DNA of 64,000 nucleotides from Bilabrum cf. latius (lineage: Eukaryota), in contig OZ237763.1 in NCBI GenBank assembly GCA_965178125.1, positions 310,001 through 374,000 of the forward strand. The letters are read 5' to 3'. A program made the position numbers and the translations under genes. The notes beneath the pieces are model-generated. The model made no database searches and had not been told where the DNA came from. It saw only the letters and a list, made by a program, of their open reading frames with translations. Positions 1-64,000 of this stretch are shown piece after piece (positions within the stretch are counted from its first letter, which is position 1; each line of letters starts with the position of its first letter).

Positions 1-3000
1 GCTGATCGTCACGTCGGGCTCGAATCCACCAGCACCAAAACCACGACCGGACACCACCAGTGGCAGTGGTCGCGGTCCATTCGGCGACGACGCATTGGTC
101 CATCGCCAGCTCTGGGGCGGAGCCGTGACGTCAGCCACCACGGGCCACTCCCGTGACAGCAAGGGGGGCCACGGCAGCGGCTCAGATACCGGTAGAGGGA
201 AGGCGCTGTCGCCAGGGGCGGCAAGGCTCTCGCTAGACATGCGCTCCTTCACGTGCGCATCCTAAGCACCTTCAAGGACACCTTCACTCGCTGGCTATCC
301 GTGAAGCAGGCTCTCAACAGATGTCGCTAAACGCTGGCCACAGACCCGTACTTCTATCTCTGTGCCTGTGCCCAGCCCAGGGGGCACGTTGCACTCGATC
401 ACAGCGTCAGACATGACTTCAAGATTCGAGCACAGCCTGCCTCCAATGCGCACTTCGACTGGATTTAGCATCCACGACGGCAGTACTGTGCTTGTGGCGG
501 TGCTGTTTTCGTCCCGCACTGGATCAATGGCAAAGTCAGGGTATGCGAGCAAGCGAGCACCGCTTGCATCCACTGCAGGAAGCGGCAAACTGCCAATGGC
601 ACCGGCAAACAGGTCTGATGCCCCCTGTGGCGAATACGCAAGCGAAGCGATCGAAGCCGCCGCAAGTGACCCAGCACACGCCGCCTCAGTGGGGCTAAGG
701 TCAGTTGCTAGACGCCCGCTATCAGCCGATACATCTACTGCCCTCTATATCCTATCGAATGAGGCGGGGCCAAGGGCGAATCCGCGGCCGTATAGCCTGA
801 GACGATTGCCTGGCGCAGTCGCGAAGAGTGAATCCACCGGTGATGCAGCCGGCGTGCTGCTATTGCCGCCGAACCGCAATTTTCGCACGGCGTGTACTTC
901 CGGCAGTGCGGTGGAGAAGCCCCCAGGCCCCAGCAGGTCCCGCATGCTCGGTGAATGCAAGTCATTAAGCCAGTCAGCACTTATGACCGAAGAAGTCTGC
1001 TGCAGTAGCGCCGATACGTTCAGACCCAGCCCATTCTGAACGGACAAATTATTCAGCAGCTCCGCAGTGACCACGGGCAACGCACCACTCGTACCCCAAG
1101 TTGCAACATGCAGCAGATGATTGATCCCTTGCTGCTGCTGGAACAAACTTGCGTTACTATTCGCCAGGGATGCGAACTGAAGGATGGGTCTAGGTGCCGT
1201 GAGTGCGGACGCATCCCAGCCGTCAAACATACCTCTGTCCGCAAGGCGGGGAAGTGGCACCATAACGCCAACTGAAGGACTGCCGCGACTCGAGGCAGTT
1301 TCTGGTGAGCTCTGTACCGCGTACTACGAGTCCTGAACCGGGCTACGTGTCCGCTCATTCGTTTCTCGGGCTATTTGATCGTCGAACGAGGATGAACCTC
1401 CCACGGACACGGAAACCACGAGCGCTGATCCGGCGACATTCGGAGCTTCGCATCGAACCGAGGTGTCATTGACCCACACCGTTGCACGGCACTCAACACC
1501 ACCCACGTATGCCACGGGTCCGAGGTTGCTGCCGCCAAAGTCCTGCCCGTGGACTTCGATCCAGTATCTGTCGCTAGGATCGCTTCCGTCAGCGAATCGC
1601 ATGGGTTGGGGTGGGGCAGTCCAGGAAGTCACCTGGGGCGGGTTGACCTGAAGAGCAGCTTCCCTACCAGCCACTACTACCCCGAGAGATGCCATCCCAA
1701 TGCCGAGCATTTCTTCGAAGGAAGCATTGCTCAAGCCACGTCGATCAAGCAGCTCAGACCGAGCCAAAGCTTGGACTCTCGGATGAACCACGTGCCCACC
1801 CGAAGATGCAAGGGCAAACAAGCTGGCGTTGCTGATCAAGCGAAGCGGGTGGGCAGGAGGTGGCGCATCGAGGCGCAGCTGAATGCGCCCGTCGACCACC
1901 AACCCGACAGAAGCGCCAGCGACCGCAGGCACGGTGCACTGGGTGCTGATCGCCGCGATGCCGGTCCTAGCCGCGGATGGGGCCGTGAAGAGGTGGGACA
2001 CCGCCACCAAGCCGTCGTACCAGTACCGCCTCCAGATCGAGCTAGATTCACCGCAAGAGATGGAAGAAGCCGCACCTGACGATGTGCGGAGGACCAGGTT
2101 GACGTCGGGCTCATCAACCCAAGAGGAGTTGTCCAGCACGTACGGCCCAAGCGCATCCACCTGCACCTGCACCTGCTCGCCTCCGCGCGCGGGCCAGCAG
2201 CAGGCCCTTCCGGTCGAATCCACCGGAGCAATCGCCTTGTAATCTCCAATCGTGGCATTAAGCTCTGCTTCATCCTACAGCAACCACGAGGCATGGCTAG
2301 ATCGGTCTTCCGCCCAAGCCAGCTACACGCTGTCTCCATTGGATTCCTGCATTGGTCCAGTCACCACGACATGGAACTGGCTTGTCCTCGGGACGAACGC
2401 CACGGGTGCCTACACTCGACCGCTGTGCCCGCCAGAACCGACGAGAAGCTCTGCAGACAGCTGCACCGGCAGCACCAGCCGATCACCGAGCATGGCGCTC
2501 ACAGACAGAGCGCCGGTCAGCCCCTCTACGGTCCCATTAGAGCCGGGATACCAGTCTAGCCCTGAGCTATTCACGCGGACGCGAGTCGGAAGCCTGACAC
2601 CCATTGGGGCACGTGTGCTGGTGCGTAGGGACACCCATAGTGCAGCAGCAGATGCTGCGTCGTCTGCTCCAACCGAGAGACCCAAAGCAGCCGCAGCCCA
2701 TGCTTCTGCCAACGCCGCGTTTGAGGCAGGCATGGCCGCTGATGCAGTCACTGCACGCTCTACCACGGCCATCGTGAGAGCGTCGGTCTCCAGTCCGAGA
2801 GAATCGCGCAGTAGAGCACCCGTGGATCGCGTGACGCACGAGACTGCCCCGTCACCATGGAGTGTCGAATTGGACGAGGCACACAGTGATACATCACCGA
2901 ATGGCGTAGAAACGTTCACTCTGACCTGTACTCCGCCGCTCTCGCTGTCGCCTCCCAGGAACAAACCCCTGAGCACGACTGGCTGGGCCCCCATAGGGTC

Positions 3001-6000
3001 GAGCAATGCAGTCGCTAAGTCCAGCACAGCGTCCGCAGGGACACCCCACCCGCCCGCAATCAGCGATTCGGACGCAATCACCGATGTATTTCCATGCAGA
3101 CCCGCCACCTCATTGACTGCCGCATCCTAGTAATCTCCGAGAAAGAGCGCTGCATCGCGTACCCTGCGGTGCAACACTGCCAGCGATCCCTTCGTGAAAT
3201 CAGTCGGCCAAGCAAAACCAGACGCGGGGACGGGTGGGAAGCCAGCCTGCTGCCCGTTGCCACCCAGCTCGTCCACATCGCTCCGCACGAAAGGCATGCT
3301 GGAGACCCTCGCCCAGCTGCCACTCCCGTACCCTGGCACGATACTACACCCGTGTACCCACGGCAGGAGCCGGGTCACGCTTGGGTCCCAAGTCCTGATG
3401 GCGCCGGGATCCACACCGCTTTGGAAGACCTGGAGTGCGCTGATCACTGGCTGGTGGTAAGAGGCGAACGGCGGCGACTCGATTCCCCACGCAGCTGAGG
3501 CAGCAGATTCATCGCGTTGCACACCAAGCACAGCGGACGCCTACAGAGGCGCACCACGTGCCACTTCGCCGCTCTCCAACGTAGCGTTTGTCGCGGGAAC
3601 CGCGATCGAATCTATGGGTGACGCAGATGGGTCAGAGCTGGCGGTGGCACGGCACACCGAGACAGTCACTGGTATATCCGCTCCGGATCCACTAGAGCTC
3701 TTGCACAGCAGTTCCGTGTCGCTTACAATCTACACCTCAACACAGCTAGCGCTGCCCAGCCACACCTGCCAGCCAGGTGACCCGTCAATTGTTGCGCAGC
3801 CCAGCGACAGCTCCTGCCCGGTGGCCAATTCAGAGCTCATCGGGCCGAAGTTCAACCCCCTGATGCTGATCATCTCACCGCCCATGGTGTCAAGCTTGCT
3901 ATTGCGAGTGCCATTGGCACCCATTGGAAGCGACATAGAGCTGCACGCGTCTGGGCTGAACTCGCTGGCAAGCACCGAATCGTTCGATGGCTGCAGCACA
4001 TTTGCCGACCACAGCTCGGGCGTTGCTCGTGCCACCAGGACGGGTGGCACGACTCCATCCTCCCAGTCAGAAAGGCTGCCCGAAGGCGCACCACGGCCCA
4101 GCGCATTGGCGGAGTCCGCTCCACCCATCTGCACCGACACGTCCCCGGCACCGACGCCAGGAGGCACTTGGCACCAGGCGAAGGACTCGTTCATTCTGAA
4201 GCTGGCAAGGCAGGTCTACCCTCCAAACGACACGTCAAGCGACATCGCAACCGAACCAGGGTCTCCGAAGGCTTCGCCGACCACTCCGATCCAAAGGGGG
4301 GGCAAGCTCGGTAGCGCACCAGCATGCGGCAGTCTGCCCTGCCCAGGTGCAAATGACCCTAAATCCGATGATTGGCGCATCCACTCCTCCAATGGCACCG
4401 AGCCAAAGGCATTCCCGTCGTCAACAAAGCCATCGCACCGCATTGCATCGTCAAGCACAGGGAGGAGACGCTCCACCGACCAGCCCGGGCAGGTACCCAG
4501 AATCTCAGCCTGTGTCGCAGACGCCGCCAGCCGCATTGGGGGCGGCGTGAATTGCTGCGACCCGCTCGAATTCGCGAATCTCGACCTCCTCGGCGGGGCG
4601 AGGACACCCAGCACGGCGGGCGGCTGATAGCTGATCGTGTCGTCTGAGCCAGCATCCAGAACCACCTGGTCCCCGCTGTCCAGAAGCTGCACGGACACCT
4701 ACCGATGTGCACCAAGCCCCGGCGGCACGCTACAAGTCAGATTGGCCACCATGGGCAGCGGGCCACCACCAGCTGGCAGCTCCCACGCAGGGCTCGTGCA
4801 GTCGACGGGCTGTCCACCGGGCACGGCCTGGTTGAGCGAGTCCCTGGGAGCCAGCAAGCTCACACTCAGCCTGTTATTGTTGGTGTCCACGCCGAAATTT
4901 CCGAGCGCCTGTACCTAGATCTTCAGGGTGGTGGGTGCCGCAGCACCCGTGTGCGATAGTGCGGGCCAGCAGCACTTGTGCTCGCCATCCGCGCCGCTGC
5001 TAGGTCGAGGCAGTGGCGCCTAGCTGATGACGGTGGAGAAATACTGCGACTCCCTGGTAGCGTAGGTCAACATGATCGGTCGGGAGCTCGCCCTTGACCT
5101 TCCCGCGAGCTGTACCTCCAGCGGGACTCTTTGGCTGGTGCCGGGCGGTGTCTGCGTGCAGACTATGTGGCTGCTATTCGAAGCAATCACGTTGCCGGGG
5201 CTGCACTGGATCCCGCCAATCGTTACGACCGGCTTGGGGTTAAGCAGAGGATCGCCAAAGAAGGATCCTTTCATGATCAGCCGTTCACCTCCAGCAGGAT
5301 CCAAGGGAAGCACTGGCCTCGTCGACCCAACGAAGGGAATCGACACCTCAAGTGGCGGGTTGCCGCTGCCGGCACGAGGCTCCAGGCGCATAATCTCCAC
5401 GTAGGGCGTCTCGTACTGGGCAACTACAGGCCAGCGCTCCTGCGGCGGGCGCTCTGTTGGCAAAGTTGCCTCAAACTCCATGCCATTGATGGTAATGCCG
5501 GGCATCACGCTGCTCGAGTTGCGGTGGCCGCAAACGGAAACGTTGACTGCAAGGGGTGTGCCATGTCCCGGGGGCACGAGACAAGAGACCAGCCGATCCG
5601 AGTGCCACCACACGTCGGTGCATTCGATCGCAGCTCCTCCCCCGGCTGCTCCGACCGGCGATAGGGTTACTGCTAGCGCGCGAGCCGCGCTCCAAGCCCC
5701 TCCAGCCACCTGTTCCGCTTGCTCTTCCGGGGTACCACTGCCTGGCAGAGATGCGTTGGGTTGCTGCGAAGCTAAAATGATGCTGTTGTACGCGTCTACG
5801 TACTGCATGGCCTGCTAACAGCCCACAGCTGCCGCTTCGAATGGGTCGCTGAGGTTTGCAGGCGAGAAACTCCTGCCGTCAAGCAGCAAGCGCTCGTACC
5901 CGATCGGTCGGATAGCTCTTCGTACATAGTCTTGATGATCCTGCGCAACGGACTGAAACGGATCGCTGACCGAGGGCACGGACATGCCGGGCGGCAAAGA

Positions 6001-9000
6001 CCAAGGCCCGCTGTCGGGCGCAGAGGCAAGGTCTCCCCACGCAAGCTTGGCCCTCCATGCTTCCACGGGCAGCATCTCGGCTGCCGCGGCTGCTTCGTCT
6101 GCAGGCGGTAGCAAGCTCGCAGGAAATGGCCACGTTCTCGCGCCAAAGAACTCAGGCACGGCCGGAGAGAATCCTCCTGCGGCGGCAGGGATCCCTAGCT
6201 CCAGTGACTTCCGCAGATCAAGGGTGGCGGGCGAGCCCGGTGATCCCTGCTCGGCCAGCACGACAGACATATGGTACTCGTGCCCGATCAGATCCGGTGC
6301 CTCGCACCGAAGTACAGAGTCACTGACCCACACGGTTCGTCTGCATTCGACACGGCCAACGTGCACCGTTGGCAATAGATTGGTACCGCCAAAATCCTGC
6401 CCGTGGACTTCGATCCAGTACCTGTCGCTGGAATCGCTGCCGTCTGTGAATCGCATGGGCTGGGGTGGAGCAGTCCAGGACGTCACCAGGGGCGGGTGTG
6501 CCTCGAGGAATTGACCTGACCCAGCGAGCACTGCCACCTCATCTGTGTTCCAACTTGTCGAGCTGCCAATTCCTGCCGCACTGGCATTGCGTATGCTAAG
6601 CCTGGCAGCAACAAGACCGGCGATAGGAGGCATCTCGCAAACAATCTCCGCTTCGAACGTAGGAGAGTCTCTGGTGGCAGGCTGCCAGGTGGCATTGGCA
6701 CAGCTGGACTCGTACGGCTGCACAGATCCGTTCTGGCTGGACAGCGTCAGCTAAATGTTGCCAGATGCGACGTCCGAAGGCAGTGCATACGACCCCAGCG
6801 ACACCACGCGCACCACGGCTTCCAAGGGGGCACTGACTCGCGGACCGGTCGGGTCAGCCGGCCAGCAGCAGGAGGGACCGGGAGCATCGGACACTCCGGC
6901 GGCTACAGTGCCACCAGGGAGTGAGACGATCTCGAGACCTGCTGACGGCCTGTCGCCCGTCTAGGGGGGCAATGCCGTGCCAGGGTACCCCAGCAGCGGC
7001 AACGAGGAAGCAGAAGCCTCCGTGGCAACCAGCCCGAACTGCGTGAACCAGGGCGCGTACGCGATGGGAACCGAAGCAGATAAACCGTCCAGGTCACCAG
7101 CAGAGAGGCCCAGCGCAGCCTCCACGACGACAGGGTAGCTGGATGTGCTGGCCGGTGCGGCAGAGCCGCTGGCCGTGCTCAGCGACTCGCTCATGCACTG
7201 CACGAACGAGTCATTCAGCCGCTGCAGCGTGCCAGCACGGCAGGGAAACTGAATGCTATGGGATCCACGCCCTGCCATAGGGGCGCTGCTCTCTGACACC
7301 AAAACGATCTCGGGGAGGCCAAGAGGCTGCCCCGCCTCGGCATCTGACGGGCCGAAGTACCTTCCCTCAATGAGGAGCTTCTCACCGCCCGCAGGGTCTA
7401 AAAGGAAGGCAGCCGTCTGCAGCGCCGCATTGGCGCCCTCCGACCCCTGGGTGCGAGCAAGAAGCGCACTCCAAGCGGCCTGGGCTCCTTCATCTCCAGG
7501 TGAAGGCAGCAAGCGGCGAGGTGCCTCAAACTGGGCCAGCCCGTCCGCAGAAATGCCCAGGCTGCCCGCCATAGGGAGGACACGGATGGCCGCGCATGTA
7601 GGGGGGCGGAACCAAAACGTGGCTGGCCACGGGGAGGTCGCAGTGGGGGACGTCGCGTTGTGAGCGCGCCCCTGCTCCGTTGAGGCACTGGCATTCGTTG
7701 CCTGCCCGCACACCTCCACCTCGATATCGTAATTTCCACCGATTCCGGGCGGGCTGTTGCAGCTGATCTGATCATCGCTCGTCCACGTAACTCCAGTGCA
7801 CTCAGCAGTGAACTAGCGCCCCCCACCCATATCCCCATGAACCCTCACGCGGACGCCCCCGCACCCCCACACAGTTGGTGGACCCCCGGAAGCGAACGGA
7901 ATGCTCGGATCAATCGAGCCGAAGTTGAGCCCGTGGATGCTGATGATATCACCCAGCGTGTCAAAGCTGGGCCCCACCAGGCCTGGCTAGTCGGAGTCCT
8001 GCACAGACCATACCTCTGGCGCCGCGCACGCAAATCCCAGCGCGCCTGCGGGTGCCGAGCCCGAGTACTCGTCGGTGTCGGCAAAGTCTTCCCGCCCCCA
8101 AGGCTCGTCCGCCGTAGAAACTCGGCCGAGGATCGAAGCGCCGTAGCCTGCTGGTGCGCCCCACGAGCCCTGGTTCTTCACAATGACGGACACCGCGAGG
8201 TCCTTGCCCACCAGGCTGGGTGCCTCGCAGCGCACGAACGTGTCGTTCACCCACACGGTCAAGCGGCACGGCACCTCGCCCACGAACGCAGTCGGCTGCA
8301 AATTGACGCCACCAAAGTCCTGCCCGTGCACCTCGATCCAGTACCTGTCCGCTGCATCAGACGCATCGGCGAAGCGCAGCGGCTGCTCTGGAGCCCTCCA
8401 TGCCGTGACGAGTGGTGGTCTGTAGGAAACGTGCCCCTGGACAGTAACGGCCCGGGACACTGCGGGCTGGAGCAATCCGGCGCCGAGGTCTCCCGGAGCG
8501 ATCACGACAGTGAGGTTCTTTCCCGCGAACGCGGGGGTCACGCAGGTCAGGTTGGCTCCAACAGCGGCATGAGGCGCTTCAAATCCAGCGCTCTCAGCAA
8601 ACTAGACCGATCGGCAGAACTGCCCGCCGGCAGCTTCGACGTCGGCCTGGCCTCGCTAGATGAGTGCCTCCGGCTCACTAATACCGTGTGGCAGCAGCAC
8701 GACCTGCAGACCTTGGGAGGCCTCAGCCGTCGCGTTGATCCTCGCGGTGCCAAAGGCCCTAAGCTCAAACCGAAGCTGCTGGCCGCCCGCTGCATCCAGA
8801 AGCGCCCTCTGGTTCCAGGCATCGCTGCCTTTGACGTGCTCCATACCAGCAGCGCCACGCAGCCAGGCAGCGTACCCCGCCAGCCCCGCAGAGATGATGG
8901 CCCCGTTGTCGTTGCCGTTCGCGTCCTCCGCGTGCGGTGCACCGAGCATGACGAGTGTGCCGACCCTGGCATCCTCCCCCAGCACGGCCACCGCGGGGCC

Positions 9001-10623
9001 CAGCCCGGCATCCACGCCCAGCCGGTCGGCCCCCGCCAGTCCGCTGCTCCTTGCGTCCAGCACGGCGAGGCCCACCTCTGACCTGAGCGGGTCGTCGCTT
9101 CGCGAGTCCAGATTGCCTACTGGCGCCGTTCCACCGAAAGATCCTGCACCACCGTAGCCCTCAGCATCAGTCACTGGATTTGCAAGCACAAACACGCCGC
9201 CGAAGCCGCCATCGTGACCAGACGCCCCGATCAACAGGTCACCAAAGCCGTCGTTGTCCAGGTCAAACCCGCTAGCAAGACTCGATCCTAGCTTGAGACC
9301 GTCCGGGCTGGGTGACAGCCCCTCGATTGCGCTATGACGCTGTAGGAGTGCCCCGATGGGCGCGCTGGCAGGGTCCAGTCTGCGCCATCGAATGGCGGGC
9401 GGCATGGGCGGGGACTGGATCGGGAAGGCCTGGCCACCCGCGGAGTGTGTCTGCTGTGCCACTGACTGCACAATCGACGTGTCGATGACGAAAAGCCACA
9501 CCGCACCCTCTCCCATGTTCCACCCAGGCGACGACACGGCCACGCTGGGTGTGTCGTCCACGGCCAGCACAGACAGCTGCTGCGCCTTCATCGACGTGGG
9601 CCCGCCTTCTGGAGCGCGGTGCTGCTAACCAACGCTGGAAATGACGGCAACCGCTGCGCCAAAGTAGTTCCCTGGTTCATCGGCCACGGCATTCCTAGTA
9701 AGACCTTGCAGAGTTGCGTTGCTGGCGCACATGATCCTACCCGTCGCAAAGCTTCTGTCGAACGCCAGCACGGCCACTGCTCCCACGCTGGTGGCAGCGC
9801 GGTTCCCACCGATCTGCCTTCGCTCCGCCTCTATCTGCGCCGCGTGCTGGGTCGAGCTTACCGGCTGCAGCCCGTCCATCGGCGCGTTCGGTGCCCCTAC
9901 CAGCACCATGGCTGCACCGTTCGGCAGTAGGGAGCCCAGCGGCAGCACGTCAACAGAGGCGCCCAGCCTGGACTGCCGGGGCACCGACATCATGCCCAGC
10001 GTGCCGTTCTCAGGAATCATCCTGACTGCCTGCACGCTCGTGCCGTAGAAATTGAGAGGGTCGTATCCGACGCAGAGCACGCCCCCGGCATTCGTCCCAT
10101 TCGAGGCTGAGTCGGTGTACAGCGGCAAGCCGGCCATCACGAGCGCGTACCCAGGACTCGAACCTGGACCCTCCTGCAGTAAAGCTAGGGACGCACCAAA
10201 GAACGCGTCGGTCTGCAAAATGGAGGAGCCCAGCTGCGCCACGCCGATGCTGGCTGTCGCTCCCCTCGCCCTCACCCTCGGCCCCTGCGTGCCTGGCCCC
10301 GAGCTCAGCTCCAGCCATCTCACCACACCCTCACCGACGTCGCCAGCTCCGGGTATGCCTGCCAGCATGTCCAAGAAGCCGTCACTGTTCTGGTCCCCGG
10401 CAGCAGCGAGCCCTGAGCCGAGCATGAGCGGCTTGCCCCAGCTGACAGACGGGAAATTCGCGTCTCCGTTAGAGAGCACGCTGGACCGGTACACCAGGTC
10501 CAGGAGGAGAGGAGCGCTGGCATTCGGTGACAAATGGGTGAGACCTTCAGGTGTCTAGAGGGCGCCAGCACCTGGAGCTAGAGCGCACACAATTGCTAGG
10601 AGGCAAGCCAGCAGCAGGTGCAT
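1..10623 (-). CDS. Giant secreted/surface protein (>3,540 aa, 3' end beyond window): signal peptide, FG-GAP (integrin-alpha-like beta-propeller) repeats, then multiple IPT/TIG-like domains; requires TAG read as sense
   Basis: ORF-track fragments 295, 745, 1324, 2410, 3127, 3730, 4216, 4699, 5020, 5815, 6961, 7987, 8656, 9625 and 10555 all share one minus frame. I read the gaps and found only TAG interruptions (23), with no TAA or TGA. ATG at 10623 begins MHLLLACLLAIVCALAPGAGA (signal-peptide-like). The frame stays open upstream to 11436, so ATGs at 10734, 10779 or 11388 are alternative starts. Motifs: GDQNSDGFLDMLAGIPG and DLDNDGFGDLLIGASG (FG-GAP); IEVHGQDFGG...VGGVEC...WVNDTSVRCEAP and CxVPPGxG (IPT/TIG). 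Confidence 0.85.
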
Positions 10624-12112
10624 CGGGCCAGAAGCTTCGGCTACTGCGGCTGACGGGAAGGCTGCTCGTCTTGCCTTTGCCCTTGCTTTGCGCTTCCTCC
10701 GCGATTTCACAGCAGAGGAGGCGATCCTACCCATGCTCCACGCATTGCAAACGACCCTGCTTTCAGGTTCTTGCAGCATCCGGTTGACAGAGCATGCCGG
10801 TGCAGGTGCCCCCAATGAGTCAGTCCTCTACCTATGAGAGCCGTCCACAGACATTTTCTATCCAGCGGATGAGCTTAACGCACCATTTGTGCTTCGGGTG
10901 CCGCCGTGCTCGCCTAATGGCAGACCAGAAGGTCCTGCATTGCTGCGTCCCGCTCGTGCAAGACCTATCTCCGACTGGCCAAGAGGAATTTTGGCAGCTC
11001 TTCTCCTACCCAGGTTATGGAACTTATTGCTGTGGCTGCCACTCAATTGCTATCGCTCGCCGTTTGCTGATCCAGGCGTTGGTTGCGTGGTGCTCCAGCA
11101 TTCACGTTGGCTGCGGCGAAATGCATGGACTCGTTGTTCCCGTTCCCCGGTACCAACACCGCAGCAGCCTGACCGACCAACACTTGTGCGCGCAATCGAG
11201 CTGCGAGTCTGAGACTCTGTTCCGGGGAGGGGGGTTGTGCTGCCATCCCTGACGCGGCTGCATTCTGGCTGGGACCATGTGCCATAGCTTTCATGCGCCA
11301 CTTCGGTATTTAAACCTCCCCCTTTCCATTCAAATTCACGACACGGTAATGGAATCATCCAAAACTGGCTGCAAATACTGTTCTGCATCCTTATAAGGAA
11401 GCTGTAGGCCGAAGGGGTCCTGGCTTGCAGCTAGTGTCACGCCAATCCCCACGACTCCCAACAGCGACAAGATCTGAACCAAAAGCTTTGGTATGATTGG
11501 AATATTACTATTGTTCTAATCTTCGCGGGCTGGTCCCAGCAGGGATAGCTTGACTGAGCAGGAAACGTCAATATCGGCGTAGTCGGTTGCGCGTACTTTT
11601 TTGGTGGTTTTATGCTTCATCATCACTAATTGCAAAAGCTTAAAGCCGGTTTTAGATCGCCTCCCCTGATCAACAAAAAATTGCTCCCAGCAAGGGTTGT
11701 CCTATGGGTGCTTTATCTGCTTACCCGAGTCAAGAGCAGAAAGAGGCGTCACTGGAGCCAGTACCGCGAGGCGATGCCATCGGACAGCTCGACCGGAGGC
11801 ACTGCCGCACTGCACTCACGAGTGTCCAAGCCATGCAGACCGACAGGCGCGGGCGGGTACCAACGAGCGACGGCGTGTCAAAAACCCCATCAGATGGGAA
11901 CGGCATGGGTGGACTCAGCCAAGGTGGACGAGCTCAGGGCGATGGGATGTGTTACAGGATGGGAGGCTGGAGCCCCGGGAGTCTGCCGCAGGGCGAAGTC
12001 AGGGAACACACAGGCGCCGGTCAATCTCCATCTACCTCGACTAGCTCGTCAGACAGTGGCGGCAGTCATGCATCACCAGAGTACGCAGTCAGAGTTCTGG
12101 GGCTTTGTGGGG

Positions 12113-12182
12113 GCCGTGGGTACAGGAGCGCCCTGTCAGAGCCGTGGGTACAGGAGCGCCCTGTCAGAGCCGTGGGTACAGG
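12113..12182. repeat. 28-bp tandem repeat, 2.5 copies (gccgtgggtacaggagcgccctgtcaga)
   Basis: Perfect copies at 12113-12140 and 12141-12168, partial copy at 12169-12182. It lies in the intergenic region between the giant FG-GAP/IPT gene and UBC12. Confidence 0.9.
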
Positions 12183-12573
12183 TGGACCTGGTTTGAGCCT
12201 GAACGGTGACCAGGATGGCATCACGGTCACCAAAAGGCACAGAGGACGATGCTATGAGACACCAAATGTTCGTGCACGGTGAGCCCGGCACAGCAGCTGC
12301 TCGAGACTCTGGGATGGGCATGTCTTTGGGGCACGTTGGGACGGACGTACCCCTAGGGCATCAGGGCGAGCAACAGCCAGCGGGGCGCGAGATCGTATGC
12401 TTGGACGCCATGAGCACTCAATCGACCGCAAGTGATCAATACTCCTTCCGTCCAACTTCGGTGGTCCAATAGCACTACAGTGCAATGCATTAATATTTAA
12501 TAACGTAATGTTACAGAAAAATAGGATCTTGGCAAAACCTCTCCAACACCACATATCAGACAAGCAAAACAGT

Positions 12574-13491
12574 ATGATCGCCAGAAAGAAGGCAAAGGCT
12601 GCTGCTGAAAAGGCTGCGAAGGAGGCCGCGGAGAAGGGTAGTGCTGGAGGTTAGTTCTACCATTCTAGAGGTGACGTGTGATAAGCTGATCTGAATCTGA
12701 GAACGACAACATTCAATCTGCATGTGGCAGTAACTTTTATGTAGTACGATAGAATTAGTCCCTTATTTTCACTATTTCCTTGCAGCGGCAACCGGAGGCG
12801 CAGGATCTGCCTCAGGGGGTGCTGGAGGTGGGATTTCAGTGCTTGGACCGTCGTCTGCTTCGGGCGCAAAAGTAGCTGCGACCGCAGCCGTGGTAACGGC
12901 CTCTGCAGGTGAATTGCGAGTTCGGAAGGGTGAGGGTGTGCATATTTGACATCGGAGGGACGCTGATCCGCTCGTTTCGAGTTTTACTTCCCAACAACAG
13001 AATTTGCCACACACTTTTCGGTTGAATTCCCACGCCTGCGCTTCGCAGATTTGGCGGAACTTGACATAGGAAAGAATGCAAAGGTAGAATTCCCGGAAGG
13101 CTCGAGCAAGGTCATGCACCTGCGGGTGACGATCGAGCCCACGGACGGCTTGTGGAAGGGCGGCAAGTACGAGTTCGACGTGAATTTCAAGAAGAGCTAC
13201 CCCCACGACCCGCCCAAGGTGACCCTTGCGACCCCTTGCTACCACCCTAACCTGGACAAGGAAGGTGGGGTGTGCATCAATATCCTGCGAAAGGACTGGA
13301 AGCCCGTGCTCGACCTCAACTCGGTGATCTACGGCATGGTGCTGCTCTTCGAGGAGCCCAACCCGATGGATCCTCTTGACATCAAGGCGGCCGAGCTCAT
13401 GAGGAAGGACAAGGCCAGCTTCGAGAGGAACGTGGAGTCGTCCATGAGGGGCCGATCTGTCGACGGGAGGACCTTCCCGAGGTTCAAGTGA
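12574..13491 (+). CDS. UBC12: NEDD8-conjugating E2 enzyme Ubc12/UBE2M, 3 exons (12574-12649, 12786-12929, 13049-13491), ~220 aa
   Basis: The spliced product reads SAGELRVRK-D-LAELDI...YHPNLDKEGGVCINILRKDWKPVL...LFEEPNPMDPL. This matches the Ubc12 signatures (LRxxKDxxEL; HPNIDxEGxVCLNILREDWKPVL) with the catalytic Cys intact. GT-AG introns at 12650-12785 and 12930-13048 keep the frame. Stop codon is TGA. Confidence 0.92.
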
Positions 13492-14031
13492 CCTTCGCTG
13501 TGGTGGTGCGGAGCTGTGTAGGATGGTGGTCACTGAATGTTGACATGCGTCGATGGTCGAGTGTTCTCAAAATACGCAAAGCGTTGTACAATTTGTTGTG
13601 GTGCCACAACACAGTTAGTCGTTTCCATCGAAATAAGCACAACTGCACGACACGGGCCCGGCTCCACTGACACGGATCCGGAAACATAGCGCTGTGGCCA
13701 TTGCGGTTTGGGCACTGCCATCGGCAGCGAGTTGTCTACGAAGTACGATCTGCCAGCAGTGCTAGTACTCTCGCTGGAATCGACCGCGGGTAGATCTGCC
13801 TCCAGATCCATCAATTACGGAACAGGCCATCACTGTTTGCGCGGCGCCAATTCAAACGGCAACTGCACACGTTCAAGGCCCTTTCGTGAGAAATAACTCC
13901 AACTGTCGCCGACCAAGTCTACAATAATCATTTGCGCCGGATATTTTCGGACGACTGCGTATCTTAACCGCACCAGCATTCATTTTCAGGTGTGTTTTGC
14001 AGTCACCCTACTTTCCAGCAGATTTCAAGCC

Positions 14032-17000
14032 ATGGCAGCCACATGTCGATTCTTCTCAAGCAAATCATACAAAGAGTCGGAAAAGGCTTGTAATGAGCTT
14101 ATTCCCCGTCCAAGGCCTGACTTTAGCGAAGAAGAAGTACTAGTAAGGGCGGTATCACTAAATTGCAGCCAGCCAGCAGTATTAGATTCTCTAGAATCTA
14201 AGTTGCAGCCAGCCAGCAGTATTAGATTGTCTGTTTTGCATTCAAGTTGCCCATCATTGTAGGTCTCCGGGGGTACCCTGCTCCATCTTGCCGCGAAGCA
14301 CTGCGACCCACGACTGTCCGAGCTCTTTATGGCTAAGGGTGCCACATGCGTGACCAAAGACGACGTGAGCGTGCATCGTTGTTTCGCGCACTTCAAGCTG
14401 ATTTAATAAAGCATCGCCGTATCTCGGTTAAATTTTATTACCACCTCGTCACCCTGCACCGTCCCCACAGAAAGGTCGTACGCCCATCCATTTCGCCGCC
14501 AGCCGCGGGCTGGCCCGCACTTGCACACGCATGATGGCCTCGGCCATCAAAGACCTCAAGCGGCGGAACATTCCCGTGGGCGCATTCCTACAAGATCACG
14601 TAAGTTTGGAGCGGGGCCATACTGACCCACGGGTGGTGCTGCACATATCGGGGGGCGCTGTGGCACTTGCTCACCCAGTGCCTGCCACCGGAAAAGAAGG
14701 TATATTCATTAAACTGTTCCGCCACTCATGCACCGGATTGTTTTGTGTCTGCCCGCTGCATTCGAACCTTGCTTCTCGCCGCAGCATGGCCGCACGCCGC
14801 TCCACTACGCAGCAGCCTTCGGATACCCCAAGACCTGCAAAACCATCGTGGATGTCTACCGCGCTGGGATGCGGGGCAGCGATGCCGAGGAGGACCGCGA
14901 CGATTTTCTCGACTTAGAGGACGAGGTGAGCCTGTGTGGATTCTCTGGTTGACTGAGCCTGGGGAGGGGGTCGGGTTTTTCAGTGATGTACCAGTGCCAT
15001 TGCTGCAACCAAGGCCCGGCTGTGGAAGTACCGATACCTCCAAACGGCACATCGTCCTGCATTACTATGTACAGCACTTGATGCCTCCATCATTATTCGC
15101 TGTGCTACATAAACTCTTTCTCTCTGCAAGATTGGGTAGTGTGTGCTTTGACTCAAACATTTGGTATTCTCTCTGCAAGCAGCGAGGATACACGGCCTCA
15201 GCCGTTGCTGCCATCAGGGGCTTCCCCGAGGTGTTCTCCGCGCTGAACAGCCACGGTGGTGAAGACGCGCTTATGAGGCTGACATTCGGGGTGAGAGACT
15301 CGTGTACCGCTCATCATAATGCGAACATGGCACGTTGTGGGTGCGGGACTTCGCCATGATCATGGGTCTCGGAGCTTCGGCACGGCCAATCAAACAGCAC
15401 TATGGATTGCACACAGCTCCTGAGCTCCCGGATTGACGTTCCCCGCAGCCGAACGGCCAGTCTTGTTTCCATGTAGCCGCGGAGAAAGGCCACCTGGGCA
15501 TCGTAAAACTCGCGCCTGGCTCACATGAAATGCTGGGTCACCGTGCAGCAGTGAGAAGACCGGCCCTTTGTGCAGACTAGAGTATCGCAGCAAGACTTGG
15601 CCGCCTTCCTACAAGGAATATATCATTAACGCCATGGAAATGTCATTTTGATGCGCAGGAAGGCGGTACTATGCTGCAGTTCGCGGCGCAGCAGGGGCGG
15701 CTGGCCGTGGTGGAGCACCTGCTTCACGAGGCACGTAGACTTGGCTTTCCACTCGAAGACCTGGTGGACGATGTGAGCACAAACTAGCCACCAAGATAGT
15801 AGTCGTTGAATATGGACGATTGGCAGCCGCTCAGCTAGCTGTAATGTCACCGAGAGACTCATTCGGGAACAGAACACCAGGTTATGGAGGCTAATGAATC
15901 CAGCCACAATCGATTGTTGTTCCCACCGCAGCACGGATCTACGCCGCTGCATGCCGCATGCATGAGCGGTCATGCCAAGGTCTGCAAGGCTCTCATCGAA
16001 GCTGGTATTCCGGTCAACACTGTGCAGCGCAAGGTAAGGCTATCCGCGGTACAGCTTGTCGCTGCCACAGAACCCATTTTGTAGACGAGCACAAAAGAAG
16101 AGGAAGAAAGATTCCTGTTGAACTTTCCAAACACAATTGGCTGACTGGATTTCGTGTCCTATTCACCGCAGCACGGCGTGCTTGCCCTCCATATGGGCGT
16201 CCACTGGGAGCGAGTCGTCGCGTGCGGGGTGCTGATCGCCAACGGAGCCGACCTGAGCCACCGCAATTTTGTGAGGTCGTGGCCACGAACCGTGCCTGAA
16301 TTTATCGCATTGTTTTATCACTCCTTCTGTACCGTCACTAGGATTTTCTCTTCTAGCTCGCAGAACGGGGAGTTCCCGATGGACGAAGCCGAGCCGGGCT
16401 CGATCCTGCGCCTTGCACTCGAGGAGGCGGGCATGGACAACGACAAGTGCGTCGAGCTTCTGCTCGAGTATTCCAATCCGGAAGATGCGGCCAAGCTGCG
16501 CGATCTCGTTCGGGATGACCGCCGACGGAAGGCACTTCTTCGGTTCAGGTGCGCTGTCGATGTTCCAGATGCACCCGCCAAAATTGCGACCGCTGTGCTG
16601 GATGGGGATAAGGAAACGGTGCAGAGGTATAATGGAATCTTCTCGGGCGATGGCGACTTTCTTAAGGCTTGCTGTACCCTGCCAAAAGAAGCAGCGGCAA
16701 GTTTTGAGGCTGTCCAGTAGGACTCAGGACCATCGGCAGGTGAAGGGTTCGGTTTCCAAGCCGGGCCCCTTGCCATTGCCGTCTTGCGCAACGACTGTAC
16801 TATCACGCGCTCCCTCATTGAGCGAGTTGAGGCCTTCTGCGACGTTGATGCTCAATTAACGAATCCCATGTCGCGGCGGTCCCGGTTGAGGCGCAAGCTT
16901 CTGCTGGATTTTATCACCCGCCAGTCGGTTGCTCCTGTCGGCTGCCCCAGCAAGCCTGGTGACGCATTCACCACGACTCTGGTAGAACTGTGCTGGATGA

Positions 17001-18034
17001 TGAAGGGAAAAGGCAGTCGCAGTGACGCAGCCGCAGAGGTGCTAGATTGGATGCGGAGCTGCGTGGTGCCCTTTTCAGTCGACGATTTCCAGACTGCAAT
17101 CGAATACGGGTGCGCGGGCGGCGACACTGCAAGCAGCAAGGCGGCGGCTTTGATGTTCAAGGACGCGAACATCAGCGCCAACAGGTGGCAAGTCCTGCTG
17201 GCTGAGCCATTAACCGCCTCACAGTCGCCAAAAGCCGCAGCAAAGACCAAGTTCAAGCCGAAGTCAGGGAGGCGAGGACGGCGTGGGAAGAGGAGGGGCA
17301 CCGCATCTGTGGCTCGTGCTGCTTCCGCTTCTAGTGGCGCCGGAAGTGGCACGAAGTCGTACATTAAGCCGTCCAGCAGGGAGCTGCCCATCGACATTCG
17401 GGCCACGTTCACGCCCCCAACTGTCCGCTGCTCGCATTTCGCAGACCGGGCCTTCCAGAAGGGGAATTCGCTGCGTGCTCGTTTGGAGTCCGTGCGTAAG
17501 CAGGCCAAATCTTCGCTGATGGGATAGCTTGCCGATTGTCTTGTGCATCGCACTGCAGGTATGCACCCCTATAAACTGGCTGCTGGCAAAGAGATTACCC
17601 AGGACCAGCCTGACGAGGCGGAGGATCCCGTTCAATGCGATGACACGGAGGCTGACTTCTCCCCGACAACCGACGTGAGTCCATTCGAACTTGACATGCA
17701 CGGGCCCGACGAATTCCTCGTGTTCCCGAGCGACGAGGAGGACGTGTGGCAGTGCTCCTTCAACACGGAGGGCACCAAGTCGAGGCCAAACGAACTGCAT
17801 CGCGCGCTCACGCCCGAACGGCAGAAAGACAGGGGCATTGGAACGCAGCCCATGTTCCGCGAGATGAGCGGCTGGCGGAGGTTCGACGGGACACCGGTCG
17901 AATTGGGCAGCAGGAAACCGAAGCAGGTCGATGGCCTGTAGGCGCTGGCGGCCGCGATGGCAGAAGTGAAAGGTGTGGCGCCTGGGTCGATGTCGACAGT
18001 AGATGCTCTATTCAGCTTGATGGATGGCTTCTGA
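14032..18034 (+). CDS. Ankyrin-repeat protein (~858 aa), 9 exons: 14032-14142, 14263-14364, 14471-14599, 14785-14925, 15183-15290, 15659-15772, 15932-16033, 16172-16270, 16364-18034
   Basis: Successive exons translate as ankyrin units: SGGTLLHLAAK, KGRTPIHFAAS, HGRTPLHYAAA, RGYTASAVAAI, EGGTMLQFAAQ, HGSTPLHAACM, HGVLALHMGV, NGEFPMDEA. All are flanked by phase-0 GT..AG introns. The last exon joins ORFs 16154, 16784 and 17543 (same frame) through TAG at 16718, 17525 and 17939, and ends at TGA 18032-18034. Confidence 0.8.
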
Positions 18035-18246
18035 TGTGAAGCTTCCTGTTGAGACCCGTTGCGACCATTGCTGGACGCGGAGTCGCTGTGCGCAATCCGA
18101 TGACCCATGGGATGTTAACGGATTCGAGTGCATGGGCTGGGGTCGGATTTGGGTGCGATTTGCATTTAGCCGGAATTAACTTTTAAATCTAGAAGAATCT
18201 GACTGGAGTATGAGCTGTGCTACTATTCCTAGCGACAATCGATGGA

Positions 18247-21200
18247 TCACCGTGCACGGTCAACAAACTCCCAGACCGCATCCCAACCTTCCGCTTGCTC
18301 TTTACGCTGCTGCCGATGCCGCAGAGCTGGGAGGGGCTATTCTCCGAATGCCTCAACAGAAGTAGAACCCCCACTATCCGGCATTGGCGGCGACAACATC
18401 GAGTCGTCTACTCCTGCTCCCAAACCCAATCCACTCGGGTCCATACCTGCTCCAATCCCGCTCGAGGCAGGAGCGGCGACGCCCAGTAGAGTCGCGGCGT
18501 GCCTGCAAGCTCGCCTGAGCACGGCTTCCAGCTGCTCCTTATACCTCATCTCTGTGTAGTCCACGGTGCCCTCCAGCCCTCGAATACAACGCACAAGCCA
18601 CACACCGATGGCATCCACCGGATCATCGCCGATCGCACCGTCTGCAGCTTGAAAAGGCGAAGCTCCGCCAGCTCTTTTCGGCGGGGAACTCGATCCAGAT
18701 CCTGCATGGGACAACCACGCCCCTATGCTGCGCATTAGTCCGGCGGACTGCACCCCAAGGACGGTGTGACACGCTGCGATGCGCACTTTGAAATAAGGCG
18801 CCTGAGCCGCTGCCTCGAGGCTGGCTTTCATCGCCAGTCCCAGCCACCTTGGTGCGATCGGTGCTGGCGAGGGCACTGGCCCACGCGGTGCGATACCCTC
18901 AATCGCCACACCAAGCGCGTAGCACGCGTTCCAGCGCGTCTTGGCAGAGTGCTGGTCGTCTGTGAGACACCTGGCCAGAGTCATGAAGGCCTCCGGGATG
19001 TGCTTGGGCACCGTGACGCACGCCGTCCTGGACGAGCCCGGATCGCTTGCACGTCTGCTCACTGGAGACCCGTGGCCCGCTGAAGCAGCCGGCATCCCGG
19101 GGGCAGCTTTGCCCGTGTCTTGTATGCTGGCATCGGCACCCATGCTAGCGGTGCTATGGATAGAGAGCGCAACGCGAGCCGCAGCACCCAGCGCCCTCGT
19201 TGCAGCACTCACCACCTTATCTTTCTCTCCGCATGCCACTAAAAGAGCCTCCACGCACCGGTTCACCATGTCTGAACCGATAACCGTGCCGATGCTGCCG
19301 TACCAGTCAGGTGATTGCCCCTCGGCTAGTTTGGCAGATGAGGCATCGTGGCTGTCTTTTTCGTCTCCCGTGGCTCCGCTAGAGGCACTTGTGCCTGCCC
19401 CTGACGTGCTGAAATCGTTTGCTCCCTTGTCCTCTGCCCCTTCGTTGCGCGCAGTCGGCTCCAGCAGCACGCAGCCCAGCGCCCAGCTGGCTCTCACCCG
19501 GACCTGCACCCCTTTGTCAGTCAGGCCGTCCAGTGCGGCCTGCGCCACGGACCGAAGATCTCCCGGTCTAGTGCCTGATTTGCGGGAGCAGAGAGTTCCA
19601 AGCAAATGAAACCCAGCCGCTCGTGCGGCAGATACGGCGTCATCAACGGCGGCCAGCCCCAGCGCGATCGGCGCGGATGGCTGGGTCTGCGTGTCACCAG
19701 CAGACGACTTGCTGGACTTCGCAGCGTCTGTCTTGGGCACCCCAGCAGCCCGTTGCTACGAATGCTGCTCCCAGTCTTCCGGTAGCACGTGTGCAAGGCA
19801 CTACAGCGCACACGTGCGTACTCCCGCGGCTGGGTCCTCGCACGCCTGAGGCAACAAGGAGCCGAGAGCCTGCGCCATGGTCACAGGGCCGGGGGACGCC
19901 TCCGAAGCTGGATCGGTATCACCTGCACCGACAGATGCGCCACCAGCTGATCCAGCTGATGTGCGTCTGCTGTCTCCCCCGTCTGTAGTCTTGCCTTCCT
20001 GCAGCACGGGCAAGGCAGCACCGAGCGCCTCCGTCACCGCAGAGTCAACTCGCTTGGCCGCTGCCAGGTTAGGCTGCAGCTCCAGCCTCCGTCTAGCAGC
20101 CGCTCTTGCCCTCAGTACCTCTTCAAGGACCCTCAGAGCAGAAGATCGAATGCCAGCGCTAGAATCCTCCAAAGCAGTGCGGATGATGCTACTGATGTCG
20201 CGGGGCCAACGGCGCTTGGACGCGAATGCCGCCGTGTGGTGCCGGGCCACTCGGGCCAGCAGCGTAAGACCTTCCTATCGTATCTGCTGCGCCGCATCCG
20301 GCGCAGAAACGCAGCGAATCACGGCATCGAGTACCTTTTCTCCCACTCTTGCCGCATCCCCCACCACGCCCATCGGCTGCCCGGCCGCAGGCTATAGCAG
20401 CACCCGTCGAACCTCTGATGGCCCCGCCCTCGCGCCCACAAAGCAGGCCATGCACTGCAGTGCAGCGACACGGACCACGGGCGCATCGCTGCGGATGTGC
20501 CTGAGGATGCAAGGCGCCATGGACCGGAGGAGGGAGCCCCCCTCCAGCAGTCGATCGTACGGAGTTGCTGCGATCAGCGCACTTGCCGATCGAAGCACCA
20601 GCTGCACCTCTGTGGAAGATGGTGAACCGGGTGCTTGCACAGACGTAGACGAGCCGCTGCCTCTGTCTGCCTTGCTACTACTGCCTGACCTGCCCGGCCA
20701 CCTGCCGCCCACACCGCGGCGCTTGCCCGACTCTGCGCCTGACGCTGAGGACCAGCCGCCTCCTGCTGCAATGCCAGCTGACGTGAAGCCGTCAGCACCG
20801 CTCCCACCTCTATCGGAAGCAGAGCCTGCATCCGAGCCCACCCTTGAGCCACGCCTGCGGCCTCGCAAGCTATCACCCGGCTGCGCCGAGGAAGCCTCAA
20901 GCGCAGCTACGTTGAGAGGACCGCGCAGGAGAAGGAAGCATACACCCCTGTGCAGCTCCACCACGATGGCCTTGGTTCGGTCTGACGCAGTTGTCACACC
21001 AGCGAGCGCAGCTCTCCGGGCACGAGCCCGTGCGATGGCGCTGCGCCCCTTGGGACCAGCAGTGGACAAGCCCACACCGTCGCCGTCGTCATCCTCCACG
21101 TCCATGCCGAACGACTTTGGGATCAGCTGCATTGTGACTTCCAGGGGCAGGCGATCGGCCTTCGTGTGACGAGTGAGATGCGATGCGGTAGAGTCGGCAG

Positions 21201-24143
21201 CCGTCTTCGGTTCATCAGGCTGCTTGGTTTCGTTGTTCCCCCGTGCTGCTGCCTTTGCTTTGGCAGCGTCGCTCTCGGCTTTGCGTGCAGCAGCGCGCTT
21301 GCGCCTAGCGCCGATGGGCAGGATCGCAATCCATTTGGCAAGAGGGGCGCCGTCCAGGATGGCCGCCACGGCATCTGCGGCCGCCTCCCGCACCTTAGGG
21401 CTGGGGTCGTAGAGGATAACGGTCACGAGGCTGGGCGCGAAGGGCTTGTCATCGAGGGAGTCCACCTCGGGCAAGAAGAGCGCCCATCGGCCCTGTACGA
21501 GCTTCGGGCTGGCCCGTGAGACGGCTGCAATGCACTGCAGTGCGCTGCACCGGACGCGTACAGCGAGGTGCATGTGGCGAGTCGCGAGCGTTTCTACCAA
21601 TTGGGGCCTTGTGCCGGCTGCGCTGGCAATGCTGGGATCTTCACCAGCGCCGCTGGTAGTGGCCTTGCTTGCTGCATGTATACACGACGTTGATTCATTG
21701 TCGGAGCCTGGCAGGGCAGGAGGCTAGATCTGACGCTTCGGGGAGGCGCTTCCGTCCGGTGATGCCACGAATCCGACGGCTGGATGCAACTGCCTAGCTC
21801 GGTGCTAGTCCCGCCGTCCCGACTGCTCCTTGCCGAGGAGTGCGCTGGCGAGGTCTGTCTTGGACGGACCCGAGGACAGCTTGAAGGTCTGCCTGTTGCC
21901 CTGCTTCTGGCAAGGCATCAGACTGTCGCCGTCAGTCCCAGGGGTCGAGCTCTTCGCCGCCATGACAGTAGCGTCCCGTGCTGGCTTGGTGCCGCTATCC
22001 GTTCGAGGTGGCGTGAGGATGCGAGCCCTAGCCCTGCTGCGATCCAGCACCGGAGATGCGGCCGGAGAGCCGCCCGCGGCTGCTTCACTATCGATGAGAT
22101 GCGAGGGCTCGCGGTCTCCGCCCCCGCGTCTTCGCGGCGGCGTCAACGGGGAGTCTGCGTCGTTGCTCAGCGGCCTCCCTGCCCCCATGTCTCGAGCAAA
22201 ACGTCCAATTGTACCCTAGCTTCCATCCTTCGTTGCATTCTTGCGCACACTTGCTGGTGATGGCTGCTGCATCGCCCCGGCTCCAACGATAGCTTCGGGA
22301 TGCGCCGCCCCCGCCCCCTGTGCCGGCTTCCTCCTCCCGTTGAATCCCATGCACTGGTGCAAATACCGCAGTAGCTCGTCCAAATTCACGCGATACTGCG
22401 CTACACACCTGGGAAGGACACTCTAGAGAGCACGCAGGGAGCTACTCAGAAGCCGGGCGCTGTCTGCCAGCGGGATGAGATTGGAGCCTTCGAGGTAGGC
22501 ACAGAGTCTAAGGGACCGAAAAAGAGGACCGTACAAGAGCGTGTGAGCCCGAGCCGAAATGGCTCGCTGACCCCCCTTCATCACCACGTTGCTGGCCGCC
22601 ATCTGAGCCCAGTGCCTACCCACGCACAGCTACCTCCACACGTGCTCCTTTTGCATCGATTCTACTCCTCGTACCCTACTGGCTACCGCGCTGCTGCTGG
22701 CACTGCGCCCTGCCCGCGTCGCCGTCGCCGCGAACTCTCCTACTTGCTGTCCTACATTGATAGGCACCGCCAGAAGCTCTTCTAGTACCTGGATGATGAC
22801 TTGGTGAAGCTCTCCGCACCTATCTGCATTCTCGTGCAGCACTAGAGAGAGGGCCTGGCTGGACGCCACGGCAGACGCTGCGTGCTTGGTCGCGAGTGCG
22901 ACCGGGTCCCCATCCTGGGGCGGGCTGCCTGCGCTGCCTGATGCTGCGGTGGCCACTATTGATTGCTTTGGGGATGATGCATCGCTTCCTATCGTTTTAT
23001 CCTCGGCGCGGCCATGACCAGACCTCGTTCCAGGTGCACTATCGCTTGCTCCCGCACCAGACCGATGAGCCCCGCTCCTGTCCTCTCGCTGTCCTTTAAG
23101 CCGCAGCCCAAGGAACTCTCTGCATGCTCTCACGCTGTGCATAGCAGCAGCAAGAAGCACTCTCACCACGGGGCCGGTATCACCAGCTGACATCTCGATC
23201 GGCTGCGCCCGTGCTGTCCTGCACATGACCCCGGCGAACTGCTGGAGGCACTGCTCCTGCTGCCTGTCAAGCTGTGGCCCTCTGAGGGCACTGGCAAGTG
23301 CGGCTGCTTCGCGCTTCGATGCTTCTGCGGCTGTCTCTGCTGTGGAAACGATTGATTCAGATGGGCCAGGCATGCCTCCCCGCCCCGATGCAGCGGTGGA
23401 TGCAGCTGCTGCTCGCTTGGACGTTGATGCGGTGGACCAGAGACTGGATGACACGGGCCCATGATCCGCTCCAAATGCACCGATGCTTGCCTGCTTGCCC
23501 CATCCAGTGACGGCCGCTGTGGCATTCGCGGCCGAGACTGCCATCCTGCCTACGTCCTCGACCGATATGTCCCGACTGGGGAGACGGACCGAGCCAGCGG
23601 CTTCCAGCTGCTTGAGCAGGGCCGAAGGATCGCTCGCCGGAGATGTCCTGCTATCTGAGTGTTCATCCAGATGACTGCCGGCGATTCGCCCAAACTCCGA
23701 GACGATCTGTCGCCATACACGTCGCGGTCCGGCAAGCAGGCGGTCCACTCTCCGGTCGCTTAGGCCGCCTGACGGCTGAGCTTGCGTCCCCCCTGCAGGT
23801 GGACGCGACCTCGATCCCGGTGGTACATACTTCGAGTGGACTTTTGGTTGATACTCTTTTGTTTTCTTGCCATCCTGTCGGCTTTTGCGGCTCCTCAAGC
23901 GAGGGGTGCGCCTGGACTGTGAGAATGCAGGCGATGCTGCCAACGGAGATTGTGGCGTACCTTGGTCAGGCGACGTACTGCGTTGAAAGTAGATACTTTT
24001 GATACATTCCAAAAGTAGCAATTGGGACAAAATACTTCGAAGAAAGACCATGAGTAATAGTATAGGCAGTCGACTGGTTCAAAAGACAGCCTTCTCTCAC
24101 CTAGCTGGAGCAGCTCCTGCCTGAGCCCTGCTGCGAGATCCAT
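18247..24143 (-). CDS. HEATR6: HEAT repeat-containing protein 6 homolog (HEATR6/DUF4042), ~1,900 aa; 5' exon structure uncertain
   Basis: Fragments 22630, 22423, 21805, 20392, 19801 and 18337 share one frame, joined by 10 TAGs and ending at TGA 18247-18249. Motifs VRCSALQCI...WALFLPE...SLVTVILYDPSPKVREAA, ATPYDRL, KTRWNACYALG and YFKVRIAA match HEATR6. The likely start ATG at 24143 is followed by a GTGAGA donor at 24100. A possible 17-nt micro-exon lies at 23977-23961, with the main exon from about 23916. Confidence 0.82.
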
Positions 24144-24325
24144 TCTGACCGAACCGCGGAGACCTATCTCTCCATGACATACAGGAGTGCCGCCAATTCA
24201 GCTGAATGAAGAGTTTGCTGCCGTTTCGATCGGAGCCACAATTTCGTTCCTGTGAGGCATCCAGAGCCGTTTGGGAGCAAGAGTCATTCTTGGCAGTCTG
24301 CACGCGGACTGTTCAAGATATTACA
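24144..24325. promoter_or_regulatory. Probable compact bidirectional promoter between divergent HEATR6 and NPHP4
   Basis: Only about 180 bp separate the two predicted head-to-head start codons (24143 minus, 24326 plus). No motif was identified, so the call rests on position alone. Confidence 0.45.
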
Positions 24326-27300
24326 ATGTCGGATCCTTCTAGTCGTAGACGATCATCTTAGGAAGCAGGGCCTCAGGGTGGTGGAAGCGTTCGAAGGGTG
24401 CAAGCTCAGATTGCAGCCTTCTTGAGGCGATAGCATCTGTATAACCAGATCCCTCATCCTTACCCAGAAAGCCTCAAGTCTTAGAATAGCCCACGTAGAG
24501 GTAAGCAATATGAATTGTGCTTGTTTTGGTCGTGGCTACTAAGAGCTATCGGATTCTCAAGTGTTGCGACCACTGTAGTTGCACTATCATCCCTCCTCAC
24601 GCAGCTTTTGTGCTGTACTTGGCCGGGAGCACTGTTCTAGTGCCGAGAGCATTATCTAGCACAAGCCCGGCAACGCAGCTCAGGCTGCGCTACCGAATTC
24701 ACCTGTTCGACAAGGCCACGGGTGTGTTTTTTGGCAGGACCTTTGTGACTTCGCGTGGGCAACTGCTCACGGCGAGTCGCCGTGGAAATGGCCCAGCTTC
24801 AAGCCAGGCCGATGTCATGCTATACGATGCCTAGGGCCCCGGAGAGCTCGCGTACGTGCATACTAGGGCAAATTCAGACGACATCATCGCCGCGGTGGAG
24901 GCCACAGTGGCCGTGTGCTCCAGGCGGCCTGTCGACCCAACGGCAGCGCTCCGGAATCATCAGCGGGAGCTGGAGGCATCTGCACCAAGCGAATCGCCAT
25001 ATGAAGAGGCGATCCAGAAAGCGGCGGCGGCCAGAGTTGCCCCGTCCACGTGGCATGACGGCGGGCTGGTCACGCTGCACGAAGTCTGTGAGCAAGCGGT
25101 CTGCATCTGCAGTCGTGTCATAGCCACAGCTTGCCTTCACAGCCGCGCGTATTGTGCCCCTTCAATAGCTAGCAACATCTACTTCAAGCCTTGTCGTTTT
25201 CTCCTGCTTGCACCGCAGCTGTTGGCTGGGCCCCACTGACGATGTTCAGTCCAAGCCGTACGGCCTCTTTGGCTGACGCCGCCAGCGTTACGACCCTGAC
25301 AGGAGAGGGCGCTCCCAAGCGAATATCGGTGCCTTTGCTCCAGGGAACACCGAGGGCACTGGTGGCCATGCATTCGTCCAACAGGCTGCACACACTGTAC
25401 GGTGCCAGAGCGCCCCCGAGCGATTCGGCCATCGTAAAGGCACAAACGGGCAGACAGGCAGGCGGCCAGCAGAGGCAGCAGCTGATGAACGAAGAACTCG
25501 CCCCGCACGTCCTGGCGCACAAACCTCCTTCGACTTTGCAAGGCACCAAGCTGCAGTACGTGCTGCTCAAGCACCCATCAGCCGCCCCCGCGCTGTCCAA
25601 CGTCGCTCCTCCGGATACCTTCATCGGGCCGTTCGACGTCCTGCCCGGCCTGGTGCCCGTGCGTGTCCCTCGGTCACTCGCCGCGGGAGCCGGCACGCTC
25701 GTCACAGGGAGAGCGGTCTCAACCGCGCCTCCAGCCGTGGCATGTCTCCTGCCAGAGGTCTCTTCCTTCTCCTCCGACTCGTCGCACGCAGCTGCGCCCG
25801 CACCAGCCATCATTGCGATGCCCAAGCTAGCCCCCAGACTCTGCCTCTCGGCGCAGCGAATCGCCCTGATGCTGCCCGCAGGATTCTCCAAGAGGGTGCT
25901 GGAGGCCTGCGTGCGAAGGCTGGAGGTGGACATGTGCTACAAGCGATCGGAGACTGACTTAGGCGAGGGTGTGTCCAGAGATCTCCTCAGTCGGTCCAGG
26001 CTGCAGGGCGCAGAGCTGCACCTGCAGCTGCACTCTGGAGTGCACGTCATGGAGGAGGCCACAGTGCCGCTCAAGATGGGCAGTGGAGGTGCCGGTAACC
26101 TTGGCGGTGGCATGGGCGGCATGCTGGCCATCGAGGACCCGGCAGCGGCGGCGAGAGCAGCGGAGGCCGCCATTCCCGGCCCCGGTGCAATGCGAGGCAG
26201 CACGATGCTTCTGTCCGACAGGGCAGTCCTGTTCCGCTCCTATGCGCCTCATCCCGCGGTGGCACTCGTGGCCAGCGTTCGCTTCATCGTGGAGCTCCCC
26301 ATGCTTCAGCCTGGCGAGGACGGTTCCCATCAAAGGGATGACTCGGGCATGCAGCACATGCAATAGCAGTAGCAGCAGCAGCAGGGAGGCGCGGTCGCGT
26401 CGGCCACCGGGATCATGCAGCCAGAGCAGCCGGCCCCCATGAGCGGGCACGTCGTGCTCGGCCGGTTTGCACAGCGCAAGATCATGGTGGGTAAACAGGT
26501 GTACCCCCTCTTCGATGGGCAGTCTATCCATCTCTCCAACGCGTCGCCAATGAGCAGGAGCGCAAGGCAAGATCCGTCCGATGGACGTCCTGATTCCTCT
26601 AGAGAAACGGCAGGCCCGTACACCAGAAGGCCTTTGGAGCTGCCTCTAAGAGCCCCCTATGCCTCCAATGCAATAGTGCGCGGCCTGTGGCTGGAGCGCG
26701 GCGGCGGGGACGCTCTGTTGCAGGAGCAGCCTTAGGTGTACATCTACGGACCCGAATCGCCTGTGGTCGGAATGAAGCTGGCACTGCACGGCAGCGAGGC
26801 GGCCAAAGCGGCGCCCAAAGCACAGCAGGTGGGTGAGGGGGCCGGCACCATGACCGTTGTGGCCCCGCAGCCGTACGCACCCGAAGACCCCGCCGCAGCA
26901 GATCGTGCCAGGCGAGAGGCTGCGGAGCGCAGGCAGCGGCAGGACGACCTAGACAGGAGGGCGAGGGATCTGGAGGAGCAGCGCAGGAGGGACGAGGAGA
27001 AGAGGAGGGAGTTCGAGGACGATCGCAGGCGGCGGGATCGTGACGACAACGACCGTGACCGTGACGACATCCGTGACAGAGACCGCGACTACGGCAGGGA
27101 CAGGGGTGATGACGGTGACGGTGATCTGGAAGACGAGCGACGGAGGCGACGCGAGGCGGAAGAGGAAGCGGCCGAGCAGCGCAGGAGGGCGGCAAGGCAT
27201 GAGGAGGAGCTCAGGAGGCTAAGGGAGAAGAGGGAGCGGGAGAGGGAGGAGTGGGAGAGGGAGCGCGACGATGAGATTAGGAGACTCAGGGACAAGATGA

Positions 27301-30300
27301 GATCGTCCGGTCGGAGGTATGATGGCGATGACGATGATGATGTCAGGGGTCGCAAGCCCTGGGACTATGGGTAGAAGGGCAGGCCAGCCTCTCCCAACAG
27401 CACGCTGGATTCTGCGTCCGACGTCGGCATGGGCGCGGATGATCGCCTTAGGAACCGCGGGCTGGACGACTCTGGCATCACTGACCCTGACCTCATCGAC
27501 CAGGGCCCGAGGCTGGCAGACCGGCAATCCATGCCGCTCATCGTGACCCGCACCTCAAGGGCCGTGCCCCTCCCCGGACACGCCGACCCGGCCTACCTCA
27601 CCGCTCCCATCATGCCTCGCACTGGCAACACCTTCAAGAGCCAGTACGGGGGCATGCGGCCGATCCCCTACTCGCCCAGCAGGTAGGCCATGGAGGTCGA
27701 CGTGCCCGGTGACGGTGTGCTTACACACGACACGCTGCTGCGGGCCGCCGCTGCCGCCTTTCCACCCAGAGGGATGAGCCTGCCTCGAGCAGCGCGCACG
27801 CTGCTGAACAAGTGCGGATACGCGATGGTGATGGATACTGGGGCTGGGCTGTACGGTGACGAGGGCCCAGGAAGGGAGGGCGGCATGGGAGAGTCAAAGG
27901 GTCCCGAGGAAGGCACCACGCGGGACTTCGGGGTGGGCGACCCTTACGGCTCCGGGTCGAGGGTGCCCGAGCGTGCGATTGAGATCTCTCTGGAAGAGAG
28001 CGACCCGTTGCCCAGGCACAGGATTACCATCCAGCTGGCAGGACTCGTGCTGCCGTCCTTCCTCGGCGATGGCGGCGAGACTGAGGAGGTAGAGGAGTGG
28101 CACGATGGCGAGGATTAGGATGGCAGCGACTGGGAGGATGGCGATGGCGATGACGAGTACGACCGAAAGGGACGGAGGAGCGGCAGCAGGCGACGGCGCC
28201 GCCGCAGGAACGGGGGCAAGGGCGGTGGTAGCGATCGTGAATGGGACGATGACGAGGAGGATGAGGGGGGCGAGGGCGGGTCGCGATCCGGTGGAAGCAG
28301 GAGGGATCGCAAGCGAAGGAGTCGCCGGCGGAGAAGCGGCAGTCGAAGCCGCAGCAGGAGCAGAAGCAGCAGCCGCAGTGATCGAGACCGGCCTCGCCGC
28401 CACCGAAGGGGCTCCAGGAGCGGCAGCGATCGGGACTGGAGCGACGATGACGTTGACCGAAAGGGCGGTAGCCGCAGAGGCCGCAGGCCAAGGCGGGCCA
28501 AGCACGGCTCCACGCGTCAAGTGGCCGTGCGTCGGAAGCGGCGCCGCCAGAGGCAGACCAAGGCAGTATACGCCACGTTCCAGTTCTTCGCGTGCCCGCC
28601 CACTCGGACGGAGCCACTGGTCTGTCTGCCCGCAGACCAGGTGGACGGCAGTACCGGCGCGGATGCTCGCAGGTCAACGGATTTCTCTGGTGGCAGGCGC
28701 CGGGACGACAGGCACCACGACCGGAGAGGGCCAGCTGTCGGTAGGTCCGTTGACTTCCGTGGGACAGGTGGGTTTGCTGCTGCATAGGGCGGGCCTCTGT
28801 ACGGTGTGGGCCAGACTGCTCCAATGCGACCGGCCGAGCGAGGCGCCGGCGGGAGCGTGGGTTATCACGTGCTAGGCAGGCCGGCGGGCTCCCGCGACGC
28901 AAGGGGTGCCCGGGGTCAGGCGGCGGGAGCCGCCGCTCGCCTGCAGGGCCTGTCAAGCGCGGGCAGGAGGGCCTATAGGGACGGAGACAGGCGTAGATGG
29001 GAGCACTCGGGGATCGGAGGGGGTGCTACTGGCCCGTTTGCTGGGCCGCACCCTGGTGAATCAGCGGTCATTGACCCGCAGAGGTACGCGGCCGATGGGC
29101 CCAGGCAGTTCGCTCGGTACCTTGCCGGCTCTGTGGCTCAGGTGGAGCTGTGGGACGCATCGACGCACCTGCCTTTGGGTAGCGCGTTCATCGACTGCAG
29201 CTTGCTTGCGAGGCAGCAGCGCAGGAGGGTAGTGGCGTGCCGCGAGTTCCCAATCTTCTCCACGGCTGCCGCAGCGTTTGCTGCCGCTGGTTCCGCAACC
29301 GCACCCATTGAGTCGGTCATCGCCGGTGGAGAGACGCTGCCTGTCGCGCTCGGCGGCGGTGGAATCGTCGGGTCGCTGCAGGTGCTGCTTTGCAACGAGG
29401 GTCTGCCTCCCGTTGCCAGGCCGGAGAGGGGTGCATCCTCGGCTCTGCGTGCCACGGCTGGCATCGCTGGCACTGGTGTGTCCATCCTCGGGGGTGGCGG
29501 AGGGGCATCCTTTGGCGCCCCACTTGCCGTGTCCGGTCCCAGCCGCACGATGAATCCATCTGCAGCAACGCTGGCTGCATCCCGTGCCGCCAGTGCAAGA
29601 CCAGGAGACCTCCTGCAGCGCGCCCTCGCAGCGACCCGTGCGGCTGGTACGGGGGACCACAAGGCCATGCGGCTGTCGAGGACGAGAACCGTGGCGCGCC
29701 GCATCGGCAGCCGAAAGCAGCCGTCGATGGGCGGCGCAGCAGGAGTTCCCGCCAGCATTGCCATGCAGGGCGGGGCGCTTGCGTCGGGCACGGGCATGGA
29801 TGAGACGGAGCGAGAGTTCGTGGCCCTGCTTCGGGCCAGGAGCGCGGGCCACGGGAGGTCCAGGGGAGGGCGAGGCGGGGGCGAGCCTGAGTGGTGGCAC
29901 GAGTACGCTCTGACCTACGACGAGTCGAGGGCGTTGATGAGGTACCTTGATCCGAAGCACGACGACCAGGTCGCTGTGGATCGGCTCGCCGAAGCTGTGT
30001 TTGGGGCGAGCGGGGCAGAAGTGGGGGCGGCTATGGAGCAGACCCTGAGGCATCAGGACGGGACGCAGGCTGTGGGTGCGCTGCCCTCTGCTTCCATGGA
30101 ACCGCGGGAGGCAGGCGAGGTCGATGAGGCCGTGGCAGATGCCATTTTGGATTTCAGCGGCGGGTACGATGATGTGGGTGCAGGAGATATCCGGCCTGCG
30201 TCGTCTGGCGCAGGTGACGACGGTGATGAGGGCGAGTCATCACCGAGAAAACCACAGGGCATGTACGCTCCCTTCGAGGCGGCAGCTGCCTACGCATCCA

Positions 30301-33300
30301 GGAAGCGGAACGCGAGGCACCACGCGCAGGAAGATGGCGGGACGTGGGCGCCGTCAAGGGATGACCGGTTTGCCCACCACCTGAACGAAGTGCCCAGGCG
30401 GGAGCTCCGCACGGCCGGAATCGAACCCGCGAACGAGCCCTCGCCAATGGAAGTGGGTGCCGCGTTCCTCGCCGATGAGGCCGAAGCAGACTTGAAGGAT
30501 GGCAGGATGACAGTGGGTCGATTCATCCACACTCTTCGCACGAAATGCGCTGCGGCGCTGACGCCCGCCGAGGCTCGCGGGCTGATCGCGAGGCACTGCG
30601 GCATTGCGTCGCGAGAGTCCTCGACCAAGTCCATCCGGGACTACTATCTCACGCCCATCCTGTACAGAGAGGCCATCGAATCGATCCTGCAGGCCGCCAA
30701 GGACGTGCAGCGAGTGAGAGAGAGGCGCATGGACAGAGGTGAGGAGGGAGATGACGAGGGGCGCCGTGGCCGTGGCCGCAAACGAGGCGAGGGGCGGGAG
30801 GCGCGCATGTCTGTCAATGCGGTCATTGCGTGCGGGAAGATCCGCAGGCTGGTGAGAGCCAACCTCGAGGCTCTCCCCGCTGGTGACTCGGACAAAGCGC
30901 TGAAAGCCGCCAAACGACGCGGTGAAGTAGAGGCGCGCAGTAAGTCCGATCGAGACGAGGAGGACGAGGAGCGAGATGAACAGGATAAAGGGAAGAGCAA
31001 GCGTTCCCGACGGTCAGACGGAGGATCTTCCAGCGGAAGCGATTCAGACCGTCGCAAACCACGTGGCAAATCAGGCATTGGGACCCAGGACTCAGTCGAT
31101 GCGGAAGCACTCACTCCGTTTCCCACACGATCCGAACGAGGGCGGCTTCTGGGCCTACTGTAGCAAGCCAGGCCCGACCGCAGGGGCATGCTCTCGTGGA
31201 AAGACGTGCAGGACCAGCTAGAGGGCGGCCTGGGGCTGCGCTTCCCCCTGCGGCGAGACGAGGAGTCCTTCTTGCCCGAGCTGGCCAGCAGGCAGCTGCA
31301 GCGGGCTCGGGCGGCGGATGAGGCCATGCGGGGGCGCATGCGGGGCGGCGAGACCGAGGATAGTCCCCTGGTGGCGCGGGACGGCGATGGCAAGGAGGTG
31401 GTGGTGCGGTCCCGGGGGCCCGTGCCCCGAGGATCGCCCGAGTGGGAGGCCACGGAAGCAGGCAGGCTGGCGGCAGTGTCAGCGTTCCGCGAGGGCAGGA
31501 AGAAGGAGGCATTCGCGAGGCTGCTGGCGGACTCCATCGCGCAGCAGGCCACGCTGCGTCCGTCCTTCGGGCGGGTGTGCCTGCTGGAGATCGAGGTGGC
31601 CAATCCGTACCCACACGACGAGCGCTTCGTGGTGGACGTGCTGGATCCAGCCATGTCAGGCACGCGCCAGTCCTCTCGCAGCCGGCGAGGCCCCCGCAGC
31701 ACGGCCCCAGAGCTGCGGCTGGTGACTGACCCAGAGGAGAAGGCGTACCTGTGGGCCCGGCTGCCGGTGCTGCGGGCGGTGCCGCGGGGCGCTGTGGGGC
31801 CTGGGCTGGAGGAAGGCATGCGCATACCTGCGGCTGCTGGCGGTGGTACTTTCAATGGTGGCATGGGCACTGGCGATGGCTGGACGGTTGGATCCATGAC
31901 GCGGGGCGTGCGTGCCAGTGGGGTGTCCGGTGTGGAGGCGCGACACGGTCCCGGTGCGGCGGTGCCCCCTGGCGTGGTCCCTGGGTCTGGCACTAGCCCA
32001 GGTACCAGTGACCCTGCCTTCACGCCTGACGGGCAGGTGCTGCTGGCCCCGGGCGAGACCATGGTGCTGCCCATGGTGTACCTGTCCTACCGTGACGGGA
32101 CTGTGCGCGGGGGCTCCTCCGTGTACGAGGCCGGCGGTGTGGATGACCGAGACGGGGCTTACAGCTCGGACGAGGAGGGCGGGCACGAGGATGCGGGCCA
32201 TGGAATGGCTGGACGTGGTGCGGGACCAGGTGCCGAGCTGCGGGTCAGGTCCAGCACCAGCCGAGCCATCCGGGCCATGGACCGGGACCAGCGATCGGGC
32301 AAGGCGTCCAGATCGCGCGCGGAGCAGCGGCGGCGTGGCGGCGGCATCGCGCGCCGCACCATCGACGTGCGAGTCATGTCGGTGACGCACGGGCGGTGCG
32401 TGTGCCAGACTGGGGTCCGCATCAAGCCCAGGCCGTTCGCGGTGCATCGCGTGATGCGATACTTTCACCCGTCGGAGCAGATGCTGCGGGTGTTCCTGCC
32501 CGTGCCTGGGAATGCGGGTGCTTAGGGCGAGTGGTAGGACGGCATGGGGGACAGCAGGGGCGCGCTGCGGCAGGCCGCGCTGGATCGGGACGCGATGAGG
32601 ATGGGGCCCGGGGGCATGGTGGGTCTGATGGGTATGGGCGGGGGCCTGGATGTCTGCTTCGCGCACTGCCCTCACCCGGCCGTGTCGGCCGAGGTGGCGC
32701 CATGGACGGGCGATACAGATGGTCAGTCGGGATGGACTCGAGGCGAGGATCATCGTCACCATGGCGCACCATCAGGGCCAGGACCAGCCCCTGCCGTGTC
32801 GGAGCTGCGCCTGCGCACGCGCGCGCCCGCCTTCCCCGAGGCCATGCAGGCCCACGTGGTGCTGTACAGCGACCCCTACTGCGCCCACGTGCGCGAGGTC
32901 TGGCGCGTGGTGGTGCATGGGGTGCAGCACCTGCACCTGGCCGCGCCCGTGGGAGGGTCCAGTCGAGCCGAGATCGTGGTGCGCGGGGACCGCATCAGTC
33001 GCCGGTGCGTGGTGCAGGCTGACGATCCCAGCGAGGTGGGCTTCGACGTGCCTGCCGCCCGGCCCTTTGGACTCGTGTCGGGCGCGTACAACCGCATCCG
33101 CACGAGCTTCGCGCCGCTGCAGCCGGGCCGCCGGACGGCCTTGGTGTCCGTGGCGGACGCGGACACGGCAGAGCTCATGGGGCTGTGGAGGCTCACGCTG
33201 CAGGCGGACGCGCCGGCCGTGGGCCAGACGTACACGGTGCCGGTGCTGGTGGGGCAGACGGTGGGCAAGCGCGTGACGTACACCAACACGTGGCCCACGG

Positions 33301-33656
33301 AGCGCAGGTTCAAGGTGCGGTCCAGCCGGCCTGACGTGGTGGACGTGCGGCCCGACTCGGTGGAGCTGGCCCTGCAGCCGGGCGAGACTGCCTTCATCCG
33401 CGTATCGGTGAAGTCGTACGGGGGCCCTAGCGCGGGCGATCCCAGCCCGAGCGCTCTGATGGCGGCGTCTGGGCTGTCCGGGAGGGAGCGTGTGGAGCTG
33501 GCCCGCAGCCTCGTGTCGAGCCTGCCGCCCGAGTTGGCTGTGGGCGAGGATGAGCTGCGGCTGGTGGGTGCGCGGGAAGCGCTGGTGTTTGTGGATGACG
33601 CGGAGGGCGGAGGGAACGTGGAGGTGCTGGGGGTACGGGTGGTGTACTGCGAGTGA
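24326..33656 (+). CDS. NPHP4: Nephrocystin-4 (ciliary transition-zone protein), ~3,030 aa, exons 24326-24500, 24605-25087, 25219-33656
   Basis: Conserved NPHP4 blocks occur in order: YRIHLFDKATGVFFGRTF, LLQGTPRAL, KAVYATFQFFACPPTRTEPL, FARYLA...VELWDASTHLPLGSA...LARQ, EIEVANPY, KRVTYTNTWPTERRFKVRSSRPDVV, EALVFVDDAEGGGNVEVLGVRVVY. Introns 24501-24604 and 25088-25218 are GT-AG and frame-consistent. There are 14 in-frame TAGs, and the stop codon is TGA at 33654-33656. Confidence 0.9.
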
Positions 33657-33862
33657 GCTTGGCCCAATATTTGTGTGTGTACCTCTCGTTCTGGACGTTC
33701 CAGATGGTTAGTCAGAGCATATAGCTGAACAACAAGTACGGTGACACTATCTCAAGACCCCTTCATCTTGTCCTTGCCCACCACCGGCCACACCAACTGT
33801 AGCGGATTCCATTGTACAGGTACTTTGAGGAGGCTCAGGCCCTCTTTTAAGTACAAAATGAT

Positions 33863-36800
33863 TCATGAGGAGGACACAGCAAGTCGATCGCACAGAGCCA
33901 TCATAGTCTTGACCACTGAAAGAGAATCAGGGTGCTGCTTGCCCAGCGCGGTCTCCCGGATCTGCATGCATTGCCCGTACAGCTCCAGGGCCTCGCCGTA
34001 CTGGCCCTGGTTATAGTAACACCCAGCCATGCTATACAGGGTATCCCCGTACACAGGATGCTGCTTGCCCAGCGCGGTCTCCCGGATCTGCATGCATTGC
34101 CCGTACAGCTCCAGGGCCTCGCCGTACTGGCCCTGGTTATAGTAACACCCAGCCATGCTATACAGGGTATCCCCGTACACAGGATGCTGCTTGCCCAGCG
34201 CGGTCTCCCGGATCTGCCTGCATTGCCCGTACAGCTCCAGGGCCTCGCCATACTGGCCCTGGGCATGTAGGCATGACGCCATACCGTGCAGCGTGGCGGC
34301 ATACTCGCGATGCTGCTTGCCCAGCGCGGTCTCCCGGATCTGCATGCATTGCCCGTACAGCTCCAGGGCCTCGCCGTACTGGCCCTGGTTATAGTAACAC
34401 CCAGCCATGCTATACAGGGTATCCCCGTACACAGGATGCTGCTTGCCCAGCGCGGTCTCCCGGATCTGCCTGCATTGCCCGTACAGCTCCAGGGCCTCGC
34501 CATACTGGCCCTGGGCATGTAGGCATGACGCCATACCGTGCAGCGTGGCGGCATACTCGCGATGCTGCTTGCCCAGCGCGGTCTCCCGGATCTGCATGCA
34601 TTGCCCGTACAGCTCCAGGGCCTCGCCGTACTGTTTCTGGTTAGTAACACCCAGCCATGCTATACAGGGTATCCCCGTACACAGGATGCTGCTTGCCCAG
34701 CGCGGTCTCCCGGATCTGCCTGCATTGTCCGTACAGCTCCAGGGCCTCGCCATACTGGCCCTGGTTATAGTAACACCCAGCCATGCTATACAGGGTATCC
34801 CCGTACACAGGATGCTGCTTGCCCAGCGCGGTCTCCCGGATCTGCCTGCATTGCCCGTACAGCTCCAGGGCCTCGCCGTACTTGCCCTGGTTATAGTAAC
34901 ACCCAGCCATGCTATACAGGGTATCCCCGTACACAGGATGCTGCTTGCCCAGCGCGGTCTCCCGGATCCGCATGCATTGTCCGTACAGCTCCAGGGCCTC
35001 GCCGTACTGTTTCTGGTTATAGTAACACCCAGCCATGCTATACAGGGTATCCCCGTACACAGGATGCTGCTTGCCCAGCGCGGTCTCCCGGATCTGCTTG
35101 CATTGCCCGTACAGTCCCAGGGCCTCGCTGTACCGTGCCAGTGATCGTAAACATCCAGCCACGTTGCACAGGGTAGTGGCGTAAACCGGATGCTGCTTGC
35201 CCAGCGCATTCGCTAGAATCTGCCTGCATTGCTCGAACAGCTCCATGGCCATATCAGTCTTGCCTTGCTCCGATAGACATAAGGCCATGTTGTGCAGTGC
35301 GACTGCGTAGTCCGGATGCTGCTTGCCTAGCGCGATCTCCCGGATCTGCTTGCATTGCCCGTACAGTCCCAGGGCCTCGCTGTACCGTGCCAGTGATCGT
35401 AAACATCCAGCCACGTTGCACAGGGTAGTGGCGTAGTCCGGATGCTGCTTGCCCAGCGCATTCGCTAGAATCTGCCTGCATTGCTCGGACAGCTCCAGGG
35501 CCTCGCCATACTAGCCCTACGAGTGAAGGCACCCCGCCATGTTGCCAATTGTGGCGGCATAGTCCGGATGCTGCTTGCCCAGCGCGGTCTTCTCGATACG
35601 CCTGCATTGCTCGTACAGCTCCATGGCCTAGTCGTAAAGAGCCTAGAATTGAAGACAGACGGCTAATCGTTTCAGGGGGGGGGCGAAGCCCGTTTGCCCT
35701 GCTTTTGAACGACGCCCAGCAAGTAAGGCCACAGCAAATTGGGTAGATAAAGAAGACGTTGCTCTATAGATTTGCTGTAGCCCCGCAGATCGTCCTGCAA
35801 GCTAGTGCAAAGCGTCCACAGCCTTGAGTTGCCCTGCGCCATGAACTCTTTGCATGTGTCCTAAACTCCGCACTAACGAATGAGCGGCTCTGTCTGGACT
35901 CATCGCATGTATACCACCAAGTCTTGCTGCTTCAGTACCAGCACAATTAGCAGCAGAAAGTTTCAGATGGCAATCCAATTCCAGTGAACACTGTCTGTAT
36001 TGGGCTAAATCGACGACCTTCGACGCCCCAGTTGTCGAATACAAGCATGCTAGTCGCTACAGTCGGTTCGCCCAAGACCGAGTCGAGCTGATGAGGACAG
36101 CCTGATCAGTTCGATCAGCCCTCTCTCCACCAACTTGCCGAGGCATATCGCTTTCATACAGTGTGGCACCAATAACGTACGACAACTCACGTTCGTCATC
36201 TAGCTGATCCAATAGCAGACGCACATGTCTGAGACCCAGCCCAAACGAGTGCATCAGCCGCTTCAGCACTCGACGATGCACCACTGAATTCGCCTACACA
36301 TCCACGTCCTCAGTCAAACACACCTCGACCGCCAGTTCGTCTCGATACTGACCCAAAACTCCCGAGCGTGCCTATGCGTAAAGTTTCCCGATGTCTTTCC
36401 TCGCTTTTGACATAGCCCCTGCATCCCCTGCCATGATCAGGTCAGGGCTCAGGCCCTCGAATGCATCTTCACCTTCCAGCTCTCGCATCCGATGCGCGGC
36501 CTCGGGAGGCAGCAGGCACGTCATGGCCGCAGTGCCAGAGTAGTACCACTGTGGACATGCCACGATTGCCACCAAGACCACCTGGCCGCTGCTATCCACC
36601 GCGTTGGCACTGATACAGCCTGTATCCACATGGCGCTGCATCCTGTCTGTCTGGAAAGTGGCAGTGGCGATCATATGAGTTGAGCAACACCATCGCTGTA
36701 GACTAGCCTGCACCAGTGCAAAGGACGCCCTACGCTCGTCGGCTATCATGCAGAACGAATCAAGCTGCCCAAAGTGCACCGCCGACATGTGGTCAGACTC

Positions 36801-38747
36801 CAGTTTTGATACCCTAAGATCGATCGCCCATACCCGCGGCTTGGCCTCATCCGACTCCATCCAATCCATCCACACCACATCCGGGATCAGCAGCCGGTGC
36901 GTGTCCAGCACCATGCGCTCCCCGCTCGCCAGCTGATGCACCTCCACGTCAAACGGAAGGTGCAGAATGTGGTGCATAGCAGCTGATCGCTCGCATACGT
37001 GTTCCACCGCAGGTAATTGCTTCCTGTAGTCGAGATTCACGCCTATACTCTCGATAGCAGCGTATACAGCCTTGGCCAGCTTCTGCTCCTGCGGTGTGAG
37101 CCTTTTCTCGTCCTCCTCCGTCAGCCGCATGTGGGTGGGATCTAATGAATCTCCGAGGCGCTGCACGGCAGCGGGATCCATGCCCCAATCCTGAAGCATA
37201 TCCAGGAATGTTGAAGTACGGGATGCATCTGACTCTGACTCTGATGAGGCGTTGGAGCTTGGTGCAGCAGTCTGAGTGCTACCAGGCCAAACGGAGGTGA
37301 TATATCTGTGCTGCACCAATCCTGCAACGTTGAGACAATCGTAAGGAGCAATCCCGAAGTGATGGGCCAGAGGCTTCACCACGTCCTCCAGCTGCTCCTC
37401 GTCCCAATGCATGGACACTCCTCCATCCGATGATCCCACTCGCAGTGTCGTCTCCCGGATAGATACACCAAACGCAGCTTCAAACTCCCCTGGACCAGTC
37501 TTGCGCCGATCTTGCTGCTCTGTCTTGGTCCCACCAAACCTCTCTGGACTCCACGGCATGCAACCCCGCACATCCACGCGCGCGAACGCCTGCACTCGTA
37601 TCACATAGTGCCCGCCTCCAGATATACTCACTCGAACATCCACGCACTCAAGCAGAGGCGTCGACACGTGCACGCTGTCCATCACGTGCACCCAACGACT
37701 CGCCGCCGCCTCCCGCTTCGCCGCCTTGGCCGCCATGCGCGTGCTGCCGTAGATGCCCAGGTGGTCGAATGCGAACTTCAGGAACAGGCCCAGGCTCTCA
37801 TGCACAGCCTTGATGCCCCCGGCCATGCCCCCCGCATCGATGAACTTGAGACCCAGGGCCTCCTCAATCTTCGCCTTGTCCCCATCGGTGAAGCCCACAG
37901 GGTCCAGCGACCTGTCCCCGTCCCTCCACAGCATCTCCACCTCGGGGAAGCCCTCCAGCGCCTCGCGCACGTCATGCCTGAAGAGCACCCCGATGCGGTC
38001 TAGCCGTTGCTTGCGTTCCTGCTGCTCGTGCGGCCACAGGGCCACGGTACGCTTGGCGGCCTCGAAGGCGGGCTGTCGGCCTGCGGGACTGGGGGCCTTG
38101 TCATCATCAGCAATATCGGCCTCATCGCCTGCAAACCCAGCTGGTGGCACTGGGCCAAGCGGTATGACCGTGGGGCTGACAGGCTCCGGCTCAATGTATC
38201 CTATCCTCCTACCGGTCCCTGATGCCCCTGCCTCTAGGCTTCTGACACGCACTGCTGCGGCCCCTCCATACCCAACGCTGCTGCTAGGTGGCTTCTTCGA
38301 TCCTTGCGTTTGCCCAACCGATACCGCGCCAGTAGCTGCCGGGGTTGACAAGGTGGAAGCACCTGATGCTGCTATGCTGCCCGTCATAGTTGGCGATGAC
38401 CGTCCTACAGTAGTTGCTGAGTTTCCCTGAGTGTCACCGGCACCACGGTCCGGGCAAGAGAATGCCTGAACGGCTGCACCCGCAGATATCAACTCAAGCT
38501 TGCCTTCATCGCAAGTAAGAGGATATTGCCCGCCCTTTGCTCCGCGGAGGATAGTATTTCCTGACATCCCCTCTTGATCAATACCTTTTCCGTTTGCCAT
38601 AGAACTGTTTGCAGCAATCGGATCTTGTGACAAATGCTCAGGAACTGCAGCACTGATATCCAATGGTCTGGCACTTGCCGTACATGATTTTTCATTCGGG
38701 TCCGTGCTCTCAGACATGGGCTGCTGTCCTGCGATACTCACAACCAT
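33863..38747 (-). CDS. Clu (clustered-mitochondria/CLUH-like) domain protein with C-terminal 42-aa TPR array; 2-bp frameshift at ~34643
   Basis: ORFs 36372, 36057, 35802 and 34641 are in one frame joined by 8 TAGs. Clu-like motifs: GGIKA...LFLKFAFD...IYG...AAKAAKRE, TLRVGSSDGG, DVEVHQLASGERMVLDTHR, LMHSFGLGLRHV. TPR units read GQYGEALELYGQCxQIRETALGKQHPxY. After a 2-nt deletion the repeats continue in another frame to TGA at 33863-33865. Confidence 0.75.
33930..35640 (-). repeat. Tandem 126-bp repeats (~13-14 units) encoding 42-aa TPR motifs
   Basis: The core gctgcttgcccagcgcggtctcccggatctgc recurs every 126 bp. Several unit types are near-identical at DNA level (YGDTLYSMAGCYYNQ, YAATLHGMASCLHAQ, YATTLCNVAGCLRSL). 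Confidence 0.95.
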
Positions 38748-39751
38748 TCAATCCAAAGATAACGTGTGACATCAAGAAAGTTCGGTATGCCGCACGCAAG
38801 CACTGTCTTCAACCAGCAGCAGACTTAAAACCGCCATGCTAATCACAACGAATCACATTAATTTCGTCTCACCGGATTGCTTCAGCCAAGAATGAGACAG
38901 AAGACCGCAGCAGCAGCGACGCAGCCGCCGCGGCAAACTCACACTAACCGGAACTGCACGTCACAGACCATTATACAGACCGTCGATTGGTCGCTAGTCT
39001 AGGTCGCCGATAGGTTTTGTGGTGTGGGATTATCTCAATACGTTATTTACGGAGTGTTGTCGCCAGCTAGAGGGTGACCTGGGGCTGCGCTCCCCTCAAT
39101 TAATGTGCTCAGTCGAAAGCTCGGTGGCCTCCGCAGCGCACCAGTTAAGGTCTTCACGGTGTACGTGTTCGATCTGGCAGTGGCCAGCGCAGCTCTGGAG
39201 CTGCTTCAGCTGGTGCCGGTTCCTTGCATGAGGGGCGTGCACCTCTAAGGCTGAGGTTGCGCGCTGGGCGCAGCGCTTGAGCGAGTCTACAAGTCGTGCA
39301 GCATAGATCTAGCACGATTGAGGTGAAGGAAAATAGGAGAATGGGGTAGTTGGAATGGAGGAAAAGTGGCCAATGTGGACGAGGCGGATGAAGCGGGAGG
39401 CACATGCAGGGCAGGAATGTGGGGGGCGGTGGGGCCCCGATGGTTTCCGGGTTACGATGGGAGGTAGGGCTCCGTAGGAGAGGTGACAATCCCCCCCAGC
39501 CAGATGCCGTCATCGGAAGGATCGGCAGTCACAGATAAGCAGGACGCGGCGCTACAGCCGCAGGCGACAAGAAAGCGAGTGGAGCACTCTGATTTATTTT
39601 TGCGAAACGAGAAGTGCTGTGTACAGTGTGTGATCTCAGCTCGAGAACAGAAAACTTGGCCCTTGGAAGCCTTTGCTGGGGGCGCTCTGGTTGGCAGTGG
39701 GTGCATAAAAACTTTAAATCTTTGACACACGTCTGATTCATCATGATACGA

Positions 39752-42700
39752 TCACGCCAATCGCTCCCTCAGGATCAGGTCCTCCAGCGAGACCCGCCCG
39801 TTTCTGCTCTTGGGAATGCTTCGTCTCTCTTTCACTCTCGCCGATCCGCCCGAAACCGACCCAGCTTCCCCCGAAGCAACCGACTCGTTGGGCGAGATGT
39901 GCCTAGACAAAGTTGTTCTCCCAGACTGCCTGCTTGTATCGCGCCCTGGAGAGTCGAGGTCTGGACTGTCGCCCCCGTCAGCATCCGTTGCGTCCACTCC
40001 GGCTCTTGCCGCCACTGAAGCCACCACGATGGCCCTGGCAGAGTCGCTGCCGAGCTTCCACAGGAAGAGCACAATAACTTTGCCCAGCTGCACCAAGGGT
40101 TCCTGCAGCACAATGTCAATAGCAAACGACACCAGGCTGGCAATGACCCAAGACCTCGCCTGCTCCGGCGTGAACAGTATCCCGTACAGGCAGCACAGGT
40201 AGAACATGAAGCCCACCACTACGAGCAGCACGCCGTACACCAGCCCAATCATCAGGCTTCTGTCCCACCACGCCTCTTCCCAATCTTCAACCTGCTGGTG
40301 CCTCCTTCTCTTGATCACCGCCCTCCTTCTCTTGAGCAGCTTCACGATTCTCAGCGCAGATGCGTGGAAAGTGGGATTGTCGCCCATGGCCTGTGCCAGC
40401 TCCGTGCGAATTCGGACTTGCTCCGTGCCGCTGTCGTGCAGTGCACCCCTGAGGCACTCGAATATGAAGTACCCTGCCATTATGAGCAGAGCAGGCAGCA
40501 CCTGCAGGCCAAAGACGGCCCCAGCGGCTTCTTCAGCGAACGGCAATGACAGCAAGCCCATGAGCACACCGCCAATCATCTGCAGCAGGATGGCAGGCAC
40601 CAACGCATATAGCGCGTTGTAGACCCAGCCTCTTCTCGACTGAATGAATGACACAGTGCCCAGCACTATCATACACAGGCCAATTCCGGCCAGGATAACG
40701 ATCGAACCAGCCGCTCCGTCCTGCTCCGCCCACACCTCTGCGCTCAGCAGGTAAAGCCCGAGAAGCATGCCCACGAAGCCAGCCCACACCCACACGATGG
40801 ACACGATACCGAGGGCATTCAGCCAAGGCCGGAGCCATTTGGCAGGCAGGGGTGCCTTCACGCTCAGCTGAGTCCGTCTGCCCGTGCTCGTGGTCTCTTG
40901 GGCAGCGCCAGCAAGGCGAAGACTGCGCACGATGCGCCTACAGGTCGAGTCAAACTCGCCCTCAAGCACGGCCCAGTTCTCTCTCGCGTCCTCAACACGT
41001 GTGCCATCTAAAGATGAAGATACATGGCCCTTATCCGGTGCTGTGGCCCCCTTTTGTCCCACTGACTCGCACCGGGAGCGAATGATTACTTCAACACCGT
41101 TGTTGCTTCGGCTGGTGGGCTCCCCTCTTGACATCGTCGCAACGTTGGGTATCATTTTCGACTCGGCGTGCACCCGCATTGCCAGTGCAGCAGCGAGTGA
41201 TGCAATGAGCTCGGGGTGTCGCCGAGACGCTTCGCCCTCAGGAAGCCCTTCATCGTTGTCGATTGTACTGCTGCCAGCAGCAGAAGCAGCAGCTGCACCC
41301 CGACTCGAGATAGAGCCAAGCCTGCTACCAAGAGAAGAAAGACCAAGCCGGCGCATGTGCTCTGTCTTGTGGAGGCTCTTCTGCGAGAGCATGCTGGGGT
41401 CCCGCATCAACTCGGGTTGGGCCACCACGTGTAGTAGGACGCTACGAACCTCGTTCAATGTGAGAACATGGCTCATGCCAGCAGGACTCCTCCGCTTGTA
41501 CACAAACCATTCTACAGCTGCATCCATGTCTGCAAGCGCACTGATCACCGCGCGTGACACGCTGACGGCTTCACGTGGGTCGATAGATGTCCTCGTTCCA
41601 ACAGAAGGCTCGCATGTGGGATCATCAGGAGCTGCATCGGAGTTATTGCGAGCACAGCGCCTGGCAGCTCGCAGTACCGCTTCGAGCGGAATGACGTGGT
41701 CTGATGGGTCATCACCACTCACGTCACTCCCGGCGTCTGAAGCAGTCGAAATGCCGCCAAAACCGACCATCCGAGTGCGACTGTCCGCGCAAGGCACCGC
41801 CTCCGTCGCGATGATCCCCCACGTGCCCTCGTTCGAATGCTTCGGGGGATCGACGTCTGCCTCGCAGGGTGAACCCGGAGGGATGGCACCAATCTCAACA
41901 GCATGGCCAATCGCAAGCCCGCCAGCCTTAGTGGATATAGCATCAGCCTGCTCAGCAGACCCTTGATTACCTCCTGCAGCTCCGTTGCTTTGCGGGCTCT
42001 GGGCAGCGCCATCATCTGCTGCTTCATACGGGCCAAAAGTCTGCGCTTGCTACTGAGCCTCACCATGATGCGAATCCAGCCCACTGAGATCATCACCGAT
42101 GACAGAAGGTGCCCGCTCGAGCACCCCATGCTCACCCGATTCCTGGAGTGCAGCAAGTGCTTCTGCCTTGCGGCCCGCCAGCTCCTTGGACCTTTGCTGT
42201 CTGACAGCGTAGGAAACGTCAAGACTTGCAGCACGGAACGTGTTGATGAACGCGAATAGAAACGGAGACAACCGCTTTACCGGGATCATGGAGGCCGCGG
42301 AAATAGCGGCAGAGACGAATCGGGCCGATACGCGCTCAGAATTGCTCCCGAAGAACACAGCATTGATAGCCATCGAGGTCAGGCATGTGGCCGTCAGGAT
42401 CAGCAAGCGCTGCGGCCGGGTCACCACCAGCAGGTCCTCCTTGGGCGTAAAGAAGATGCTGCCCCACATGTGGCCTCTACGCAGACCGTCAAGCCATTGC
42501 TGGGTCAGGTAGGCAACTACTAGCCAGAGTGTGCCTCGCTGTCGAAGGTCCATCCACTCATGCCTGGCGTCTTCCTTGTCCTGTCTAATTTCCTCCAGCT
42601 GCAGCCTAAGTCCCTCTTCTTCGCCTCGTACAGCGGCCTCGATCTGCTCCAGATCAACATAAGGCGGGTACACCGCGTACAGTTCCTTCTCGAGCGCCCC

Positions 42701-45700
42701 AGTCGCGCTCGCCAAACGACTGCTACCTTCTTCCTTTGATCTCCTGCTTGTCCTGGTCTTGTTGGATCCCTACTCGACCAATGATGCCCCCGACATGGAA
42801 TGCAAGGCATGCGAGCCATCGACTCCATCGAAAGCACCGCTAGCCAGTAAATCATCACGGGTCAAGCTCGGTCCTGCCACGTGAGTTGTTCCTTCTTCAC
42901 TAGTCGCAAGGTCTAGCTGTCGCACACTCACGTCCACGCCGGTTGACGGTGATTCCACGCTTGGCTGCTGGTTGGAGCCAACACTTGACGTGCTGACGGC
43001 ATACTTTTGGCGTGGAGTCGTCGGCATGGCACCGCGCGCCCTCGTTGCAGCATCATCTTCGTCGAGAACAGCCTTTGCCTGCCTTCGTTTCCTCTGTTCC
43101 TGAACGATTCCTCTCCTGTGCCTCTGCAGCACCTTGAGGTACACCTCTAGCTGGTCCTCAATGTGCAGCTGCTCCATGCCCACAGCCCTCTGAATCCGTC
43201 CAAATCGAAGCATGTGAGCCTGCCTCAGCTTCCTGAGCTCGGGCCTGCGCCAGCCCTCCACGATCGCGGATGTGACCCAAGCGGCCGCAAACGCCACCAA
43301 CAACACACCGAGTACAATCACAGGGAACAAGTTTTCGGGCCTGAGGTAGTTTATCAACAGCCCAGCATCTCCCACAGGGTCCACTCGATTTACCGTGGGA
43401 AGGTCTCTACGGACTACCGAAGTGAAGTCGGATAGGTGCGTCGTGGCACACACTGCAGCCCGTGCGCCGGTCACTACTTCAGTTTCCACACGTAGCAGAA
43501 CCAATCCCTCCGGCGACTCATCTGCGTAGCTTGATCCGTCCAGTCCATTACAGACAAAGTCCTCGGGAAGTGCATCTGGCCTGATTGGAAGTCTCACTAG
43601 GATGGGACACGCAAGGCCCGCCACACCCTGCTGCACCGAACCGGTTACTCCAGATTTGGCGAATGAAACCGACACAAAGCTTGATGGTCTATTCTCGCGC
43701 TCAGCGGTGGGAACGAGCAAATCTTGTGGTGTCTGTGGCGAAACGTCCCAGGCGACCAGGCGCACGTCCACGACGGGGCCGGCCAGCTCCAACTCAGGCT
43801 AAGCACCTATTGCGTCAACCCCAGCTTGCAACTAGCTGCCTTCAACGCGAAGACCCGCCTCACTGCGACCAGCAATAGATCGTCGAATAGATAGTCTTGC
43901 CGTCCCTGGCAACCCCACTTCGAGTGGCGCCTCACCAACCGCCACGTCTATCGATGCGGAAGCTGCCAGACGCTAAATGGTCGCATCGACCTATGTTCTG
44001 TATTCAGACAGCGTATTCACGCCCTACTGCAAGCGACGAGCTGTGCCAGTGCCTGTATTTTCATCTGCCAAGACTTCCTGCGCGAGGCCGAGAATCTGCC
44101 TGCCGATCGACCGAAGGGAATTCCGGGCCGACCCACTCCCCAGCGAGGATCGCTCCTACGCCCCAAACGCAACCAAAAGCCCCTCCAATCCGTCCTCGTC
44201 CACACTTGATATAGTACTGTTGAGCCTTTCCTATGCATTTTCAAGGACTTTGCTCAACAGCGACTGCAGGAGACCTTGTAGTTGCTGCCGATCCTCGGAG
44301 CGCAGCTCGCCTGGATCCTAGTACAGGCCGGATATCACGCTTAATGCCTGTTCGGCCTCATCTGGAGTGGCAGTCTCTAACTGCTCGAGCGACGATAGAA
44401 GTACTGCAAGCGCCGAGGCGCGCACGTCCTAGACAGACTCGAGAAGGGCGCCACTGATGTCGCAGGCTCTCCCGTGCCACCCGCTACTACACGTGCATAC
44501 GGCCGCACAACCAATAGAAAGTCCAGGGTTATGAACGCACGACAAGTCGTCTGGTATCCGCATACAGGAACCATGGCCACTGCATTCGACCGCGGGAACA
44601 CTGCCGCTGGGAACAAGAACCTGCGAGGATCCTGGACATGCCTGCACTGTTCTCAGGTCTGAAGAATCAGACTTACTCGCGGCGGGACCAATCAGGCACT
44701 GGCCAAAGAAACAGCTAGCTATATCTGTGGATCCAGCTGGTGCGGTGCAAGTCGTTGCATTGCAAAAGCTCTATGCCTCATTGCCTCGTGCTAGCGCACT
44801 GGCTTTGTCGGAAATAGTCTGAAGCACGGACAGAACCTCGTCCACGGCTTTGAACTCGGTCTCGCTGGACAAATTACCAACGCTATCACTGAGTCCTGCC
44901 AGTCTATCTTCGGCGATTGCACTGATATTTCCAACCAAGGATCCGGATGAATCTTGCTACTCAACTATTCTCACGATGACAGGCGAGCCGATCTGATCGT
45001 ACAGCGACTCAACCATGGAACCGAGCTGATCGCGTACCCGCACGCTAAGCACCACGGCCTATGCCACCCCAGGCGCACTCGTCAAGGCATCTCTCGCCTC
45101 CTCGCTTGGACTGACGACCACATTATCGATCGCAGGCGACTAGGAGAATCCCCGGGTCAGCGGAACGTACTCTACCGGGGACGCATTACCTAATGCAGCA
45201 GTCAAGCCAGCATTGGTCAATTGTCCTGCGCCTGCCAGCTGGGAAGCTGTTATTGGCAGCCGATAGTATCCGAAGCGGAAGGAGAGCGGCAAATGGTCAG
45301 CTTCGTCTGTCCATCCTACGGCACGCAACTTAAGACCATCACCCGCAGTTTGCGATAATAAACTAACAGACACAGGCTGTGCACTATTCCCAATAGTACC
45401 CTGATGAATAACCTCCAGGTGACCAGATGATGGAGGTGCGTTCGTTTCGATCACTACGGCGGCTGGAACAACCCAATCTTTTGTCGCACTTGACACGCGC
45501 ACTTCCACTCGGTACTGCGCACCCTCGGCCAACAGATCCGATCGAATGATTGCTTGGCCTAGCGAAGGCGCTCCACTGAAAACGGCTGCTCCAAGATCCT
45601 GGCCTCCGGTTGTTCCAGGAAGCACGCGGTACGCGGCAACAACATCAGAAGGCAAGACTGATGAATCTGTGGGTTGGATTAAAGGACCAACTGGTATCGG

Positions 45701-48700
45701 CAACCCAGTGGATCCGTCCAACATGATCGTATTCACGACGAGCCGTCTCTACGTGCTGATTATGGTTGCGTCATCGTCTGAACGGCCGCCGGCGACGACA
45801 GAAGAAGGGTCCACCTGAAGCTGCACGATGGGAGCTTGCACTATCTGGGATCCTGACAGATCTGAGTACGTTCCTACAATACAATAGGTTGTCTACTGCC
45901 TCCTTGCAAACGGGAATAAGGTTCCAACATTGACAGCCGCGCCCGGATTACGGACAATCGCCATGGACAGTGCCACCACGGAACCAGCCGGCAAGGCCCC
46001 ACCAGGCAGCTCCAGCACTGGTCCTATTCTGGCAGGTACAGACTGCAGATCACCGCGTAAGGCCGGTGAAACCGGAACAGAGGGTAGGAACTGGCTAGAA
46101 CTTGTACCCGTCAGGTTCAAACCTGGGCATGGCGCACCGTCAGTGAATGCGCGCGAGGCGGATGGCACGGATCCTGCGGCTGAGTCGACGAGTGCAGGGC
46201 TGGTCAGCCCTACATACAATAGCCTGCAGTCCCACTGGATCGATAGAGGCCTCGCTGTGACGTCAAGATCCGCCGAGCTGGTTCCGTCGAGCCGAATCGC
46301 TCTCTGATGCGGAACGAATCTTCGAGAACCTCCATTGATTGCGGCTCTCACACCATCCGGTCGTGTTGCAATGCGGACTACTGTCGAGGCAGACACGACA
46401 CCCGGTAAACGTACTCCGCCAATGATCAGCCTCTGTCGCACGGTAGCTCGCAGCGTGTACGATCTGCCGGCCCGAAGTGCGCCAGCGGGTAGCTCCAGTC
46501 GCCTTCCCCTCTATCTTCGATATCTACTCAGTTGCGATTCGGGCAGCAAATCAACCCGTAGGCTGGGATCTGAGACGCCAAAAGTGGGGCCCGCCGAAAC
46601 CATTGTCCACTCCACGGGCTCCTGCTCTACGTTCGCATCCACGCAAGGCGATGCGATAACCCGGGTCTAGAGACCAAAAGGCCTCAGAGCAGATCCCTCC
46701 ACGGTGTTGCCACCCTGCATGGAGATAATGGGGACGTTCTCAGCCACGCGAACGATCGTAATAGTTGCGGACCCCGTGCTCGTGGCGAGAAAATTTGCGA
46801 CTGTCACGCGCAAGGTAATATTTGTAGCTTGCGCAATGGCTGCTTGTGGCAGGGAAACAGATGCCCTGCGGCCGGCCGGGCCGTTCAAGAATGCCTATAC
46901 GGTGTCCACGTCAGTTGATCTCACCAAATGCCCCTGTATGGATATTAAGGACCACTAGAATGATAACGCACGCCCCAGATTGCCGTATGAAGAGTCCGCT
47001 GTGATTGTCACCCCATCACACGGGCCTATTGAGGTCGCGGTCTCAACCACGGCCACAGGCGGCTCGACCCGCCGCTTCGGGGGCTCAATTTGCAGGCATG
47101 TTGGTGCCATGGAGCGGAGTGAGAAGGGCGCAGACCGGAACACGCCACCTCGCAGCTGTAGTTGAGACAGCTCGCTATTGGTTCCTCTGACGAAGGATGT
47201 AGCCTACCCTGCTGTAGTGGTGGCGGCCGCCCGGCAGTTCAACACACCGGCCCATGGTCTGAGTGGTACGACTGTGGCACCAGCACCAAGGAACACATCA
47301 AGCTATCTTGACGACCTAAATGTGCACCATGCAGTCTGACCCTGCACTCCCTATGCCTGTGCAGCGAGAAGTCCTGCAACATTGGAGATGAGCTGACTAC
47401 AAGGCACTGACTGCAGCCGATTTGCGCCTATCGTGGCATCGACTTGGCCGGCAAATGTGATGGAAATACGAGACCCAGACGCATCGAATACTGCTGATTG
47501 CACAACTGGCGCTGGGCTCCGGTCACCGAGTGGTGCTTGCCCAGATGCAGTCGCGTATTGAGCTCGCTACGATTGTGGATTTGGCAATTCGACATTTGCG
47601 GATCGCACGGCGCTGGTACCCAGATCTATGATAGCCCCCGACTCAAAGCGTCCACTCTGCAACGCTGATAACGCAGGAATGGCGATTAGGTCACTCGGTG
47701 TGTGCCAAGCGCACATGGCGGGCTCACTCGAATCGTCGTCGCCGAATACTTCTGCTAGTGTGGCAGCGGATAGGATGGCTGGGTCTGTTGAACAGCGGAA
47801 GCCATCCTGTCGAACCGTGGCAAGCAACGACTGCGATGCTTCGAGTCCTGACAGGCTCGCAGGCAAGCTTGCAAGCACCTAGCGGCCGGCCATATTGGTG
47901 GCGCGGTCAAATCGTAGGAGGGCAGCATCCGCCACTTCGAGGAGGTCTGCTGACTTCAACTGGGGCGGATCGACGAAAACTGTTTCTATCTATCGCTGGG
48001 CAGGCTGAATCACTTCTGTCACGGACACTGTAGCTTCAAGGGGGTTGTCGCTGCCACCAGCACCCCGTGATTGCTAAGATGGCCCGTCGTACTAGGGGTC
48101 TGTGCTGCCGAACTCAAGGTAAATTGATCCACCACCTATCACCAGGGTTTCAGAAAGGTCAGAAGGCAGTGCCGAGCCGGGGCTGCTGCGGAGAACGAAG
48201 CTCACATCGTCTCGCCAGTCAGCGGGTTCAATCAGCCTGCGAGATCCCCCGATGACAGACAAGAAACCGCCGACTGTTGCATTGACTACGCAGTCAATTT
48301 GAACCGTAGCAGCTGGCCGGCTGCTCAGCTTAACCCGCAGCACTGCGTCTCTGAACGTGTATGAAGCAGAGCCGGGCCGAGTCTGTGTCACCGCCACAGT
48401 GGCCTCCCGCGGCCGGATGGACACCCCAACCTTATCAACTTCTCGTAGAGGAAGGAACACATTCGAAACGCTTCCAGCAGCAGACCGAGCGATTGCGCTG
48501 TACGTGCTATCAGTAGTTCCATCAGGGTCGATCCCGATCGTAATATTCACCGGCTTTCTTGGGGGAGATGCAATGCCGTCAGAAATTGTGAACAGCTTGA
48601 CAGCCTTTGGAATGCTCCAATCGCTAGGAGAGAACTCCATAGTTGCAAGTGATAGATTGCTAGCTGCATCAGGTGGTACATTACCGAGATCCTGCGCGAT

Positions 48701-51700
48701 CAAGCGCATCCTGACGATTCCTGCTGGCTATGATGCAAGGGCAAGTGCCACAAATGCAGAGCCACCTTCTGCCGTTACAGGTGCGGTTGCGACGCTATCA
48801 ATAGCGAGTAGATCAAATCCTACTGCGTTTAATGTATTCGTGCCGGAGCCATACCGAGGCAGCAGCCCGAGTGGGAGTGAAGTTGAGGCAGAGATAGGCG
48901 CATCTCCCGGGGCACTAAAGACTAGGAATCCAGCAGCATCGTTTGCAAGCGCTACGACTGTTAGGTTCACGGTCGTTAGCATTTCAGTTCTGTTTGAATC
49001 TAGCAGATGTAGCTCGAACTCGAGCGAGTCGCATCTGCTGGACGACCCTCCACCTGGAAGCTGAACCTGCAGACGGGTGGGTACGTCAAAGTTTTCCCGC
49101 TGCACGGTTGTCAGGACACTTCCACGCCGAATCAGATCTCTCAGATCTTGACCACGGTACGACAAAGGGAAGTTGACTTCTACGGCGCACTCAGAATCGT
49201 TGCCTTGTGCTGGTCCAGCAAAGGCTAAGACAGCACCTGTCCGCGTCACTGGATGAGACATGTATATGTCCAAAGCCAGTGTGGCGCCTCGCACCACTGT
49301 CACATCCGCACTAGAAGACTTTGCGTATGAGCCTCCTCCTGCTTCAGCTGCCCTATCTTCATCGACCTTGAAAAGGAAATTGTTTATGCCAGCAGGCAAC
49401 GAAGCACCTGGTGGCATCACACCATGTGGCTCAACCACAATCGCTGTTGAGCCTGATTGCGGCATAGCGCTCGGAGATGCTGATGCTGCTGCACCAGGAG
49501 AAGGTGTAGACGGCACTGGCTGGGTCGTAGACAGCTCCGGGCTCGCACTCACAGAACCACTTGGCGAGCTCGACGGACTCTGAGGCGCTGTTGGGGATGG
49601 AGTAGCAGTGATGCCCTAAGATGGGCTGGGGCTAGGCACCACTCCCTACAAAAACACTACCAGTACTGCACCTCGGTTTTCCCCCCCTGTATCGTCCAAC
49701 GCGGACCCCATGACTAGGTGTATCATCCCGTCCCCTCCCAAGCCTCGAATCCCTGCTGCATTTGAGGTCTAACTGCCTGCTTGCCACACCGGATCCAGAA
49801 CGCGATCAAGCCGGTTTAGCTTGACCGCCTGTCTCACTGGGACATTGGCTCCACCTGGATTCAAATACAGGATGTAGATCGCCCCAGACCAGGTTCCGCC
49901 TGCGTCTCCATATCTAGATCCAGCCAGCAAGTCATCTTGTCCGTCCCCGTCTAAATCGCCGCATCTCCCAATTCGACCGAATGAAGACCCGTCGATGGTG
50001 CCAGCCGGGATACCTCCCAAGCCGTCTTCAATGATCTCTACGGAGCCGGAAACAACCGTTCCAGTGGAACTGAGCCGGAACAGGGCGATGGCACCAGATG
50101 TAGACAAGTATTCCACGGCCAGATCTACCGGGTTACCGGGCAGTCGGGGGCTAAGCGGCACGATGAAATTGGAGAGGCGGCTATTTGCAGCACTCCAGTA
50201 CCCATCGAGGCCTTTCCCAGTTGCAGTCGATACCACCGTGTATTCTCTTACGGTATCGTCTCCCCGCATGAACAGGACGAACAAAGCACCGGCATTTGAA
50301 AGAGGGTTATCACTGAGCGGCTCTCCAACTATGATGTCAGACAGCTGGTCGCCGTCGATATCCCCAACGTCTCCTGTGACACCGTCACCAAACAAACCGC
50401 CCGACTGGATGGACCCGGCAGGCATACCCCCAAGCCCGTTCGCGATCTATTGCGTATGAACCACCGTTGCATTCGGCAGCAGTCGCATGATATATAGGGT
50501 TTCCGCCCGCCTGGCTCCACCCAGTAGCCTGGGCATGTGTCCCTGCTCGCCCATGGGCTGCTCCAGCCAGCCAGGAGTGCCGAACTGCACATCGTTGACC
50601 GCATCAACTTCGGCACCGCCCTCAGTCGCAGAGATTTTCTGGTGCTTTCGTAGCGTGCCATTCTAGTTCAGGAAGAATACGTACACTGCCCCGCTATCTT
50701 CACCGCCGTCATCATCACTTGGTGCGTACACCGCAATCTCGTCAATTCCGTCCTTATCCAGGTCGCCGAGACCAACTAGACCGAATCCCAACCGGTCATC
50801 ATTGTCTAAGACTCCACTGGGCAGACCATTGAGGCCGCTGGCAATCTTAATCGCGGATCGTACAGATCCAATGGACAGCGGAGCCCCACTTGAGCTGGGG
50901 CTACTGCTGGTGCTTGGTGTGGGCGAGGTGCTAGGGCTAAGACTTGGGCTAGGACTCGTGCTTGGACTCGGACTTGTGCTCGCTGTCGGCGATGGCGACA
51001 CGCTTGGTGCCAGCACTGTCTCCGTGCGGAAGATATACACCGCGCCGCTGCCGCTCGAGTTCAAGGCTCCTCCATGCCCGGGTGCACCGACGAATGCATC
51101 AAAGTCACCGTCCCAGTCAAAGTCCACCACGCCCACACCCGAGCCGAATCGCGCCCCCGCCTCCAGCTCATCGCCCAGATCACCCGAGTCGTACCGTCTG
51201 CTCGTGGTGCTGCTGTTGCCCACGATCGTCACTTGCGTCACGTTCCATGTGCCATTCAGACTCACGGCAAACACCCTGCCCACGTCGTCATCCTACCCCC
51301 TGCCCCAACCAGGAGACCCCACGTACACCTCCACGAACCTGTCCCCGGTGTGGTCCAGCGAGACCTCCACAGAGGCGCCGAAGGCCTCTCCGCCGGACGG
51401 ACCGAAGCGCGCAGGGGGCCGCAGCACCTACACAGTCTCCAACGCGTGCCCGCTGCCATTCACACGAACCATAAACACCGCACCAAGCCCTCCTGGGTCC
51501 TGACCTGATGCACCGATCGCCACCACGTCCTCGCTGCCAGGTACCCCAGACACGCCAGACCCGAACCGCGCTCCCACATGCGACATGTAAGCAGTGCCAA
51601 CCAGCCCCTGCTGCTGGCTGATCTTCCTAGAAGATACCACCCAGCCAGTGCTGTCCAGCCCAAGCAGCCATACAGCGCCCGCGCCCGATCCCACCCCGCT

Positions 51701-54700
51701 GCTACTGTCTCCAGGAGCGCCCACACACACATCGGGATCCCCGTCGCTGTTGAAGTCGCCCATCCCAGACACAGATGCACCAAACCAGTCGCCCGCCGAC
51801 AGCATGCCGCTGAAGCCAGACTCGCCGGTGGCAATGCGCTTTGTGATGTCATACACGGACCCGTTCGTCTGCAGAAACAACAGGAATGCCGAGCCCCGCC
51901 CGTCCTGCGCACCGGGCGCACCCACAAGCAGGTCGATGAAGTCCACGTTGTTGCCGAGTCCACGCACTGCGCTGACCGCCAGGCCAAAGCCATCACTGGG
52001 CTCCACTGATGGATGGATGCTCGCGCCCGTGTGCTCCACGAGGCTCAACACCTGCGCGCCCGCACGAGAGCCGTTCGCCATCAGCGCCACAAAGGCCGAC
52101 CCATTCGACCCCAGGACCAGGTCGATGTACCCGTTGCCATCGAGGTCCCCGAGCACGCCGACGCTGCGACCGATGCCGCCGAACGGTCCGGTTCGGTTGG
52201 CCAGGTGTACCCGACTCTGCTCCAGGATGCCGGTAGGCACGAAGGCGCCGGGGTATGGACTCGCAGAGACAGTGGACGATGGGCTGGTGCTTGGCGTGGG
52301 CGAGGTGCTTGGGGGGCTGCTGGTGCTTGGTGTGGGCGAGTTGCTAGGGCTAAGACTTGGGCTCGGACTCGTGCTTGGACTCGGACTTGTGCTCGCTGTC
52401 GGCGATGGCGACACGCTTGGTGCCAGCACTGTCTCCGTGCGGAAGATATACACCGCGCCGCTGCCGCTCGAGTTCAAGGCTCCTCCATGCCCGGGTGCAC
52501 CGACGAATGCATCAAAGTCACCGTCCCAGTCAAAGTCCACCACGCCCACACCCGAGCCGAATCGCGCCCCCGCCTCCAGCTCATCGCCCAGATCACCCGA
52601 GTCGTACCGTCTGCTCGTGGTGCTGCTGTTGCCCACGATCGTCACTTGCGTCACGTTCCATGTGCCATTCAGACTCACGGCAAACACCCTGCCCACGTCG
52701 TCATCCTACCCCCTGCCCCAACCAGGAGACCCCACGTACACCTCCACGAACCTGTCCCCGGTGTGGTCCAGCGAGACCTCCACAGAGGCGCCGAAGGCCT
52801 CTCCGCCGGACGGACCGAAGCGCGCAGGGGGCCGCAGCACCTACACAGTCTCCAACGCGTGCCCGCTGCCATTCACACGAACCATAAACACCGCACCAAG
52901 CCCTCCTGGGTCCTGACCTGATGCACCGATCGCCACCACGTCCTCGCTGCCAGGTACCCCAGACACGCCAGACCCGAACCGCGCTCCCACATGCGACATG
53001 TAAGCAGTGCCAACCAGCCCCTGCTGCTGGCTGATCTTCCTAGAAGATACCACCCAGCCAGTGCTGTCCAGCCCAAGCAGCCATACAGCGCCCGCGCCCG
53101 ATCCCACCCCGCTGCTACTGTCTCCAGGAGCGCCCACACACACATCGGGATCCCCGTCGCTGTTGAAGTCGCCCATCCCAGACACAGATGCACCAAACCA
53201 GTCGCCCGCCGACAGCATGCCGCTGAAGCCAGACTCGCCGGTGGCAATGCGCTTTGTGATGTCATACACGGACCCGTTCGTCTGCAGAAACAACAGGAAT
53301 GCCGAGCCCCGCCCGTCCTGCGCACCGGGCGCACCCACAAGCAGGTCGATGAAGTCCACGTTGTTGCCGAGTCCACGCACTGCGCTGACCGCCAGGCCAA
53401 AGCCATCACTGGGCTCCACTGATGGATGGATGCTCGCGCCCGTGTGCTCCACGAGGCTCAACACCTGCGCGCCCGCATGAGAGCCGTTCGCCATCAGCGC
53501 CACAAAGGCCGACCCATTCGACCCCAGGGCCAGGTCGATGTACCCGTTGCCATCGAGGTCCCCGAGCACGCCGACGCTGCGACCGATGCCGCCGAACGGT
53601 CCAGTCCGGTTAGCCAGGGGTACCCGGCTCTGCTCCAGGATGCCGGTAGGCACGAAGGCGCCGGGGTATGGACTCGCAGAGACAGTGGACGATGGGCTGG
53701 TGCTTGGCGTGGGCGATGCGCTTGGGCTACTGCTGGTGCTTGGTGTGGGCGAGGTGCTTGGACTCGGGCTCGGGCTCGGAGGCACCCCACCCATGAATGC
53801 AATGAACAGCGCGCCTCTGTTGGAGCCTCCAGTGTCGTCCTAGCTTGCGGCAAAGACCAGATCAGTGCGGCCGTCCCCGTCAAGATCACCCAAGGGAGTG
53901 CCGGCTGTGAAGAGCGTACTGCTTACCGCAATACCGTTCAAAGCCCCGGTGCTTGGTTCGATCTTTGTGATTGATTTGACTGCATCTGCCTGGGAGCCTG
54001 AGTTGAGATAGAATACGTACGCCGTATTCTCAAGGCGAGCTCCGACGAACAGGTCCTCGTTCCCGTCTCCGTCCATATCACCAGCGTTCCGGACCGGAAA
54101 CCCCAGCTCCGATCCCAGTCCGATTGCACTGATTGGCAGCCCCTCCTCGCCGTTCTCAATTGTCTCGGGGGGCCCAATAGCACCAGATGCGTTGAGCCGC
54201 ACAATGTGGAGTCGGTCAGCAGACAGCTCAGCAATGACTAAATCCACCGGATTGCCAGCAGACCGCGGGCTGATGGCAGCAATTGAGAATCCGATGGAGC
54301 TGACACCGGACGGCATCCCTTCTCCGCTCGCCGGCGAAATTCGAAAGTGGTTATGAATCGTGTCGTTGCCGTTCATTAACAGCACAAAGACTGCACCAGT
54401 GTCGGGTGCGCCTGCATCAGTGCTCGGCGCCCCGGCGGCAATGTCATTCAAGCCATCCCCATCGAGATCTCCCAAGCTACCCGAGATCGCACGCCCGAAT
54501 AAATCACCGGAGCCTATGGTGGAAACAGGCATGCCACCCACACCGTTTCCGATCTCCTGCTAATGTGCCACGGTACCATTTGGAAAAATTCGAAGCACCA
54601 ATACTGAACCAGCGTTGGTAGCGCCTGCATCGCTCTAGAACATACCTACCGCAATTCTCGGCAAGTGGCCGTCATCACCGGAGGGCTGGTCCAGCCGCAC

Positions 54701-56455
54701 AGGGTCGGCTCCAAATCTCTAGTCAGGTACTGTGGGGCTGAAGACCAGCCCACCTTCTAGCGCGCTTATCTTCTGGTAGGTCTTGACCGTGCCGTTCCGA
54801 TGCATGAACATGATCATGAACGACCCGCTGTTTGACTGATCGTCATCATCGCCGAAAATATGCACTGCAATGTCCTGCACCCCATCCCCGTCCACATCGC
54901 CGATGGAGGATAGCGATTCACCCATAGTATCATCGTCCACAAGCACGCCATCGGGCAGTCCGCCCACTCCGCTGGCAATCTTCTACACCCTAACAGGAAC
55001 CCCAGCAGCAGCTGGCGCAGCCGAAGGTGAAGGACTCGGGAGAACGCCGCCCATGAGCGTTACAAAAATGGCCCCGCGGTTCTCCCCTCCCATATCGTGG
55101 AAAGATTGCGTCAGGATGAGGTCGGTGCGGCCATCGCCATTGATGTCACCGATCCCAGTGCCTGCTCCTAAATAGTCTCCGCTCGTGGCCTTTCCCATCA
55201 GTTGCGACCACACGAAGCGGCGAAGATCACGAACTGGGTCTACAGAGGGATCATCGTTCATGTACAGTATGTAGGCAGCCCCATTTGAGCCCTGATAAAA
55301 CGGTGAGCCGACTAGCAAGTCATCAATGCCATCGCCATCCATGTCTCCTGGGTTGGATACAGTAGAACCAAAATCACCGCTAAATGACCCAGATGGCACA
55401 CCACCTGACACCGGAAGGCCGCCAGAGTTACTCTTGATAACTGAAATGGTGCCCCCGACGCTTCCGTTAGCAGCTAAAGGCACCAATAGGATAGTGTTGG
55501 ACTTCTTTACGCCCACCACTAGATCAACGGGGTGGCTCAGAGGATCGCGAGGAGGTAGTGCAGTGAGGCTGCTGCCGACTTGAGTAATGGCCGGGACCAC
55601 GGTGTCAAGACCCATTCCCGGGGCCTGGGATAAGACCACGTGCTCGCGAACCGTGTCATTCCCGTGCATTAGTAGTACAAACACGCCACCATTGAGCGTT
55701 CCACCCAGGTTTGCCTGAGGGACCCCGACTGCCATGTCGTTCAGTCCATCGCCGTTGATATCCTTCACCTGGGTGGTGATACCAGCGCCAAACTAATAGT
55801 TTGCCCCAAGGGTACCACTGGGCAGTCCACCCGCACCATTGTGGATCTCAGTCTGGAGCAGCACTGTTGCGTTCGGTGACATCCGGAGTACATACAAGCG
55901 GCCTGCGTTGCCGGCATCCAGGTCGTTGCCCGGCTCCCCCACGACCATCCGAGGGAGATGGCCTTCTTCTCCATTCGGCTGATCCAAGCGAGATGGCTCT
56001 GCCCCTAGCTGATCGTTGTTTCCTCCAGCGCAGCTCAAGCCGTTCCCACACCGAATCTCGCGGTATTCCCTGACAGTGCCGTTCCGGTGAAGGAAAAACA
56101 CCAACACCGCGCCTGCGTTGGTATCTGGCAAGTCGGAGAAGTGGTACCCGACCGCTACTTCATGCACACCATCGCCGTCGAGATCCCCCATGTCGCCCAC
56201 GTACGTGCCAAACTATCCGTAGTTAGACAAGCTGTTGGACGGGAGCCCGCCCACCCCGTCTGCTATCCTCGTGACGCCTGCGATGTTCCCGACTGCTGCA
56301 GGGCTGGGCGAGCAACTGGGGGTCACGGATGGCGTCGGGCTTGGAGATTCAGCGACTAGCAGTCTGTCCATGTGGGCGCCCACATCTGGCTCAACAGCGG
56401 CAGCGTGCCACAACAGTGCGCTGCATCCCATTACCAACAGCACAAGACTTGGCAT
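39752..56455 (-). CDS. Polycystin-1 (PKD1/REJ)-like giant receptor, ~5,567 aa, apparently single exon: signal peptide, many FG-GAP repeats with Ser/Pro/Thr linkers, Ig/Calx-beta-like modules, REJ-like region, EGF-like domain, GPS motif, ~9 TM helices
   Basis: About twenty ORF fragments from 56213 to 39752 share one frame. I counted about 46 in-frame TAGs and no TAA or TGA in the gaps read. ATG at 56455 begins MPSLVLLVMGCSALLWHAAA. Motifs: GDLDGDG FG-GAP loops; LDGTSSADLD...IQWDC and NAPPSSGHLEV...AVGWTD...LPLSFRFGY (REJ-like); CSGHGSC...CTCSSGWHGRAC (EGF); CATTHLSDF (GPS); HMWGSIF...TRPQRL and YGILF...SWVIASLVSFAIDIVLQEPL (polycystin-1 TM-region motifs). Stop codon is TGA at 39752-39754. Confidence 0.85.
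50904..53757. repeat. Near-perfect 1,413-bp (471-codon) intragenic tandem duplication of an FG-GAP propeller module
   Basis: Sequence starting at 50904 recurs at 52317, and briefly at 53730. ORF-track pairs are offset by exactly 1413 (51428/52841, 51460/52873, 51262/52675). Only a few substitutions separate the copies. Confidence 0.95.
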
Positions 56456-59221
56456 GGCAATGGTGTCGTTGCGACCTTTGGTAGAGCTGCTGCAAGTTGC
56501 CAATAGGCTATTCATCCTAATCTCTGGTGGACCGTGTAACCCTAGGTGTTGCGCGGATCCTATGTCTACTGCGGTGGATACGACGGTCAATCGGGCATGG
56601 CTCGAATACAGGTCGGGTACTGCAACGCACAACTTTGCCGCGCCAAGCTTAGATCCATACAAATCAATAATGCACAGAAGGACGACGACAGCGGATATAC
56701 GGCGGGAAATGGGGTAACGTACAGCCTTTTGCTAAGGTCGCGGCGATGGTTGACCACACACTGCATGCAAAATGATAACCTCCGGTCATCAATTGAGCTC
56801 ATAGAAGGTGGAAAATAATAACACCAAATGAATGATCACCACGGTCTTTATTGTGAATCAACAACAACCTTGAGTTGCATTCGACTATGTGCCGAATCCC
56901 TCAAAATGTGGGTTATCGGCCTAATTTCGATAAGTGGGGGCTAAAACCGCACGATCGCATGGATTATCTACACAATAGCATATTTGTCTCACTAAAACGA
57001 TTAATGAGCGCCGCGTGATCCTGTATCAGGACAGCTATAGGCTCCAAGAGTTGACTGACAACAGGTCGATATCGTTTGTGAAATTTGTTGAAAGTGTCGA
57101 CACGCCCTCCTGTACCGGGTGCGCAAGTACAAATATCTGTAGTGAAACTATCTTTTAGGGCAAACCCCCAACTGTTCCTCTGTACCTGCACCAGGGAATT
57201 GCGAGGGAAACCCTGGTGAAGCTAGAAGCTGTGATCTTCATCTTCTCAATTGTGTCCATTCGACTAATCACGATTGTTGATGAATTTGTGTAGCAATGCT
57301 CATTCCCTAGCCAAATTATACGTGTCAGCAGCGATCTCAAGTGTGTGCGCTGCGCTTGCTCTCCCAGTGGTAAGCGCAAAGCTTCTTATGCTCCCTACCC
57401 AGCATGGGACACTGGCAGCCGCACTGCAACATTTTGCGACCATGAGCACCGCACCAAACGTCGCACGTGCTGGCTTGCCGCGAGGCAAAAACGTTTCCTC
57501 TAACAAGCTACCCACAAACTCACGCGTGCACTGACCTGCTCAGGCTGTGCTCCTTCTATTACACGCGCGCGGCTTGCTGCCAGATGTTGGCTTCGAAACC
57601 TCCCAGCTGCTGCCGAACGTGCGTTGGCGGTACCTGGCTGTTCCTATCGCTTGGCCACAGAATGTGAAGCACCCGGGGTGAATTACAGCTACGGATCGGC
57701 CGACCTGCCATGATTCACACGATGCTGAGGCTCAGTAGCCACTACCGCATCGTGGGCTGGCACAGAGTCCTTGCGCCAAGCCATGCCTGGAGTGCGGAAC
57801 AGCCTGATGTCTCGGCTGCTCACGTCCATTCACTTGAGCCGGCTGTCCAAGTTGACGCTGACGTAGTTTGTACACCGCTCAATACCAGCGTTGCGCCACG
57901 GGCTGCAGGCTAGTCTGCACTCGCTGCTGTCGGTGTCACCCGCGCTGCCTTCAGCCGCATGGCCACCCCCATGGGGTGGGCCCGGCGACAGCCGCACCGG
58001 AATTTCGCCCCTGCAGTCCCGCCACCGGCAGCCATTCCTTTTCTAATTCATTGTCATCATTGATACCAGGCGGAATTCTAGTAGTGCTCTTGGGTTGCCT
58101 CTCAGGCTTGTGCTTAGTCAAGCAGCCATCCTAGCACAGTATCCTCGCATAGACGACGAGCCCACCAGCAAAGAAGCCACCCGTGTGAGAAAAGCAAGGT
58201 CGCTCTATCAATCATACGCAGGCGGGCGATTTGTCCCTTGCACTAGAACAATTGCTCCAGCGTTGCCCCGTTCGCACAGGGACCTAACCAGCTGGAGCGG
58301 CGGATTCTCTCAAGAGATAGTCTCGACTGGAAACGGTAAGACCTGGGGTCAGGCATGGCTGATTCCGAGTCATGTGGGTCCTGGTTTGTGTTCCCGAACC
58401 CTAGCGCAGCAGTCGATGCGTTGCGGCTGGCGCCGCGTACATCATGCCACTGGCAGCGGCAACAGAAAATCCTCCTGCCCCCGGCCCCGCGGACTCACTG
58501 GGCTTCACCCCGAACGACTGGTTTTTCCCCGGTCCATCTGAATGTGGTATTCCATTTATACTACAAATGTACGCACAACTTTCCCAGTTTTTGCAAGAGG
58601 TCCTTTGTAGCGTGTTGAACTTTCCCAGTACACGTGCAGCACGTCGACTGGCCTCGTCGCTGCATGGCTTCCTGTTCCCGTTCCCCGCCCTAAGGTCATT
58701 GTGCGCTGTTCCCTGCATCGCCACTATGACCCTTTCCTCCCAGCTTGCACGTGCCGGTCCTGGCCAACCTGCCATGCGTTCCATCCATCCACCTGCCTGT
58801 TGGCCTCTTCTGCGCGCCGCAACCCGCTGCCACTCGCGTCTCCCTTGTGCCTGGCACCTGGAGCCGCCTCCCTCCCGTTGTGTTCTCCCTATTGACACCG
58901 AACTGTCGTCGCCTGTGCTGGTGGCCCCTCTTGTTCCTCTCTGCCTCGTCGTCGCCCATCTCGCTTCAACCAAGTACATATTGCATGAACGGAGCACCTG
59001 ACCACGGTCGCACATCAGCATAGAACAGTTATAGAATACGTATTGTATGTGCTTTTATTGTTGAATGGGTGCTTTGTAGGCGAGATCAGGGGTGTGTGCC
59101 GTCCACGTGCGGGGTCAGAGCAATGCAGTGCAGTCAGGTTTTGTTGTGTGTGGTTTCTTATTTACGGGTTGGTCGGTGGGGTCGTCATCCACCAACTGTT
59201 CACAGCAAATTCACCGAAGCT

Positions 59222-62200
59222 ATGAACCTGTTCGCTTCTATCGGTGCCGCAACGACCATTCTTGCGTCATCATGCTATGCGTTGGACATTGCGCGATTCG
59301 ACTTTGAGCTTCCAACATCGGAGGCTGGCTGGACTGCAAGCTTCAACTACTATGACTTAAATCGCGCCCCACTGTCGTTTCAACCGGCACTGGCTATTGC
59401 ATCTACCCAAATGGGTTACTATAGCTCATTTTCAGTCGTTGGTGAAGGCATTGAGCAGGCATTTATCCCGGCAACTTCGCTGGCAGTCGTGGCGCAGCCC
59501 AATATGACATTCGAAGGGGCTGACGGCCCGTCTAGTGGCAGTTCTATCGGCGAAAAGAATATGGTTGCAAGCCCAAATGGGCGATATGTAGCCGTGTGGT
59601 CGAAAGTGCCTGCGTCCTTGTCAGGTTTGGATGCGCAGCACTTCGGCTTGTTCGACTCCCAAGGGAGAAGTGCTGCTCGATTCGGTAACAACGCCATTGG
59701 CGAGGGCAGCTGGCCAGCAGGATACTCCAACAGCGTCTCCGGTAAATATGGGGTTCCAACGTGGCTAAGTAATAACGTCGTGTGCCATTCACTGCAGTTC
59801 AACCTGCCTGGGGGCCAGACTGGCTACCGGGTGGGATGCTGGGACCAGCGTCTCCCCGCAGGCAGCCAGCTCGTCATCGTGGGCAACTCCACGGACGCGG
59901 AGGGACTCGTGGCCATGGGCACTGACAATCGCATGTGCATGACGGCGAGGCCGCACGCCTCCGCGCACGGCAGGGAGTACTACTGCATTGACATGAGCAC
60001 TCCCTCTGCAGACCCGGTCGCCTTCCTCGTCGCTGATTTGTTCCCCGGGCCCAGCTCCAGCGTGTCGTCGACGTTTTACCAATACGCTCTCCCCGCCGGT
60101 GAGGACCACGTTTGCATGGATTTCGAGCGGCGATCCGGCAACCGGAACTACTTCACCGAGATGGGTTGCTACCAGTGGTCCACTGGGCGCTTCATCATCA
60201 GCGACCTGTTCGTTGGCAGCAACAAGAGGGAATACCGCGGGTTCGTCAGCGGCATGTTCATCTACGGCTGCATCCCTGGACAACAAAAGCTGTGCGCGAT
60301 GAACCTCACCACCGGTAACACCACGCAGATGGTGGTGCAGCACCCCGCCAACGTCGGCACATCGGACAGGCTCAACAACGAGGCCTTCATGCTGGGCGAC
60401 GTAGTCCTGGCGCCCTACGACAAGCGGCCGGGGAACTCCATCCGGATGGCAGTGTGGGTACCCTCCGCTGGTAGCGACTCGTACGATCTCGCGAACGGCA
60501 CCGGCCGGGAGCGAGAGAACAGCTTCGTCACGGCATCCGCGCGACTCGGCGGGCAGCGCATCCTCTTCGGGCTGGGGAACTTCTTCAGCGGCACCGAACC
60601 CAACCGAGCGGTGGTGGTGGACTGCAGTGACCCATAGGACGTCAGGCTGCTGCCTATCGCTGGCTCGTGGGAGTCTGCCCTGGACCAGCCGGGCCAAAGC
60701 ATTGAGTGGGAAGACGCGGTTGCCCTGCCGGGGGTGGGCCCGGGAGGCGAGACCGGCGCTGTTCTGGTGAGCAGTGTGTCCATGTTCTTCTGGAACGGCG
60801 ATGTGGCTGAGGCCGGCATCACCCTGGCCCACGGAGAGATCAACGTCGTGCTACCAGTGGGTCCCTTCGGCGGAACTCCTGAAGGTATACTCTACGGGAT
60901 AAGGAACAGCTACAATACCTTCGAGCTGACCACCGTGGAACTGCCCGACCCAGTTGCGTTGCAGGCTCGCACGCCGCAGACTGTGGATCCAAGCGGGGGC
61001 ACGCTGAGCACTAGCAGCAACTGGGGCAGAGCAACCCCGCCGCTGGTCAGCAAACCGGATGGCCAGCTGTGCTACACCAAGATTTCCGTGGCAAATGGTG
61101 GCAGAGACAATATGTGCTTCGATCCAGTGTCCCTGGCTGCAAACACCTCCGGTGATATGCCAGCCTCTCCGTACGAGCGTGCATCGACCCAGGAGTTTGA
61201 CACCGATTTGGTCGAGTCCACGTTTTTCGTGGTGTCGAGCTTGCCAGGAGCTTCCGTGATGCTGGTAGACGTAGATGGCGACGATCGCTTGTACTTCTTT
61301 GATGGCTCTCACCGGCCGTACATGCTGGGTCCGATTGACCCAGACCGCCGCGACGAGATCGAAGAGGATGACAATCCACCCGCTGTTGTAAACGGAGGCC
61401 GGTACCTGTGCTTCAAGCACGCGGGGCGACTTCCTGAAGACGAGGAAATGGTCATGTACGACATGCACACGCACAACTGGACCGTGTCTGACATCACGCC
61501 GGGCGATGACACGTACACCTTCGGCATGTTTACCGCATTCGACCGCTACTGCATCTTCCAAGCAGAGCACCCCACCTCAGGCGGGGAGTGGTTCTACTGG
61601 GACTCCATGGACAGAGAGGCAGGACCGCAGCTGCTTGAGTCCTTCAGCGGCAGCGACGGGGTGTATCTAAACGTCCTCGACAAGGGCAAGATTGCGACCA
61701 CAGAGACCGCCTCGACCTGGTCCATCGTGTACAACTCCTACGATGATGACAAGGAGTGGGTCGTGGTGCTGGAGAGGCAGGCAGACGGCAGTCTGGCACT
61801 GACGCACTCTGCAGCCATCAGCGACGCCGAGTTCTCGATGGCTGTGCCTTTGCCTGGCAGCAACCAGACTGTGCTCACGTACACGGGCGGCAACCCACAA
61901 TAGCTGCGGGTGCTCAACTCGACCATGGGTGGCGGAGAGCTGGTCGACATCTCTGCACCGAGCGGAATGGAGGTCGACGAAGTCTCCGGCTACAATTCGA
62001 CCCACCTTGCCGCCTTGATGACCAACTCCACCAACAGCGATGCAACTGAGATGGTCTGCCTTATCAACGTCGCCACAGGGGCCTGCGACCTGCAGCTGGG
62101 ACCAGTGCTGGGGAACAGCGCCACTGGACTCACTGCCGTGCACAACGGATACATCTGCCTGCAGACCTCCCCTGATTCCTCTCACATCTACTCCCGGGAC

Positions 62201-63286
62201 CTGGCCTGCTGGCCCGGGCGCGGCAACCGCATCATCACGATGGACGTGGTACCAGAGGGCCCCGTGGAGGACTGGCAGGAGATCGAGGGAATCATGGGGC
62301 GATTCGACGAGCAGGAGGGAGTGATTGTTTCCATGAAGCACCCGATCTACGACGAGGGCCTCTACTTTGTGCAGCTGGTCGCCCCCTCACCGAGCCCTTC
62401 TCCCACCCCATCGAGCAGCCCCACGCCATCCGCGACTCCAAGCCCATCACCAACGCCGAGCGTCAGCAGCAGCCCCAGCACCTCGCCCACGCCGAGTGTC
62501 AGCAGCAGCCCCAGCACCTCGCCCACGCCGAGTGTCAGCAGCAGCCCCAGCACCTCGCCCGTGCCCAGCCCATCAACGAGCGAGCTTCCGGCAGCAGCCG
62601 TCAGCACGGTACCGCGCGGTAGACGCAAGGGCAGTACCCCTGCAAGTTCCTCCTCTACGTGCGCCCAAGGAGCCTCCGTGGAGACCTCGCAGCTGCTTCT
62701 GCAGACTACCGTGTCGGTGGCTGACGCCACGGCAGCCGAGGTGGGCTGCGACAACGCAGCGACGGTCGTGGCCGCCGCTGCTGCCGCTGCCAGCATCCGA
62801 GTCGACGAGGTGACCTACTGGCTGCAGAGTACCGAGTCCGGGGGCACCGAGCTGGTGCTGCAGATACCCGTGGAGACCAGGGAACAAGGGGAGCTGATCC
62901 TGCAGGGGATCGAGACGGTGCTGGGTGACCCGGCGCAGACTGCGGCGCTGCTGGATTCAGCTCCCGCTGGGGCCTCTGTGTCTGCGTGGGACCGCAGCGA
63001 CGGGGACACGACGGCCATTCTGGACTCGCCGTACCTGGAGGACGGGGAGGACGACGATGGGCTTGATCTATGGATCATCGTGGTGATCGCTGTGGTGGGG
63101 GCTCTGGTTGTAGGCGGGGGACTTATGGCATGGTGCTGCTGCTGCGGAGGAGGAGCGTCCAGGGCCAAGGTGCATAAAGATGAGAATGCAAAGAACAAGG
63201 GCGATGCCAGTGGGAAGAGGCAGGCAGGGGCCCCGGCTGGGGGAGCGGCTTGGACTGGCGCTGGTGCTGGGGCGCAGGCCGTGTGA
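59222..63286 (+). CDS. Type I membrane protein (~1,354 aa): signal peptide, Cys-containing beta-propeller repeats resembling ELWxxDGT repeats, Ser/Pro/Thr stalk, single TM helix, Cys4 motif, short tail
   Basis: ORFs 59069, 60734 and 61910 are in one frame joined by TAG at 60635 and 61901. ATG at 59222 begins MNLFASIGAATTILASSCYA. Repeats include HGREYYCID...LVADLFPGPSSS, VSDITPGDD and FQAEHPTSGGEWFYWD. The TM segment WIIVVIAVVGALVVGGGLMAW is followed by CCCC. Stop codon is TGA. Confidence 0.8.
62452..62559 (+). repeat. 36-bp coding tandem repeat x3 (PTPSVSSSPSTS) in the mucin-like stalk
   Basis: acgccgagYgtcagcagcagccccagcacctcgccc occurs three times in tandem. Confidence 0.85.
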
Positions 63287-63634
63287 GCGCATTGCATGTG
63301 GCCAAGACTAGAAAGGGCTAGGCCAGGCGGGCCTAAGAGGCTTTTCTTTTTGGGTTTAATCTCCGTGGTGACCATACTCTCGGGTGCACAATATGAGCAC
63401 CTGCGGCTTGATGGCCTACTCAGCAGTGCATGGCCTTGTTGCTAAAACTTAACAATCTCTACCAACTTGCGTGGTGCTTGCGTAAGCCGTGCGCCACTTT
63501 TTCCTTTGGGTCGCGGTCTTCCGTCAACCACACACAAGGGCCTGAGGGTTTGACCGCCTTGTTGATTCACCCTGCGATACATACATGCAGTCATGCACAA
63601 GTTGACGAATAAATTTAACCATTCATTCTATCTA

Positions 63635-63991
63635 TCATTTCCCATCCTCCCCGTCCTGCTTGCCCCCGTCCTCCCCCTTCCCTTCGTCCATGCCCAGCGC
63701 AGAGCTCACCGCCTCTGAGGTCGCGTCCATCGCCCCGGCCAGGCCCTCCCGTCGCACCTCCTTCCCCTCCGGTACGATAGCCTTTGCTGCCGATTCGCGA
63801 GTGGCGTCCGACTGCTCCTTGGTGTAGTCTGCCGCGTCGGAGGCAGTCTGAGCCACGGCGTTGTACGCGTCGGAAGCGGCCTGGCCCACGGCGCTGCCTA
63901 CTTCGCTGACTGCACCCGATGCCTTGTCAGCGGCGCCTTCAGCGTGCTGCATGGTTTTACTTTTAGTGTCATGGTCTGATGCGGAAGCCAT
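63635..63991 (-). CDS. Small hydrophilic Ala/Glu/Asp/Lys-rich protein (118 aa), LEA/stress-protein-like
   Basis: Clean ATG-to-TGA ORF with GC3-rich codons and internal repeats (AVGQAASDAYNAVAQTASDAADY). An AT-rich 3' flank follows. The family call is based on composition only. Confidence 0.6.
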   Translation of the reverse strand: MASASDHDTKSKTMQHAEGAADKASGAVSEVGSAVGQAASDAYNAVAQTASDAADYTKEQSDATRESAAKAIVPEGKEVRREGLAGAMDATSEAVSSALGMDEGKGEDGGKQDGEDGK

Positions 63992-64000
63992 GATGTGTGG

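Follow-up and report, generated by a model that had tools for sequence, protein, structure and literature searches.

Nuclear stop-codon reassignments outside the ciliates are few, and those that affect UAG without UAA are fewer still (PMC5304391, PMC11687900). Where both codons have changed together to glutamine (UAR = Gln, NCBI table 6 type), PMC11687900 lists many ciliates, some ulvophytes, hexamitid diplomonads, Streblomastix and Amoeboaphelidium. According to PMC11687900, UAG alone has become a glutamine codon in Iotanema spirale, Protocruzia tuzeti and two lineages of phyllopharyngean ciliates, in agreement with an earlier note on the present DNA, which had described this code as reported in very few eukaryotic nuclear genomes, naming Iotanema spirale and some ciliates. 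Such UAG-only changes run against the old view that UAG and UAA have to change together (PMC5304391, PMC11687900).

Reading frames and termination in the window

The window (the whole 64,000-nucleotide stretch of DNA that was analysed) opens into very long ORFs once TAG is read as a sense codon. Its longest ORF is 791 aa under the standard code and 5677 aa with TAG as sense, when further ORFs of 3812 or more, 2854, 1943, 1518 and 1368 aa appear as well. Reading TAA or TGA as sense produces no comparable opening of the window ORFs: TAA leaves the maximum at 791 aa and lengthens none of the top ORFs, and TGA yields 1143 aa. Across the 17,171 codons of the six large ORFs, in which there are no frameshifts, TAG occurs in frame 106 times, and TAA and TGA not at all; judged by how often the three triplets occur off frame in this DNA, 142, 50 and 330 would be expected. 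In-frame TAG is near its unconstrained rate, with TAA and TGA wholly excluded; the chance of 5677 codons without either is about e^-127. The TAG-bearing ORFs lie on both strands (Table 1) and, with TAG read through, seven of them hold 109 in-frame TAG codons from stop to stop and 106 from the first ATG. These counts bear out the earlier note, which had described genes broken only by in-frame TAG and had counted 23, 3, 10, 14, 8, 46 and 2 by hand, likewise 106. Of all TAG, CAG and CAA codons, TAG accounts for 16% in the window; in its metagenomic relatives the share is 24%. Pfam domains flank TAG codons in one frame in three of the genes, namely DUF4042 and HEAT in the HEATR6-like gene, 11 FG-GAP stretches and REJ in the 5677-codon ORF, and five TIG stretches and FG-GAP in the ORF that runs past the window start, which holds no in-frame TAA or TGA.

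Table 1. Features of the window, with in-frame TAG codons counted from stop to stop and from the first ATG
Feature	Coordinates	Strand	Codons	TAG, stop to stop	TAG, from first ATG	Domains	End
Giant ORF	1..11436	-	3812	27	26	IPT/TIG, FG-GAP	runs past window start
Ubiquitin/NEDD8-conjugating E2, exon-like ORF	12967..13491	+		0	0	UQ_con (E 1.2e-36)	TGA
Ankyrin-repeat gene, several ORF pieces	13897..18034	+				ankyrin repeats	
Last ankyrin-gene piece	16145..18034	+	629	3	3		TGA
HEATR6-like gene	18247..24078	-	1943	10	10	DUF4042, HEAT	TGA
ORF	25092..33656	+	2854	11	10		TGA
Multi-copy-family TPR gene	33863..38747	-		8	8	N-terminal domain, TPR array	TGA
Giant ORF	39752..56785	-	5677	47	46	many FG-GAP, REJ	TGA
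ORF	58730..63286	+	1518	3	3	no Pfam family	TGA

The E2 ORF lacks the N-terminal part of its family, so an intron is likely, and the ankyrin-repeat gene is probably split by introns. The 2854-codon ORF, labelled NPHP4 in the earlier note, has no Pfam match up to an E value of 0.01, which leaves that label tentative. In the TPR gene, a conserved N-terminal domain with a weak match to CLU is combined with tandem 42-residue TPR_10/TPR_12 repeats. Its only TAA, near position 34641, was rejected as a terminator: it is made by a 2-base frame slip inside the tandem array, beyond which the repeats run on in another frame up to the true end, the TGA at 33863. The 5677-codon ORF contains a 1413-base tandem duplication, the 300-nt reference copies of which are 98% identical. 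Its C-terminal part appears hydrophobic, as judged by eye from the translation alone.

UAA and UGA are still stops. All seven complete window genes end in TGA, with no genuine TAA end among them, as do all five conserved enzymes on related contigs that have a complete 3' end. Among the long ORFs of the relatives, 14 end in TGA and seven in TAA, and 12 run off their contigs.

Reads, relatives and the residue at TAG sites

Contigs assembled separately from runs X1 and X2 reproduce positions 43235-50880, a stretch with 33 TAG codons, without a single difference, and those of run X5, which belongs to a second study, agree at five more TAG codons, again with 0 differences. The earlier note had named CAG in the reads, a sign of assembly error, as a finding that would speak against reassignment; the separately assembled read contigs keep TAG at these codons. 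Read variants inside TAG codons numbered 0 of the 18 examined (258 further variants lay outside that check). Runs X5 and X6, which had been guessed to be RNA, resemble DNA. Related metagenome loci (GC 0.52-0.59), found through a family motif, have their longest ORF under the TAG-sense code in 25 of 27 cases; in one example it grows from 247 to 1989 aa. These 25 contigs come from four separately numbered data sets, and near-identical contigs from different data sets give 382 TAG-TAG pairings with 0 changed. The same gene family also occurs on contig L025, which comes from an organism of higher GC content in the same metagenome; there it has no in-frame TAG.

Homologues can be followed across individual TAG codons. 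The HEATR6-like gene is collinear with a Cafeteria protein (P0001) in five segments that span six of its TAGs, and site 552 (TAG) is Q in Cafeteria; together with DUF4042 and HEAT in one frame, this upholds the continuity across TAG that the earlier note had seen in this gene. In a WSC-GH3 enzyme of a relative, the TAGs of which are covered by Pfam domains, residues 116-980 align across TAGs to a full-length homologue with 54% identity. Among the closest homologues, GH3 site 533 (TAG) is Q in seven of the eight covering it and WSC site 139 (TAG) is Q in six of eight, and TPR-gene site 818 (TAG) is Q in the three closest paralogues. Other sites are occupied differently: at GH3 site 409 (TAG), Pro accounts for 119 of 139 listed homologue residues, and site 907 (TAG) is R in 32, K in 28 and Q in 19. 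Cytochromes P450 are a family of oxygen-using enzymes; in a relative's P450 compared with solved structures, the two aligned TAGs face either a gap or varying residues, D among them. The fragmentation under standard-code annotation that the earlier note had predicted is visible in the protein library, which holds the relative's GH3 gene as two pieces (P0142, residues 190-408; P0137, residues 540-906) broken at its TAGs, with TAGs at 409, 533 and 907.

Statistics over many sites favour glutamine. In deduplicated family ORFs (158 TAG sites), Gln is enriched 3.28-fold opposite TAG (95% 2.27-4.38), followed by R (1.70-fold) and S (1.44-fold), with L outside the seven most enriched residues listed; most of the paralogue sites belong to a single expanded gene family, so they are not entirely independent of one another. 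When pairs are restricted to 45-95% identity (55 TAG sites), the enrichment of Gln rises to 5.89-fold (3.25-8.66). A likelihood test gives Q -451.3 versus -470.0 for E, and Q wins 492, 445 and 489 of 500 bootstraps (89-98%). In subsampled controls, Q, E, K and R were each recovered in 200 of 200 trials, and in a control on the least conserved halves of other residues Q was never top. Gln is about half as frequent opposite TAG as opposite CAG/CAA (0.11 versus 0.24; 0.21 versus 0.40), and TAG is found at less conserved Gln positions than CAG/CAA. When the 42-residue TPR repeats were tested column by column, the 17 TAGs in 77 distinct repeats all fell at variable columns and favoured no residue. 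Paralogues within the window alone aligned 30 TAG sites but are too divergent to single out one residue, a mixture standing opposite TAG (G 21, Q 18, R 17, others).

Decoding and alternative explanations

The window is, we are confident, nuclear DNA of a GC-rich (~60%) eukaryote in whose cytoplasm UAG is a sense codon, most likely for Gln, with UGA as the main stop and UAA as a stop. The inferred code equals NCBI table 15. UAG as a nuclear sense codon for Gln is also what the earlier note had proposed; the sense codon stands, and glutamine, as judged from enrichment and likelihood in aligned sequences, is the best-supported and most likely residue. By analogy with other UAG-only reassignments (PMC5304391), decoding would involve a dedicated tRNA-Gln with anticodon CUA, pairing with UAG but not UAA, and an eRF1 that recognises UAG poorly. 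The less conserved Gln positions at which TAG lies are as expected if, once the reassignment was in place, C-to-T changes turned CAG into TAG where substitution was tolerated. Neither tRNA genes nor an eRF1 gene were found in the window or in the related loci (27 for the tRNA search).

Were the TAGs products of artefact or decay, whether as pseudogenes or because sequencing or assembly systematically turned C into T at CAG, slips such as the genuine one in the TPR array near 34641 might be taken as a sign of it. However, of the three stop codons only TAG appears in frame, the 17,171 codons hold no frameshift, the TAGs are identical in contigs of three runs from two studies, and 25 contigs from the four metagenome data sets use TAG in the same way. 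The recurrence of the same TAGs in separately assembled contigs and the 25 of 27 related contigs therefore speak against an assembly artefact, and we regard this account as vanishingly improbable. It is extremely unlikely that the DNA truly reads TAG and that U-to-C editing restores CAG in the mRNA under the standard code. Editing would likewise place Gln at TAG positions, but a general U-to-C activity should also rescue TAA (to CAA) and TGA (to CGA), neither of which occurs in the 17,171 codons, and we know of no U-to-C editing of this kind in nuclear mRNAs. A few protists are reported to give each of the three stop codons a context-dependent double meaning, and UAG could in principle be sense within genes and a stop at some gene ends, given that only a few dozen ends were examined and that 3' ends were defined by ORF ends. 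Yet TAG ends none of the seven complete window genes and none of the five complete conserved enzymes of relatives, and GH3 homology extends to residue 980 of 982, directly ahead of TGA, which makes a double meaning very unlikely.

The identity of the residue leaves slightly more room. UAG might be sense for Glu, Lys or Arg, or be read ambiguously by near-cognate tRNAs: after Q, the residues most often found opposite TAG are E, R and K, a best-partner test over 57 sites gives Q 12, E 9 and R 9, TPR-gene site 792 (TAG) is Lys in four paralogues, and a column test on the GH3 gene only (7 TAG sites, 150 representatives), which correctly named 55 of 57 ordinary codons, favours no residue for TAG (A 0.1, Q -0.3). 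Against this, Q leads E by 13.7-18.7 log-likelihood units in addition to its bootstrap wins, and E, R and K are exactly what replaces Q at Q's own least conserved sites in the control. An R or K meaning would predict a 2.4-2.8-fold enrichment of K or R, whereas 1.4-1.7-fold is observed. A residue other than glutamine is thus unlikely.

Placement and comparison with known codes

The HEATR6 search returned one named match, Cafeteria roenbergensis at 34% identity (1 of 8000 scored candidates passed). For a relative's malate dehydrogenase, no named organism offers a close match (Balamuthia 55%, Naegleria 52%), comparison of the E2 enzyme with a protein atlas indicated no lineage, and rRNA was absent: Rfam matched nothing in the window or in any of the 20 loci scanned out of 27. 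The 'heterotrophic stramenopile' of the earlier note is thus a tentative placement, supported by the single Cafeteria match.

The window looks like a further GC-rich, TGA-terminating lineage with the table 15 code. No earlier account of such a lineage with UAG = Gln was found in an open-access library. We consider it evenly balanced whether UAG changed to Gln here independently and without earlier report, in a lineage that is neither ciliate nor fornicate but free-living, flagellated and GC-rich, perhaps a heterotrophic stramenopile that branches deep, and that has TGA as main stop and shares its code with uncultured relatives in several environmental metagenomes; if so, the TAG-free family copy on L025 would bracket the time of the code change. 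As a natural experiment, a further lineage would be valuable, since it is GC-rich and TGA-terminating and has environmental relatives with the same code, and it could show how eRF1 drops UAG yet keeps UAA and whether GC pressure favours UAG capture. Standard-code annotation of this genome or of the relatives' metagenome contigs splits most genes, so gene counts, completeness scores and protein databases will be wrong for the lineage until they are based on table 15.

At the level of the codon table there is no difference from NCBI table 15 (UAG = Gln; UAA and UGA stop), which is silent on lineage and mechanism. Iotanema spirale (Fornicata; PMC5304391) is like the present case a non-ciliate in which UAG, but not UAA, has become Gln, and the tRNA-Gln(CUA) and altered eRF1 proposed there are applied here by analogy. 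The two differ in that UAA is the primary terminator of Iotanema (PMC5304391), whereas TGA closes every complete gene here, in DNA of ~60% GC, and in that Iotanema is described there as an anaerobic endobiont, whereas a contig of the present relatives carries a cytochrome P450. In Protocruzia tuzeti and the two phyllopharyngean lineages, as summarised in PMC11687900, UAG is likewise decoupled from UAA and has the same residue. The window differs from UAG-only ciliates in its very long ORFs (up to 5677 codons) and its 60%-GC DNA. Ciliate genomes are generally AT-rich. The rhizarian exLh (Leu) and Scotinosphaera (Ser) also combine a sense UAG with a UAA stop, according to PMC11687900 and PMC5304391; as to their residues, serine is only modestly enriched here and leucine falls outside the seven most enriched listed, with Gln clearly higher. 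The UAR = Gln codes, finally, share UAG to Gln (PMC11687900) but differ in UAA, as TAA is in frame at none of the window's 17,171 codons examined, where 50 would be expected.

In-frame TAG in the genes of the window

Reading TAG as an amino-acid codon opens, on the two strands of the window, frames of 5677, 3812, 2854, 1943, 1518 and 1368 codons, of which the 3812-codon frame extends past the window edge; under the standard code the longest open reading frame (ORF) is 791 aa. Treating TAA as sense leaves the longest ORF at 791, and treating TGA as sense gives a maximum of 1143. The DNA has a GC content of 55-68% per 4-kb stretch. The seven affected ORFs contain 27, 3, 10, 11, 8, 47 and 3 in-frame TAG codons (sum 109; 106 from the first ATG onward), near the hand counts made in the earlier note. 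Across the six large ORFs, which span 17,171 codons, TAG occurs in frame 106 times and TAA and TGA never; judged by how often these triplets occur out of frame in this DNA, 142, 50 and 330 would be expected, respectively. TAG is thus almost freely tolerated and the other two stop codons are wholly excluded; the chance of 5677 codons without TAA or TGA is about e^-127. Every window gene whose 3' end is complete, seven in all, stops at TGA. TAG makes up 16% of all TAG, CAG and CAA codons in the window; among the relatives the share is 24%.

Pfam domains flank the TAG codons on both sides, in one frame throughout (see table). The HEATR6-like protein matches a protein of Cafeteria roenbergensis over five collinear segments, which between them run across six TAG positions. 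An E2 ubiquitin-conjugating exon in the window lacks TAG, and an ankyrin-repeat gene there is divided into several pieces, which suggests that introns are present in this genome. Three successive ORF pieces of the ankyrin-repeat gene share a frame and are parted by single stop codons, and the breaks are probably introns of frame-keeping length; the first piece has a TAG-dense end of non-coding appearance. A tandem duplication lies within the 5677-codon FG-GAP/REJ gene, bordered by linkers rich in Ser, Pro and Thr; its 300-nt reference copies are 98% identical, and the TAG codons were copied along with it.

Features of the window and of related metagenome contigs
Feature	Location	Strand	Basis or remark	In-frame TAG
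Five TIG stretches and FG-GAP	1-11436		Pfam
Ankyrin-repeat gene	15437-18034	+	single stops at 15842-15844 and 16142-16144
DUF4042 and HEAT repeats	18247-24078		Pfam
Gene labelled NPHP4 in the earlier note	25092-33656		no Pfam family matches
TPR gene	33863-38747	-
TPR repeat array	33802-35737	-	126-base (42-residue) repeat, at least 14 tandem copies
TPR_10/TPR_12	34641-38747		Pfam
Stretch of raised read depth	36303-38314		N-terminal domain of TPR gene
11 FG-GAP stretches and REJ domain	39752-56785		Pfam
1413-base tandem duplication	50891-53780
WSC-GH3 glycosidase	relative's contig L006, 168-3113	-	982 residues	9
Cytochrome P450	relative's contig			3
PLD-like protein	relative's contig			3
AAT-family protein	relative's contig			5
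MutS-type, MIP channel and TPR-family genes	contig L025, 1-20069		GC 0.72	0

The TPR family and metagenome relatives

The TPR gene loses its frame at one repeat, where the spacing is 124 rather than the usual 126 bases, and a TAA follows at 34641. This sole apparent TAA terminator is the product of a 2-base slip, and the array goes on in another frame to a TGA at 33863. The slip stems either from misassembly of the repeat or from a genuine frameshift in one copy of the multi-copy family. The genome holds many copies of the family to which the N-terminal domain of the gene belongs, as judged from a summed read-contig depth 2-11 times that of the adjoining single-copy stretch (up to 1027 vs 93 in sequencing run X1) and from many matching contigs at 88-95% identity. 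Additional family members lie on 25 metagenome contigs. Scanning metagenomes with a conserved motif of the family identified 27 loci in four differently numbered data sets. In 25 of these (GC 0.52-0.59), the longest of the four readings is that with TAG as sense, lengthening one ORF, for example, from 247 to 1989 aa; the remaining two (L024 and L025; GC 0.72-0.73) are open in the standard code. The contig name of L025 carries the prefix of a metagenome data set that includes many TAG-using contigs, and its MutS-type (domains I, II, III and V), MIP channel and 1766-codon TPR-family genes are all open in the standard code. It may represent a standard-code relative and provides a lead.

Could the in-frame TAG codons be an artefact of sequencing or assembly? 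Contigs assembled separately from runs X1 and X2 show no differences from the window over 43235-50880, a stretch with 33 TAG codons, and contigs from X5, a run of a second study, matched five more TAG codons exactly. X1 and X2 may themselves be the source of the window's assembly; they therefore exclude polishing errors and give no independent support. Such support against an artefact is provided by the metagenome relatives. Near-identical contigs from different data sets yield 382 TAG-TAG pairings, none of them changed, and ordinary enzymes on the relatives' contigs carry TAG within Pfam domain matches and TGA at the end. The GH3 protein aligns over residues 116-980 with a full-length homologue at 54% identity. 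Two library protein fragments, P0142 (residues 190-408) and P0137 (540-906), are 100% identical to it; the former stops right before a TAG and the latter sits between two. Public data thus already contain genes of this lineage split by standard-code gene calling, the fragmentation that the earlier note had predicted. The note's observation of UAG within genes is confirmed, and it is close to certain that UAG is a sense codon.

The residue encoded by UAG

The identity of the residue was assessed using ORFs of at least 390 codons from the window and 25 loci, with TAG translated as X. Copies at least 95% identical were merged, leaving 52 ORFs (53,670 codons, 463 TAG) that were aligned all-vs-all, and substitution profiles for a likelihood test were drawn from the same alignments. 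At 158 TAG sites, mostly from one expanded family, Gln scored -451.3, compared with -470.0 for Glu and -470.1 for Arg, and won 492 of 500 bootstraps. It also won 445/500 at 45-95% identity (55 sites) and 489/500 at 30-45%, as well as 956/1000 in a variant test with ORFs of at least 150 codons (166 sites) and 863/1000 when only the best partner per site was kept (57 sites: Q 12, E 9, R 9). When known Q, E, K and R sites were subsampled as controls, the test named the right residue in 200 of 200 trials for each. Because the flat substitution profile of Gln could attract noise, a model-free enrichment measure was also used. Gln is enriched 3.28-fold opposite TAG (95% interval 2.27-4.38), followed by R (1.70), S (1.44), K (1.43) and E (1.33), and rises to 5.89-fold (3.25-8.66) in closer pairs. 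For controls, the sites of Q, E, K, R, S, T, A, N, D and G were restricted to their least conserved half; Gln was never the top residue among these, and its enrichment reached 2.37 at most. Gln is about half as frequent opposite TAG as opposite CAG/CAA (0.11 vs 0.24; 0.21 vs 0.40), indicating that TAG occupies less constrained positions.

Several single conserved columns point to Gln. Gln is found in 7/8 of the closest homologues covering GH3 site 533, in 6/8 at WSC-domain site 139, in Cafeteria at HEATR6 site 552 and in the three closest paralogues at TPR-gene site 818, and TPR-gene site 1077 coincides with a Gln of the repeat motif. Other columns favour different residues: four paralogues have Lys at TPR-gene site 792, and GH3 site 907 has R 32, K 28 and Q 19. 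At residue 409 of the L006 GH3 protein, TAG occupies a position within a conserved motif where Pro accounts for 119 of 139 listed homologue residues. The following residue is His, as in four of the closest homologues, where more distant ones have Pro. If TAG encodes Gln, this enzyme has exchanged a near-invariant Pro for Gln. A column test confined to GH3 gave no clear preference (A 0.1, Q -0.3), although ordinary codons were correctly named in 55 of 57 cases, and the window-internal repeats and TPR repeat columns offered data too thin for a residue call. Likelihood, enrichment and several single conserved columns favour Gln, the assignment proposed in the earlier note, and comparison of sequences makes it very likely that UAG would be read as this residue. 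By analogy with other UAG-only codes, as outlined in PMC5304391, UAG would be decoded by a tRNA-Gln(CUA) and eRF1 would be changed. The stop-codon recognition motifs of the eRF1 N domain are GTS, NIKS and YxCxxxF. For Iotanema, PMC5304391 describes T32G, an eRF1 substitution at a residue in contact with the third base of the stop codon. No tRNA genes were found in the window or the 27 loci, nor any Rfam match to other known RNA genes in the window or the 20 of 27 loci scanned.

Placement and comparison with known codes

The only named match of the HEATR6-like protein, that of C. roenbergensis, is weak (34% identity, the sole pass of 8000 scored candidates), and a relative's malate dehydrogenase shares at most 62% identity with anything outside its own group (best named matches Balamuthia, 55%, and Naegleria, 52%). 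These distances suggest a lineage without close sequenced relatives. Full-text searches of open-access papers and preprints retrieved nothing describing this kind of code in stramenopiles or other GC-rich flagellates. The codon table to which the data point is NCBI table 15, a variant of interest to students of genetic code evolution and annotators of protist genomes. According to PMC11687900, reassignment of UAG alone to Gln is reported in the fornicate Iotanema spirale and, among ciliates, in Protocruzia tuzeti and two phyllopharyngean lineages; elsewhere UAG encodes Ser (Scotinosphaera) or Leu (a rhizarian and certain ciliates). Iotanema is described in PMC5304391 as an anaerobic endobiont with UAA as its primary terminator. 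In contrast to what is given there, genes in the window terminate in TGA, the DNA is GC-rich and a cytochrome P450 is encoded on a relative's contig.

What the first reader, a model, noticed from the sequence alone, without database searches (positions are those of the whole stretch)
12574..63991. UAA and UAG appear decoupled: TAA is absent from coding frames and every visible gene ends in TGA
Seen: all eight terminators are TGA (13489, 18032, 18247, 33654, 33863, 39752, 63284, 63635). TAA never occurs in frame except through the indel at 34641, even though CAA is used regularly. Known: in the common ciliate-type code (table 6) UAA and UAG both encode Gln, and split meanings are rare. Inference: UAA is either a seldom-used stop or nearly unused. 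That would require an eRF1 that rejects UAG while reading UGA (and perhaps UAA), plus a tRNA-Gln(CUA) with no UUA partner.
Basis: partly seen in the sequence, partly recalled or inferred. Interest (0 to 1): 0.85.

Follow-up and report, generated by a model that had tools for sequence, protein, structure and literature searches.

The report
TAG-only glutamine code, TGA stops
An unidentified GC-rich eukaryote reads the stop codon TAG as glutamine, never uses TAA inside genes, and ends all eight visible genes with TGA; this kind of genetic-code change is rare but already documented.

Summary
In 18,388 codons from ten gene models there are 106 in-frame TAG, 0 TAA and 0 TGA. All 8 of 8 gene ends are TGA. 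If TAA shared TAG's meaning, 17 to 28 in-frame TAA would be expected (P 1.5e-7 to 1.3e-11). TAA is common in off-frames, introns and spacers.

Spliced contigs from three runs carry the TAGs unedited, so these are expressed nuclear genes.

TAG means glutamine. In the closest homologue at each site, Gln stands at 10 of 16 TAG sites. Ordinary Gln codons match Gln at 32 of 49 sites, the same rate. Leu stands at 0 of 16. An 83%-identical homologue has Gln at 6 of 8 TAG sites.

So UAG and UAA are decoupled. This is the NCBI table 15 pattern, already described for Iotanema spirale and two phyllopharyngean ciliates. In those organisms UAA is the main stop; here only TGA is seen.

Whether TAA is a rare stop or unused cannot be settled from eight gene ends (95% upper bound 31%). 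No tRNA gene, no eRF1 gene and no whole genome were available.

Verdict: a new member of a known kind, organism unidentified.

The parts
1..11388 (-). Giant ORF (3796 codons inside the window; its 3' end lies beyond base 1) with IPT/TIG and FG-GAP domains. It has 26 in-frame TAG and 0 TAA. The likely signal peptide sits near codon 256, so the first 3 TAG may be 5' UTR.
   Evidence: RNA contigs cover parts of it
12574..13491 (+). NEDD8-conjugating enzyme UBC12 gene. Three exons (12574-12647, 12784-12928, 13048-13491). No TAG or TAA. It ends in TGA at 13489-13491, at the position where human UBE2M ends.
14032..18034 (+). Ankyrin-repeat gene of ten exons with nine GT..AG introns between 14143 and 16363. 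It has 892 codons, 3 TAG and 0 TAA, and ends in TGA at 18032-18034.
18247..23977 (-). HEATR6-like gene (DUF4042 and HEAT repeats), main exon. It has 10 in-frame TAG and 0 TAA, and ends in TGA at 18247-18249. One RNA contig covers 18203-23977 without a single difference.
23978..24100 (-). 5' intron of the HEATR6-like gene (GT..AG on the minus strand). The ATG at 24051 used by plain ORF listing lies inside this intron.
25242..33656 (+). 2804-codon ORF without a Pfam match. It has 10 TAG and 0 TAA and ends in TGA at 33654-33656. Two of the TAG (26364-26366 and 26370-26372) sit inside a poly-Gln run: CAA TAG CAG TAG CAG CAG CAG CAG.
33863..38747 (-). Gene with a weak CLU-domain match followed by 13 kinesin-light-chain-type TPR units of 126 nt. 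It has 8 TAG and ends in TGA at 33863-33865 if the frame after the 2-nt gap is read.
34641..34643 (-). The only in-frame TAA in the window. It was created by the loss of 2 nt (TACTATAAC became TACTAAC) in one TPR unit. The five units downstream remain intact in the shifted frame.
39752..56515 (-). 5587-codon ORF with FG-GAP propellers, a REJ domain and C-terminal membrane spans. It has 46 TAG and 0 TAA and ends in TGA at 39752-39754.
44519..48118 (-). The 1200-codon stretch (residues 2800-3999 of the REJ protein, 18 TAG) used as the query that showed TAG aligning with Gln in homologues.
58985..63286 (+). 1433-codon ORF for a membrane protein with Ser/Pro-rich repeats and no Pfam match. It has 3 TAG and 0 TAA and ends in TGA at 63284-63286.
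63635..64000 (-). The last 121 codons of a gene that starts beyond the window. It ends in TGA at 63635-63637, and the next codon is TAG.

Best explanation
The window is nuclear DNA of an unidentified, GC-rich (about 60%), intron-bearing eukaryote. Its cytoplasmic code has one change: UAG is an ordinary glutamine codon, making up about 14% of Gln codons. UGA terminates translation and UAA is not a sense codon.

Shown here:
- TAG stands in frame in expressed, spliced genes.
- TAG aligns with Gln in homologues at the same rate as CAA and CAG do.
- TAA is absent from about 18,000 codons.
- TGA ends 8 of 8 genes.

Inferred from published work on the same kind of code (PMC5304391, PMC11687900):
- UAG is decoded by a tRNA-Gln with anticodon CUA. 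This anticodon cannot pair with UAA, which is why the two codons can differ.
- No tRNA with anticodon UUA exists.
- eRF1 has lost or weakened UAG recognition but still reads UGA and, most likely, UAA.

On this reading UAA is a functional terminator that is seldom chosen. The genome's G+C-rich third positions (GC3 0.66) favour TGA, and eight gene ends are too few to show a rare stop.
For: Counts: and one search give 106 TAG, 0 TAA and 0 TGA in 18,388 codons, against an expected 17 to 28 TAA (P 1.5e-7 to 1.3e-11).

TAA is common outside coding frames.

Expression: contigs of runs X5, X6 and X7 join across 13 GT..AG introns, while the DNA run X1 does not. One 5868-nt contig carries all 10 TAG of the HEATR6-like exon with 0 differences, so there is no editing or splicing of TAG.

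Meaning of TAG:
- Of 153 homologues (E <= 1e-3) of a 1200-residue stretch, 26 HSPs are at least 45% identical. The best homologue has Gln at 10 of 16 covered TAG sites and Leu at 0 of 16. True Gln codons match Gln at 32 of 49 sites, and true Leu matches Leu at 82 of 110. The log-likelihood ranks Gln first, with the next residue (Lys) 15.4 lower.
- An 83%-identical 503-residue homologue has Gln at 6 of 8 aligned TAG sites and ends exactly at a ninth TAG site.
- 5 of 26 homologue C-ends project onto TAG sites (1.2 expected), and 8 of 21 project onto TAG or Gln.
- Two TAG lie inside a poly-Gln run.
- TAG sits at the TPR column that is Gln in 5 of 6 KLC1 repeats shown.

TGA as a stop: 8 of 8 gene ends, and the UBC12 end coincides with the end of human UBE2M.
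Against: No gene in the window ends in TAA (0 of 8), so 'UAA still terminates' rests on precedent, not on data from this organism.

No tRNA gene, no eRF1 gene and no whole genome were available, so the mechanism is untested.

Only 64 kb was examined, dominated by long, fast-evolving surface proteins.

At 6 of 16 TAG sites the best homologue has another residue (Asp twice; Thr, His, Pro and Ser once each).

The one relative found for the HEATR6-like protein has Leu at two TAG columns and Gln at one.

A crude neighbour-context test first ranked Leu above Gln. The Q-minus-L score was -15.7, a value reached by only 4.7% of true-Gln samples. Split by gene, that test lost its power or reversed.

The homologous fragments carry no names, so they could be paralogues or alleles instead of other species.
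Confidence: 0.8

Rival explanations
1. The ordinary ciliate-type code (NCBI table 6, UAA and UAG both Gln), with TAA merely avoided because third positions are G+C-rich.
For: GC3 is 0.66, and A-ending codons are the minority in every pair.
Against: Every other NNA codon is in regular use: CAA 134, GAA 232, AAA 83, TTA 52. Even at the lowest A/G ratio seen (0.16), 16.9 TAA are expected against 0 found (P 1.5e-7). TAA is as frequent as TAG in introns, 18 against 19.
Confidence: 0.02
2. UAG = Gln as above, but UAA is an unassigned codon: it is read neither by a tRNA nor efficiently by eRF1, so UGA is the only working terminator.
For: 0 of 8 gene ends use TAA and 0 of 18,388 sense positions do. 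In the described UAG-only codes UAA is the dominant stop (PMC5304391, PMC11687900), so its total absence here is a difference.
Against: Eight ends allow a TAA share of up to 31%. No case of an eRF1 that reads UGA but not UAA without UAA being decoded came up in the four searches or the passages read (43, 71). The only in-frame TAA, at 34641, tells nothing either way.
Confidence: 0.12
3. UAG encodes leucine (as in the rhizarian exLh and the TARA phyllopharyngean ciliates) or some other residue, not glutamine.
For: The HEATR6-like relative P0007 has Leu at TAG columns 543 and 1417. In internal repeats of the FG-GAP modules, TAG columns 241, 892 and 2249 face Leu or Phe. The unstratified context test ranked Leu first.
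Against: In close homologues Leu faces 0 of 16 TAG sites and Gln faces 10 of 16. Leu ranks below the eight best residues, the eighth of which scores -27.3. The 83%-identical homologue has Gln at 6 of 8 sites. The paralogue substitution test within the REJ and TIG proteins prefers Gln over Leu by 4.7 log units.
Confidence: 0.03
4. The in-frame TAG are not translated. The genes would be pseudogenes or assembly errors, or the TAG would be removed or edited in the RNA.
For: One real frame break exists, the 2-nt gap at 34641.
Against: The only interrupting codon across 18,388 codons and seven separate genes is TAG, with no TGA and no TAA. RNA contigs carry the TAG unchanged and show no joint inside the large exons. 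Domains are intact. The same DNA stands in runs under three labels.
Confidence: 0.01

Closest known systems
Iotanema spirale (Fornicata) nuclear code: UAG = Gln, with UAA and UGA as stops (Panek et al. 2017, PMC5304391; abstract and passages read)
   Same: Only UAG is reassigned, to glutamine, and UAA is not a sense codon. The predicted mechanism is the same: a tRNA-Gln(CUA) and an altered eRF1.
   Different: There UAA is the primary termination codon; here 8 of 8 ends are TGA and no TAA end is seen. Iotanema is known from a transcriptome of an anaerobic flagellate. This window is GC-rich genomic DNA with giant exons, and nothing ties it to fornicates.
Hartmannula sinica and Trochilia petrani (phyllopharyngean ciliates), NCBI table 15 pattern (McGowan et al. 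2024, PMC11687900; passages read)
   Same: UAG is translated as Gln at conserved Gln columns, used as an ordinary Gln codon, and shows no sign of a dual meaning.
   Different: Those are ciliates in which 93.5 to 100% of aligned C-termini end in UAA. Here the stop seen is UGA. The gene structure here (17-kb exons, introns of 93 to 257 nt, 60% G+C) is unlike what I recall of ciliate macronuclear DNA; no call tested this comparison.
NCBI table 6 (UAA and UAG = Gln; many ciliates, hexamitin diplomonads, some ulvophytes, Amoeboaphelidium)
   Same: UAG = Gln and UGA is the working stop.
   Different: UAA is a frequent Gln codon in those organisms. Here it is absent from coding frames (0 against 17 to 28 expected).
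UAG = Leu codes (rhizarian exLh, PMC5304391; TARA phyllopharyngean MAGs, PMC11687900)
   Same: UAG alone is reassigned and UAA is kept.
   Different: The amino acid differs. Here Gln faces 10 of 16 TAG sites and Leu 0 of 16.
TAG-to-Gln recoding in phages (PMC9523058, abstract seen in a search listing) and in giant viruses
   Same: The same codon table (TAG = Gln; TAA and TGA stops).
   Different: Those are viral genomes. This window has spliceosomal introns and cellular housekeeping genes (UBC12, a HEATR6-like gene).

Membership tests
UAG-only stop-to-Gln nuclear code (NCBI table 15 pattern) | UAG occurs in frame in expressed protein-coding genes | tested here: met
   106 in-frame TAG in 7 of 10 gene models. 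RNA contigs carry them unchanged.
UAG-only stop-to-Gln nuclear code (NCBI table 15 pattern) | In-frame UAG aligns with glutamine in homologues | tested here: met
   Gln at 10 of 16 TAG sites in the best homologue, against 32 of 49 for CAA/CAG sites. Gln at 6 of 8 sites in an 83%-identical homologue.
UAG-only stop-to-Gln nuclear code (NCBI table 15 pattern) | UAA is not a sense codon | tested here: met
   0 TAA in 18,388 codons against 17 to 28 expected. The frames were defined with TGA as the only stop.
UAG-only stop-to-Gln nuclear code (NCBI table 15 pattern) | UAA functions as a terminator | tested here: inconclusive
   0 of 8 gene ends are TAA. The 95% upper bound on its share is 31%.
UAG-only stop-to-Gln nuclear code (NCBI table 15 pattern) | UGA functions as a terminator | tested here: met
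   8 of 8 gene ends are TGA, and there is no in-frame TGA. The UBC12 end matches the end of human UBE2M.
UAG-only stop-to-Gln nuclear code (NCBI table 15 pattern) | A tRNA-Gln with anticodon CUA is present and none with UUA | not testable with these tools
   No tRNA gene in the window, no Rfam match, and no whole genome held.
UAG-only stop-to-Gln nuclear code (NCBI table 15 pattern) | The eRF1 N-domain is altered at positions that read the third base of UAG (for example the GTS motif) | not testable with these tools
   There is no eRF1 gene in the window, and no query sequence was available that the rules allow.
NCBI table 6 (UAR = Gln) | UAA is used as a Gln codon alongside UAG | tested here: not met
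   0 TAA against 106 TAG in frame.
UAG = Leu codes | In-frame UAG aligns with leucine in homologues | tested here: not met
   0 of 16 sites and 0 of 8. Only 2 Leu columns appear, in one distant relative.
Ambiguous codes without a dedicated stop (Condylostoma, Blastocrithidia, Amoebophrya sp. Kv) | All three stop codons occur in frame | tested here: not met
   There is no in-frame TGA or TAA. TAG occurs as close as 29 to 30 codons before a stop. Amoebophrya Kv is AT-rich, with 58% of its in-frame stops being UAA (PMC12005148, passages read).

The most novel reading that the evidence does not exclude
UGA is the only functional terminator of this organism, and UAA is a truly unassigned codon that is neither decoded nor efficiently released. 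That would be a nuclear code caught in a codon-capture state, between the standard code and table 6. A related possibility: a GC-rich eukaryote lineage with TAG = Gln may be the kind of host implied by the TAG = Gln giant viruses noted elsewhere in this scan.
Probability: 0.12. Interest if true: 0.85.

Novelty: new member of a known kind. Interest (0 to 1): 0.58.

Why it matters
Nuclear codes in which UAG and UAA differ in meaning are few. The papers read here list Iotanema, one rhizarian, a handful of phyllopharyngean ciliates and one oligohymenophorean. They matter because they show that the two codons can be separated mechanistically.

This window adds a case with a different genomic background: 60% G+C, giant exons and spliceosomal introns. 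It also has a different termination habit, since only UGA is seen, whereas the described cases lean on UAA.

Homologous fragments in public assemblies break at the same Gln/TAG positions, so a group of related sequences probably shares the change.

There are two practical consequences. Standard gene callers shred these genes: the longest table-11 ORF here is 791 codons against 5587 with TAG = Gln. Also, DNA and RNA runs of this organism already exist, so the open questions (stop usage, suppressor tRNA, eRF1) can be answered by computation alone.

Tried and rejected
- Whole genome: none is held for this window.
- Sequencing runs: no RNA holder is listed on record. The RNA nature of X5-X7 rests on their spliced contigs.
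- Scan of metagenome contigs with a 20-base TPR pattern: 18 loci. All were chance matches of at most 37 nt in contigs of 54-74% G+C, which I take (not tested) to be unrelated, bacterial-type TPR genes.
- Genome contigs: a protein scan gave 27 pattern matches, none related. A 47-base exact pattern gave 0 matches. An alignment-based scan could not run because no stretch was conserved enough.
- Viral contigs: no match.
- Word-based protein searches:
  - HEATR6-like residues 780-1934: 1 hit.
  - REJ residues 2450-5587: 0 hits among proteins of 3072-9778 residues.
  - CLU part: 1 hit, a Cafeteria roenbergensis hypothetical protein at 30% identity. This is too weak to place the organism.
For the UBC12 exon it gave only generic E2 clusters.
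- Cluster look-up of ten homologues: no useful names.
- Neighbour-context classifier for the meaning of TAG: unstable. It gave Leu above Gln when pooled, and no discrimination or Gln above Leu within genes.
- Paralogue-column tests: TAG sites fall in variable columns. The tests could only exclude Leu weakly.
- Collecting TPR units from the accidental loci: only 2 units found.
- Earlier findings of this scan: nothing on this genome or on look-alike sequence.
- The organism could not be identified. Four paper searches found no description of a GC-rich eukaryote with UAG = Gln and UGA as its usual stop.


Full report
WHAT THE WINDOW IS

The 64 kb are 54-68% G+C. They hold no tRNA gene and no Rfam family.

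Read with the bacterial or standard stops, the window looks like a mosaic of overlapping ORFs, the longest 791 codons. With TAG read as a residue it resolves into a few giant frames of 3796 (open-ended), 1934, 2804, 1368, 5587 and 1433 codons.

Pfam matches are:
- IPT/TIG and FG-GAP in the first frame.
- FG-GAP and REJ in the 5587-codon frame.
- DUF4042 and HEAT (HEATR6-like) in the 1934-codon frame.
- TPR_10/TPR_12 with a weak CLU match in the 1368-codon frame.
- A UBC12-type E2 enzyme and ankyrin repeats in the region 12.5-18 kb.

EXPRESSION AND GENE MODELS

One 20-kb stretch (5001-25000) was laid on contigs of four public runs. Run X1 behaves as DNA: long contigs and no joints at introns. 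Contigs of X5, X6 and X7 join across 13 GT..AG introns of 93-257 nt. Two are in UBC12, nine are in the ankyrin gene, and one each is in the 5' parts of the HEATR6-like gene and the 2804-codon gene.

A single 5868-nt contig of X5 covers 18203-23977 with no differing letter and no gap. All ten TAG of the HEATR6-like exon therefore stand unedited in what is evidently RNA.

RNA contigs reach 79-102 nt past the UBC12 TGA, 103-114 nt past the ankyrin TGA and 44 nt past the HEATR6-like TGA. Contigs cannot prove transcript ends, so this is only a hint of short 3' UTRs.

The spliced UBC12 and ankyrin reading frames contain no TAA.

THE OBSERVATION

To avoid circularity I first cut frames at TGA only. 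The seven long frames carry 27, 10, 11, 47, 3, 3 and 4 TAG and no TAA.

With the RNA-guided models the totals are 18,388 codons, TAG 106, TAA 0, TGA 0, CAA 134 and CAG 502. TAG is 14.3% of Gln-type codons. About four of the TAG lie upstream of likely signal peptides and may be untranslated.

If TAA had the same status as TAG, its expected count is 28.3 using the CAA:CAG ratio (P of zero 1.3e-11). Using the most G-biased pair in these genes (CTA/CTG 0.16) it is 16.9 (P 1.5e-7).

GC3 is only 0.66, and every other A-ending codon is used. TAA is not depleted elsewhere: 108 in the two off-frames of the same genes, 18 against 19 TAG in 1806 nt of introns, and 97 in 6706 nt of spacers on both strands.

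The UBC12 end lies where human UBE2M ends.

The single in-frame TAA (34641-34643) comes from the loss of two bases, TACTATAAC to TACTAAC, in one of 13 otherwise 126-nt TPR units. The units downstream are intact in the shifted frame. I could not test whether this gap is real or an assembly slip.

WHAT TAG ENCODES

This took longer than expected, and the evidence against glutamine is given here in full.

Early internal hints pointed to glutamine:
- Two TAG lie inside the run CAA TAG CAG TAG CAG CAG CAG CAG.
- TAG in one TPR unit faces CAG in sister units.
- TAG sits at the TPR column that is Gln in 5 of 6 kinesin-light-chain repeats shown in the PDB alignment.

Other results pointed away from it:
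- The only relative found for the HEATR6-like protein has Leu at two TAG columns and Gln at one.
- Internal FG-GAP repeats put Leu or Phe opposite three TAG sites.
- A neighbour-context classifier ranked Leu first and Gln third. The Q-minus-L score of -15.7 is reached by only 4.7% of true-Gln samples.
- Stratified by gene, that classifier lost power or turned to Gln.
- A paralogue-substitution test preferred Gln to Leu by 4.7 log units but could not separate Gln from Arg, Ala, Lys or Thr.

The question was settled by an exhaustive HMMER search with residues 2800-3999 of the REJ protein, which hold 18 TAG. It found 153 proteins at E <= 1e-3. Of these, 26 HSPs were at least 45% identical, and all were short fragments from public assemblies.

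Taking the most similar homologue at each position:
- TAG sites face Gln at 10 of 16 and Leu at 0 of 16. The rest are Asp twice and Thr, His, Pro and Ser once each.
- Ordinary Gln codons of the same stretch face Gln at 32 of 49.
- Leu faces Leu at 82 of 110.
- The likelihood ranks Gln first, with the runner-up (Lys) 15.4 log units behind.

A 503-residue member of the top cluster, 83% identical, has Gln at 6 of 8 aligned TAG sites (Asp and Glu at the others). It stops exactly at the next TAG site.

Five of the 26 fragments end just before a TAG site (1.2 expected by chance). Eight of 21 end before a TAG or a Gln. This is what a standard-code gene caller would produce if these related sequences also carry in-frame TAG at Gln positions. 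The alignment shows three of these columns.

I conclude that TAG = Gln. The library holds no DNA, so the codon that ends those fragments was not seen.

WHAT REMAINS OPEN

UAA is clearly not a sense codon here, but nothing shows what it does. Zero of eight ends bounds its share of stops only below 31%.

In every described UAG-only nuclear code UAA is the main stop (PMC5304391, PMC11687900, PMC9161772; abstracts and passages read). Those papers argue that a CUA anticodon cannot read UAA and that eRF1 need only lose UAG. By that logic the most likely reading is a functional but seldom-used UAA stop in a genome that prefers G/C-rich TGA.

The alternative, an unassigned UAA, is not excluded. I give it about 0.12.

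The tRNA and eRF1 predictions could not be tested. There is no tRNA gene in the window and no genome. Scans of the other collections gave nothing usable.

IDENTITY AND NOVELTY

The organism stays unidentified. The only named hit is a Cafeteria roenbergensis hypothetical protein at 30% identity, which places nothing.

It is not Amoebophrya sp. Kv, which is AT-rich and has all three stops in frame (PMC12005148). Its stop usage differs from Iotanema and the phyllopharyngean ciliates, where UAA is dominant.

Four literature searches found no description of a GC-rich eukaryote with UAG = Gln and UGA as the usual stop. Supplements were closed.

The code type itself is known (NCBI table 15 pattern), so I file this as a new member of a known kind. 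Earlier notes of this scan report giant viruses with TAG = Gln and unknown hosts. A cellular lineage with this code is the sort of host they imply, but I did not test any link.

Noticed in passing
window 34560-34700 (minus strand): One unit of the 126-nt TPR array is 124 nt long (TACTATAAC became TACTAAC). This shifts the frame and creates the window's only in-frame TAA. Five intact units follow in the new frame, so the change is either very recent or an assembly slip.
   Followed up: partly
window 50894-53780: A 1413-nt tandem duplication (98% identical at the DNA level) lies inside the REJ gene. It duplicates about 471 residues, including two TAG codons: protein positions 1225/1696 and 1270/1741.
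   Followed up: partly
window 15290-15590: Alternative splicing in the ankyrin gene. Donor 15289 joins acceptor 15448 in run X5 but joins 15590 in run X6.
   Followed up: no
window 23978-24602: The HEATR6-like gene and the 2804-codon gene are head to head, each with a 5' intron (23978-24100 on the minus strand; 24499-24602 on the plus strand). The first ATG of the plain ORF (24051) lies inside the intron, so the true HEATR6-like start is elsewhere.
   Followed up: partly
window 62182-63705 (minus strand): A 507-codon TGA-free frame lies antisense to the 1433-codon gene. It has no Pfam match and mirrors that gene's Ser/Pro-rich repeats, so it is probably not a gene.
   Followed up: partly
proteins P0011, P0161 and other hits: Homologues 45-84% identical to the REJ protein exist only as short fragments in public assemblies. 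The 83%-identical one has CAA/CAG-type Gln at 6 sites where the window has TAG, so TAG density differs between close relatives or alleles.
   Followed up: partly
window 6386-6497 and 5001-6497: Contigs of X1 and X5 show a joint that goes back 1497 nt with 3357 letters between, plus seven clustered differences at 6421-6460. These probably reflect paralogous TIG repeats or a structural variant of the giant TIG gene.
   Followed up: no
window 63626-63646 (minus strand): The last gene ends AAA TGA TAG ATA GAA TGA. A TAG directly follows the TGA stop, and a second TGA lies three codons further on.
   Followed up: no
runs X1-X7: The same locus is held at 79-100% of sampled words by runs filed under three different organism labels and three studies.
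   Followed up: no

What the first reader, a model, noticed from the sequence alone, without database searches (positions are those of the whole stretch)
26358..26387. TAG codons embedded in a poly-glutamine tract identify the amino acid
In NPHP4 the frame reads ATG CAA TAG CAG TAG CAG CAG CAG CAG GGA. Two TAGs alternate with CAA/CAG inside a homopolymeric Gln run, as a synonymous Gln codon would. This evidence needs no external database.
Basis: seen in the sequence. Interest (0 to 1): 0.85.

Follow-up and report, generated by a model that had tools for sequence, protein, structure and literature searches.

The report
TAG read as glutamine codon
In this GC-rich eukaryote the usual stop codon TAG is used inside genes as a codon for glutamine, a rare type of genetic-code change that is already known from a few other protists.

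Summary
ATG CAA TAG CAG TAG CAG CAG CAG CAG GGA lies at 26358-26387 (+), in frame in a 3031-codon gene that named homologs identify as nephrocystin-4.

TAG is a sense codon across the window. Seven giant frames hold 109 TAG, 0 TAA and 0 TGA in 17,801 codons, and all 7 complete gene ends are TGA. Contigs of three other runs carry GT..AG-spliced forms of the gene. One contig runs unbroken from 25219 to 33598 across the tract.

The amino acid is glutamine. An environmental relative (L001, 68.6% identical) uses the same code: 9 TAG, 0 TAA, 0 TGA in 1372 codons. At 17 TAG sites aligned between the window and relatives, the partner is Gln in 9; no other residue occurs more than once.

The polyQ argument alone is thin, because the window has only two polyQ-like runs. 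Its conclusion is nevertheless right.

The code type (UAG=Gln, UAA not sense) is known from Iotanema spirale and two ciliates. This lineage has no named close relative and is GC-rich and TGA-terminating. I rate it a new member of a known kind. The scan had noted TAG-to-Gln before only on a crAss-like phage.

The parts
26358..26387 (+). The finding: ATG CAA TAG CAG TAG (CAG)4 GGA, read as M Q Q Q Q Q Q Q Q G. It lies in a variable, low-complexity linker of NPHP4.
   Evidence: No homolog has residues in these two alignment columns (0 of 62).
26364..26366 (+). First in-frame TAG of the tract.
   Evidence: A 97%-identical protein fragment from another assembly (P0160) ends exactly before this codon.
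26370..26372 (+). Second in-frame TAG of the tract.
24326..24500 (+). NPHP4 exon 1, coding from ATG 24326. In-frame TAGs at 24359, 24431 and 24482.
   Evidence: Joints, sequence, spliced ORF.
24501..24604 (+). Intron 1, 104 nt, GT..AG.
   Evidence: joint in contigs of X5 and X6..
24605..25087 (+). NPHP4 exon 2. In-frame TAG at 24832.
25088..25218 (+). Intron 2, 131 nt, GT..AG. The TAG at 25170 lies in this intron and is not coding.
   Evidence: joint in contigs of X5 and X7..
25219..33656 (+). NPHP4 exon 3. Ten in-frame TAGs at 26364, 26370, 26733, 27372, 27684, 28116, 28785, 31161, 32523 and 32535. Terminator TGA at 33654-33656.
   Evidence: The X5 contig covers 25219-33598 with 0 listed differences and 0 gaps.
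27372..27374 (+). Window TAG aligned with Gln in a relative's fragment, P0161 (PWDYG[x]KGRPA against PWDYN[Q]KGRPA).
31161..31163 (+). Window TAG aligned with CAG in relative L001 (LLGLL[x]Q against LLGLL[Q]Q).
28581..28583 (+). Window CAG aligned with a TAG of relative L001 (VYATF[Q]FFACP). This column is Gln in 41 of 56 distant homologs.
29379..29381 (+). Window CAG aligned with a TAG of L001.
   Evidence: Distant homologs at this column: Q 22, H 18 of 54.
30066..30068 (+). Window CAG aligned with a TAG of L001. All 6 flanking residues are identical.
32406..32408 (+). Window CAG aligned with a TAG of L001.
18247..24193 (-). HEATR6-like gene (DUF4042, HEAT repeats) with 10 in-frame TAGs, a 123-nt GT..AG intron at 23978-24100 and a TGA end.
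39752..56785 (-). 5677-codon frame with FG-GAP and REJ domains (polycystin-1-like). It has 47 in-frame TAGs and a TGA end. The TAGs at 44431, 45142 and 45061 align with Gln in relatives' fragments.
1..11436 (-). 3812-codon frame with IPT/TIG and FG-GAP domains and 27 in-frame TAGs. Its 3' end lies outside the window.
33863..38747 (-). TPR gene of the NPHP3 / kinesin-light-chain type with in-frame TAGs. Two of them sit at the Q position of the repeat's Q-G-K/Q-Y motif. There is a frameshift at about 34641-34656. The gene ends at TGA 33863.
16145..18034 (+). 629-codon frame with 3 in-frame TAGs and a TGA end.
58730..63286 (+). 1518-codon frame with 3 in-frame TAGs and a TGA end.

Best explanation
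The window comes from a GC-rich (about 60%), intron-poor eukaryote whose nuclear code reads TAG/UAG as glutamine. TGA terminates genes, and TAA is not used as a sense codon. The two TAGs in the NPHP4 polyQ tract are ordinary Gln codons, one C-to-T transition away from CAG, so the tract encodes eight consecutive Gln. Shown here: TAG sits in frame in long, conserved genes; a spliced contig spans the tract; and TAG interchanges with CAG/Gln between relatives. Inferred from what is established for other UAG=Gln lineages (PMC5304391, section 9, read): decoding is by a tRNA-Gln with anticodon CUA, which pairs with UAG but not UAA, together with an eRF1 that no longer recognises UAG. Neither molecule could be examined here.
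For: (1) TAG is a sense codon. Seven stop-to-stop frames of 629 to 5677 codons hold 109 TAG, 0 TAA and 0 TGA in 17,801 codons. Six of the seven keep their bounds when TAA is also read through: five are flanked by TGA on both sides and one runs off the window. They still hold 0 TAA.
(2) Transcripts. Contigs of X5, X6 and X7, which come from two studies other than the probable source, carry three GT..AG joints that the source contig X1 lacks. One X5 contig covers 24301-24498 / 24603-25087 / 25219-33598 with 0 listed differences. It therefore carries the in-frame TAGs of NPHP4. A second contig carries the HEATR6-like gene with its 10 TAGs. The only in-frame ATG upstream of the conserved N-terminus is at 24326, so translation must pass three TAGs in exon 1.
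(3) A relative shares the code. L001 (4117 nt, GC 0.625) is open over 1372 codons with 9 TAG, 0 TAA and 0 TGA. It is 68.6% identical to the window over 1349 aligned codons.
(4) Identity of the residue. There are 17 aligned TAG sites: 11 against L001, 1 against P0161, 1 against P0162 and 4 against P0164. The partner is Gln in 9; V, G, R, N, S, E, D and P occur once each. All 5 Gln partners read at the DNA level are CAG. Of 13 sites where at least 4 of the 6 flanking residues are identical, 9 are Gln. The chance of 9 or more Gln in 17 at the background Gln frequency of 3.4% is 1e-9. Summed BLOSUM62 scores are Q 43, E 20, K 6. Window Gln is matched by Gln in L001 at 23 of 40 sites, and at 27 of 40 if TAG counts as Gln, which equals the overall identity.
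(5) Distant homologs. Among 62 long NPHP4 homologs, the best-conserved column holding a TAG (in L001) is Gln in 41 of 56.
(6) Inside the window. Gln is the only residue clearly enriched near TAG. At +/-1 codon it is 21 of 218 neighbours against a 3.4% background. Within +/-3 codons the z-score is 3.6. TAG occupies the Q position of the TPR motif Q-G-K/Q-Y in two repeats.
(7) TAG never ends a gene: 7 of 7 complete gene ends are TGA.
Against: Eight of the 17 aligned TAG sites are not Gln in the partner. That is expected at 57-69% conservation, but the sample is small and comes from only two genes.
Some columns of distant homologs favour other residues: R in 19 of 28 at window residue 135, and E in 34 of 53 at L001 residue 657.
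Alignment of paralogous repeats inside the window gave a mixed picture: G 19, Q 16 and L 14 of 159 partner residues.
There is no tRNA in the window, no eRF1, no whole genome and no peptide evidence.
The read-laying tool skipped the repeat at 26353-26392. The span and length of the contig across the tract are shown, but the letters of these two TAGs in that contig were probably not compared.
The type of runs X5-X7 is not on record. X5 is flagged 'probably DNA', so reading the joints as mRNA splicing is an inference from their GT..AG ends and from contig ends that fall at gene bounds.
TAA was never seen acting as a terminator (0 of 7 ends).
Confidence: 0.93

Rival explanations
1. TAG is a sense codon but encodes another amino acid. 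Glu is the next best candidate. Leu and Tyr are possible by analogy with other reassigned UAG codes.
For: One of the 17 aligned sites has Glu as partner. One TPR-repeat TAG aligns with Glu in paralogs. One distant-homolog column is Glu in 34 of 53. Tyr is mildly enriched near TAG (z = 2.3). UAG=Leu and UAG=Glu codes exist (PMC5304391 and PMC11687900 abstracts; PMC10553269 seen only in search listings).
Against: Gln is the partner at 9 of 17 sites and every other residue at no more than 1. Summed BLOSUM62 scores are Q 43, E 20, L -38 and Y -27. If TAG were Glu with about 50% conservation, 1 or fewer Glu in 17 has probability 1.4e-4.
Confidence: 0.03
2. TAG is ambiguous. It is Gln inside genes but also terminates translation near some mRNA ends, as stop codons do in the context-dependent codes of Condylostoma, Parduczia and karyorelict ciliates.
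For: Only 7 gene ends could be inspected. Such codes exist (PMC4967479 and bioRxiv 10.1101/2022.04.12.488043, both seen only in search listings).
Against: None of the 7 complete gene ends is TAG; all are TGA. In the known ambiguous codes the reassigned codon is itself a common terminator.
Confidence: 0.05
3. There is no dedicated suppressor tRNA. UAG is read by near-cognate tRNA-Gln(CUG) because eRF1 has lost UAG recognition. The meaning is the same but the mechanism differs.
For: No tRNA gene could be examined. The Gln outcome fits near-cognate decoding equally well.
Against: One mRNA holds 47 TAGs and NPHP4 holds 14, which needs near-complete decoding at each site. TAG makes up about 15% of Gln codons: 109 against 472 CAG and 137 CAA. 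Other UAG=Gln lineages carry tRNA-Gln(CUA) (PMC5304391, section 9).
Confidence: 0.08
4. The TAGs are not translated. The candidates are introns, RNA editing of UAG to CAG, pseudogenes or assembly errors.
For: The letters of the tract itself were masked in the read-laying output. One real frameshift exists in the neighbouring TPR gene.
Against: A spliced contig spans 25219-33598 with no gap and no listed difference, so outside the masked 40 nt there is no editing or splicing at the TAGs. The frame stays conserved downstream of every TAG, at 68.6% identity over 1349 codons. A relative carries its own TAGs at other positions. There are 109 TAGs but no TAA or TGA in 17,801 codons.
Confidence: 0.01

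Closest known systems
Nuclear code of Iotanema spirale (Metamonada: Fornicata), with UAG = Gln and UAA and UGA as stops. This is the pattern of NCBI table 15 (PMC5304391; abstract and sections 7 and 9 read).
   Same: UAG alone is reassigned, and to Gln. UAA and UGA are absent from coding frames. UAG is never a terminator. The share of UAG sites matched by Gln in homologs is of the same order as for canonical Gln codons.
   Different: In Iotanema UAA is the main terminator: 104 UAA against 15 UGA in 126 genes. Here 7 of 7 ends are TGA and TAA was never seen terminating. This genome is about 60% GC. The NPHP4 tree places the window with an unnamed environmental sequence. No fornicate was in that tree, so the relationship to Iotanema was not tested directly.
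The phyllopharyngean ciliates Hartmannula sinica and Trochilia petrani, with UAG = Gln (PMC11687900; abstract read).
   Same: UAG alone is reassigned to Gln, and UAA is not a sense codon.
   Different: In those ciliates UAA is described as the firmly preferred stop. The window shows GC-rich DNA with genes of up to 17 kb and spliceosomal introns on a long contig. My statement that this is unlike a ciliate macronuclear genome rests on recall, not on a test.
UAR = Gln codes (NCBI table 6: many ciliates, hexamitin diplomonads, some ulvophytes, Amoeboaphelidium), and the expansion of Q-rich motifs by reassigned stops in ciliates (PMC10942620; seen only in search listings).
   Different: TAA is not a sense codon here: 0 TAA against 109 TAG. 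About 32 would be expected if TAA:TAG followed CAA:CAG.
TAG = Gln recoding in crAss-like and Lak phages, called 'genetic code 15' (PMC9523058, abstract start in search listings; scan note e1-1067872).
   Same: The codon and the amino acid are the same.
   Different: Those are phage genomes using a phage-borne suppressor tRNA in bacteria. This is a eukaryotic nuclear locus with spliceosomal introns and cilium genes.
Nephrocystin-4 (NPHP4), a protein of the ciliary transition zone.
   Same: The C-terminal 1051 aa match proteins named nephrocystin-4 at E = 3e-24 (Quaeritorhiza), 5e-23 (Crassostrea cluster), 4e-20 (Gigantopelta) and 1e-15 (Ciona).
   Different: At 3031 aa it is about twice the length of the named animal proteins of 1393-1458 aa. 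It carries long charged and low-complexity inserts, including the polyQ tract. No Pfam model matched it.

Membership tests
Nuclear genetic code with UAG = Gln and UAA/UGA = stop (Iotanema type, NCBI table 15 pattern) | In-frame UAG in conserved protein-coding genes, present in the mature mRNA | tested here: met
   109 TAG in 17,801 codons of 7 frames. GT..AG-spliced contigs carry the TAG-bearing exons with no listed difference. Caveat: the type of those runs is not on record, and the 40-nt tract was masked.
Nuclear genetic code with UAG = Gln and UAA/UGA = stop (Iotanema type, NCBI table 15 pattern) | UAG positions correspond to Gln in homologs | tested here: met
   The partner is Gln at 9 of 17 aligned sites, and at 9 of 13 sites with conserved flanks. 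No other residue occurs more than once. The best-conserved distant column is Gln in 41 of 56.
Nuclear genetic code with UAG = Gln and UAA/UGA = stop (Iotanema type, NCBI table 15 pattern) | UAA and UGA are not used as sense codons | tested here: met
   0 TAA and 0 TGA in 17,801 codons. Six of the seven frames do not lengthen when TAA is read through. L001 has 0 TAA and 0 TGA in 1372 codons.
Nuclear genetic code with UAG = Gln and UAA/UGA = stop (Iotanema type, NCBI table 15 pattern) | UAG does not terminate genes | tested here: met
   None of 7 complete gene ends is TAG. The sample is small.
Nuclear genetic code with UAG = Gln and UAA/UGA = stop (Iotanema type, NCBI table 15 pattern) | UAA acts as a terminator | tested here: inconclusive
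   None of the 7 ends is TAA. The one frame that ends in TAA (34641) does so because of a 2-bp deletion in a repeat unit, and the gene continues to TGA 33863.
Nuclear genetic code with UAG = Gln and UAA/UGA = stop (Iotanema type, NCBI table 15 pattern) | A tRNA-Gln with anticodon CUA | not testable with these tools
   No tRNA in the window, no Rfam match and no whole genome held.
Nuclear genetic code with UAG = Gln and UAA/UGA = stop (Iotanema type, NCBI table 15 pattern) | eRF1 altered in its stop-codon recognition motifs | not testable with these tools
   eRF1 is not in the window and no genome is held.
UAR = Gln code (NCBI table 6) | TAA is also read as Gln | tested here: not met
   0 TAA against 109 TAG, while CAA:CAG is 137:472.
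Ambiguous stop/sense codes (Condylostoma, Parduczia, karyorelict ciliates) | The reassigned codon also serves as a terminator at gene ends | tested here: not met
   7 of 7 gene ends are TGA. The sample is small.
Nephrocystin-4 (NPHP4) | Significant sequence similarity to proteins named nephrocystin-4 | tested here: met
   404 hits at E<=1e-3. Named nephrocystin-4 from Quaeritorhiza, Crassostrea, Gigantopelta and Ciona are among them.
Nephrocystin-4 (NPHP4) | Match to a curated family model | tested here: not met
   No Pfam-A family at E<=0.01 for the whole protein or E<=1 for its parts. I do not know whether Pfam holds an NPHP4 model, so this is weak evidence.
Nephrocystin-4 (NPHP4) | Location and function at the ciliary transition zone | not testable with these tools
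   This needs cell biology.

The most novel reading that the evidence does not exclude
This is an independent, not yet described origin of the UAG-to-Gln nuclear code. It occurs in a GC-rich, deep-branching flagellate lineage, and at least one environmental relative shares the code. TGA is the working terminator and TAA may hardly be used at all. That would be a GC-driven route to stop-codon capture, unlike the UAA-terminating known cases.
Probability: 0.4. Interest if true: 0.75.

Novelty: new member of a known kind. Interest (0 to 1): 0.6.

Why it matters
Nuclear codes that change UAG while leaving UAA unchanged were long thought not to occur. The papers found here document them in only a few lineages: Iotanema, a sainouroid rhizarian and some phyllopharyngean ciliates. 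A further lineage, GC-rich and TGA-terminating, with a sequenced genome, apparent transcriptome data and an environmental relative sharing the code, would add an independent case. It could be used to ask how the translation machinery separates UAG from UAA, through tRNA-Gln(CUA), GlnRS recognition of the anticodon and the eRF1 motifs. It could also show whether base composition drives which stop codon is captured.

There is a practical consequence as well. Gene callers using the standard code cut this organism's proteins at every TAG. The database fragments P0006, P0007, P0009, P0160 and P0162 are such pieces. Its genes, and those of its metagenomic relatives, are therefore mis-annotated unless the table 15 pattern is used.

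Tried and rejected
- tRNA scan and Rfam at gathering thresholds: nothing in the window.
- Pfam on NPHP4, whole and in parts: no family.
- Alignment of paralogous repeats inside the window to read TAG partners. A whole-protein blastp gave only 4 pairs. A chunked blastp gave 159 partner residues at mostly variable positions: G 19, Q 16, L 14. This was too noisy to decide, apart from the TPR Q-G-K/Q-Y motif.
- PDB search of the TPR region: the printed alignments did not cover the repeats that hold TAG. It served only to show the Q-G-K/R-Y motif of kinesin light chains.
- HEATR6-like homolog search: 5 weak fish HEATR6 hits covering 6% of the query, none over a TAG.
- First metagenome scan with the NPHP4 exon-3 protein: the patterns came from low-complexity stretches. 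585 stretches matched and none was confirmed.
- The look-up of sequencing runs: no RNA holder listed. The type of runs X5-X7 is a guess by the tool.
- Earlier scan notes: none for this genome or sequence. Only a phage note was found by words.
- Literature searches for another non-ciliate UAG=Gln lineage or a stramenopile case found none beyond Iotanema, the rhizarian exLh and ciliates. Subscription journals and supplements were not searched.
- Taxonomic placement from one gene. A quick NPHP4 tree used 28 rows chosen by me from the 150 listed hits: the 12 with names plus 15 top unnamed ones. It puts the window with unnamed P0008, outside the clade that holds the two ochrophyte sequences and opposite Amorphea. 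This is too thin to name a group.
Full report
**Observation.** In this frame every stop triplet between 25173 and 33653 is TAG (10 of 10), and the frame closes at TGA 33654. It is the only run of five or more CAG/CAA/TAG triplets on either strand of the window.

**Gene structure and transcripts.** Contigs of four public runs were laid on 18200-34000.
- The probable source run X1 gives one unspliced contig across the whole stretch.
- An X5 contig of 9063 letters covers 24301-24498, 24603-25087 and 25219-33598. It skips 104 and 131 bases that begin GT and end AG.
- The first joint recurs in X6 and the second in X7, which belongs to another study.
- A second X5 contig covers the neighbouring gene on the minus strand. 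It skips 123 bases that read GT..AG on that strand.
- The X5 contigs end near gene bounds and leave the intergenic stretch 24194-24300 essentially uncovered.

I read these contigs as spliced transcripts. The type of the runs is not on record, and the tool flags X5 as probably DNA, so this is an inference. The intron ends were checked in the sequence: GT at 24501 and AG at 24604; GT at 25088 and AG at 25218.

The spliced frame runs from ATG 24326 to TGA 33654. It is 3031 codons long and holds 14 in-frame TAGs. No other in-frame ATG lies upstream of the conserved N-terminal region, so three TAGs in exon 1 must be read through. The TAG at 25170 lies in intron 2.

The contig crosses the polyQ tract without a gap, so the mRNA does not skip it. 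The tool skipped the repeat at 26353-26392 when it listed differences. The letters of those two TAGs in the contig were therefore probably not compared. A 97%-identical protein fragment from another assembly (P0160) ends exactly before the first TAG. A stop triplet therefore stands there in that assembly too.

**TAG is a sense codon throughout the window.**
- With TAG read through, seven frames of 629 to 5677 codons appear.
- Together they hold 109 TAG, 0 TAA and 0 TGA in 17,801 codons, beside 472 CAG and 137 CAA.
- These are stop-to-stop frames. A few TAGs near their 5' ends may lie upstream of the true start.
- Six of the seven frames keep the same bounds when TAA is also read through, and they still hold no TAA.
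- If TAA followed the CAA:CAG ratio, about 32 TAA would be expected.
- Pfam identifies several products: IPT/TIG with FG-GAP; DUF4042/HEAT (HEATR6-like); TPR_10, TPR_12 and TPR_NPHP3; FG-GAP with REJ; and a UQ_con E2 enzyme.

**Which amino acid: evidence inside the window.**
- Gln is the only residue clearly enriched next to TAG. It makes up 21 of 218 flanking residues against a 3.4% background.
- Within three codons of TAG, 40 Gln are observed against 22.9 +/- 4.7 in random draws. That count was reached in 1 of 2000 draws. Tyr is second, with z = 2.3.
- The coding frames hold only two runs of four or more Q or TAG. One of them is the finding. The polyQ argument on its own therefore rests on a single tract.
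- In the TPR gene, two TAGs sit at the Q position of the repeat motif that reads Q-G-K/Q-Y in the sister repeats and in kinesin light chains. Two other TAGs sit at K/R/Q and E positions.
- Alignments of the FG-GAP and TIG paralogs were too variable to help.

**Which amino acid: evidence from relatives.** An exhaustive HMMER search with the C-terminal 1051 aa, with X at TAG, found three short fragments at 61-82% identity: P0006, P0007 and P0009. They come from JGI, ENA and Logan assemblies. P0006 led to a 4117-nt metagenome contig, L001.

One frame of L001 is open over all 1372 codons, with 9 TAG, 0 TAA and 0 TGA. The relative therefore uses the same code. A codon alignment with the window gives 1349 aligned codons at 68.6% identity.
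- Of the 9 TAGs in L001, 4 face CAG in the window. The other five face GGC, CGG, AAC, TCG and GAG.
- Of the 2 aligned window TAGs, one faces CAG and one faces GTA.
- Both sites where all six flanking residues are identical are Gln.

Two further searches for short proteins added fragments from other relatives.

| Window TAG | Relative fragment | Partner residue | Note |
|---|---|---|---|
| 27372 | P0161 | Q | |
| 44431 | P0162 | Q | |
| 45142 | P0164 | Q | |
| 45061 | P0164 | Q | |
| 44959 | P0164 | D | poorly aligned |
| 44773 | P0164 | P | poorly aligned |

In all there are 17 aligned TAG sites. Gln is the partner in 9, and every other residue occurs at most once. The chance of 9 or more Gln at the background frequency is 1e-9. 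Summed BLOSUM62 scores are Q 43, E 20 and K 6.

Window Gln is conserved as Gln in L001 at 23 of 40 sites. The figure is 27 of 40 if the four TAG partners count as Gln, which matches the overall identity. Fragment ends agree with this picture: P0162 stops just before window TAG 44320, and P0006 and P0009 stop just before TAGs of L001.

**Distant homologs.** I aligned 62 long homologs, all those of 1300 aa or more among the 150 listed hits, with the window protein and the L001 translation.
- The best-conserved column holding a TAG is Gln in 41 of 56.
- A second such column is Q 22 and H 18 of 54.
- Most other TAG columns are variable or gapped.
- Two columns favour other residues: R in 19 of 28, and E in 34 of 53.

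**Stops.** All 7 complete gene ends are TGA. The one frame that ended in TAA (34641) does so because one TPR unit lacks two bases that six sister units have. The repeats continue in another frame to TGA 33863. TAA is therefore not a sense codon, but it was never seen terminating either.

**Gene identity.** Hits of the C-terminal search include proteins that their sources name nephrocystin-4, from Quaeritorhiza, Crassostrea, Gigantopelta and Ciona. The best named hits are 'EF-hand' or unnamed proteins of the ochrophytes Phaeothamnion and Phaeomonas. The polyQ tract lies in a lineage-specific low-complexity insert; no homolog has residues in those columns.

**Mechanism.** The meaning of the codon is shown; the machinery is inferred. 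UAA is not read as an amino acid, so the decoder should carry anticodon CUA. In other UAG=Gln lineages a tRNA-Gln(CUA) and altered eRF1 motifs are known or proposed (PMC5304391, section 9). Neither can be examined without the genome.

**Comparison and novelty.** The code type is known.
- Iotanema spirale: UAG=Gln with UAA as the main stop, 104 UAA against 15 UGA (PMC5304391, section 7).
- Hartmannula sinica and Trochilia petrani (PMC11687900, abstract).
- A sister lineage of Iotanema keeps the standard code (PMC9161772, passages read).

This locus differs from those cases in being about 60% GC and TGA-terminating. It also has no named close relative: a quick single-gene tree puts it with an unnamed environmental sequence, apart from the two ochrophytes and from Amorphea. 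Six full-text searches found no report of another such non-ciliate lineage. Supplements and subscription journals were not covered, and the source genome may be described elsewhere.

I rate it a new member of a known kind.

Noticed in passing
window 34641-34656 (-), with sister units at 35034, 34908, 34782, 34406, 34154 and 34028: One TPR repeat unit reads TGTTACTAACCAG where six sister units read TGTTACTATAACCAG. The 2-bp loss shifts the frame and creates the only TAA 'stop' in the window. The repeats continue in another frame to TGA 33863. This is either a real truncating mutation or an assembly slip in near-identical 126-nt repeats.
   Followed up: partly
window 1-11436, 25219-33656, 33863-38747 and 39752-56785: Four neighbouring giant genes all resemble cilium or ciliopathy proteins: an IPT/TIG plus FG-GAP protein, NPHP4, a protein with an NPHP3-type TPR domain (PF24885, 120.9 bits against a cut-off of 100), and an FG-GAP plus REJ polycystin-1-like protein. 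Whether this clustering is more than chance was not tested.
   Followed up: no
window 39752-56785 (-), protein residues about 1040-1510 and 1511-1980: A long internal tandem duplication that looks near-identical in the printed translation. TAGs sit at the same positions in both copies (residues 1315/1786 and 1360/1831), and the aligned stretches around them were 100% identical. The duplication is therefore recent and carried its TAG codons along.
   Followed up: partly
L001 1966-1971: The relative has two adjacent in-frame TAG codons (..SRK x x ARR..) where the window has CGG AAC.
   Followed up: no
window 12967-13491 (+) and 14000-16150 (+): A ubiquitin-conjugating E2 (UQ_con, E = 1e-36) with no TAG and a TGA end. 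Next to it are ankyrin-like ORF pieces in different frames, which suggests a gene with several introns in a stretch of lower GC (0.54).
   Followed up: no
window 18247-24193 (-): In the HEATR6-like protein one TAG sits in a HEAT-repeat motif that reads A-L-Q-C in two other repeats of the same protein (..CSALQCIAAV....VAALQCMACF....TCALxCLAHV..). This was seen by eye in the translation.
   Followed up: partly
P0008 (unnamed, 2057 aa, 39% identical): The nearest full-length NPHP4 homolog was predicted as one uninterrupted protein. Its organism either keeps the standard code or simply lacks TAG in this gene. That bears on how old the code change is.
   Followed up: no
window 28213-28739 and 33483-34000: Summed contig depth jumps about tenfold in the runs (for example 171.7 against about 17 in X5), with many loose ends rich in CAG/AGC. 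These low-complexity or repeated stretches are shared with other loci or transcripts.
   Followed up: no

Follow-up and report, generated by a model that had tools for sequence, protein, structure and literature searches.

The window, by which we mean the whole 64-kb stretch of DNA that was analysed, very probably belongs to a GC-rich, intron-poor eukaryotic nuclear genome that has turned UAG completely from a stop into a glutamine codon, terminates translation with UGA and does not use UAA as sense. Judged from the letters of the DNA, TAG is a sense codon with the meaning Gln, neither TAA nor TGA is sense, and TAG recurs at matching sites in related organisms or gene copies. The use of the stop codon TAG for Gln is a rare but already known kind of code change.

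Across eight frames of the window (18,257 codons), we found 109 in-frame TAGs and no internal TAA or TGA, the latter two triplets being confined to seven frame ends (Table 1). Reading through TAG gives products of 5677, 3812+, 2854, 1943, 1518 and 1368 aa with FG-GAP, REJ, TIG, HEAT and TPR domains, and the frames that bear TAG match Pfam families with E-values of 5.6e-70 (FG-GAP), 5.6e-50 (TIG), 3.7e-57 (TPR_10), 3.9e-16 (REJ) and 1.8e-21 (DUF4042); no Pfam family matched the 2854-codon frame. The probability that a frame of 5677 codons lacks TAA and TGA by chance is log10 P = -40.7. TAG accounts for 14.6% of Gln codons. At a CAA:CAG ratio of 143:496, 31.4 in-frame TAA codons would be expected and none is observed (P = 2e-14), hence TAA is not a sense codon. 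The GC content is about 60% (55-68%), and an exon for the core of a ubiquitin-conjugating E2 enzyme, for which a protein-cluster look-up returned only generic eukaryotic E2 clusters, identifies the DNA as eukaryotic and of nuclear type. The window holds no tRNA gene in a tRNA scan, no Rfam match at gathering thresholds and no eRF1 gene.

Table 1. Frames, repeats and TAG codons of the window
Feature	Position	Strand	Codons	In-frame TAG	Remarks
Frame running off the window	1..11436	-	3812	27	IPT/TIG and FG-GAP domains
Ubiquitin-conjugating E2 core exon	12967..13491	+		0	UQ_con E=9.1e-37; ends TGA
Short frame	16145..18034	+	629	3	ends TGA
HEAT-repeat / DUF4042 frame	18247..24078	-	1943	10	ends TGA
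Frame without TAA or TGA inside	25092..33656	+	2854	11	ends TGA
Poly-Gln run	26361..26384	+		2	CAA TAG CAG TAG CAG CAG CAG CAG; TAGs at 26364-26366 and 26370-26372
TPR array, kinesin-light-chain type	33863..35714	-			about 14 units of 126 bp (42 codons); ends TGA (33863-33865)
Frame break	34641..34646	-			TAC TAA CC... here, TAC TAT AAC C... elsewhere; 2 nt missing, 124-nt interval
TPR-gene ORF	34641..38747	-	1368	8	N-terminal marginal CLU match, then TPR units
Two TAGs separated by GGC	35517-35519 and 35511-35513	-		2	columns 24 and 26 of the 42-codon unit
Two more TAGs, within the preceding unit, which is more diverged	35643-35645 and 35628-35630	-		2	columns 24 and 29
Giant frame	39752..56785	-	5677	47	0 TAA, 0 TGA; ends TGA
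Frame with (SP)n linker and membrane anchor	58730..63286	+	1518	3	ends TGA

Six of the seven frame ends are TGA, as is the end of the E2 gene, and the sole TAA end is the frame break in the TPR array. All seven credible terminators in the sample are TGA, with neither TAG nor TAA among them. The small size of this sample, together with a TAG located 29 codons ahead of the TGA of the HEAT-repeat gene, is what favours an ambiguous code in which UAG means Gln within genes yet stop in some contexts. We consider such a code unlikely, given that none of these seven terminators is TAG and that conserved membrane domains lie beyond the last TAGs of the giant gene.

A second possibility is that the TAGs are damage, caused by pseudogene decay, repeat-induced C-to-T mutation or assembly error. 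The change from CAG to TAG is indeed a classic C-to-T product in repeats, and the TPR array contains a 2-nt frame break. However, damage of this kind predicts changes from CAA to TAA and from TGG to TGA or TAG, yet the 18,257 codons contain no internal TAA or TGA; single-copy genes hold most of the TAGs; four sequencing runs contain contigs that match the window exactly (compared over 39752-50700); and relatives retain TAG at the same sites. The probability left for this explanation is minimal. Sequencing-run contigs also include paralog copies about 10% diverged over 40290-43250; TAG codons are touched by none of the 40 listed differences, beside which there are 239 more.

Most of the homolog evidence on the identity of the residue comes from the giant protein, in which FG-GAP modules are combined with a REJ domain and, at the C-terminus, a membrane region. 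A close relative, 81-89% identical (fragments P0176, P0178 and P0014), which may be a second copy within this genome or come from a different organism, has Q at eight of ten aligned TAG sites (2932, 3073, 3145, 3161, 3277, 3373, 3631 and 4119); the two others are D at site 2969 and E at site 3297. In the 31 homologs with at least 40% identity, Q stands opposite TAG in 20 of 50 pairs, vs 72 of 152 opposite ordinary Gln codons. All the homolog evidence comes from one gene and the TPR array, and multiple pairs at one site are not independent. The log-likelihood of the meaning of TAG in this set is -107.2 for Q, -127.1 for K and -137.3 for E. With the 15 homologs of at least 50% identity, Q is found in 11 of 25 pairs and leads E by 12.7 log units (-53.8 vs -66.5), and with homologs of 30-40% identity it is ahead of E by just 2.5 units. 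When each site is given a single vote, that of its closest homolog at 40% identity or above, Q obtains 12 of 26 sites (46%), or 9 of 15 if the closest homolog reaches at least 50%.

Could TAG be a sense codon for another residue, namely Glu, Lys, Leu, Ser, Trp, Tyr or pyrrolysine? UAG is reported to mean Leu, Ser or Glu in other protists (McGowan 2024, PMC11687900), D or E occupies the two remaining sites of the close relative, K and E come second-best in likelihood, and one TAG of the TPR array faces GAG. We nevertheless hold this to be quite unlikely, since the lead of Q at the 40% threshold amounts to 20 log units. Trp and Tyr are never seen and Leu only once in the 50 pairs, despite good conservation of W, Y and L themselves in those alignments (0.88, 0.63 and 0.67, respectively); Ser is seen seven times. 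In the one-vote controls, Q is found at 56% of Gln sites, 8% of E, 13% of K, 7% of R, 2% of S, 1.5% of L and none of W or Y sites, so that the range for E, K, R, S and L (1.5-13%) contrasts with the 46% at TAG sites. Moreover, two TAGs lie within a poly-Gln run. The first-pass annotation had proposed Gln and had argued against Trp, Leu, Tyr, Glu and pyrrolysine; both statements are supported by these data.

That proposal had been drawn from two TAGs of the TPR array. On the minus strand, positions 35525-35496 read CAC TCG TAG GGC TAG TAT GGC GAG GCC CTG, and two sister units (34519-34490 and 34267-34238) read CAT GCC CAG GGC CAG TAT GGC GAG GCC CTG, exactly as described, which places CAG opposite both TAGs, at columns 24 and 26. 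For the array, TRF reports a period of 126 with 12.6 copies and 82% matches, and the units pass the Pfam cut-offs for TPR_10 (189 bits against 27.5, E=3.7e-57) and TPR_12 (184 bits against 30.1, E=6.6e-55). We aligned the units by codon from 14 anchors spaced by 126 nt, with one interval of 124 nt. Column 24 contains TAG twice, and CAG in eight, CAA in one and CTG in two of the remaining in-frame full units; column 26 contains TAG once, and CAG in seven, AAG in two, CGG in two and CTT in one. Because these columns also contain codons for Leu, Lys and Arg, the two sites alone cannot fix the residue of TAG, and as the basis of the earlier argument they were too few; the larger data agree on Gln. 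The annotation had overlooked two further in-frame TAGs in the preceding unit, one in column 24 (35643-35645) and one in column 29 (35628-35630), where all other units have GAG (Glu) or ATG. In the codon alignment of all 126-bp units, a check that the annotation had suggested, three of the four TAGs fall in Gln-consensus columns, of which there are 5 among 42 (chance probability 0.006), and one falls in a Glu column. The 1368-codon ORF ends early because of an in-frame TAA made by the 2-nt deletion in the array, and the units downstream of the break are open in the shifted frame.

The trait is common to relatives, as shown by an environmental contig (L001) with a single frame of 1886 codons that has 17 TAGs and no TAA or TGA. 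Window TAGs face Gln codons of L001 in 9 of 22 cases (eight CAG, one CAA), with log-likelihoods of -49.9 for Q, -56.0 for H and -64.2 for the background. In the reverse comparison, only 1 of the 16 aligned TAGs of L001 faces a Gln codon of the window, the others facing R (three), S (three), L and A (two each), V, F, D, H and G; the difference between 1/16 and 9/22 gives a Fisher p of 0.025, and the background model fits the TAGs of L001 best. The database relatives are fragments of 65-500 aa ending at TAG. ORFs of relatives end exactly on window TAG codons in 6/22 cases (P = 2e-6), and standard-code ORF fragments of the close relative stop exactly at four further window TAGs.

The first-pass annotation had also said what would contradict Gln, namely paralog alignments with TAG opposite diverse residues. 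Formally, such a pattern is present only in the reverse comparison with L001 and in internal paralogs that are 25-50% identical. The latter provide partners for 31 of the 109 TAG sites (best L five times, R, Q and P three times each, and others); outside the TPR array they are uninformative because they are too diverged, and at 25-50% identity ordinary Gln codons are likewise poorly conserved.

Word-indexed protein searches scored the 8000 candidates with the most shared words. Among these, residues 2400-5677 of the giant protein gave one match, residues 3140-4339 gave two, and residues 780-1943 of the HEAT-repeat protein gave none. The named distant homologs point to no one lineage, coming from an oomycete, a bicosoecid, a cryptophyte and an amoebozoan. 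Because an alignment of fragments (A1) had too many gaps and a mean column identity of 12%, the scan started from one protein.

Another way to obtain Gln from TAG is RNA editing, either U-to-C, which converts the codon to CAG (Gln), or A-to-I, which converts it to UGG (Trp), the translated code being standard in both cases. U-to-C editing and reassignment both give Gln and are inseparable from DNA alone. A-to-I editing is excluded by the lack of Trp in the 50 pairs. Editing would have to act on all 109 sites without a flanking motif: none of the 12 positions flanking sense TAGs has a base above 0.46, a profile similar to that of CAG. We know of no precedent for editing of nuclear genes on such a scale without a flanking motif. 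As TAG also makes up a sizeable share of Gln codons and relatives have it at the same positions, we regard editing as very unlikely.

The window could finally come from a giant virus or phage with code 15 instead of a cellular eukaryote. Some giant viruses carry ankyrin, TPR and E2 genes, and the ankyrin, TPR and E2 genes of the window are compatible with such an origin. However, the window encodes membrane proteins of the PKD/REJ kind and a HEAT-repeat protein and carries an exon for an E2; pieces of ankyrin sit in shifting frames, which suggests introns; the named distant homologs all come from cellular eukaryotes; and viral contigs, scanned with a 1200-aa part of the giant protein, yielded nine pattern matches and no confirmed relative. 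In crAss-like and other recoded phages, code 15 does make TAG a Gln codon (PMC9523058). TAA and TGA stay stops in that code, and the phages have a suppressor tRNA of their own; the genes of the window are eukaryotic, and the viral scan gave no relative. A viral source therefore appears highly improbable.

Under the reassignment of UAG to Gln, the TPR unit at 35490-35545 would be an ordinary kinesin-light-chain-type repeat, its two TAGs having arisen from ancestral CAG codons through C-to-T transitions, changes that would be synonymous. By analogy, decoding of UAG may rely on a tRNA-Gln in which the CUG anticodon has become CUA, able to pair with UAG and not with UAA, and eRF1 would no longer recognise UAG. 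Both steps are modelled on what has been described for UAG-to-Gln and UAR-to-Gln codes (Panek 2017, PMC5304391; McGowan 2024, PMC11687900).

Changes of the nuclear code are rare, and those that split UAG from UAA are rarer, with a handful of lineages in the literature consulted. In such cases the translation machinery is able to tell the two codons apart, and a further one, with high GC, UGA as terminator and TAG at 14.6% of Gln codons, would be a contrasting data point for models of stop-codon capture. At a practical level, gene calling with the standard code breaks these genes up, and this genome and its relatives need table 15 for annotation.

Literature searches, made by feature and not by organism, turned up no account of a UAG-only Gln code for any GC-rich lineage outside the ciliates. 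The window may, tentatively, represent a UAG-only-to-Gln nuclear code that is undescribed and arose independently, in a protist lineage outside both ciliates and fornicates whose genome is GC-rich and poor in introns and whose genes end with UGA and not UAA, a proposal to which we give somewhat less than even weight. The trait would then extend across a clade in environmental data, in which the UAG of L001 may differ in meaning or be unsettled, since its TAG sites do not track Gln.

Comparison with known codes delimits this proposal. In the UAR = Gln code (NCBI table 6), reported from many ciliates, hexamitid diplomonads and dasycladalean and cladophoralean green algae (Cocquyt 2010, PMC2984419), stop codons have likewise become Gln codons and UGA is the terminator, but TAA is also Gln; the absence of in-frame TAA in the window, where about 31 are expected, sets it apart from this code. 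The rhizarian exLh (UAG = Leu) and Scotinosphaera (UAG = Ser) share with the window the reassignment of UAG alone in a non-ciliate nuclear genome (Panek 2017, PMC5304391; McGowan 2024, PMC11687900) and differ in the residue, the counts in the window being Leu 1, Ser 7 and Gln 20 of 50 pairs. UAG-only-to-Gln nuclear codes are described for a few protists (PMC5304391; PMC11687900). In phyllopharyngean ciliates and Protocruzia tuzeti, UAG is the one stop codon reassigned; it means Gln, except in one lineage, where it means Leu (McGowan et al. 2024, PMC11687900). As in the window, UAG is sense, UAA is not, and TAG is widespread across genes. Their preferred stop is reported to be UAA and their GC content 27-54% (PMC11687900), whereas the window has TGA ends and 55-68% GC, and its 17-kb genes on a 64-kb stretch are not ciliate-like. 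In the fornicate Iotanema spirale, UAG means Gln and UAA is retained as a stop (Panek et al. 2017, PMC5304391). There, UAA is described as the primary terminator, unlike in the window, where all seven terminators seen are TGA and none is TAA; the window is further set apart by its GC content of about 60% and its very long intron-free genes. In both, the change affects a nuclear code and UAG alone, which is reassigned to Gln, and UAA is not a sense codon.

When TAG is taken as a sense codon, giant reading frames that do not overlap one another appear in the window (see table), and the summed length of frames of at least 300 codons rises from 13,829 aa under the standard code to 29,470 aa. The same sum is 14,892 aa with TAA as sense, barely above the standard code, and 35,738 aa with TGA as sense, the latter gain consisting wholly of numerous mutually overlapping frames from the two strands, none longer than 1143 aa, as expected for GC-rich DNA. 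The eight frames opened by TAG hold 18,257 codons and 109 TAG, with TAA or TGA present only as seven frame ends (six TGA and one TAA, the TAA at a frame break). A run of 5677 codons lacking TAA and TGA has log10 P = -40.7, and the frame proteins contain FG-GAP (E = 5.6e-70), REJ (3.9e-16), TIG (5.6e-50) and DUF4042/HEAT (1.8e-21) Pfam domains. That TAG is a sense codon is nearly certain.

Reading frames opened by TAG, additional TPR TAG codons and perfect tandem repeats in the window
Feature	Position	Strand	Details
Frame	39752-56785	-	5677 codons, 47 TAG (giant gene)
Frame	1-11436	-	3812 codons, 27 TAG; open at window end
Frame	25092-33656	+	2854 codons, 11 TAG
Frame	18247-24078	-	1943 codons, 10 TAG
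Frame	58730-63286	+	1518 codons, 3 TAG
Frame	34641-38747	-	1368 codons, 8 TAG
Extra TPR TAG	35643-35645	-	column 24
Extra TPR TAG	35628-35630	-	column 29; GAG elsewhere, ATG in one unit
Perfect tandem repeat	12113-12182		28-bp unit, 2.5 copies; intergenic
Perfect tandem repeat	62453-62560		36-bp unit, 3 copies; codes for part of (SP)n linker

The first-pass annotation had claimed that TAG replaces CAG (Gln) at two positions of a TPR unit, and the bases are as it described: minus strand 35525-35496 reads CAC TCG TAG GGC TAG TAT GGC GAG GCC CTG, with TAGs at 35517-35519 and 35511-35513, and at 34519-34490 and 34267-34238 the sister units have CAT GCC CAG GGC CAG TAT GGC GAG GCC CTG. The TAG units lie within 126-bp tandem repeats (12.6 copies, 82% matches by TRF) matching TPR_10 (E = 3.7e-57) and TPR_12 (E = 6.6e-55), and the unit preceding 35490-35545 has two more TAGs, absent from that annotation. 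The codon alignment of all TPR units that it had proposed, built on 14 anchor motifs, places three of the four TAGs in Gln-consensus columns, which are 5 of 42 (P = 0.006). Column 24 has two TAGs, the remaining in-frame full units reading CAG (8), CAA (1) and CTG (2); column 26 has one, beside CAG (7), AAG (2), CGG (2) and CTT (1). Taken alone, the four sites are suggestive of Gln and would not settle the residue. Elsewhere in the array, the unit at 34641-34646 (-) is 2 nt short (TAC TAA CC... versus TAC TAT AAC C... in other units; anchor interval 124 versus 126 nt), a loss that creates an in-frame TAA. Five to six TPR units downstream of the break remain open in the shifted frame up to a TGA at 33863, and the missing bases reflect either a frameshift that arose recently or a misassembly of the near-identical repeats.

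Internal paralogs outside the array share only 25-50% identity, and the diverse residues that they place opposite TAG (best partners L5, R3, Q3, P3 and others, at the 31 of 109 sites with a partner) are noise. Word-indexed protein searches, each scoring the 8000 candidates with the most shared words, yielded three fragments at 83-88% identity, and no match for the HEAT-repeat protein. An exhaustive search with 1200 residues, including 22 TAGs written as X, returned 193 matches, and the following tabulations draw on the best 150 of these. At 40% identity or more (31 matches), Gln makes up 20 of 50 pairs opposite TAG, spread over 19 sites, and ordinary Gln codons face Gln in 72 of 152 (logL Q -107.2, K -127.1, E -137.3). 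At 50% or more (15 matches) the figures are 11 of 25 and 45 of 75 (Q -53.8, E -66.5, K -67.1), and at 30-40% (27 matches) 10 of 59 and 27 of 146 (Q -152.0, E -154.5, R -160.0). The other residues among the 50 pairs are S7, R6, A4, P3, E3 and D2, with T, H, G, V and L once each; neither W nor Y occurs, which bears out the claim against Trp and Tyr and rules out editing to Trp.

When each site is given a single vote, that of its closest homolog among the matches listed, Gln faces TAG at 12 of 26 sites (at least 40% identity) and 9 of 15 (at least 50%). In the same matches, Gln is found at 56% of control Q sites, and at 8% of E, 13% of K, 7% of R, 2% of S, 1.5% of L and no W or Y sites. The closest relative among these matches is represented by protein fragments P0176, P0177, P0178 and P0014 (81-89% identity), three of them on one 10.5-kb contig. 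It has Q at TAG sites 2932, 3073, 3145, 3161, 3277, 3373, 3631 and 4119 (giant-gene residues); site 2969 has D, 3297 has E and 3194 falls in a gap. Support that needs no homology comes from 26361-26384, which reads CAA TAG CAG TAG CAG CAG CAG CAG. From these comparisons, TAG very probably means Gln, as first proposed.

Relatives share the trait. Among their ORF fragments with a C-terminus inside the alignment, 6 of 22 stop exactly opposite window TAGs (TAG being 1.8% of codons in the aligned region, P = 2e-6), and P0177 terminates immediately ahead of the residue-3882 TAG; these relatives share the window's TAG sites, where gene calling under the standard code cut their ORFs short. L001, an environmental metagenome contig (5659 nt, 58.6% GC), is a single frame of 1886 codons with 17 TAG and no TAA or TGA, its other five frames each having 12-43 TGA or TAA, and is 46% identical to the giant gene across 1761 aligned residues. 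Window TAGs face L001 Gln codons at 9 of 22 sites (8 CAG, 1 CAA; ordinary window Gln 21 of 66), and Q is clearly better than background (logL -49.9 versus -64.2). In the reverse direction, L001 TAGs face window Gln codons at only 1 of 16 (remainder R3, S3, L2, A2, V, F, D, H, G), which differs from the 9 of 22 with Fisher p = 0.025. The background fits these L001 TAGs best (-43.2; K -44.6, Q -47.4), and of their sites two have Q and three have E or D in other family members. Either the L001 TAGs, known from this one gene, occupy fast-evolving positions or UAG may have another meaning in the L001 lineage.

Other observations concern the giant gene itself. It holds a perfect internal duplication at 50815-53635 (-), with 121-residue stretches around TAG sites 1315/1786 and 1360/1831 that are 100% identical, TAGs included, either very recent or a product of gene conversion. 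Additional contigs in sequencing runs, about 10% diverged from its C-terminal membrane part (40290-43250), indicate a paralog family of this domain within the same data. Runs under four organism labels from four studies contain contigs from 39752-50700 identical to the window, with no differences across 6-7 kb, and the source may be a culture strain in shared use, an associated organism or contamination.

The window DNA is of eukaryotic nuclear type, with 54-68% GC, and its named distant homologs belong to widely separated eukaryotes; a scan of viral contigs with 1200 aa of the giant protein left no confirmed relative among 9 pattern matches and lends no support to a viral origin. In the 12967-16144 (+) region, an exon for a ubiquitin-conjugating E2 (UQ_con, E = 9.1e-37) lacks its N-terminal part and ends in TGA, and ankyrin-repeat pieces occupy different frames, which suggests introns here, the giant genes having none. 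TGA is the stop at all seven credible terminators in the window, that of the E2 gene included, and TAA closes none of the genes. In-frame TAA is likewise absent from the eight frames, where 31 would be expected at the CAA:CAG ratio (143:496; P = 2e-14), so TAG alone has been reassigned and a Gln meaning for TAA is rejected; UAA may serve as a stop only rarely or may not be used at all.

At each of the 12 positions flanking sense TAGs the commonest base stays at or below 0.46, CAG being much alike, and up to 47 TAGs per gene imply near-complete decoding: UAG has been reassigned and is not read through in a motif-dependent way. The TAG share of Gln codons, 14.6%, indicates that the change is old. 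The machinery is likely a tRNA-Gln(CUA) that would decode UAG and not UAA, with an eRF1 that would no longer respond to UAG, modelled on cases described in PMC5304391 and PMC11687900; the 64-kb window yielded no tRNA genes. U-to-C editing of UAG to CAG in RNA is an improbable alternative to such reassignment.

The UAG-only-to-Gln variant itself is already known, and our finding no matching GC-rich case in the literature proves little on novelty. The same two papers report it in Iotanema spirale, Protocruzia tuzeti and two phyllopharyngean ciliate lineages, together with UAG-to-Leu in one rhizarian and one ciliate lineage and UAG-to-Ser in Scotinosphaera (PMC5304391; PMC11687900). In the Iotanema and ciliate cases, as described there, genes end primarily or preferentially in UAA, whereas the window uses TGA at seven of seven (PMC5304391; PMC11687900).

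Follow-up and report, generated by a model that had tools for sequence, protein, structure and literature searches.

What kind of protein is encoded by the giant minus-strand frame in the 64-kb stretch of Bilabrum cf. latius DNA analysed here (contig OZ237763.1; the window), and what might it do at the cell surface? The original prediction read the locus as a polycystin-1-like receptor carrying integrin-alpha-like FG-GAP propellers. We examined in turn the reading frame, the ectodomain, the membrane part and the relatives of the protein.

A single giant frame with TAG as a sense codon

39752..56515, minus strand: whole reading frame, 5,587 aa (5,567 aa from the ATG at 56455) with a TGA stop, translated with TAG as Gln
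56393..56455, minus strand: likely start M21 and putative signal peptide, aa 21-41 (hydrophobic window at aa 23-41)

With TAG as sense, the stop-to-stop minus-strand frame extends over 39752-56785 (5,677 codons), and from the ATG at 56515 it contains exactly 46 in-frame TAG codons, zero TAA and a terminal TGA. Codes with TAA, TGA or TAR as sense were also tried; the frame opens under TAG-sense alone and TAR brings no gain. As each of the remaining five frames across 39752-56515 holds 53-177 TAA and TGA codons, the giant frame is not a product of chance. TAG is sense throughout the window, with 3-47 TAG in each long frame, and in BLASTP alignments to library homologs the TAG positions align with Gln. 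The genome also contains a tRNA gene with a CUA anticodon; when aligned to the tRNAs obtained from 30 of the 48 loci it globally matches Tyr(GUA) best and Gln(UUG) second, so that its identity is not settled by its sequence, and Tyr lies outside the eight commonest residues opposite TAG. The gene is real and forms one frame, in agreement with the original prediction of one giant frame hidden by about 46 TAGs read as Gln, for which the exact count, the aligned Gln residues and the CUA tRNA gene all speak. The start proposed there (ATG 56455, M21) comes second among the in-frame ATGs; as it precedes the sole N-terminal hydrophobic stretch (aa 23-41), it is a likelier start than the ATG at 56515.

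The single-exon status of the gene is read from the DNA: comparison with five paralogs over aa 2291-5587 revealed no insertions of more than 8 aa private to this gene. Introns do occur in other genes of this genome. In contigs of three sequencing runs, presumed to be RNA, matches to the gene were sparse and came mostly from paralogs, and these runs are thus uninformative on transcript, strand and splicing. The contigs of a fourth run cover most of the gene without differences; this run may be from the source sample, and its depth gives no copy number.

An FG-GAP ectodomain on a REJ-EGF-GAIN core

56300-56347, 53669-53776, 52256-52420 and 50873-51007, minus strand: shorter Ser/Pro/Thr linkers (sequence)
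55037..56293, minus strand: FG-GAP module 1, a predicted six-bladed propeller with six repeats, each of ~69 aa (Pfam, repeat scan)
53777..54997, minus strand: FG-GAP module 2, six repeats (Pfam, repeat scan)
52421..53668, minus strand: FG-GAP module 3, six repeats, near-identical to module 4 (sequence, repeat scan)
51008..52255, minus strand: FG-GAP module 4, six repeats (sequence, repeat scan)
49634..50872, minus strand: FG-GAP module 5, six repeats (Pfam, repeat scan)
49436..49633, minus strand: Ser/Pro/Thr-rich stalk (sequence)
47966..49435, minus strand: beta-rich region, aa 2361-2850, putative Ig-like fold (motif scan)
47096..47965, minus strand: unnamed Cys-containing conserved region before REJ, common to homologs (BLASTP to library homologs)
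44936..47095, minus strand: REJ region, best Pfam stretches aa 3374-3431 and 3656-3837 (PF02010)
44456..44764, minus strand: Cys-rich EGF-like region, aa 3918-4020 (PF23106 below cut-off)
43400..44464, minus strand: GAIN domain, aa 4018-4372 (AlphaFold model and fold match)
43430..43438, minus strand: His-Leu-Ser 4360-4362, predicted self-cleavage site between Leu and Ser (motif)

Repeat and motif scans resolved 30 FG-GAP repeats, spaced by 63-75 aa, into five modules of six (~415 aa per module), and the Pfam FG-GAP score is 216 bits (cut-off 22.1). The best PDB sequence match of module 1 is integrin alpha-X (E 1e-6), and the propeller modules have DxDGDG-type calcium loops. The FG-GAP modules of the original prediction are thus present, whereas their likeness to integrin alpha is limited by the presence of six repeats in each module rather than seven. 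Behind modules 3 and 4 lies a 1,464-bp duplication (52317-53780 versus 50904-52367, 21 differences). The ectodomain has 42 N-glycosylation sequons, and the predicted mucin-like linkers are directly visible in the sequence as Ser/Pro/Thr segments.

A module also present in paralogs and homologs occurs twice in the region of aa 2361-2850 (motif scan); the putative Ig-like modules matched no Pfam or NCBIfam family, and a PDB search with a repeat-rich paralog returned nothing for this region. REJ was recovered by PF02010 with 58.6 and 27 bits (cut-off 25), as had been claimed. The EGF-like region matches EGF_Teneurin (PF23106) with 16 bits (E 0.013), under the cut-off of 24.3 here and over it in homologs. 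Apart from this sub-threshold score in the gene itself, the expected order of FG-GAP modules on a REJ-EGF-GAIN/GPS core was found.

The GPS motif consensus usually contains two Trp. Both are missing here, though present in many homologs, and Pfam GPS finds no match on this protein, which suggests that cleavage may have been lost in it. The AlphaFold model of the region (pLDDT 86, pTM 0.81) nevertheless superimposes on the GAIN domain of latrophilin-1 (4dlq; Z 19.7, rmsd 4.3, 282 aligned), and the top six Foldseek matches of the model are all adhesion-GPCR GAIN domains (E 7e-8 to 1e-6). In the model the GPS region thus folds as a complete GAIN domain. The HLS or HLT motif is kept in 9/9 family members of the genome, and its His is invariant in the family alignment (A2). 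The predicted GPS is hence accounted for by the HLS motif within a modelled GAIN domain, and both regions on which the original prediction staked its reading are matched, REJ by a profile and GPS by a structure.

A polycystin-1-type membrane core with a four-helix insert

43262..43330, minus strand: TM1 (hydrophobicity, alignment, homolog fold match)
42407..43261, minus strand: predicted cytosolic loop 1, site of PLAT in polycystin-1 (no Pfam match)
42245..42406, minus strand: TM2 (42344-42406) and weakly hydrophobic TM3 (42245-42319) (hydrophobicity, alignment)
40823..42244, minus strand: predicted cytosolic loop 2, ~470 aa, variable among paralogs (paralog comparison)
40448..40822, minus strand: four-helix tetraspanin-like insert without the large CCG loop, aa 5232-5356 (four hydrophobic windows, homologs)
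40301..40363, minus strand: degenerate IQ-like basic helix (IQ-type motif in homologs)
40064..40252, minus strand: TM4 (40169-40252) and TM5 (40064-40147) (hydrophobicity, alignment, homolog fold match)
39755..40048, minus strand: predicted cytosolic tail, ~100 aa, hydrophilic (sequence; no Pfam match)

The membrane fold was modelled on a homolog from Cantina marsupialis (P0026), using an alignment that includes the present protein, and the result was carried over by this alignment. TM2 and TM3 correspond to helices 473-493 and 502-531 of the P0026 model, in which loop 1 is helical and only ~60 aa long. Residues 365-1004 of the model matched polycystin-1 residues 3063-3610 (8z6b_A) with Z 13.4, rmsd 4.2 and 182 aligned positions, a score at the edge of what the fold-search tool calls common for helical bundles; among the 13 matches with Z >9 (48,161 chains searched) 8z6b_A alone aligned to the membrane part only. 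In PDB searches with sequence profiles of TM2-3 and TM4-5 polycystin-1 was not listed at E up to 10, and a longer profile gave E 0.48. The fold match of the homolog, transferred by alignment, argues for a polycystin-1 TM1-5 fold in the membrane core.

PLAT and PKD_channel were detected by Pfam in 0/45 library homologs scanned and are likewise missing from this protein. At this locus the channel domain PF08016 finds no match, the frame ends ~100 hydrophilic residues after TM5, and the TOP domain and the S1-S6 channel half are absent after that helix. Pfam also detected no 7tm domain after the GPS, and the helices are split by loops of 285 and 470 aa. Of the polycystin-1-like receptor originally proposed, the TM1-5 bundle therefore stands; without PLAT and the channel half, the protein does not belong to polycystin-1 as a family and cannot serve as a subunit of a pore. 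A feature (Atlas) search with the C-terminal 305 aa returned eukaryotic clusters without a name at 0.92-0.93; a PLAT-bearing cluster, at 0.78, is a lead only.

The most unusual part of the protein, missed by the original prediction, is the four-helix insert with the IQ-like segment. The insert lies between TM3 and TM4, with hydrophobic windows at 5234, 5272, 5304 and 5334 and a short first loop. Pfam Tetraspanin lies above cut-off in 7/45 library homologs and below it in 3, always near the C-terminus ahead of the last two helices, and has no match on the insert of this protein. The CCG loop occurs in 12/28 tree rows, is absent from this gene and its 8 paralogs, and its loss requires one change on the tree (support 91/87). 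The best natural PDB matches of the family profile are tetraspanin-7 (E 2.6e-5) and tetraspanin-15 (E 2.3e-4), with a designed helical bundle ranking above both, and a profile of the loop-less inserts alone reached tetraspanin-15 at E 0.47. This last profile found neither the CCG-bearing relatives nor the free tetraspanins of the genome; direct profile comparison of loop-less and CCG-bearing inserts gave a probability of 39% (E 3e-4; controls 0.03-0.6), the first two helices aligning above controls. In a profile comparison with free tetraspanins of the genome, for which two sequences were used, even the CCG-bearing inserts scored no better than reversed controls. Fold searches with the P0026 model, in which the insert is poorly modelled (pLDDT mostly 50-70) and GAIN filled the lists, returned no tetraspanin. 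Taken from the homologs and transferred by alignment, a tetraspanin derivation of the insert is likely. The IQ-type motif is seen in homologs (Pfam IQ below cut-off) and in paralog C5, and its Gln is lost in this gene. The predicted topology accommodates an insert of four helices whose two ends both face inward, and the IQ-like helix would then lie in the cytosol.

A family with a constant core and variable ectodomains

The original prediction treated the gene alone, whereas it is one of at least nine family members in the genome. The eight paralogs lie on four other contigs, each as a single frame with the same order of core parts, and carry from 0 to about 11 FG-GAP modules. Compared with its six nearest paralogs, the gene has 82-96% identity in TM2-3 and 83-95% in TM4-5 but only 31-52% in the Ig-like and pre-REJ region; tandem modules are 98-99% alike within paralog C19c and between modules 3 and 4 of this gene. 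This pattern suggests a fixed output with varied input.

Among library homologs, single proteins of 3,000-6,500 aa contain the same core, and conservation of its membrane part extends to Cantina and a pedinophyte. P0029 of Bicosoecida sp. CB-2014, automatically named 'PKD/REJ-like domain-containing protein' in UniRef, is a direct homolog with this core. A word-index search of aa 2900-4460 against proteins of 3,072-9,778 aa found nothing, which at its low sensitivity is no evidence of absence; an equally insensitive search with the membrane-domain alignment against longer proteins found one REJ protein. Standard gene calling would fragment such genes because TAG is sense, a possible reason for the absence of the FG-GAP form in the libraries. 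The overall architecture was not found in the literature searched.

Proposed function and alternative explanations

On balance we regard the protein as probably a surface protein with nine membrane helices and no channel, predicted to cleave itself and to act as an adhesion sensor, informing the cytosol of contact with prey or surfaces; the protist adhesion or sensing receptor of the original prediction is thus retained as the likeliest role. The propellers, which carry the calcium loops, would bind surface ligands, with the number and type of FG-GAP modules setting specificity and reach. Following cleavage at His-Leu/Ser 4360-4362, the ectodomain would remain attached, without a covalent bond, to a stalk of 34 residues. 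The further steps are drawn by analogy from adhesion GPCRs, polycystin-1 and tetraspanins: binding or pulling might shift or shed the ectodomain and let the stalk act on the five-helix bundle, the built-in insert might organise partner proteins within the membrane, and the cytosolic loops together with the IQ-like helix might relay the signal, possibly via calmodulin. In polycystin-1 the proposed stalk signal passes via the TOP and pore domains (cited passages of PMC9672506); their absence here speaks against an output by that route.

Could the protein instead be the sensor subunit of a split polycystin, docking in trans on a free PKD2-like channel for calcium entry on contact, and so rebuild the animal PKD1/PKD2 pair out of two genes? 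Free PKD2-like frames of the genome contain five PKD_channel matches, all full-length (76-107 bits). Tetraspanins are chaperones of partner membrane proteins, and the IQ-like motif would suit calcium feedback. However, among the matches listed 0/5 channel genes lie near a family member, and the parts by which polycystin-1 joins the PKD2 ring (S1-S6, TOP and the C-terminal coiled coil; in part from the cited passages of PMC9672506) are absent; we therefore consider this arrangement unlikely. A somewhat smaller chance is given to a structural adhesin or surface coat, in which the ectodomain would attach the cell to prey or surfaces and be released at the GAIN site, with the core as a non-signalling cytoskeletal anchor. 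Near-identical tandem modules, mucin-like linkers and the abundant sequons would suit avidity and reach, and another stramenopile has expanded families of FG-GAP surface proteins, for which a role in host attachment was proposed (cited passages of PMC13524835). Yet the degree to which the nine-helix core is conserved in close paralogs, and its retention to Cantina and a pedinophyte, far exceed the needs of an anchor.

Equally doubtful is the replacement of the tetraspanin in this clade by an unrelated bundle at the same site: it would account for the weak direct similarity, the missing CCG loop and the lack of a Pfam match, but the position, helix count and following IQ-like segment are those of the CCG-bearing relatives, loop loss takes one tree change, and the first two helices align above controls. 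That adjacent genes or a pseudogene were joined by TAG read-through or misassembly is highly improbable. Modules 3 and 4 form the kind of near-identical tandem repeat that assemblers mishandle, but the window-wide use of TAG as sense aligned with Gln, the single frames of the eight paralogs and the single-protein homologs with the same core all speak against it.

Within the preferred reading as an adhesion sensor, we tentatively suggest that the GAIN domain and five-helix bundle might define a receptor class of their own, parallel to GAIN-7TM and possibly predating the TRPP fusion in animal polycystin-1. One stramenopile branch would then have captured a whole tetraspanin and an IQ motif, and the present lineage would have dropped the loop and built shuffled six-repeat FG-GAP arrays for recognition of prey or surfaces. 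If this holds, the unexplained TM1-5 bundle of PKD1 would gain a channel-independent signalling role that is testable in isolation. There is dispute over the G-protein-like signalling of polycystin-1 and over what its first five helices do (cited passages of PMC9672506), and a natural family keeping REJ, GAIN and TM1-5 under strong conservation without the channel half offers a test of whether this unit signals alone. To find a tetraspanin fused into the loop of a receptor is unusual. With exchangeable FG-GAP arrays on a constant core, the family is a candidate system of recognition in what is likely a bacterivorous flagellate. The prey-selection receptors of such flagellates are poorly known.

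Comparison with known systems

Ectocarpus Esi0130_0068 is likewise a stramenopile REJ-GPS protein with several membrane helices, but has 1,427 aa and 6-7 predicted helices, with no FG-GAP or tetraspanin part mentioned in the cited passages of PMC4700764. The bicosoecid P0029, unlike the present protein, keeps the CCG loop and has TSP1 repeats without FG-GAP. The integrin-like FG-GAP/EGF proteins of Pirsonia share FG-GAP repeats and form an expanded stramenopile family of variable length, with EGF and several membrane helices in some of its members (cited passages of PMC13524835). The main text of that paper contains the terms REJ, polycystin and tetraspanin 0 times. Integrin alpha differs in its seven repeats, against six per module in tandem modules here, and in lacking a REJ-GAIN core; its thigh/calf leg has no Pfam match in our protein, whose core is multi-pass and not a single helix with a GFFKR tail.

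The insert resembles tetraspanins (TSPAN7, TSPAN15, CD9) in its four helices and, in relatives, in a large loop with CCG and further Cys, but is fused inside a receptor rather than free, and the large loop is absent in the clade of this gene. Adhesion GPCRs (latrophilin, BAI, CELSR, GPR126) have in common with it the GAIN fold, the HL/S site, the stalk before TM1 and interchangeable adhesive N-terminal domains; their GAIN-7TM module is described as holozoan (cited passages of PMC12716839), whereas there is no 7TM domain here and the membrane part, on the homolog model, matches polycystin-1. The 11-TM polycystin-1 (PKD1) shares REJ, a GAIN domain with GPS motif before TM1 and, by way of P0026, the TM1-5 bundle, but in the present protein PLAT, TOP and S1-S6 are absent and four extra helices and an IQ-like segment stand between TM3 and TM4. 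Finally, where the polycystin-1 ectodomain has LRR, WSC, C-type lectin and PKD repeats (cited passages of PMC9672506), this protein displays FG-GAP modules.

Reading frame and genetic code

Under the standard code the stretch 39752-56455 (-) falls into short pieces; with TAG read as sense it becomes a single frame of 5,677 codons from stop to stop, confirming the original prediction of a hidden single frame with about 46 such codons. From the ATG at 56515 the gene encodes 5,587 aa, uses 46 TAG, 43 CAA and 124 CAG codons and ends in TGA, and the remaining five frames over its stretch hold 53-177 TAA and TGA codons apiece. Six further long frames in the window carry 3-27 in-frame TAGs apiece, and the other long frames that end inside the window terminate with TGA or TAA. 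Of 344 pairs that TAG forms in well-aligned columns of the paralogs, 146 set it opposite Gln and 28 opposite TAG, and CAA behaves similarly (opposite Gln in 192 of 427), these pairs being non-independent; homologs retrieved by database search show Gln opposite TAG in 67 of 148, likewise non-independent, pairs. The same genome encodes a tRNA:

G000:C23:907607-907679 (-), tRNA gene with CUA anticodon

By eye its D-arm and discriminator are like those of this genome's tRNA-Gln(UUG), while tRNA-Tyr is its top global match and its acceptor stem is Tyr-like. The intron-containing eRF1 gene (from G000:C35:455983) has the stop-recognition motifs TAVNIKS and YMCDSHF, the usual forms being TASNIKS and YLCDNKF, and an in-frame TAG at a conserved site three codons past its NIKSRVNR stretch.

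The 1,700-base main 18S array, the top named match of an eRF1 exon (Cafeteria roenbergensis, 69%) and the named relatives of the gene (Cantina marsupialis and Bicosoecida sp. CB-2014, with a pedinophyte more distant) together point to a bicosoecid-like stramenopile as the likely host. A second, distinct 18S gene (G000:C95:6099-7900), which we take to be dinoflagellate-like by its signature, likely belongs to a co-assembled organism. Contig G000:C111 appears mitochondrial, and its UCA-anticodon tRNA suggests UGA=Trp. In this probably bicosoecid stramenopile the nuclear code reads UAG as Gln and keeps UAA and UGA for termination; a full-text search whose coverage omits most subscription papers found no description of UAG=Gln for a bicosoecid nucleus. 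UAG-only Gln is on record for Iotanema and some ciliates in the accessible text of PMC11687900, where the word "stramenopile" occurs 0 times.

Ectodomain

Five modules of about 415 aa each, separated by Ser/Pro/Thr linkers, follow a probable signal peptide at M21. The FG-GAP identity of the predicted integrin-alpha-like propellers is supported by a Pfam score of 216 bits, and module 1 has integrin alpha chains as its top PDB matches (E 1e-6); the likeness stops at the repeat number: a profile of the repeat counts exactly 30 of them, with six in every module and a spacing of 63-75 aa, versus seven in integrin alpha according to the part of PMC13524835 available. We infer from the sequence that the modules may form six-bladed propellers. 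Modules 3 and 4 belong to a duplicated stretch of 1,464 bp whose two copies show 21 differences. The beta-rich region at aa 2361-2850 matched no named family in Pfam, NCBIfam or, using a paralog, the PDB.

The predicted REJ-like region passes the Pfam cut-off; the EGF-like part falls below its own cut-off in the gene and rises above it in homologs. The GPS motif was borne out as a GAIN fold: residues 3860-4430, modelled at pLDDT 86, match adhesion-GPCR GAIN domains (E 7e-8; Z 19.7, rmsd 4.3, 282 aligned), and the motif C-x3-HL(S/T)-D-F occurs in 9/9 family members of this genome; the GPS-region Trp residues present in many homologs are lost in the gene.

Membrane core and insert

Membrane core of the gene's protein (hydropathy and alignment; residues from ATG 56515)
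aa 4396, TM1
aa 4704, TM2
aa 4733, TM3, weak
after TM3, loop of ~470 aa
aa 5232-5356, four-helix insert
between insert and TM4, basic helix
aa 5422-5484, TM4 and TM5
after TM5, tail of ~100 aa

A search with aa 4331-5510 against 1.84 billion representatives gave 257 matches, the best 150 of which were listed. In 45 library proteins, selected for greater length with a ceiling of 5,000 aa, Pfam recurrently detected REJ, EGF, TSP1 and GPS, and PLAT, PKD_channel and FG-GAP in 0/45. The predicted polycystin-1-type transmembrane motifs probably hold for the TM1-5 fold, to judge from the model of the Cantina homolog P0026 (overall pLDDT 75, with TM1-5 near 90 and most of the insert at 50-70), whose residues 365-1004 match polycystin-1 3063-3610, which we take to be TM1-5, with Z 13.4 and rmsd 4.2 over 182 residues; PLAT and the channel part are absent. 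Speaking against the TM1-5 match, sequence profiles of TM2-3 and TM4-5 did not retrieve polycystin-1.

Tetraspanin exceeded the Pfam cut-off in 7/45 scanned proteins (two from one 90% cluster) and stayed under it in three; for P0154, which shares a cluster with one of the positives, no such match was reported. These inserts have a CCG loop and further Cys, followed by an IQ-type motif (Pfam IQ below cut-off). In the gene the insert has four helices, with a short turn at the place of the loop, and the IQ glutamine, kept in paralog C5, is lost in it and the other seven. On an unrooted tree of the 28/83 aligned rows spanning four core segments (with long-branch warnings on three) a single change suffices for loop loss (91/87). 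The same tree unites this genome's eight genes that bear FG-GAP in a single clade (100/100), to the exclusion of C5. The loop-less insert reached tetraspanin-15 at E 0.47 and matched neither CCG-bearing relatives nor free tetraspanins; profile comparison with CCG-bearing inserts gave a probability of 39% and E 3e-4 (controls 0.03-0.6). The case for tetraspanin ancestry is strong across the wider family and moderate for the gene's own clade because direct similarity is weak and the basis is mainly position, helix count and the tree.

Gene family and neighborhood

The genome has at least eight paralogs, all of them uninterrupted single frames, with lengths of 3,962-8,163 codons. Members bear about 11, 9, 6, 5 (the gene), 3, about 3 and about 1 FG-GAP modules, with one Pfam match in C12b and none in C5. 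Module types are common to different paralogs (73% between C19a and C19b) and were also duplicated within them (98-99% in C19c). The FG-GAP module profile matched 0/44 library proteins of at least 900 aa, a set with many fragments in which standard gene calling would break TAG-recoding relatives. A more distant relative is also present:

G000:C35:148084-165921 (-), 5,946-codon frame with REJ and GPS (34.8 bits)

By eye it apparently has five helices, without insert or channel, which would make it a less elaborate representative of this class; a core lacking the channel thus occurs without tetraspanin as well.

Partial copies of the family's TM4-5 end lie outside full genes at G000:C1:2740096-2740941, C19:149135-150046 and C29:287104-287415, the last with a TAA within the match, and many further REJ matches group on contigs C19 and C37. 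Free tetraspanin genes are present in the genome too (two or more), as are a tetraspanin-like domain that follows an apparent PH domain and a multi-helix tetraspanin-like protein; some of its PKD2-like channels carry long C-terminal extensions. Other genes in the window are:

1-11436 (-), giant TAG-containing frame, >3,800 aa, extending past the window edge; FG-GAP plus at least seven IPT/TIG domains
18247-24078 (-), HEAT/DUF4042 protein
25242-33656 (+), 2,804-aa protein, no Pfam match; C-terminal part presumably nephrocystin-4-like
33863-38747 (-), CLU-like and TPR_10/12 repeat protein
58985-63286 (+), 1,433-aa single-pass surface protein, Ser/Pro linker, no Pfam match

The TPR array of the CLU-like protein runs on in another frame past the TAA at 34641, which may reflect a frameshift or an assembly error among the near-identical repeats; a gene resembling it is located near G000:C29:284001-287003.

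Proposed function and relationships

The anatomy fits an adhesion sensor, in which the GAIN site is predicted to self-cleave, swappable arrays set on a long stalk would bind ligands, and the nine-helix core beneath them is conserved and has large loops in the cytosol. The protein cannot form a polycystin pore. The genome has five free PKD2-like channel genes, and docking on such a channel is an unlikely route. Throughout the family the membrane segments are conserved far above the ectodomain, and a purely adhesive role appears less likely still. By analogy with adhesion GPCRs, polycystin-1 and tetraspanins, we lean towards an output that would run through the five-helix bundle together with the insert and calmodulin. 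The original observation is confirmed and its interpretation partly supported.

In their accessible parts, PMC4700764 describes an Ectocarpus REJ-GPS protein with 6-7 helices, PMC13524835 an FG-GAP/EGF family in Pirsonia, and 10.1101/2024.02.19.579948 a stramenopile eight-helix tetraspanin-like protein and, in a figure, stramenopile FG-GAP architectures; PMC9672506 treats polycystin-1 domains and stalk signalling, PMC12716839 places GAIN as older than the holozoan GAIN-7TM module, and 10.1101/153437 has nothing of relevance here. Full-text searching, with most subscription papers outside its coverage, turned up neither a tetraspanin insert in a REJ-GAIN protein nor FG-GAP arrays on a REJ-GAIN core. 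The gene's protein is a variant of the REJ-GAIN receptors that is assembled from parts of the 11-TM polycystin-1, adhesion GPCR, integrin alpha and tetraspanin families and, measured by the defining features of those families, lies outside each of them.
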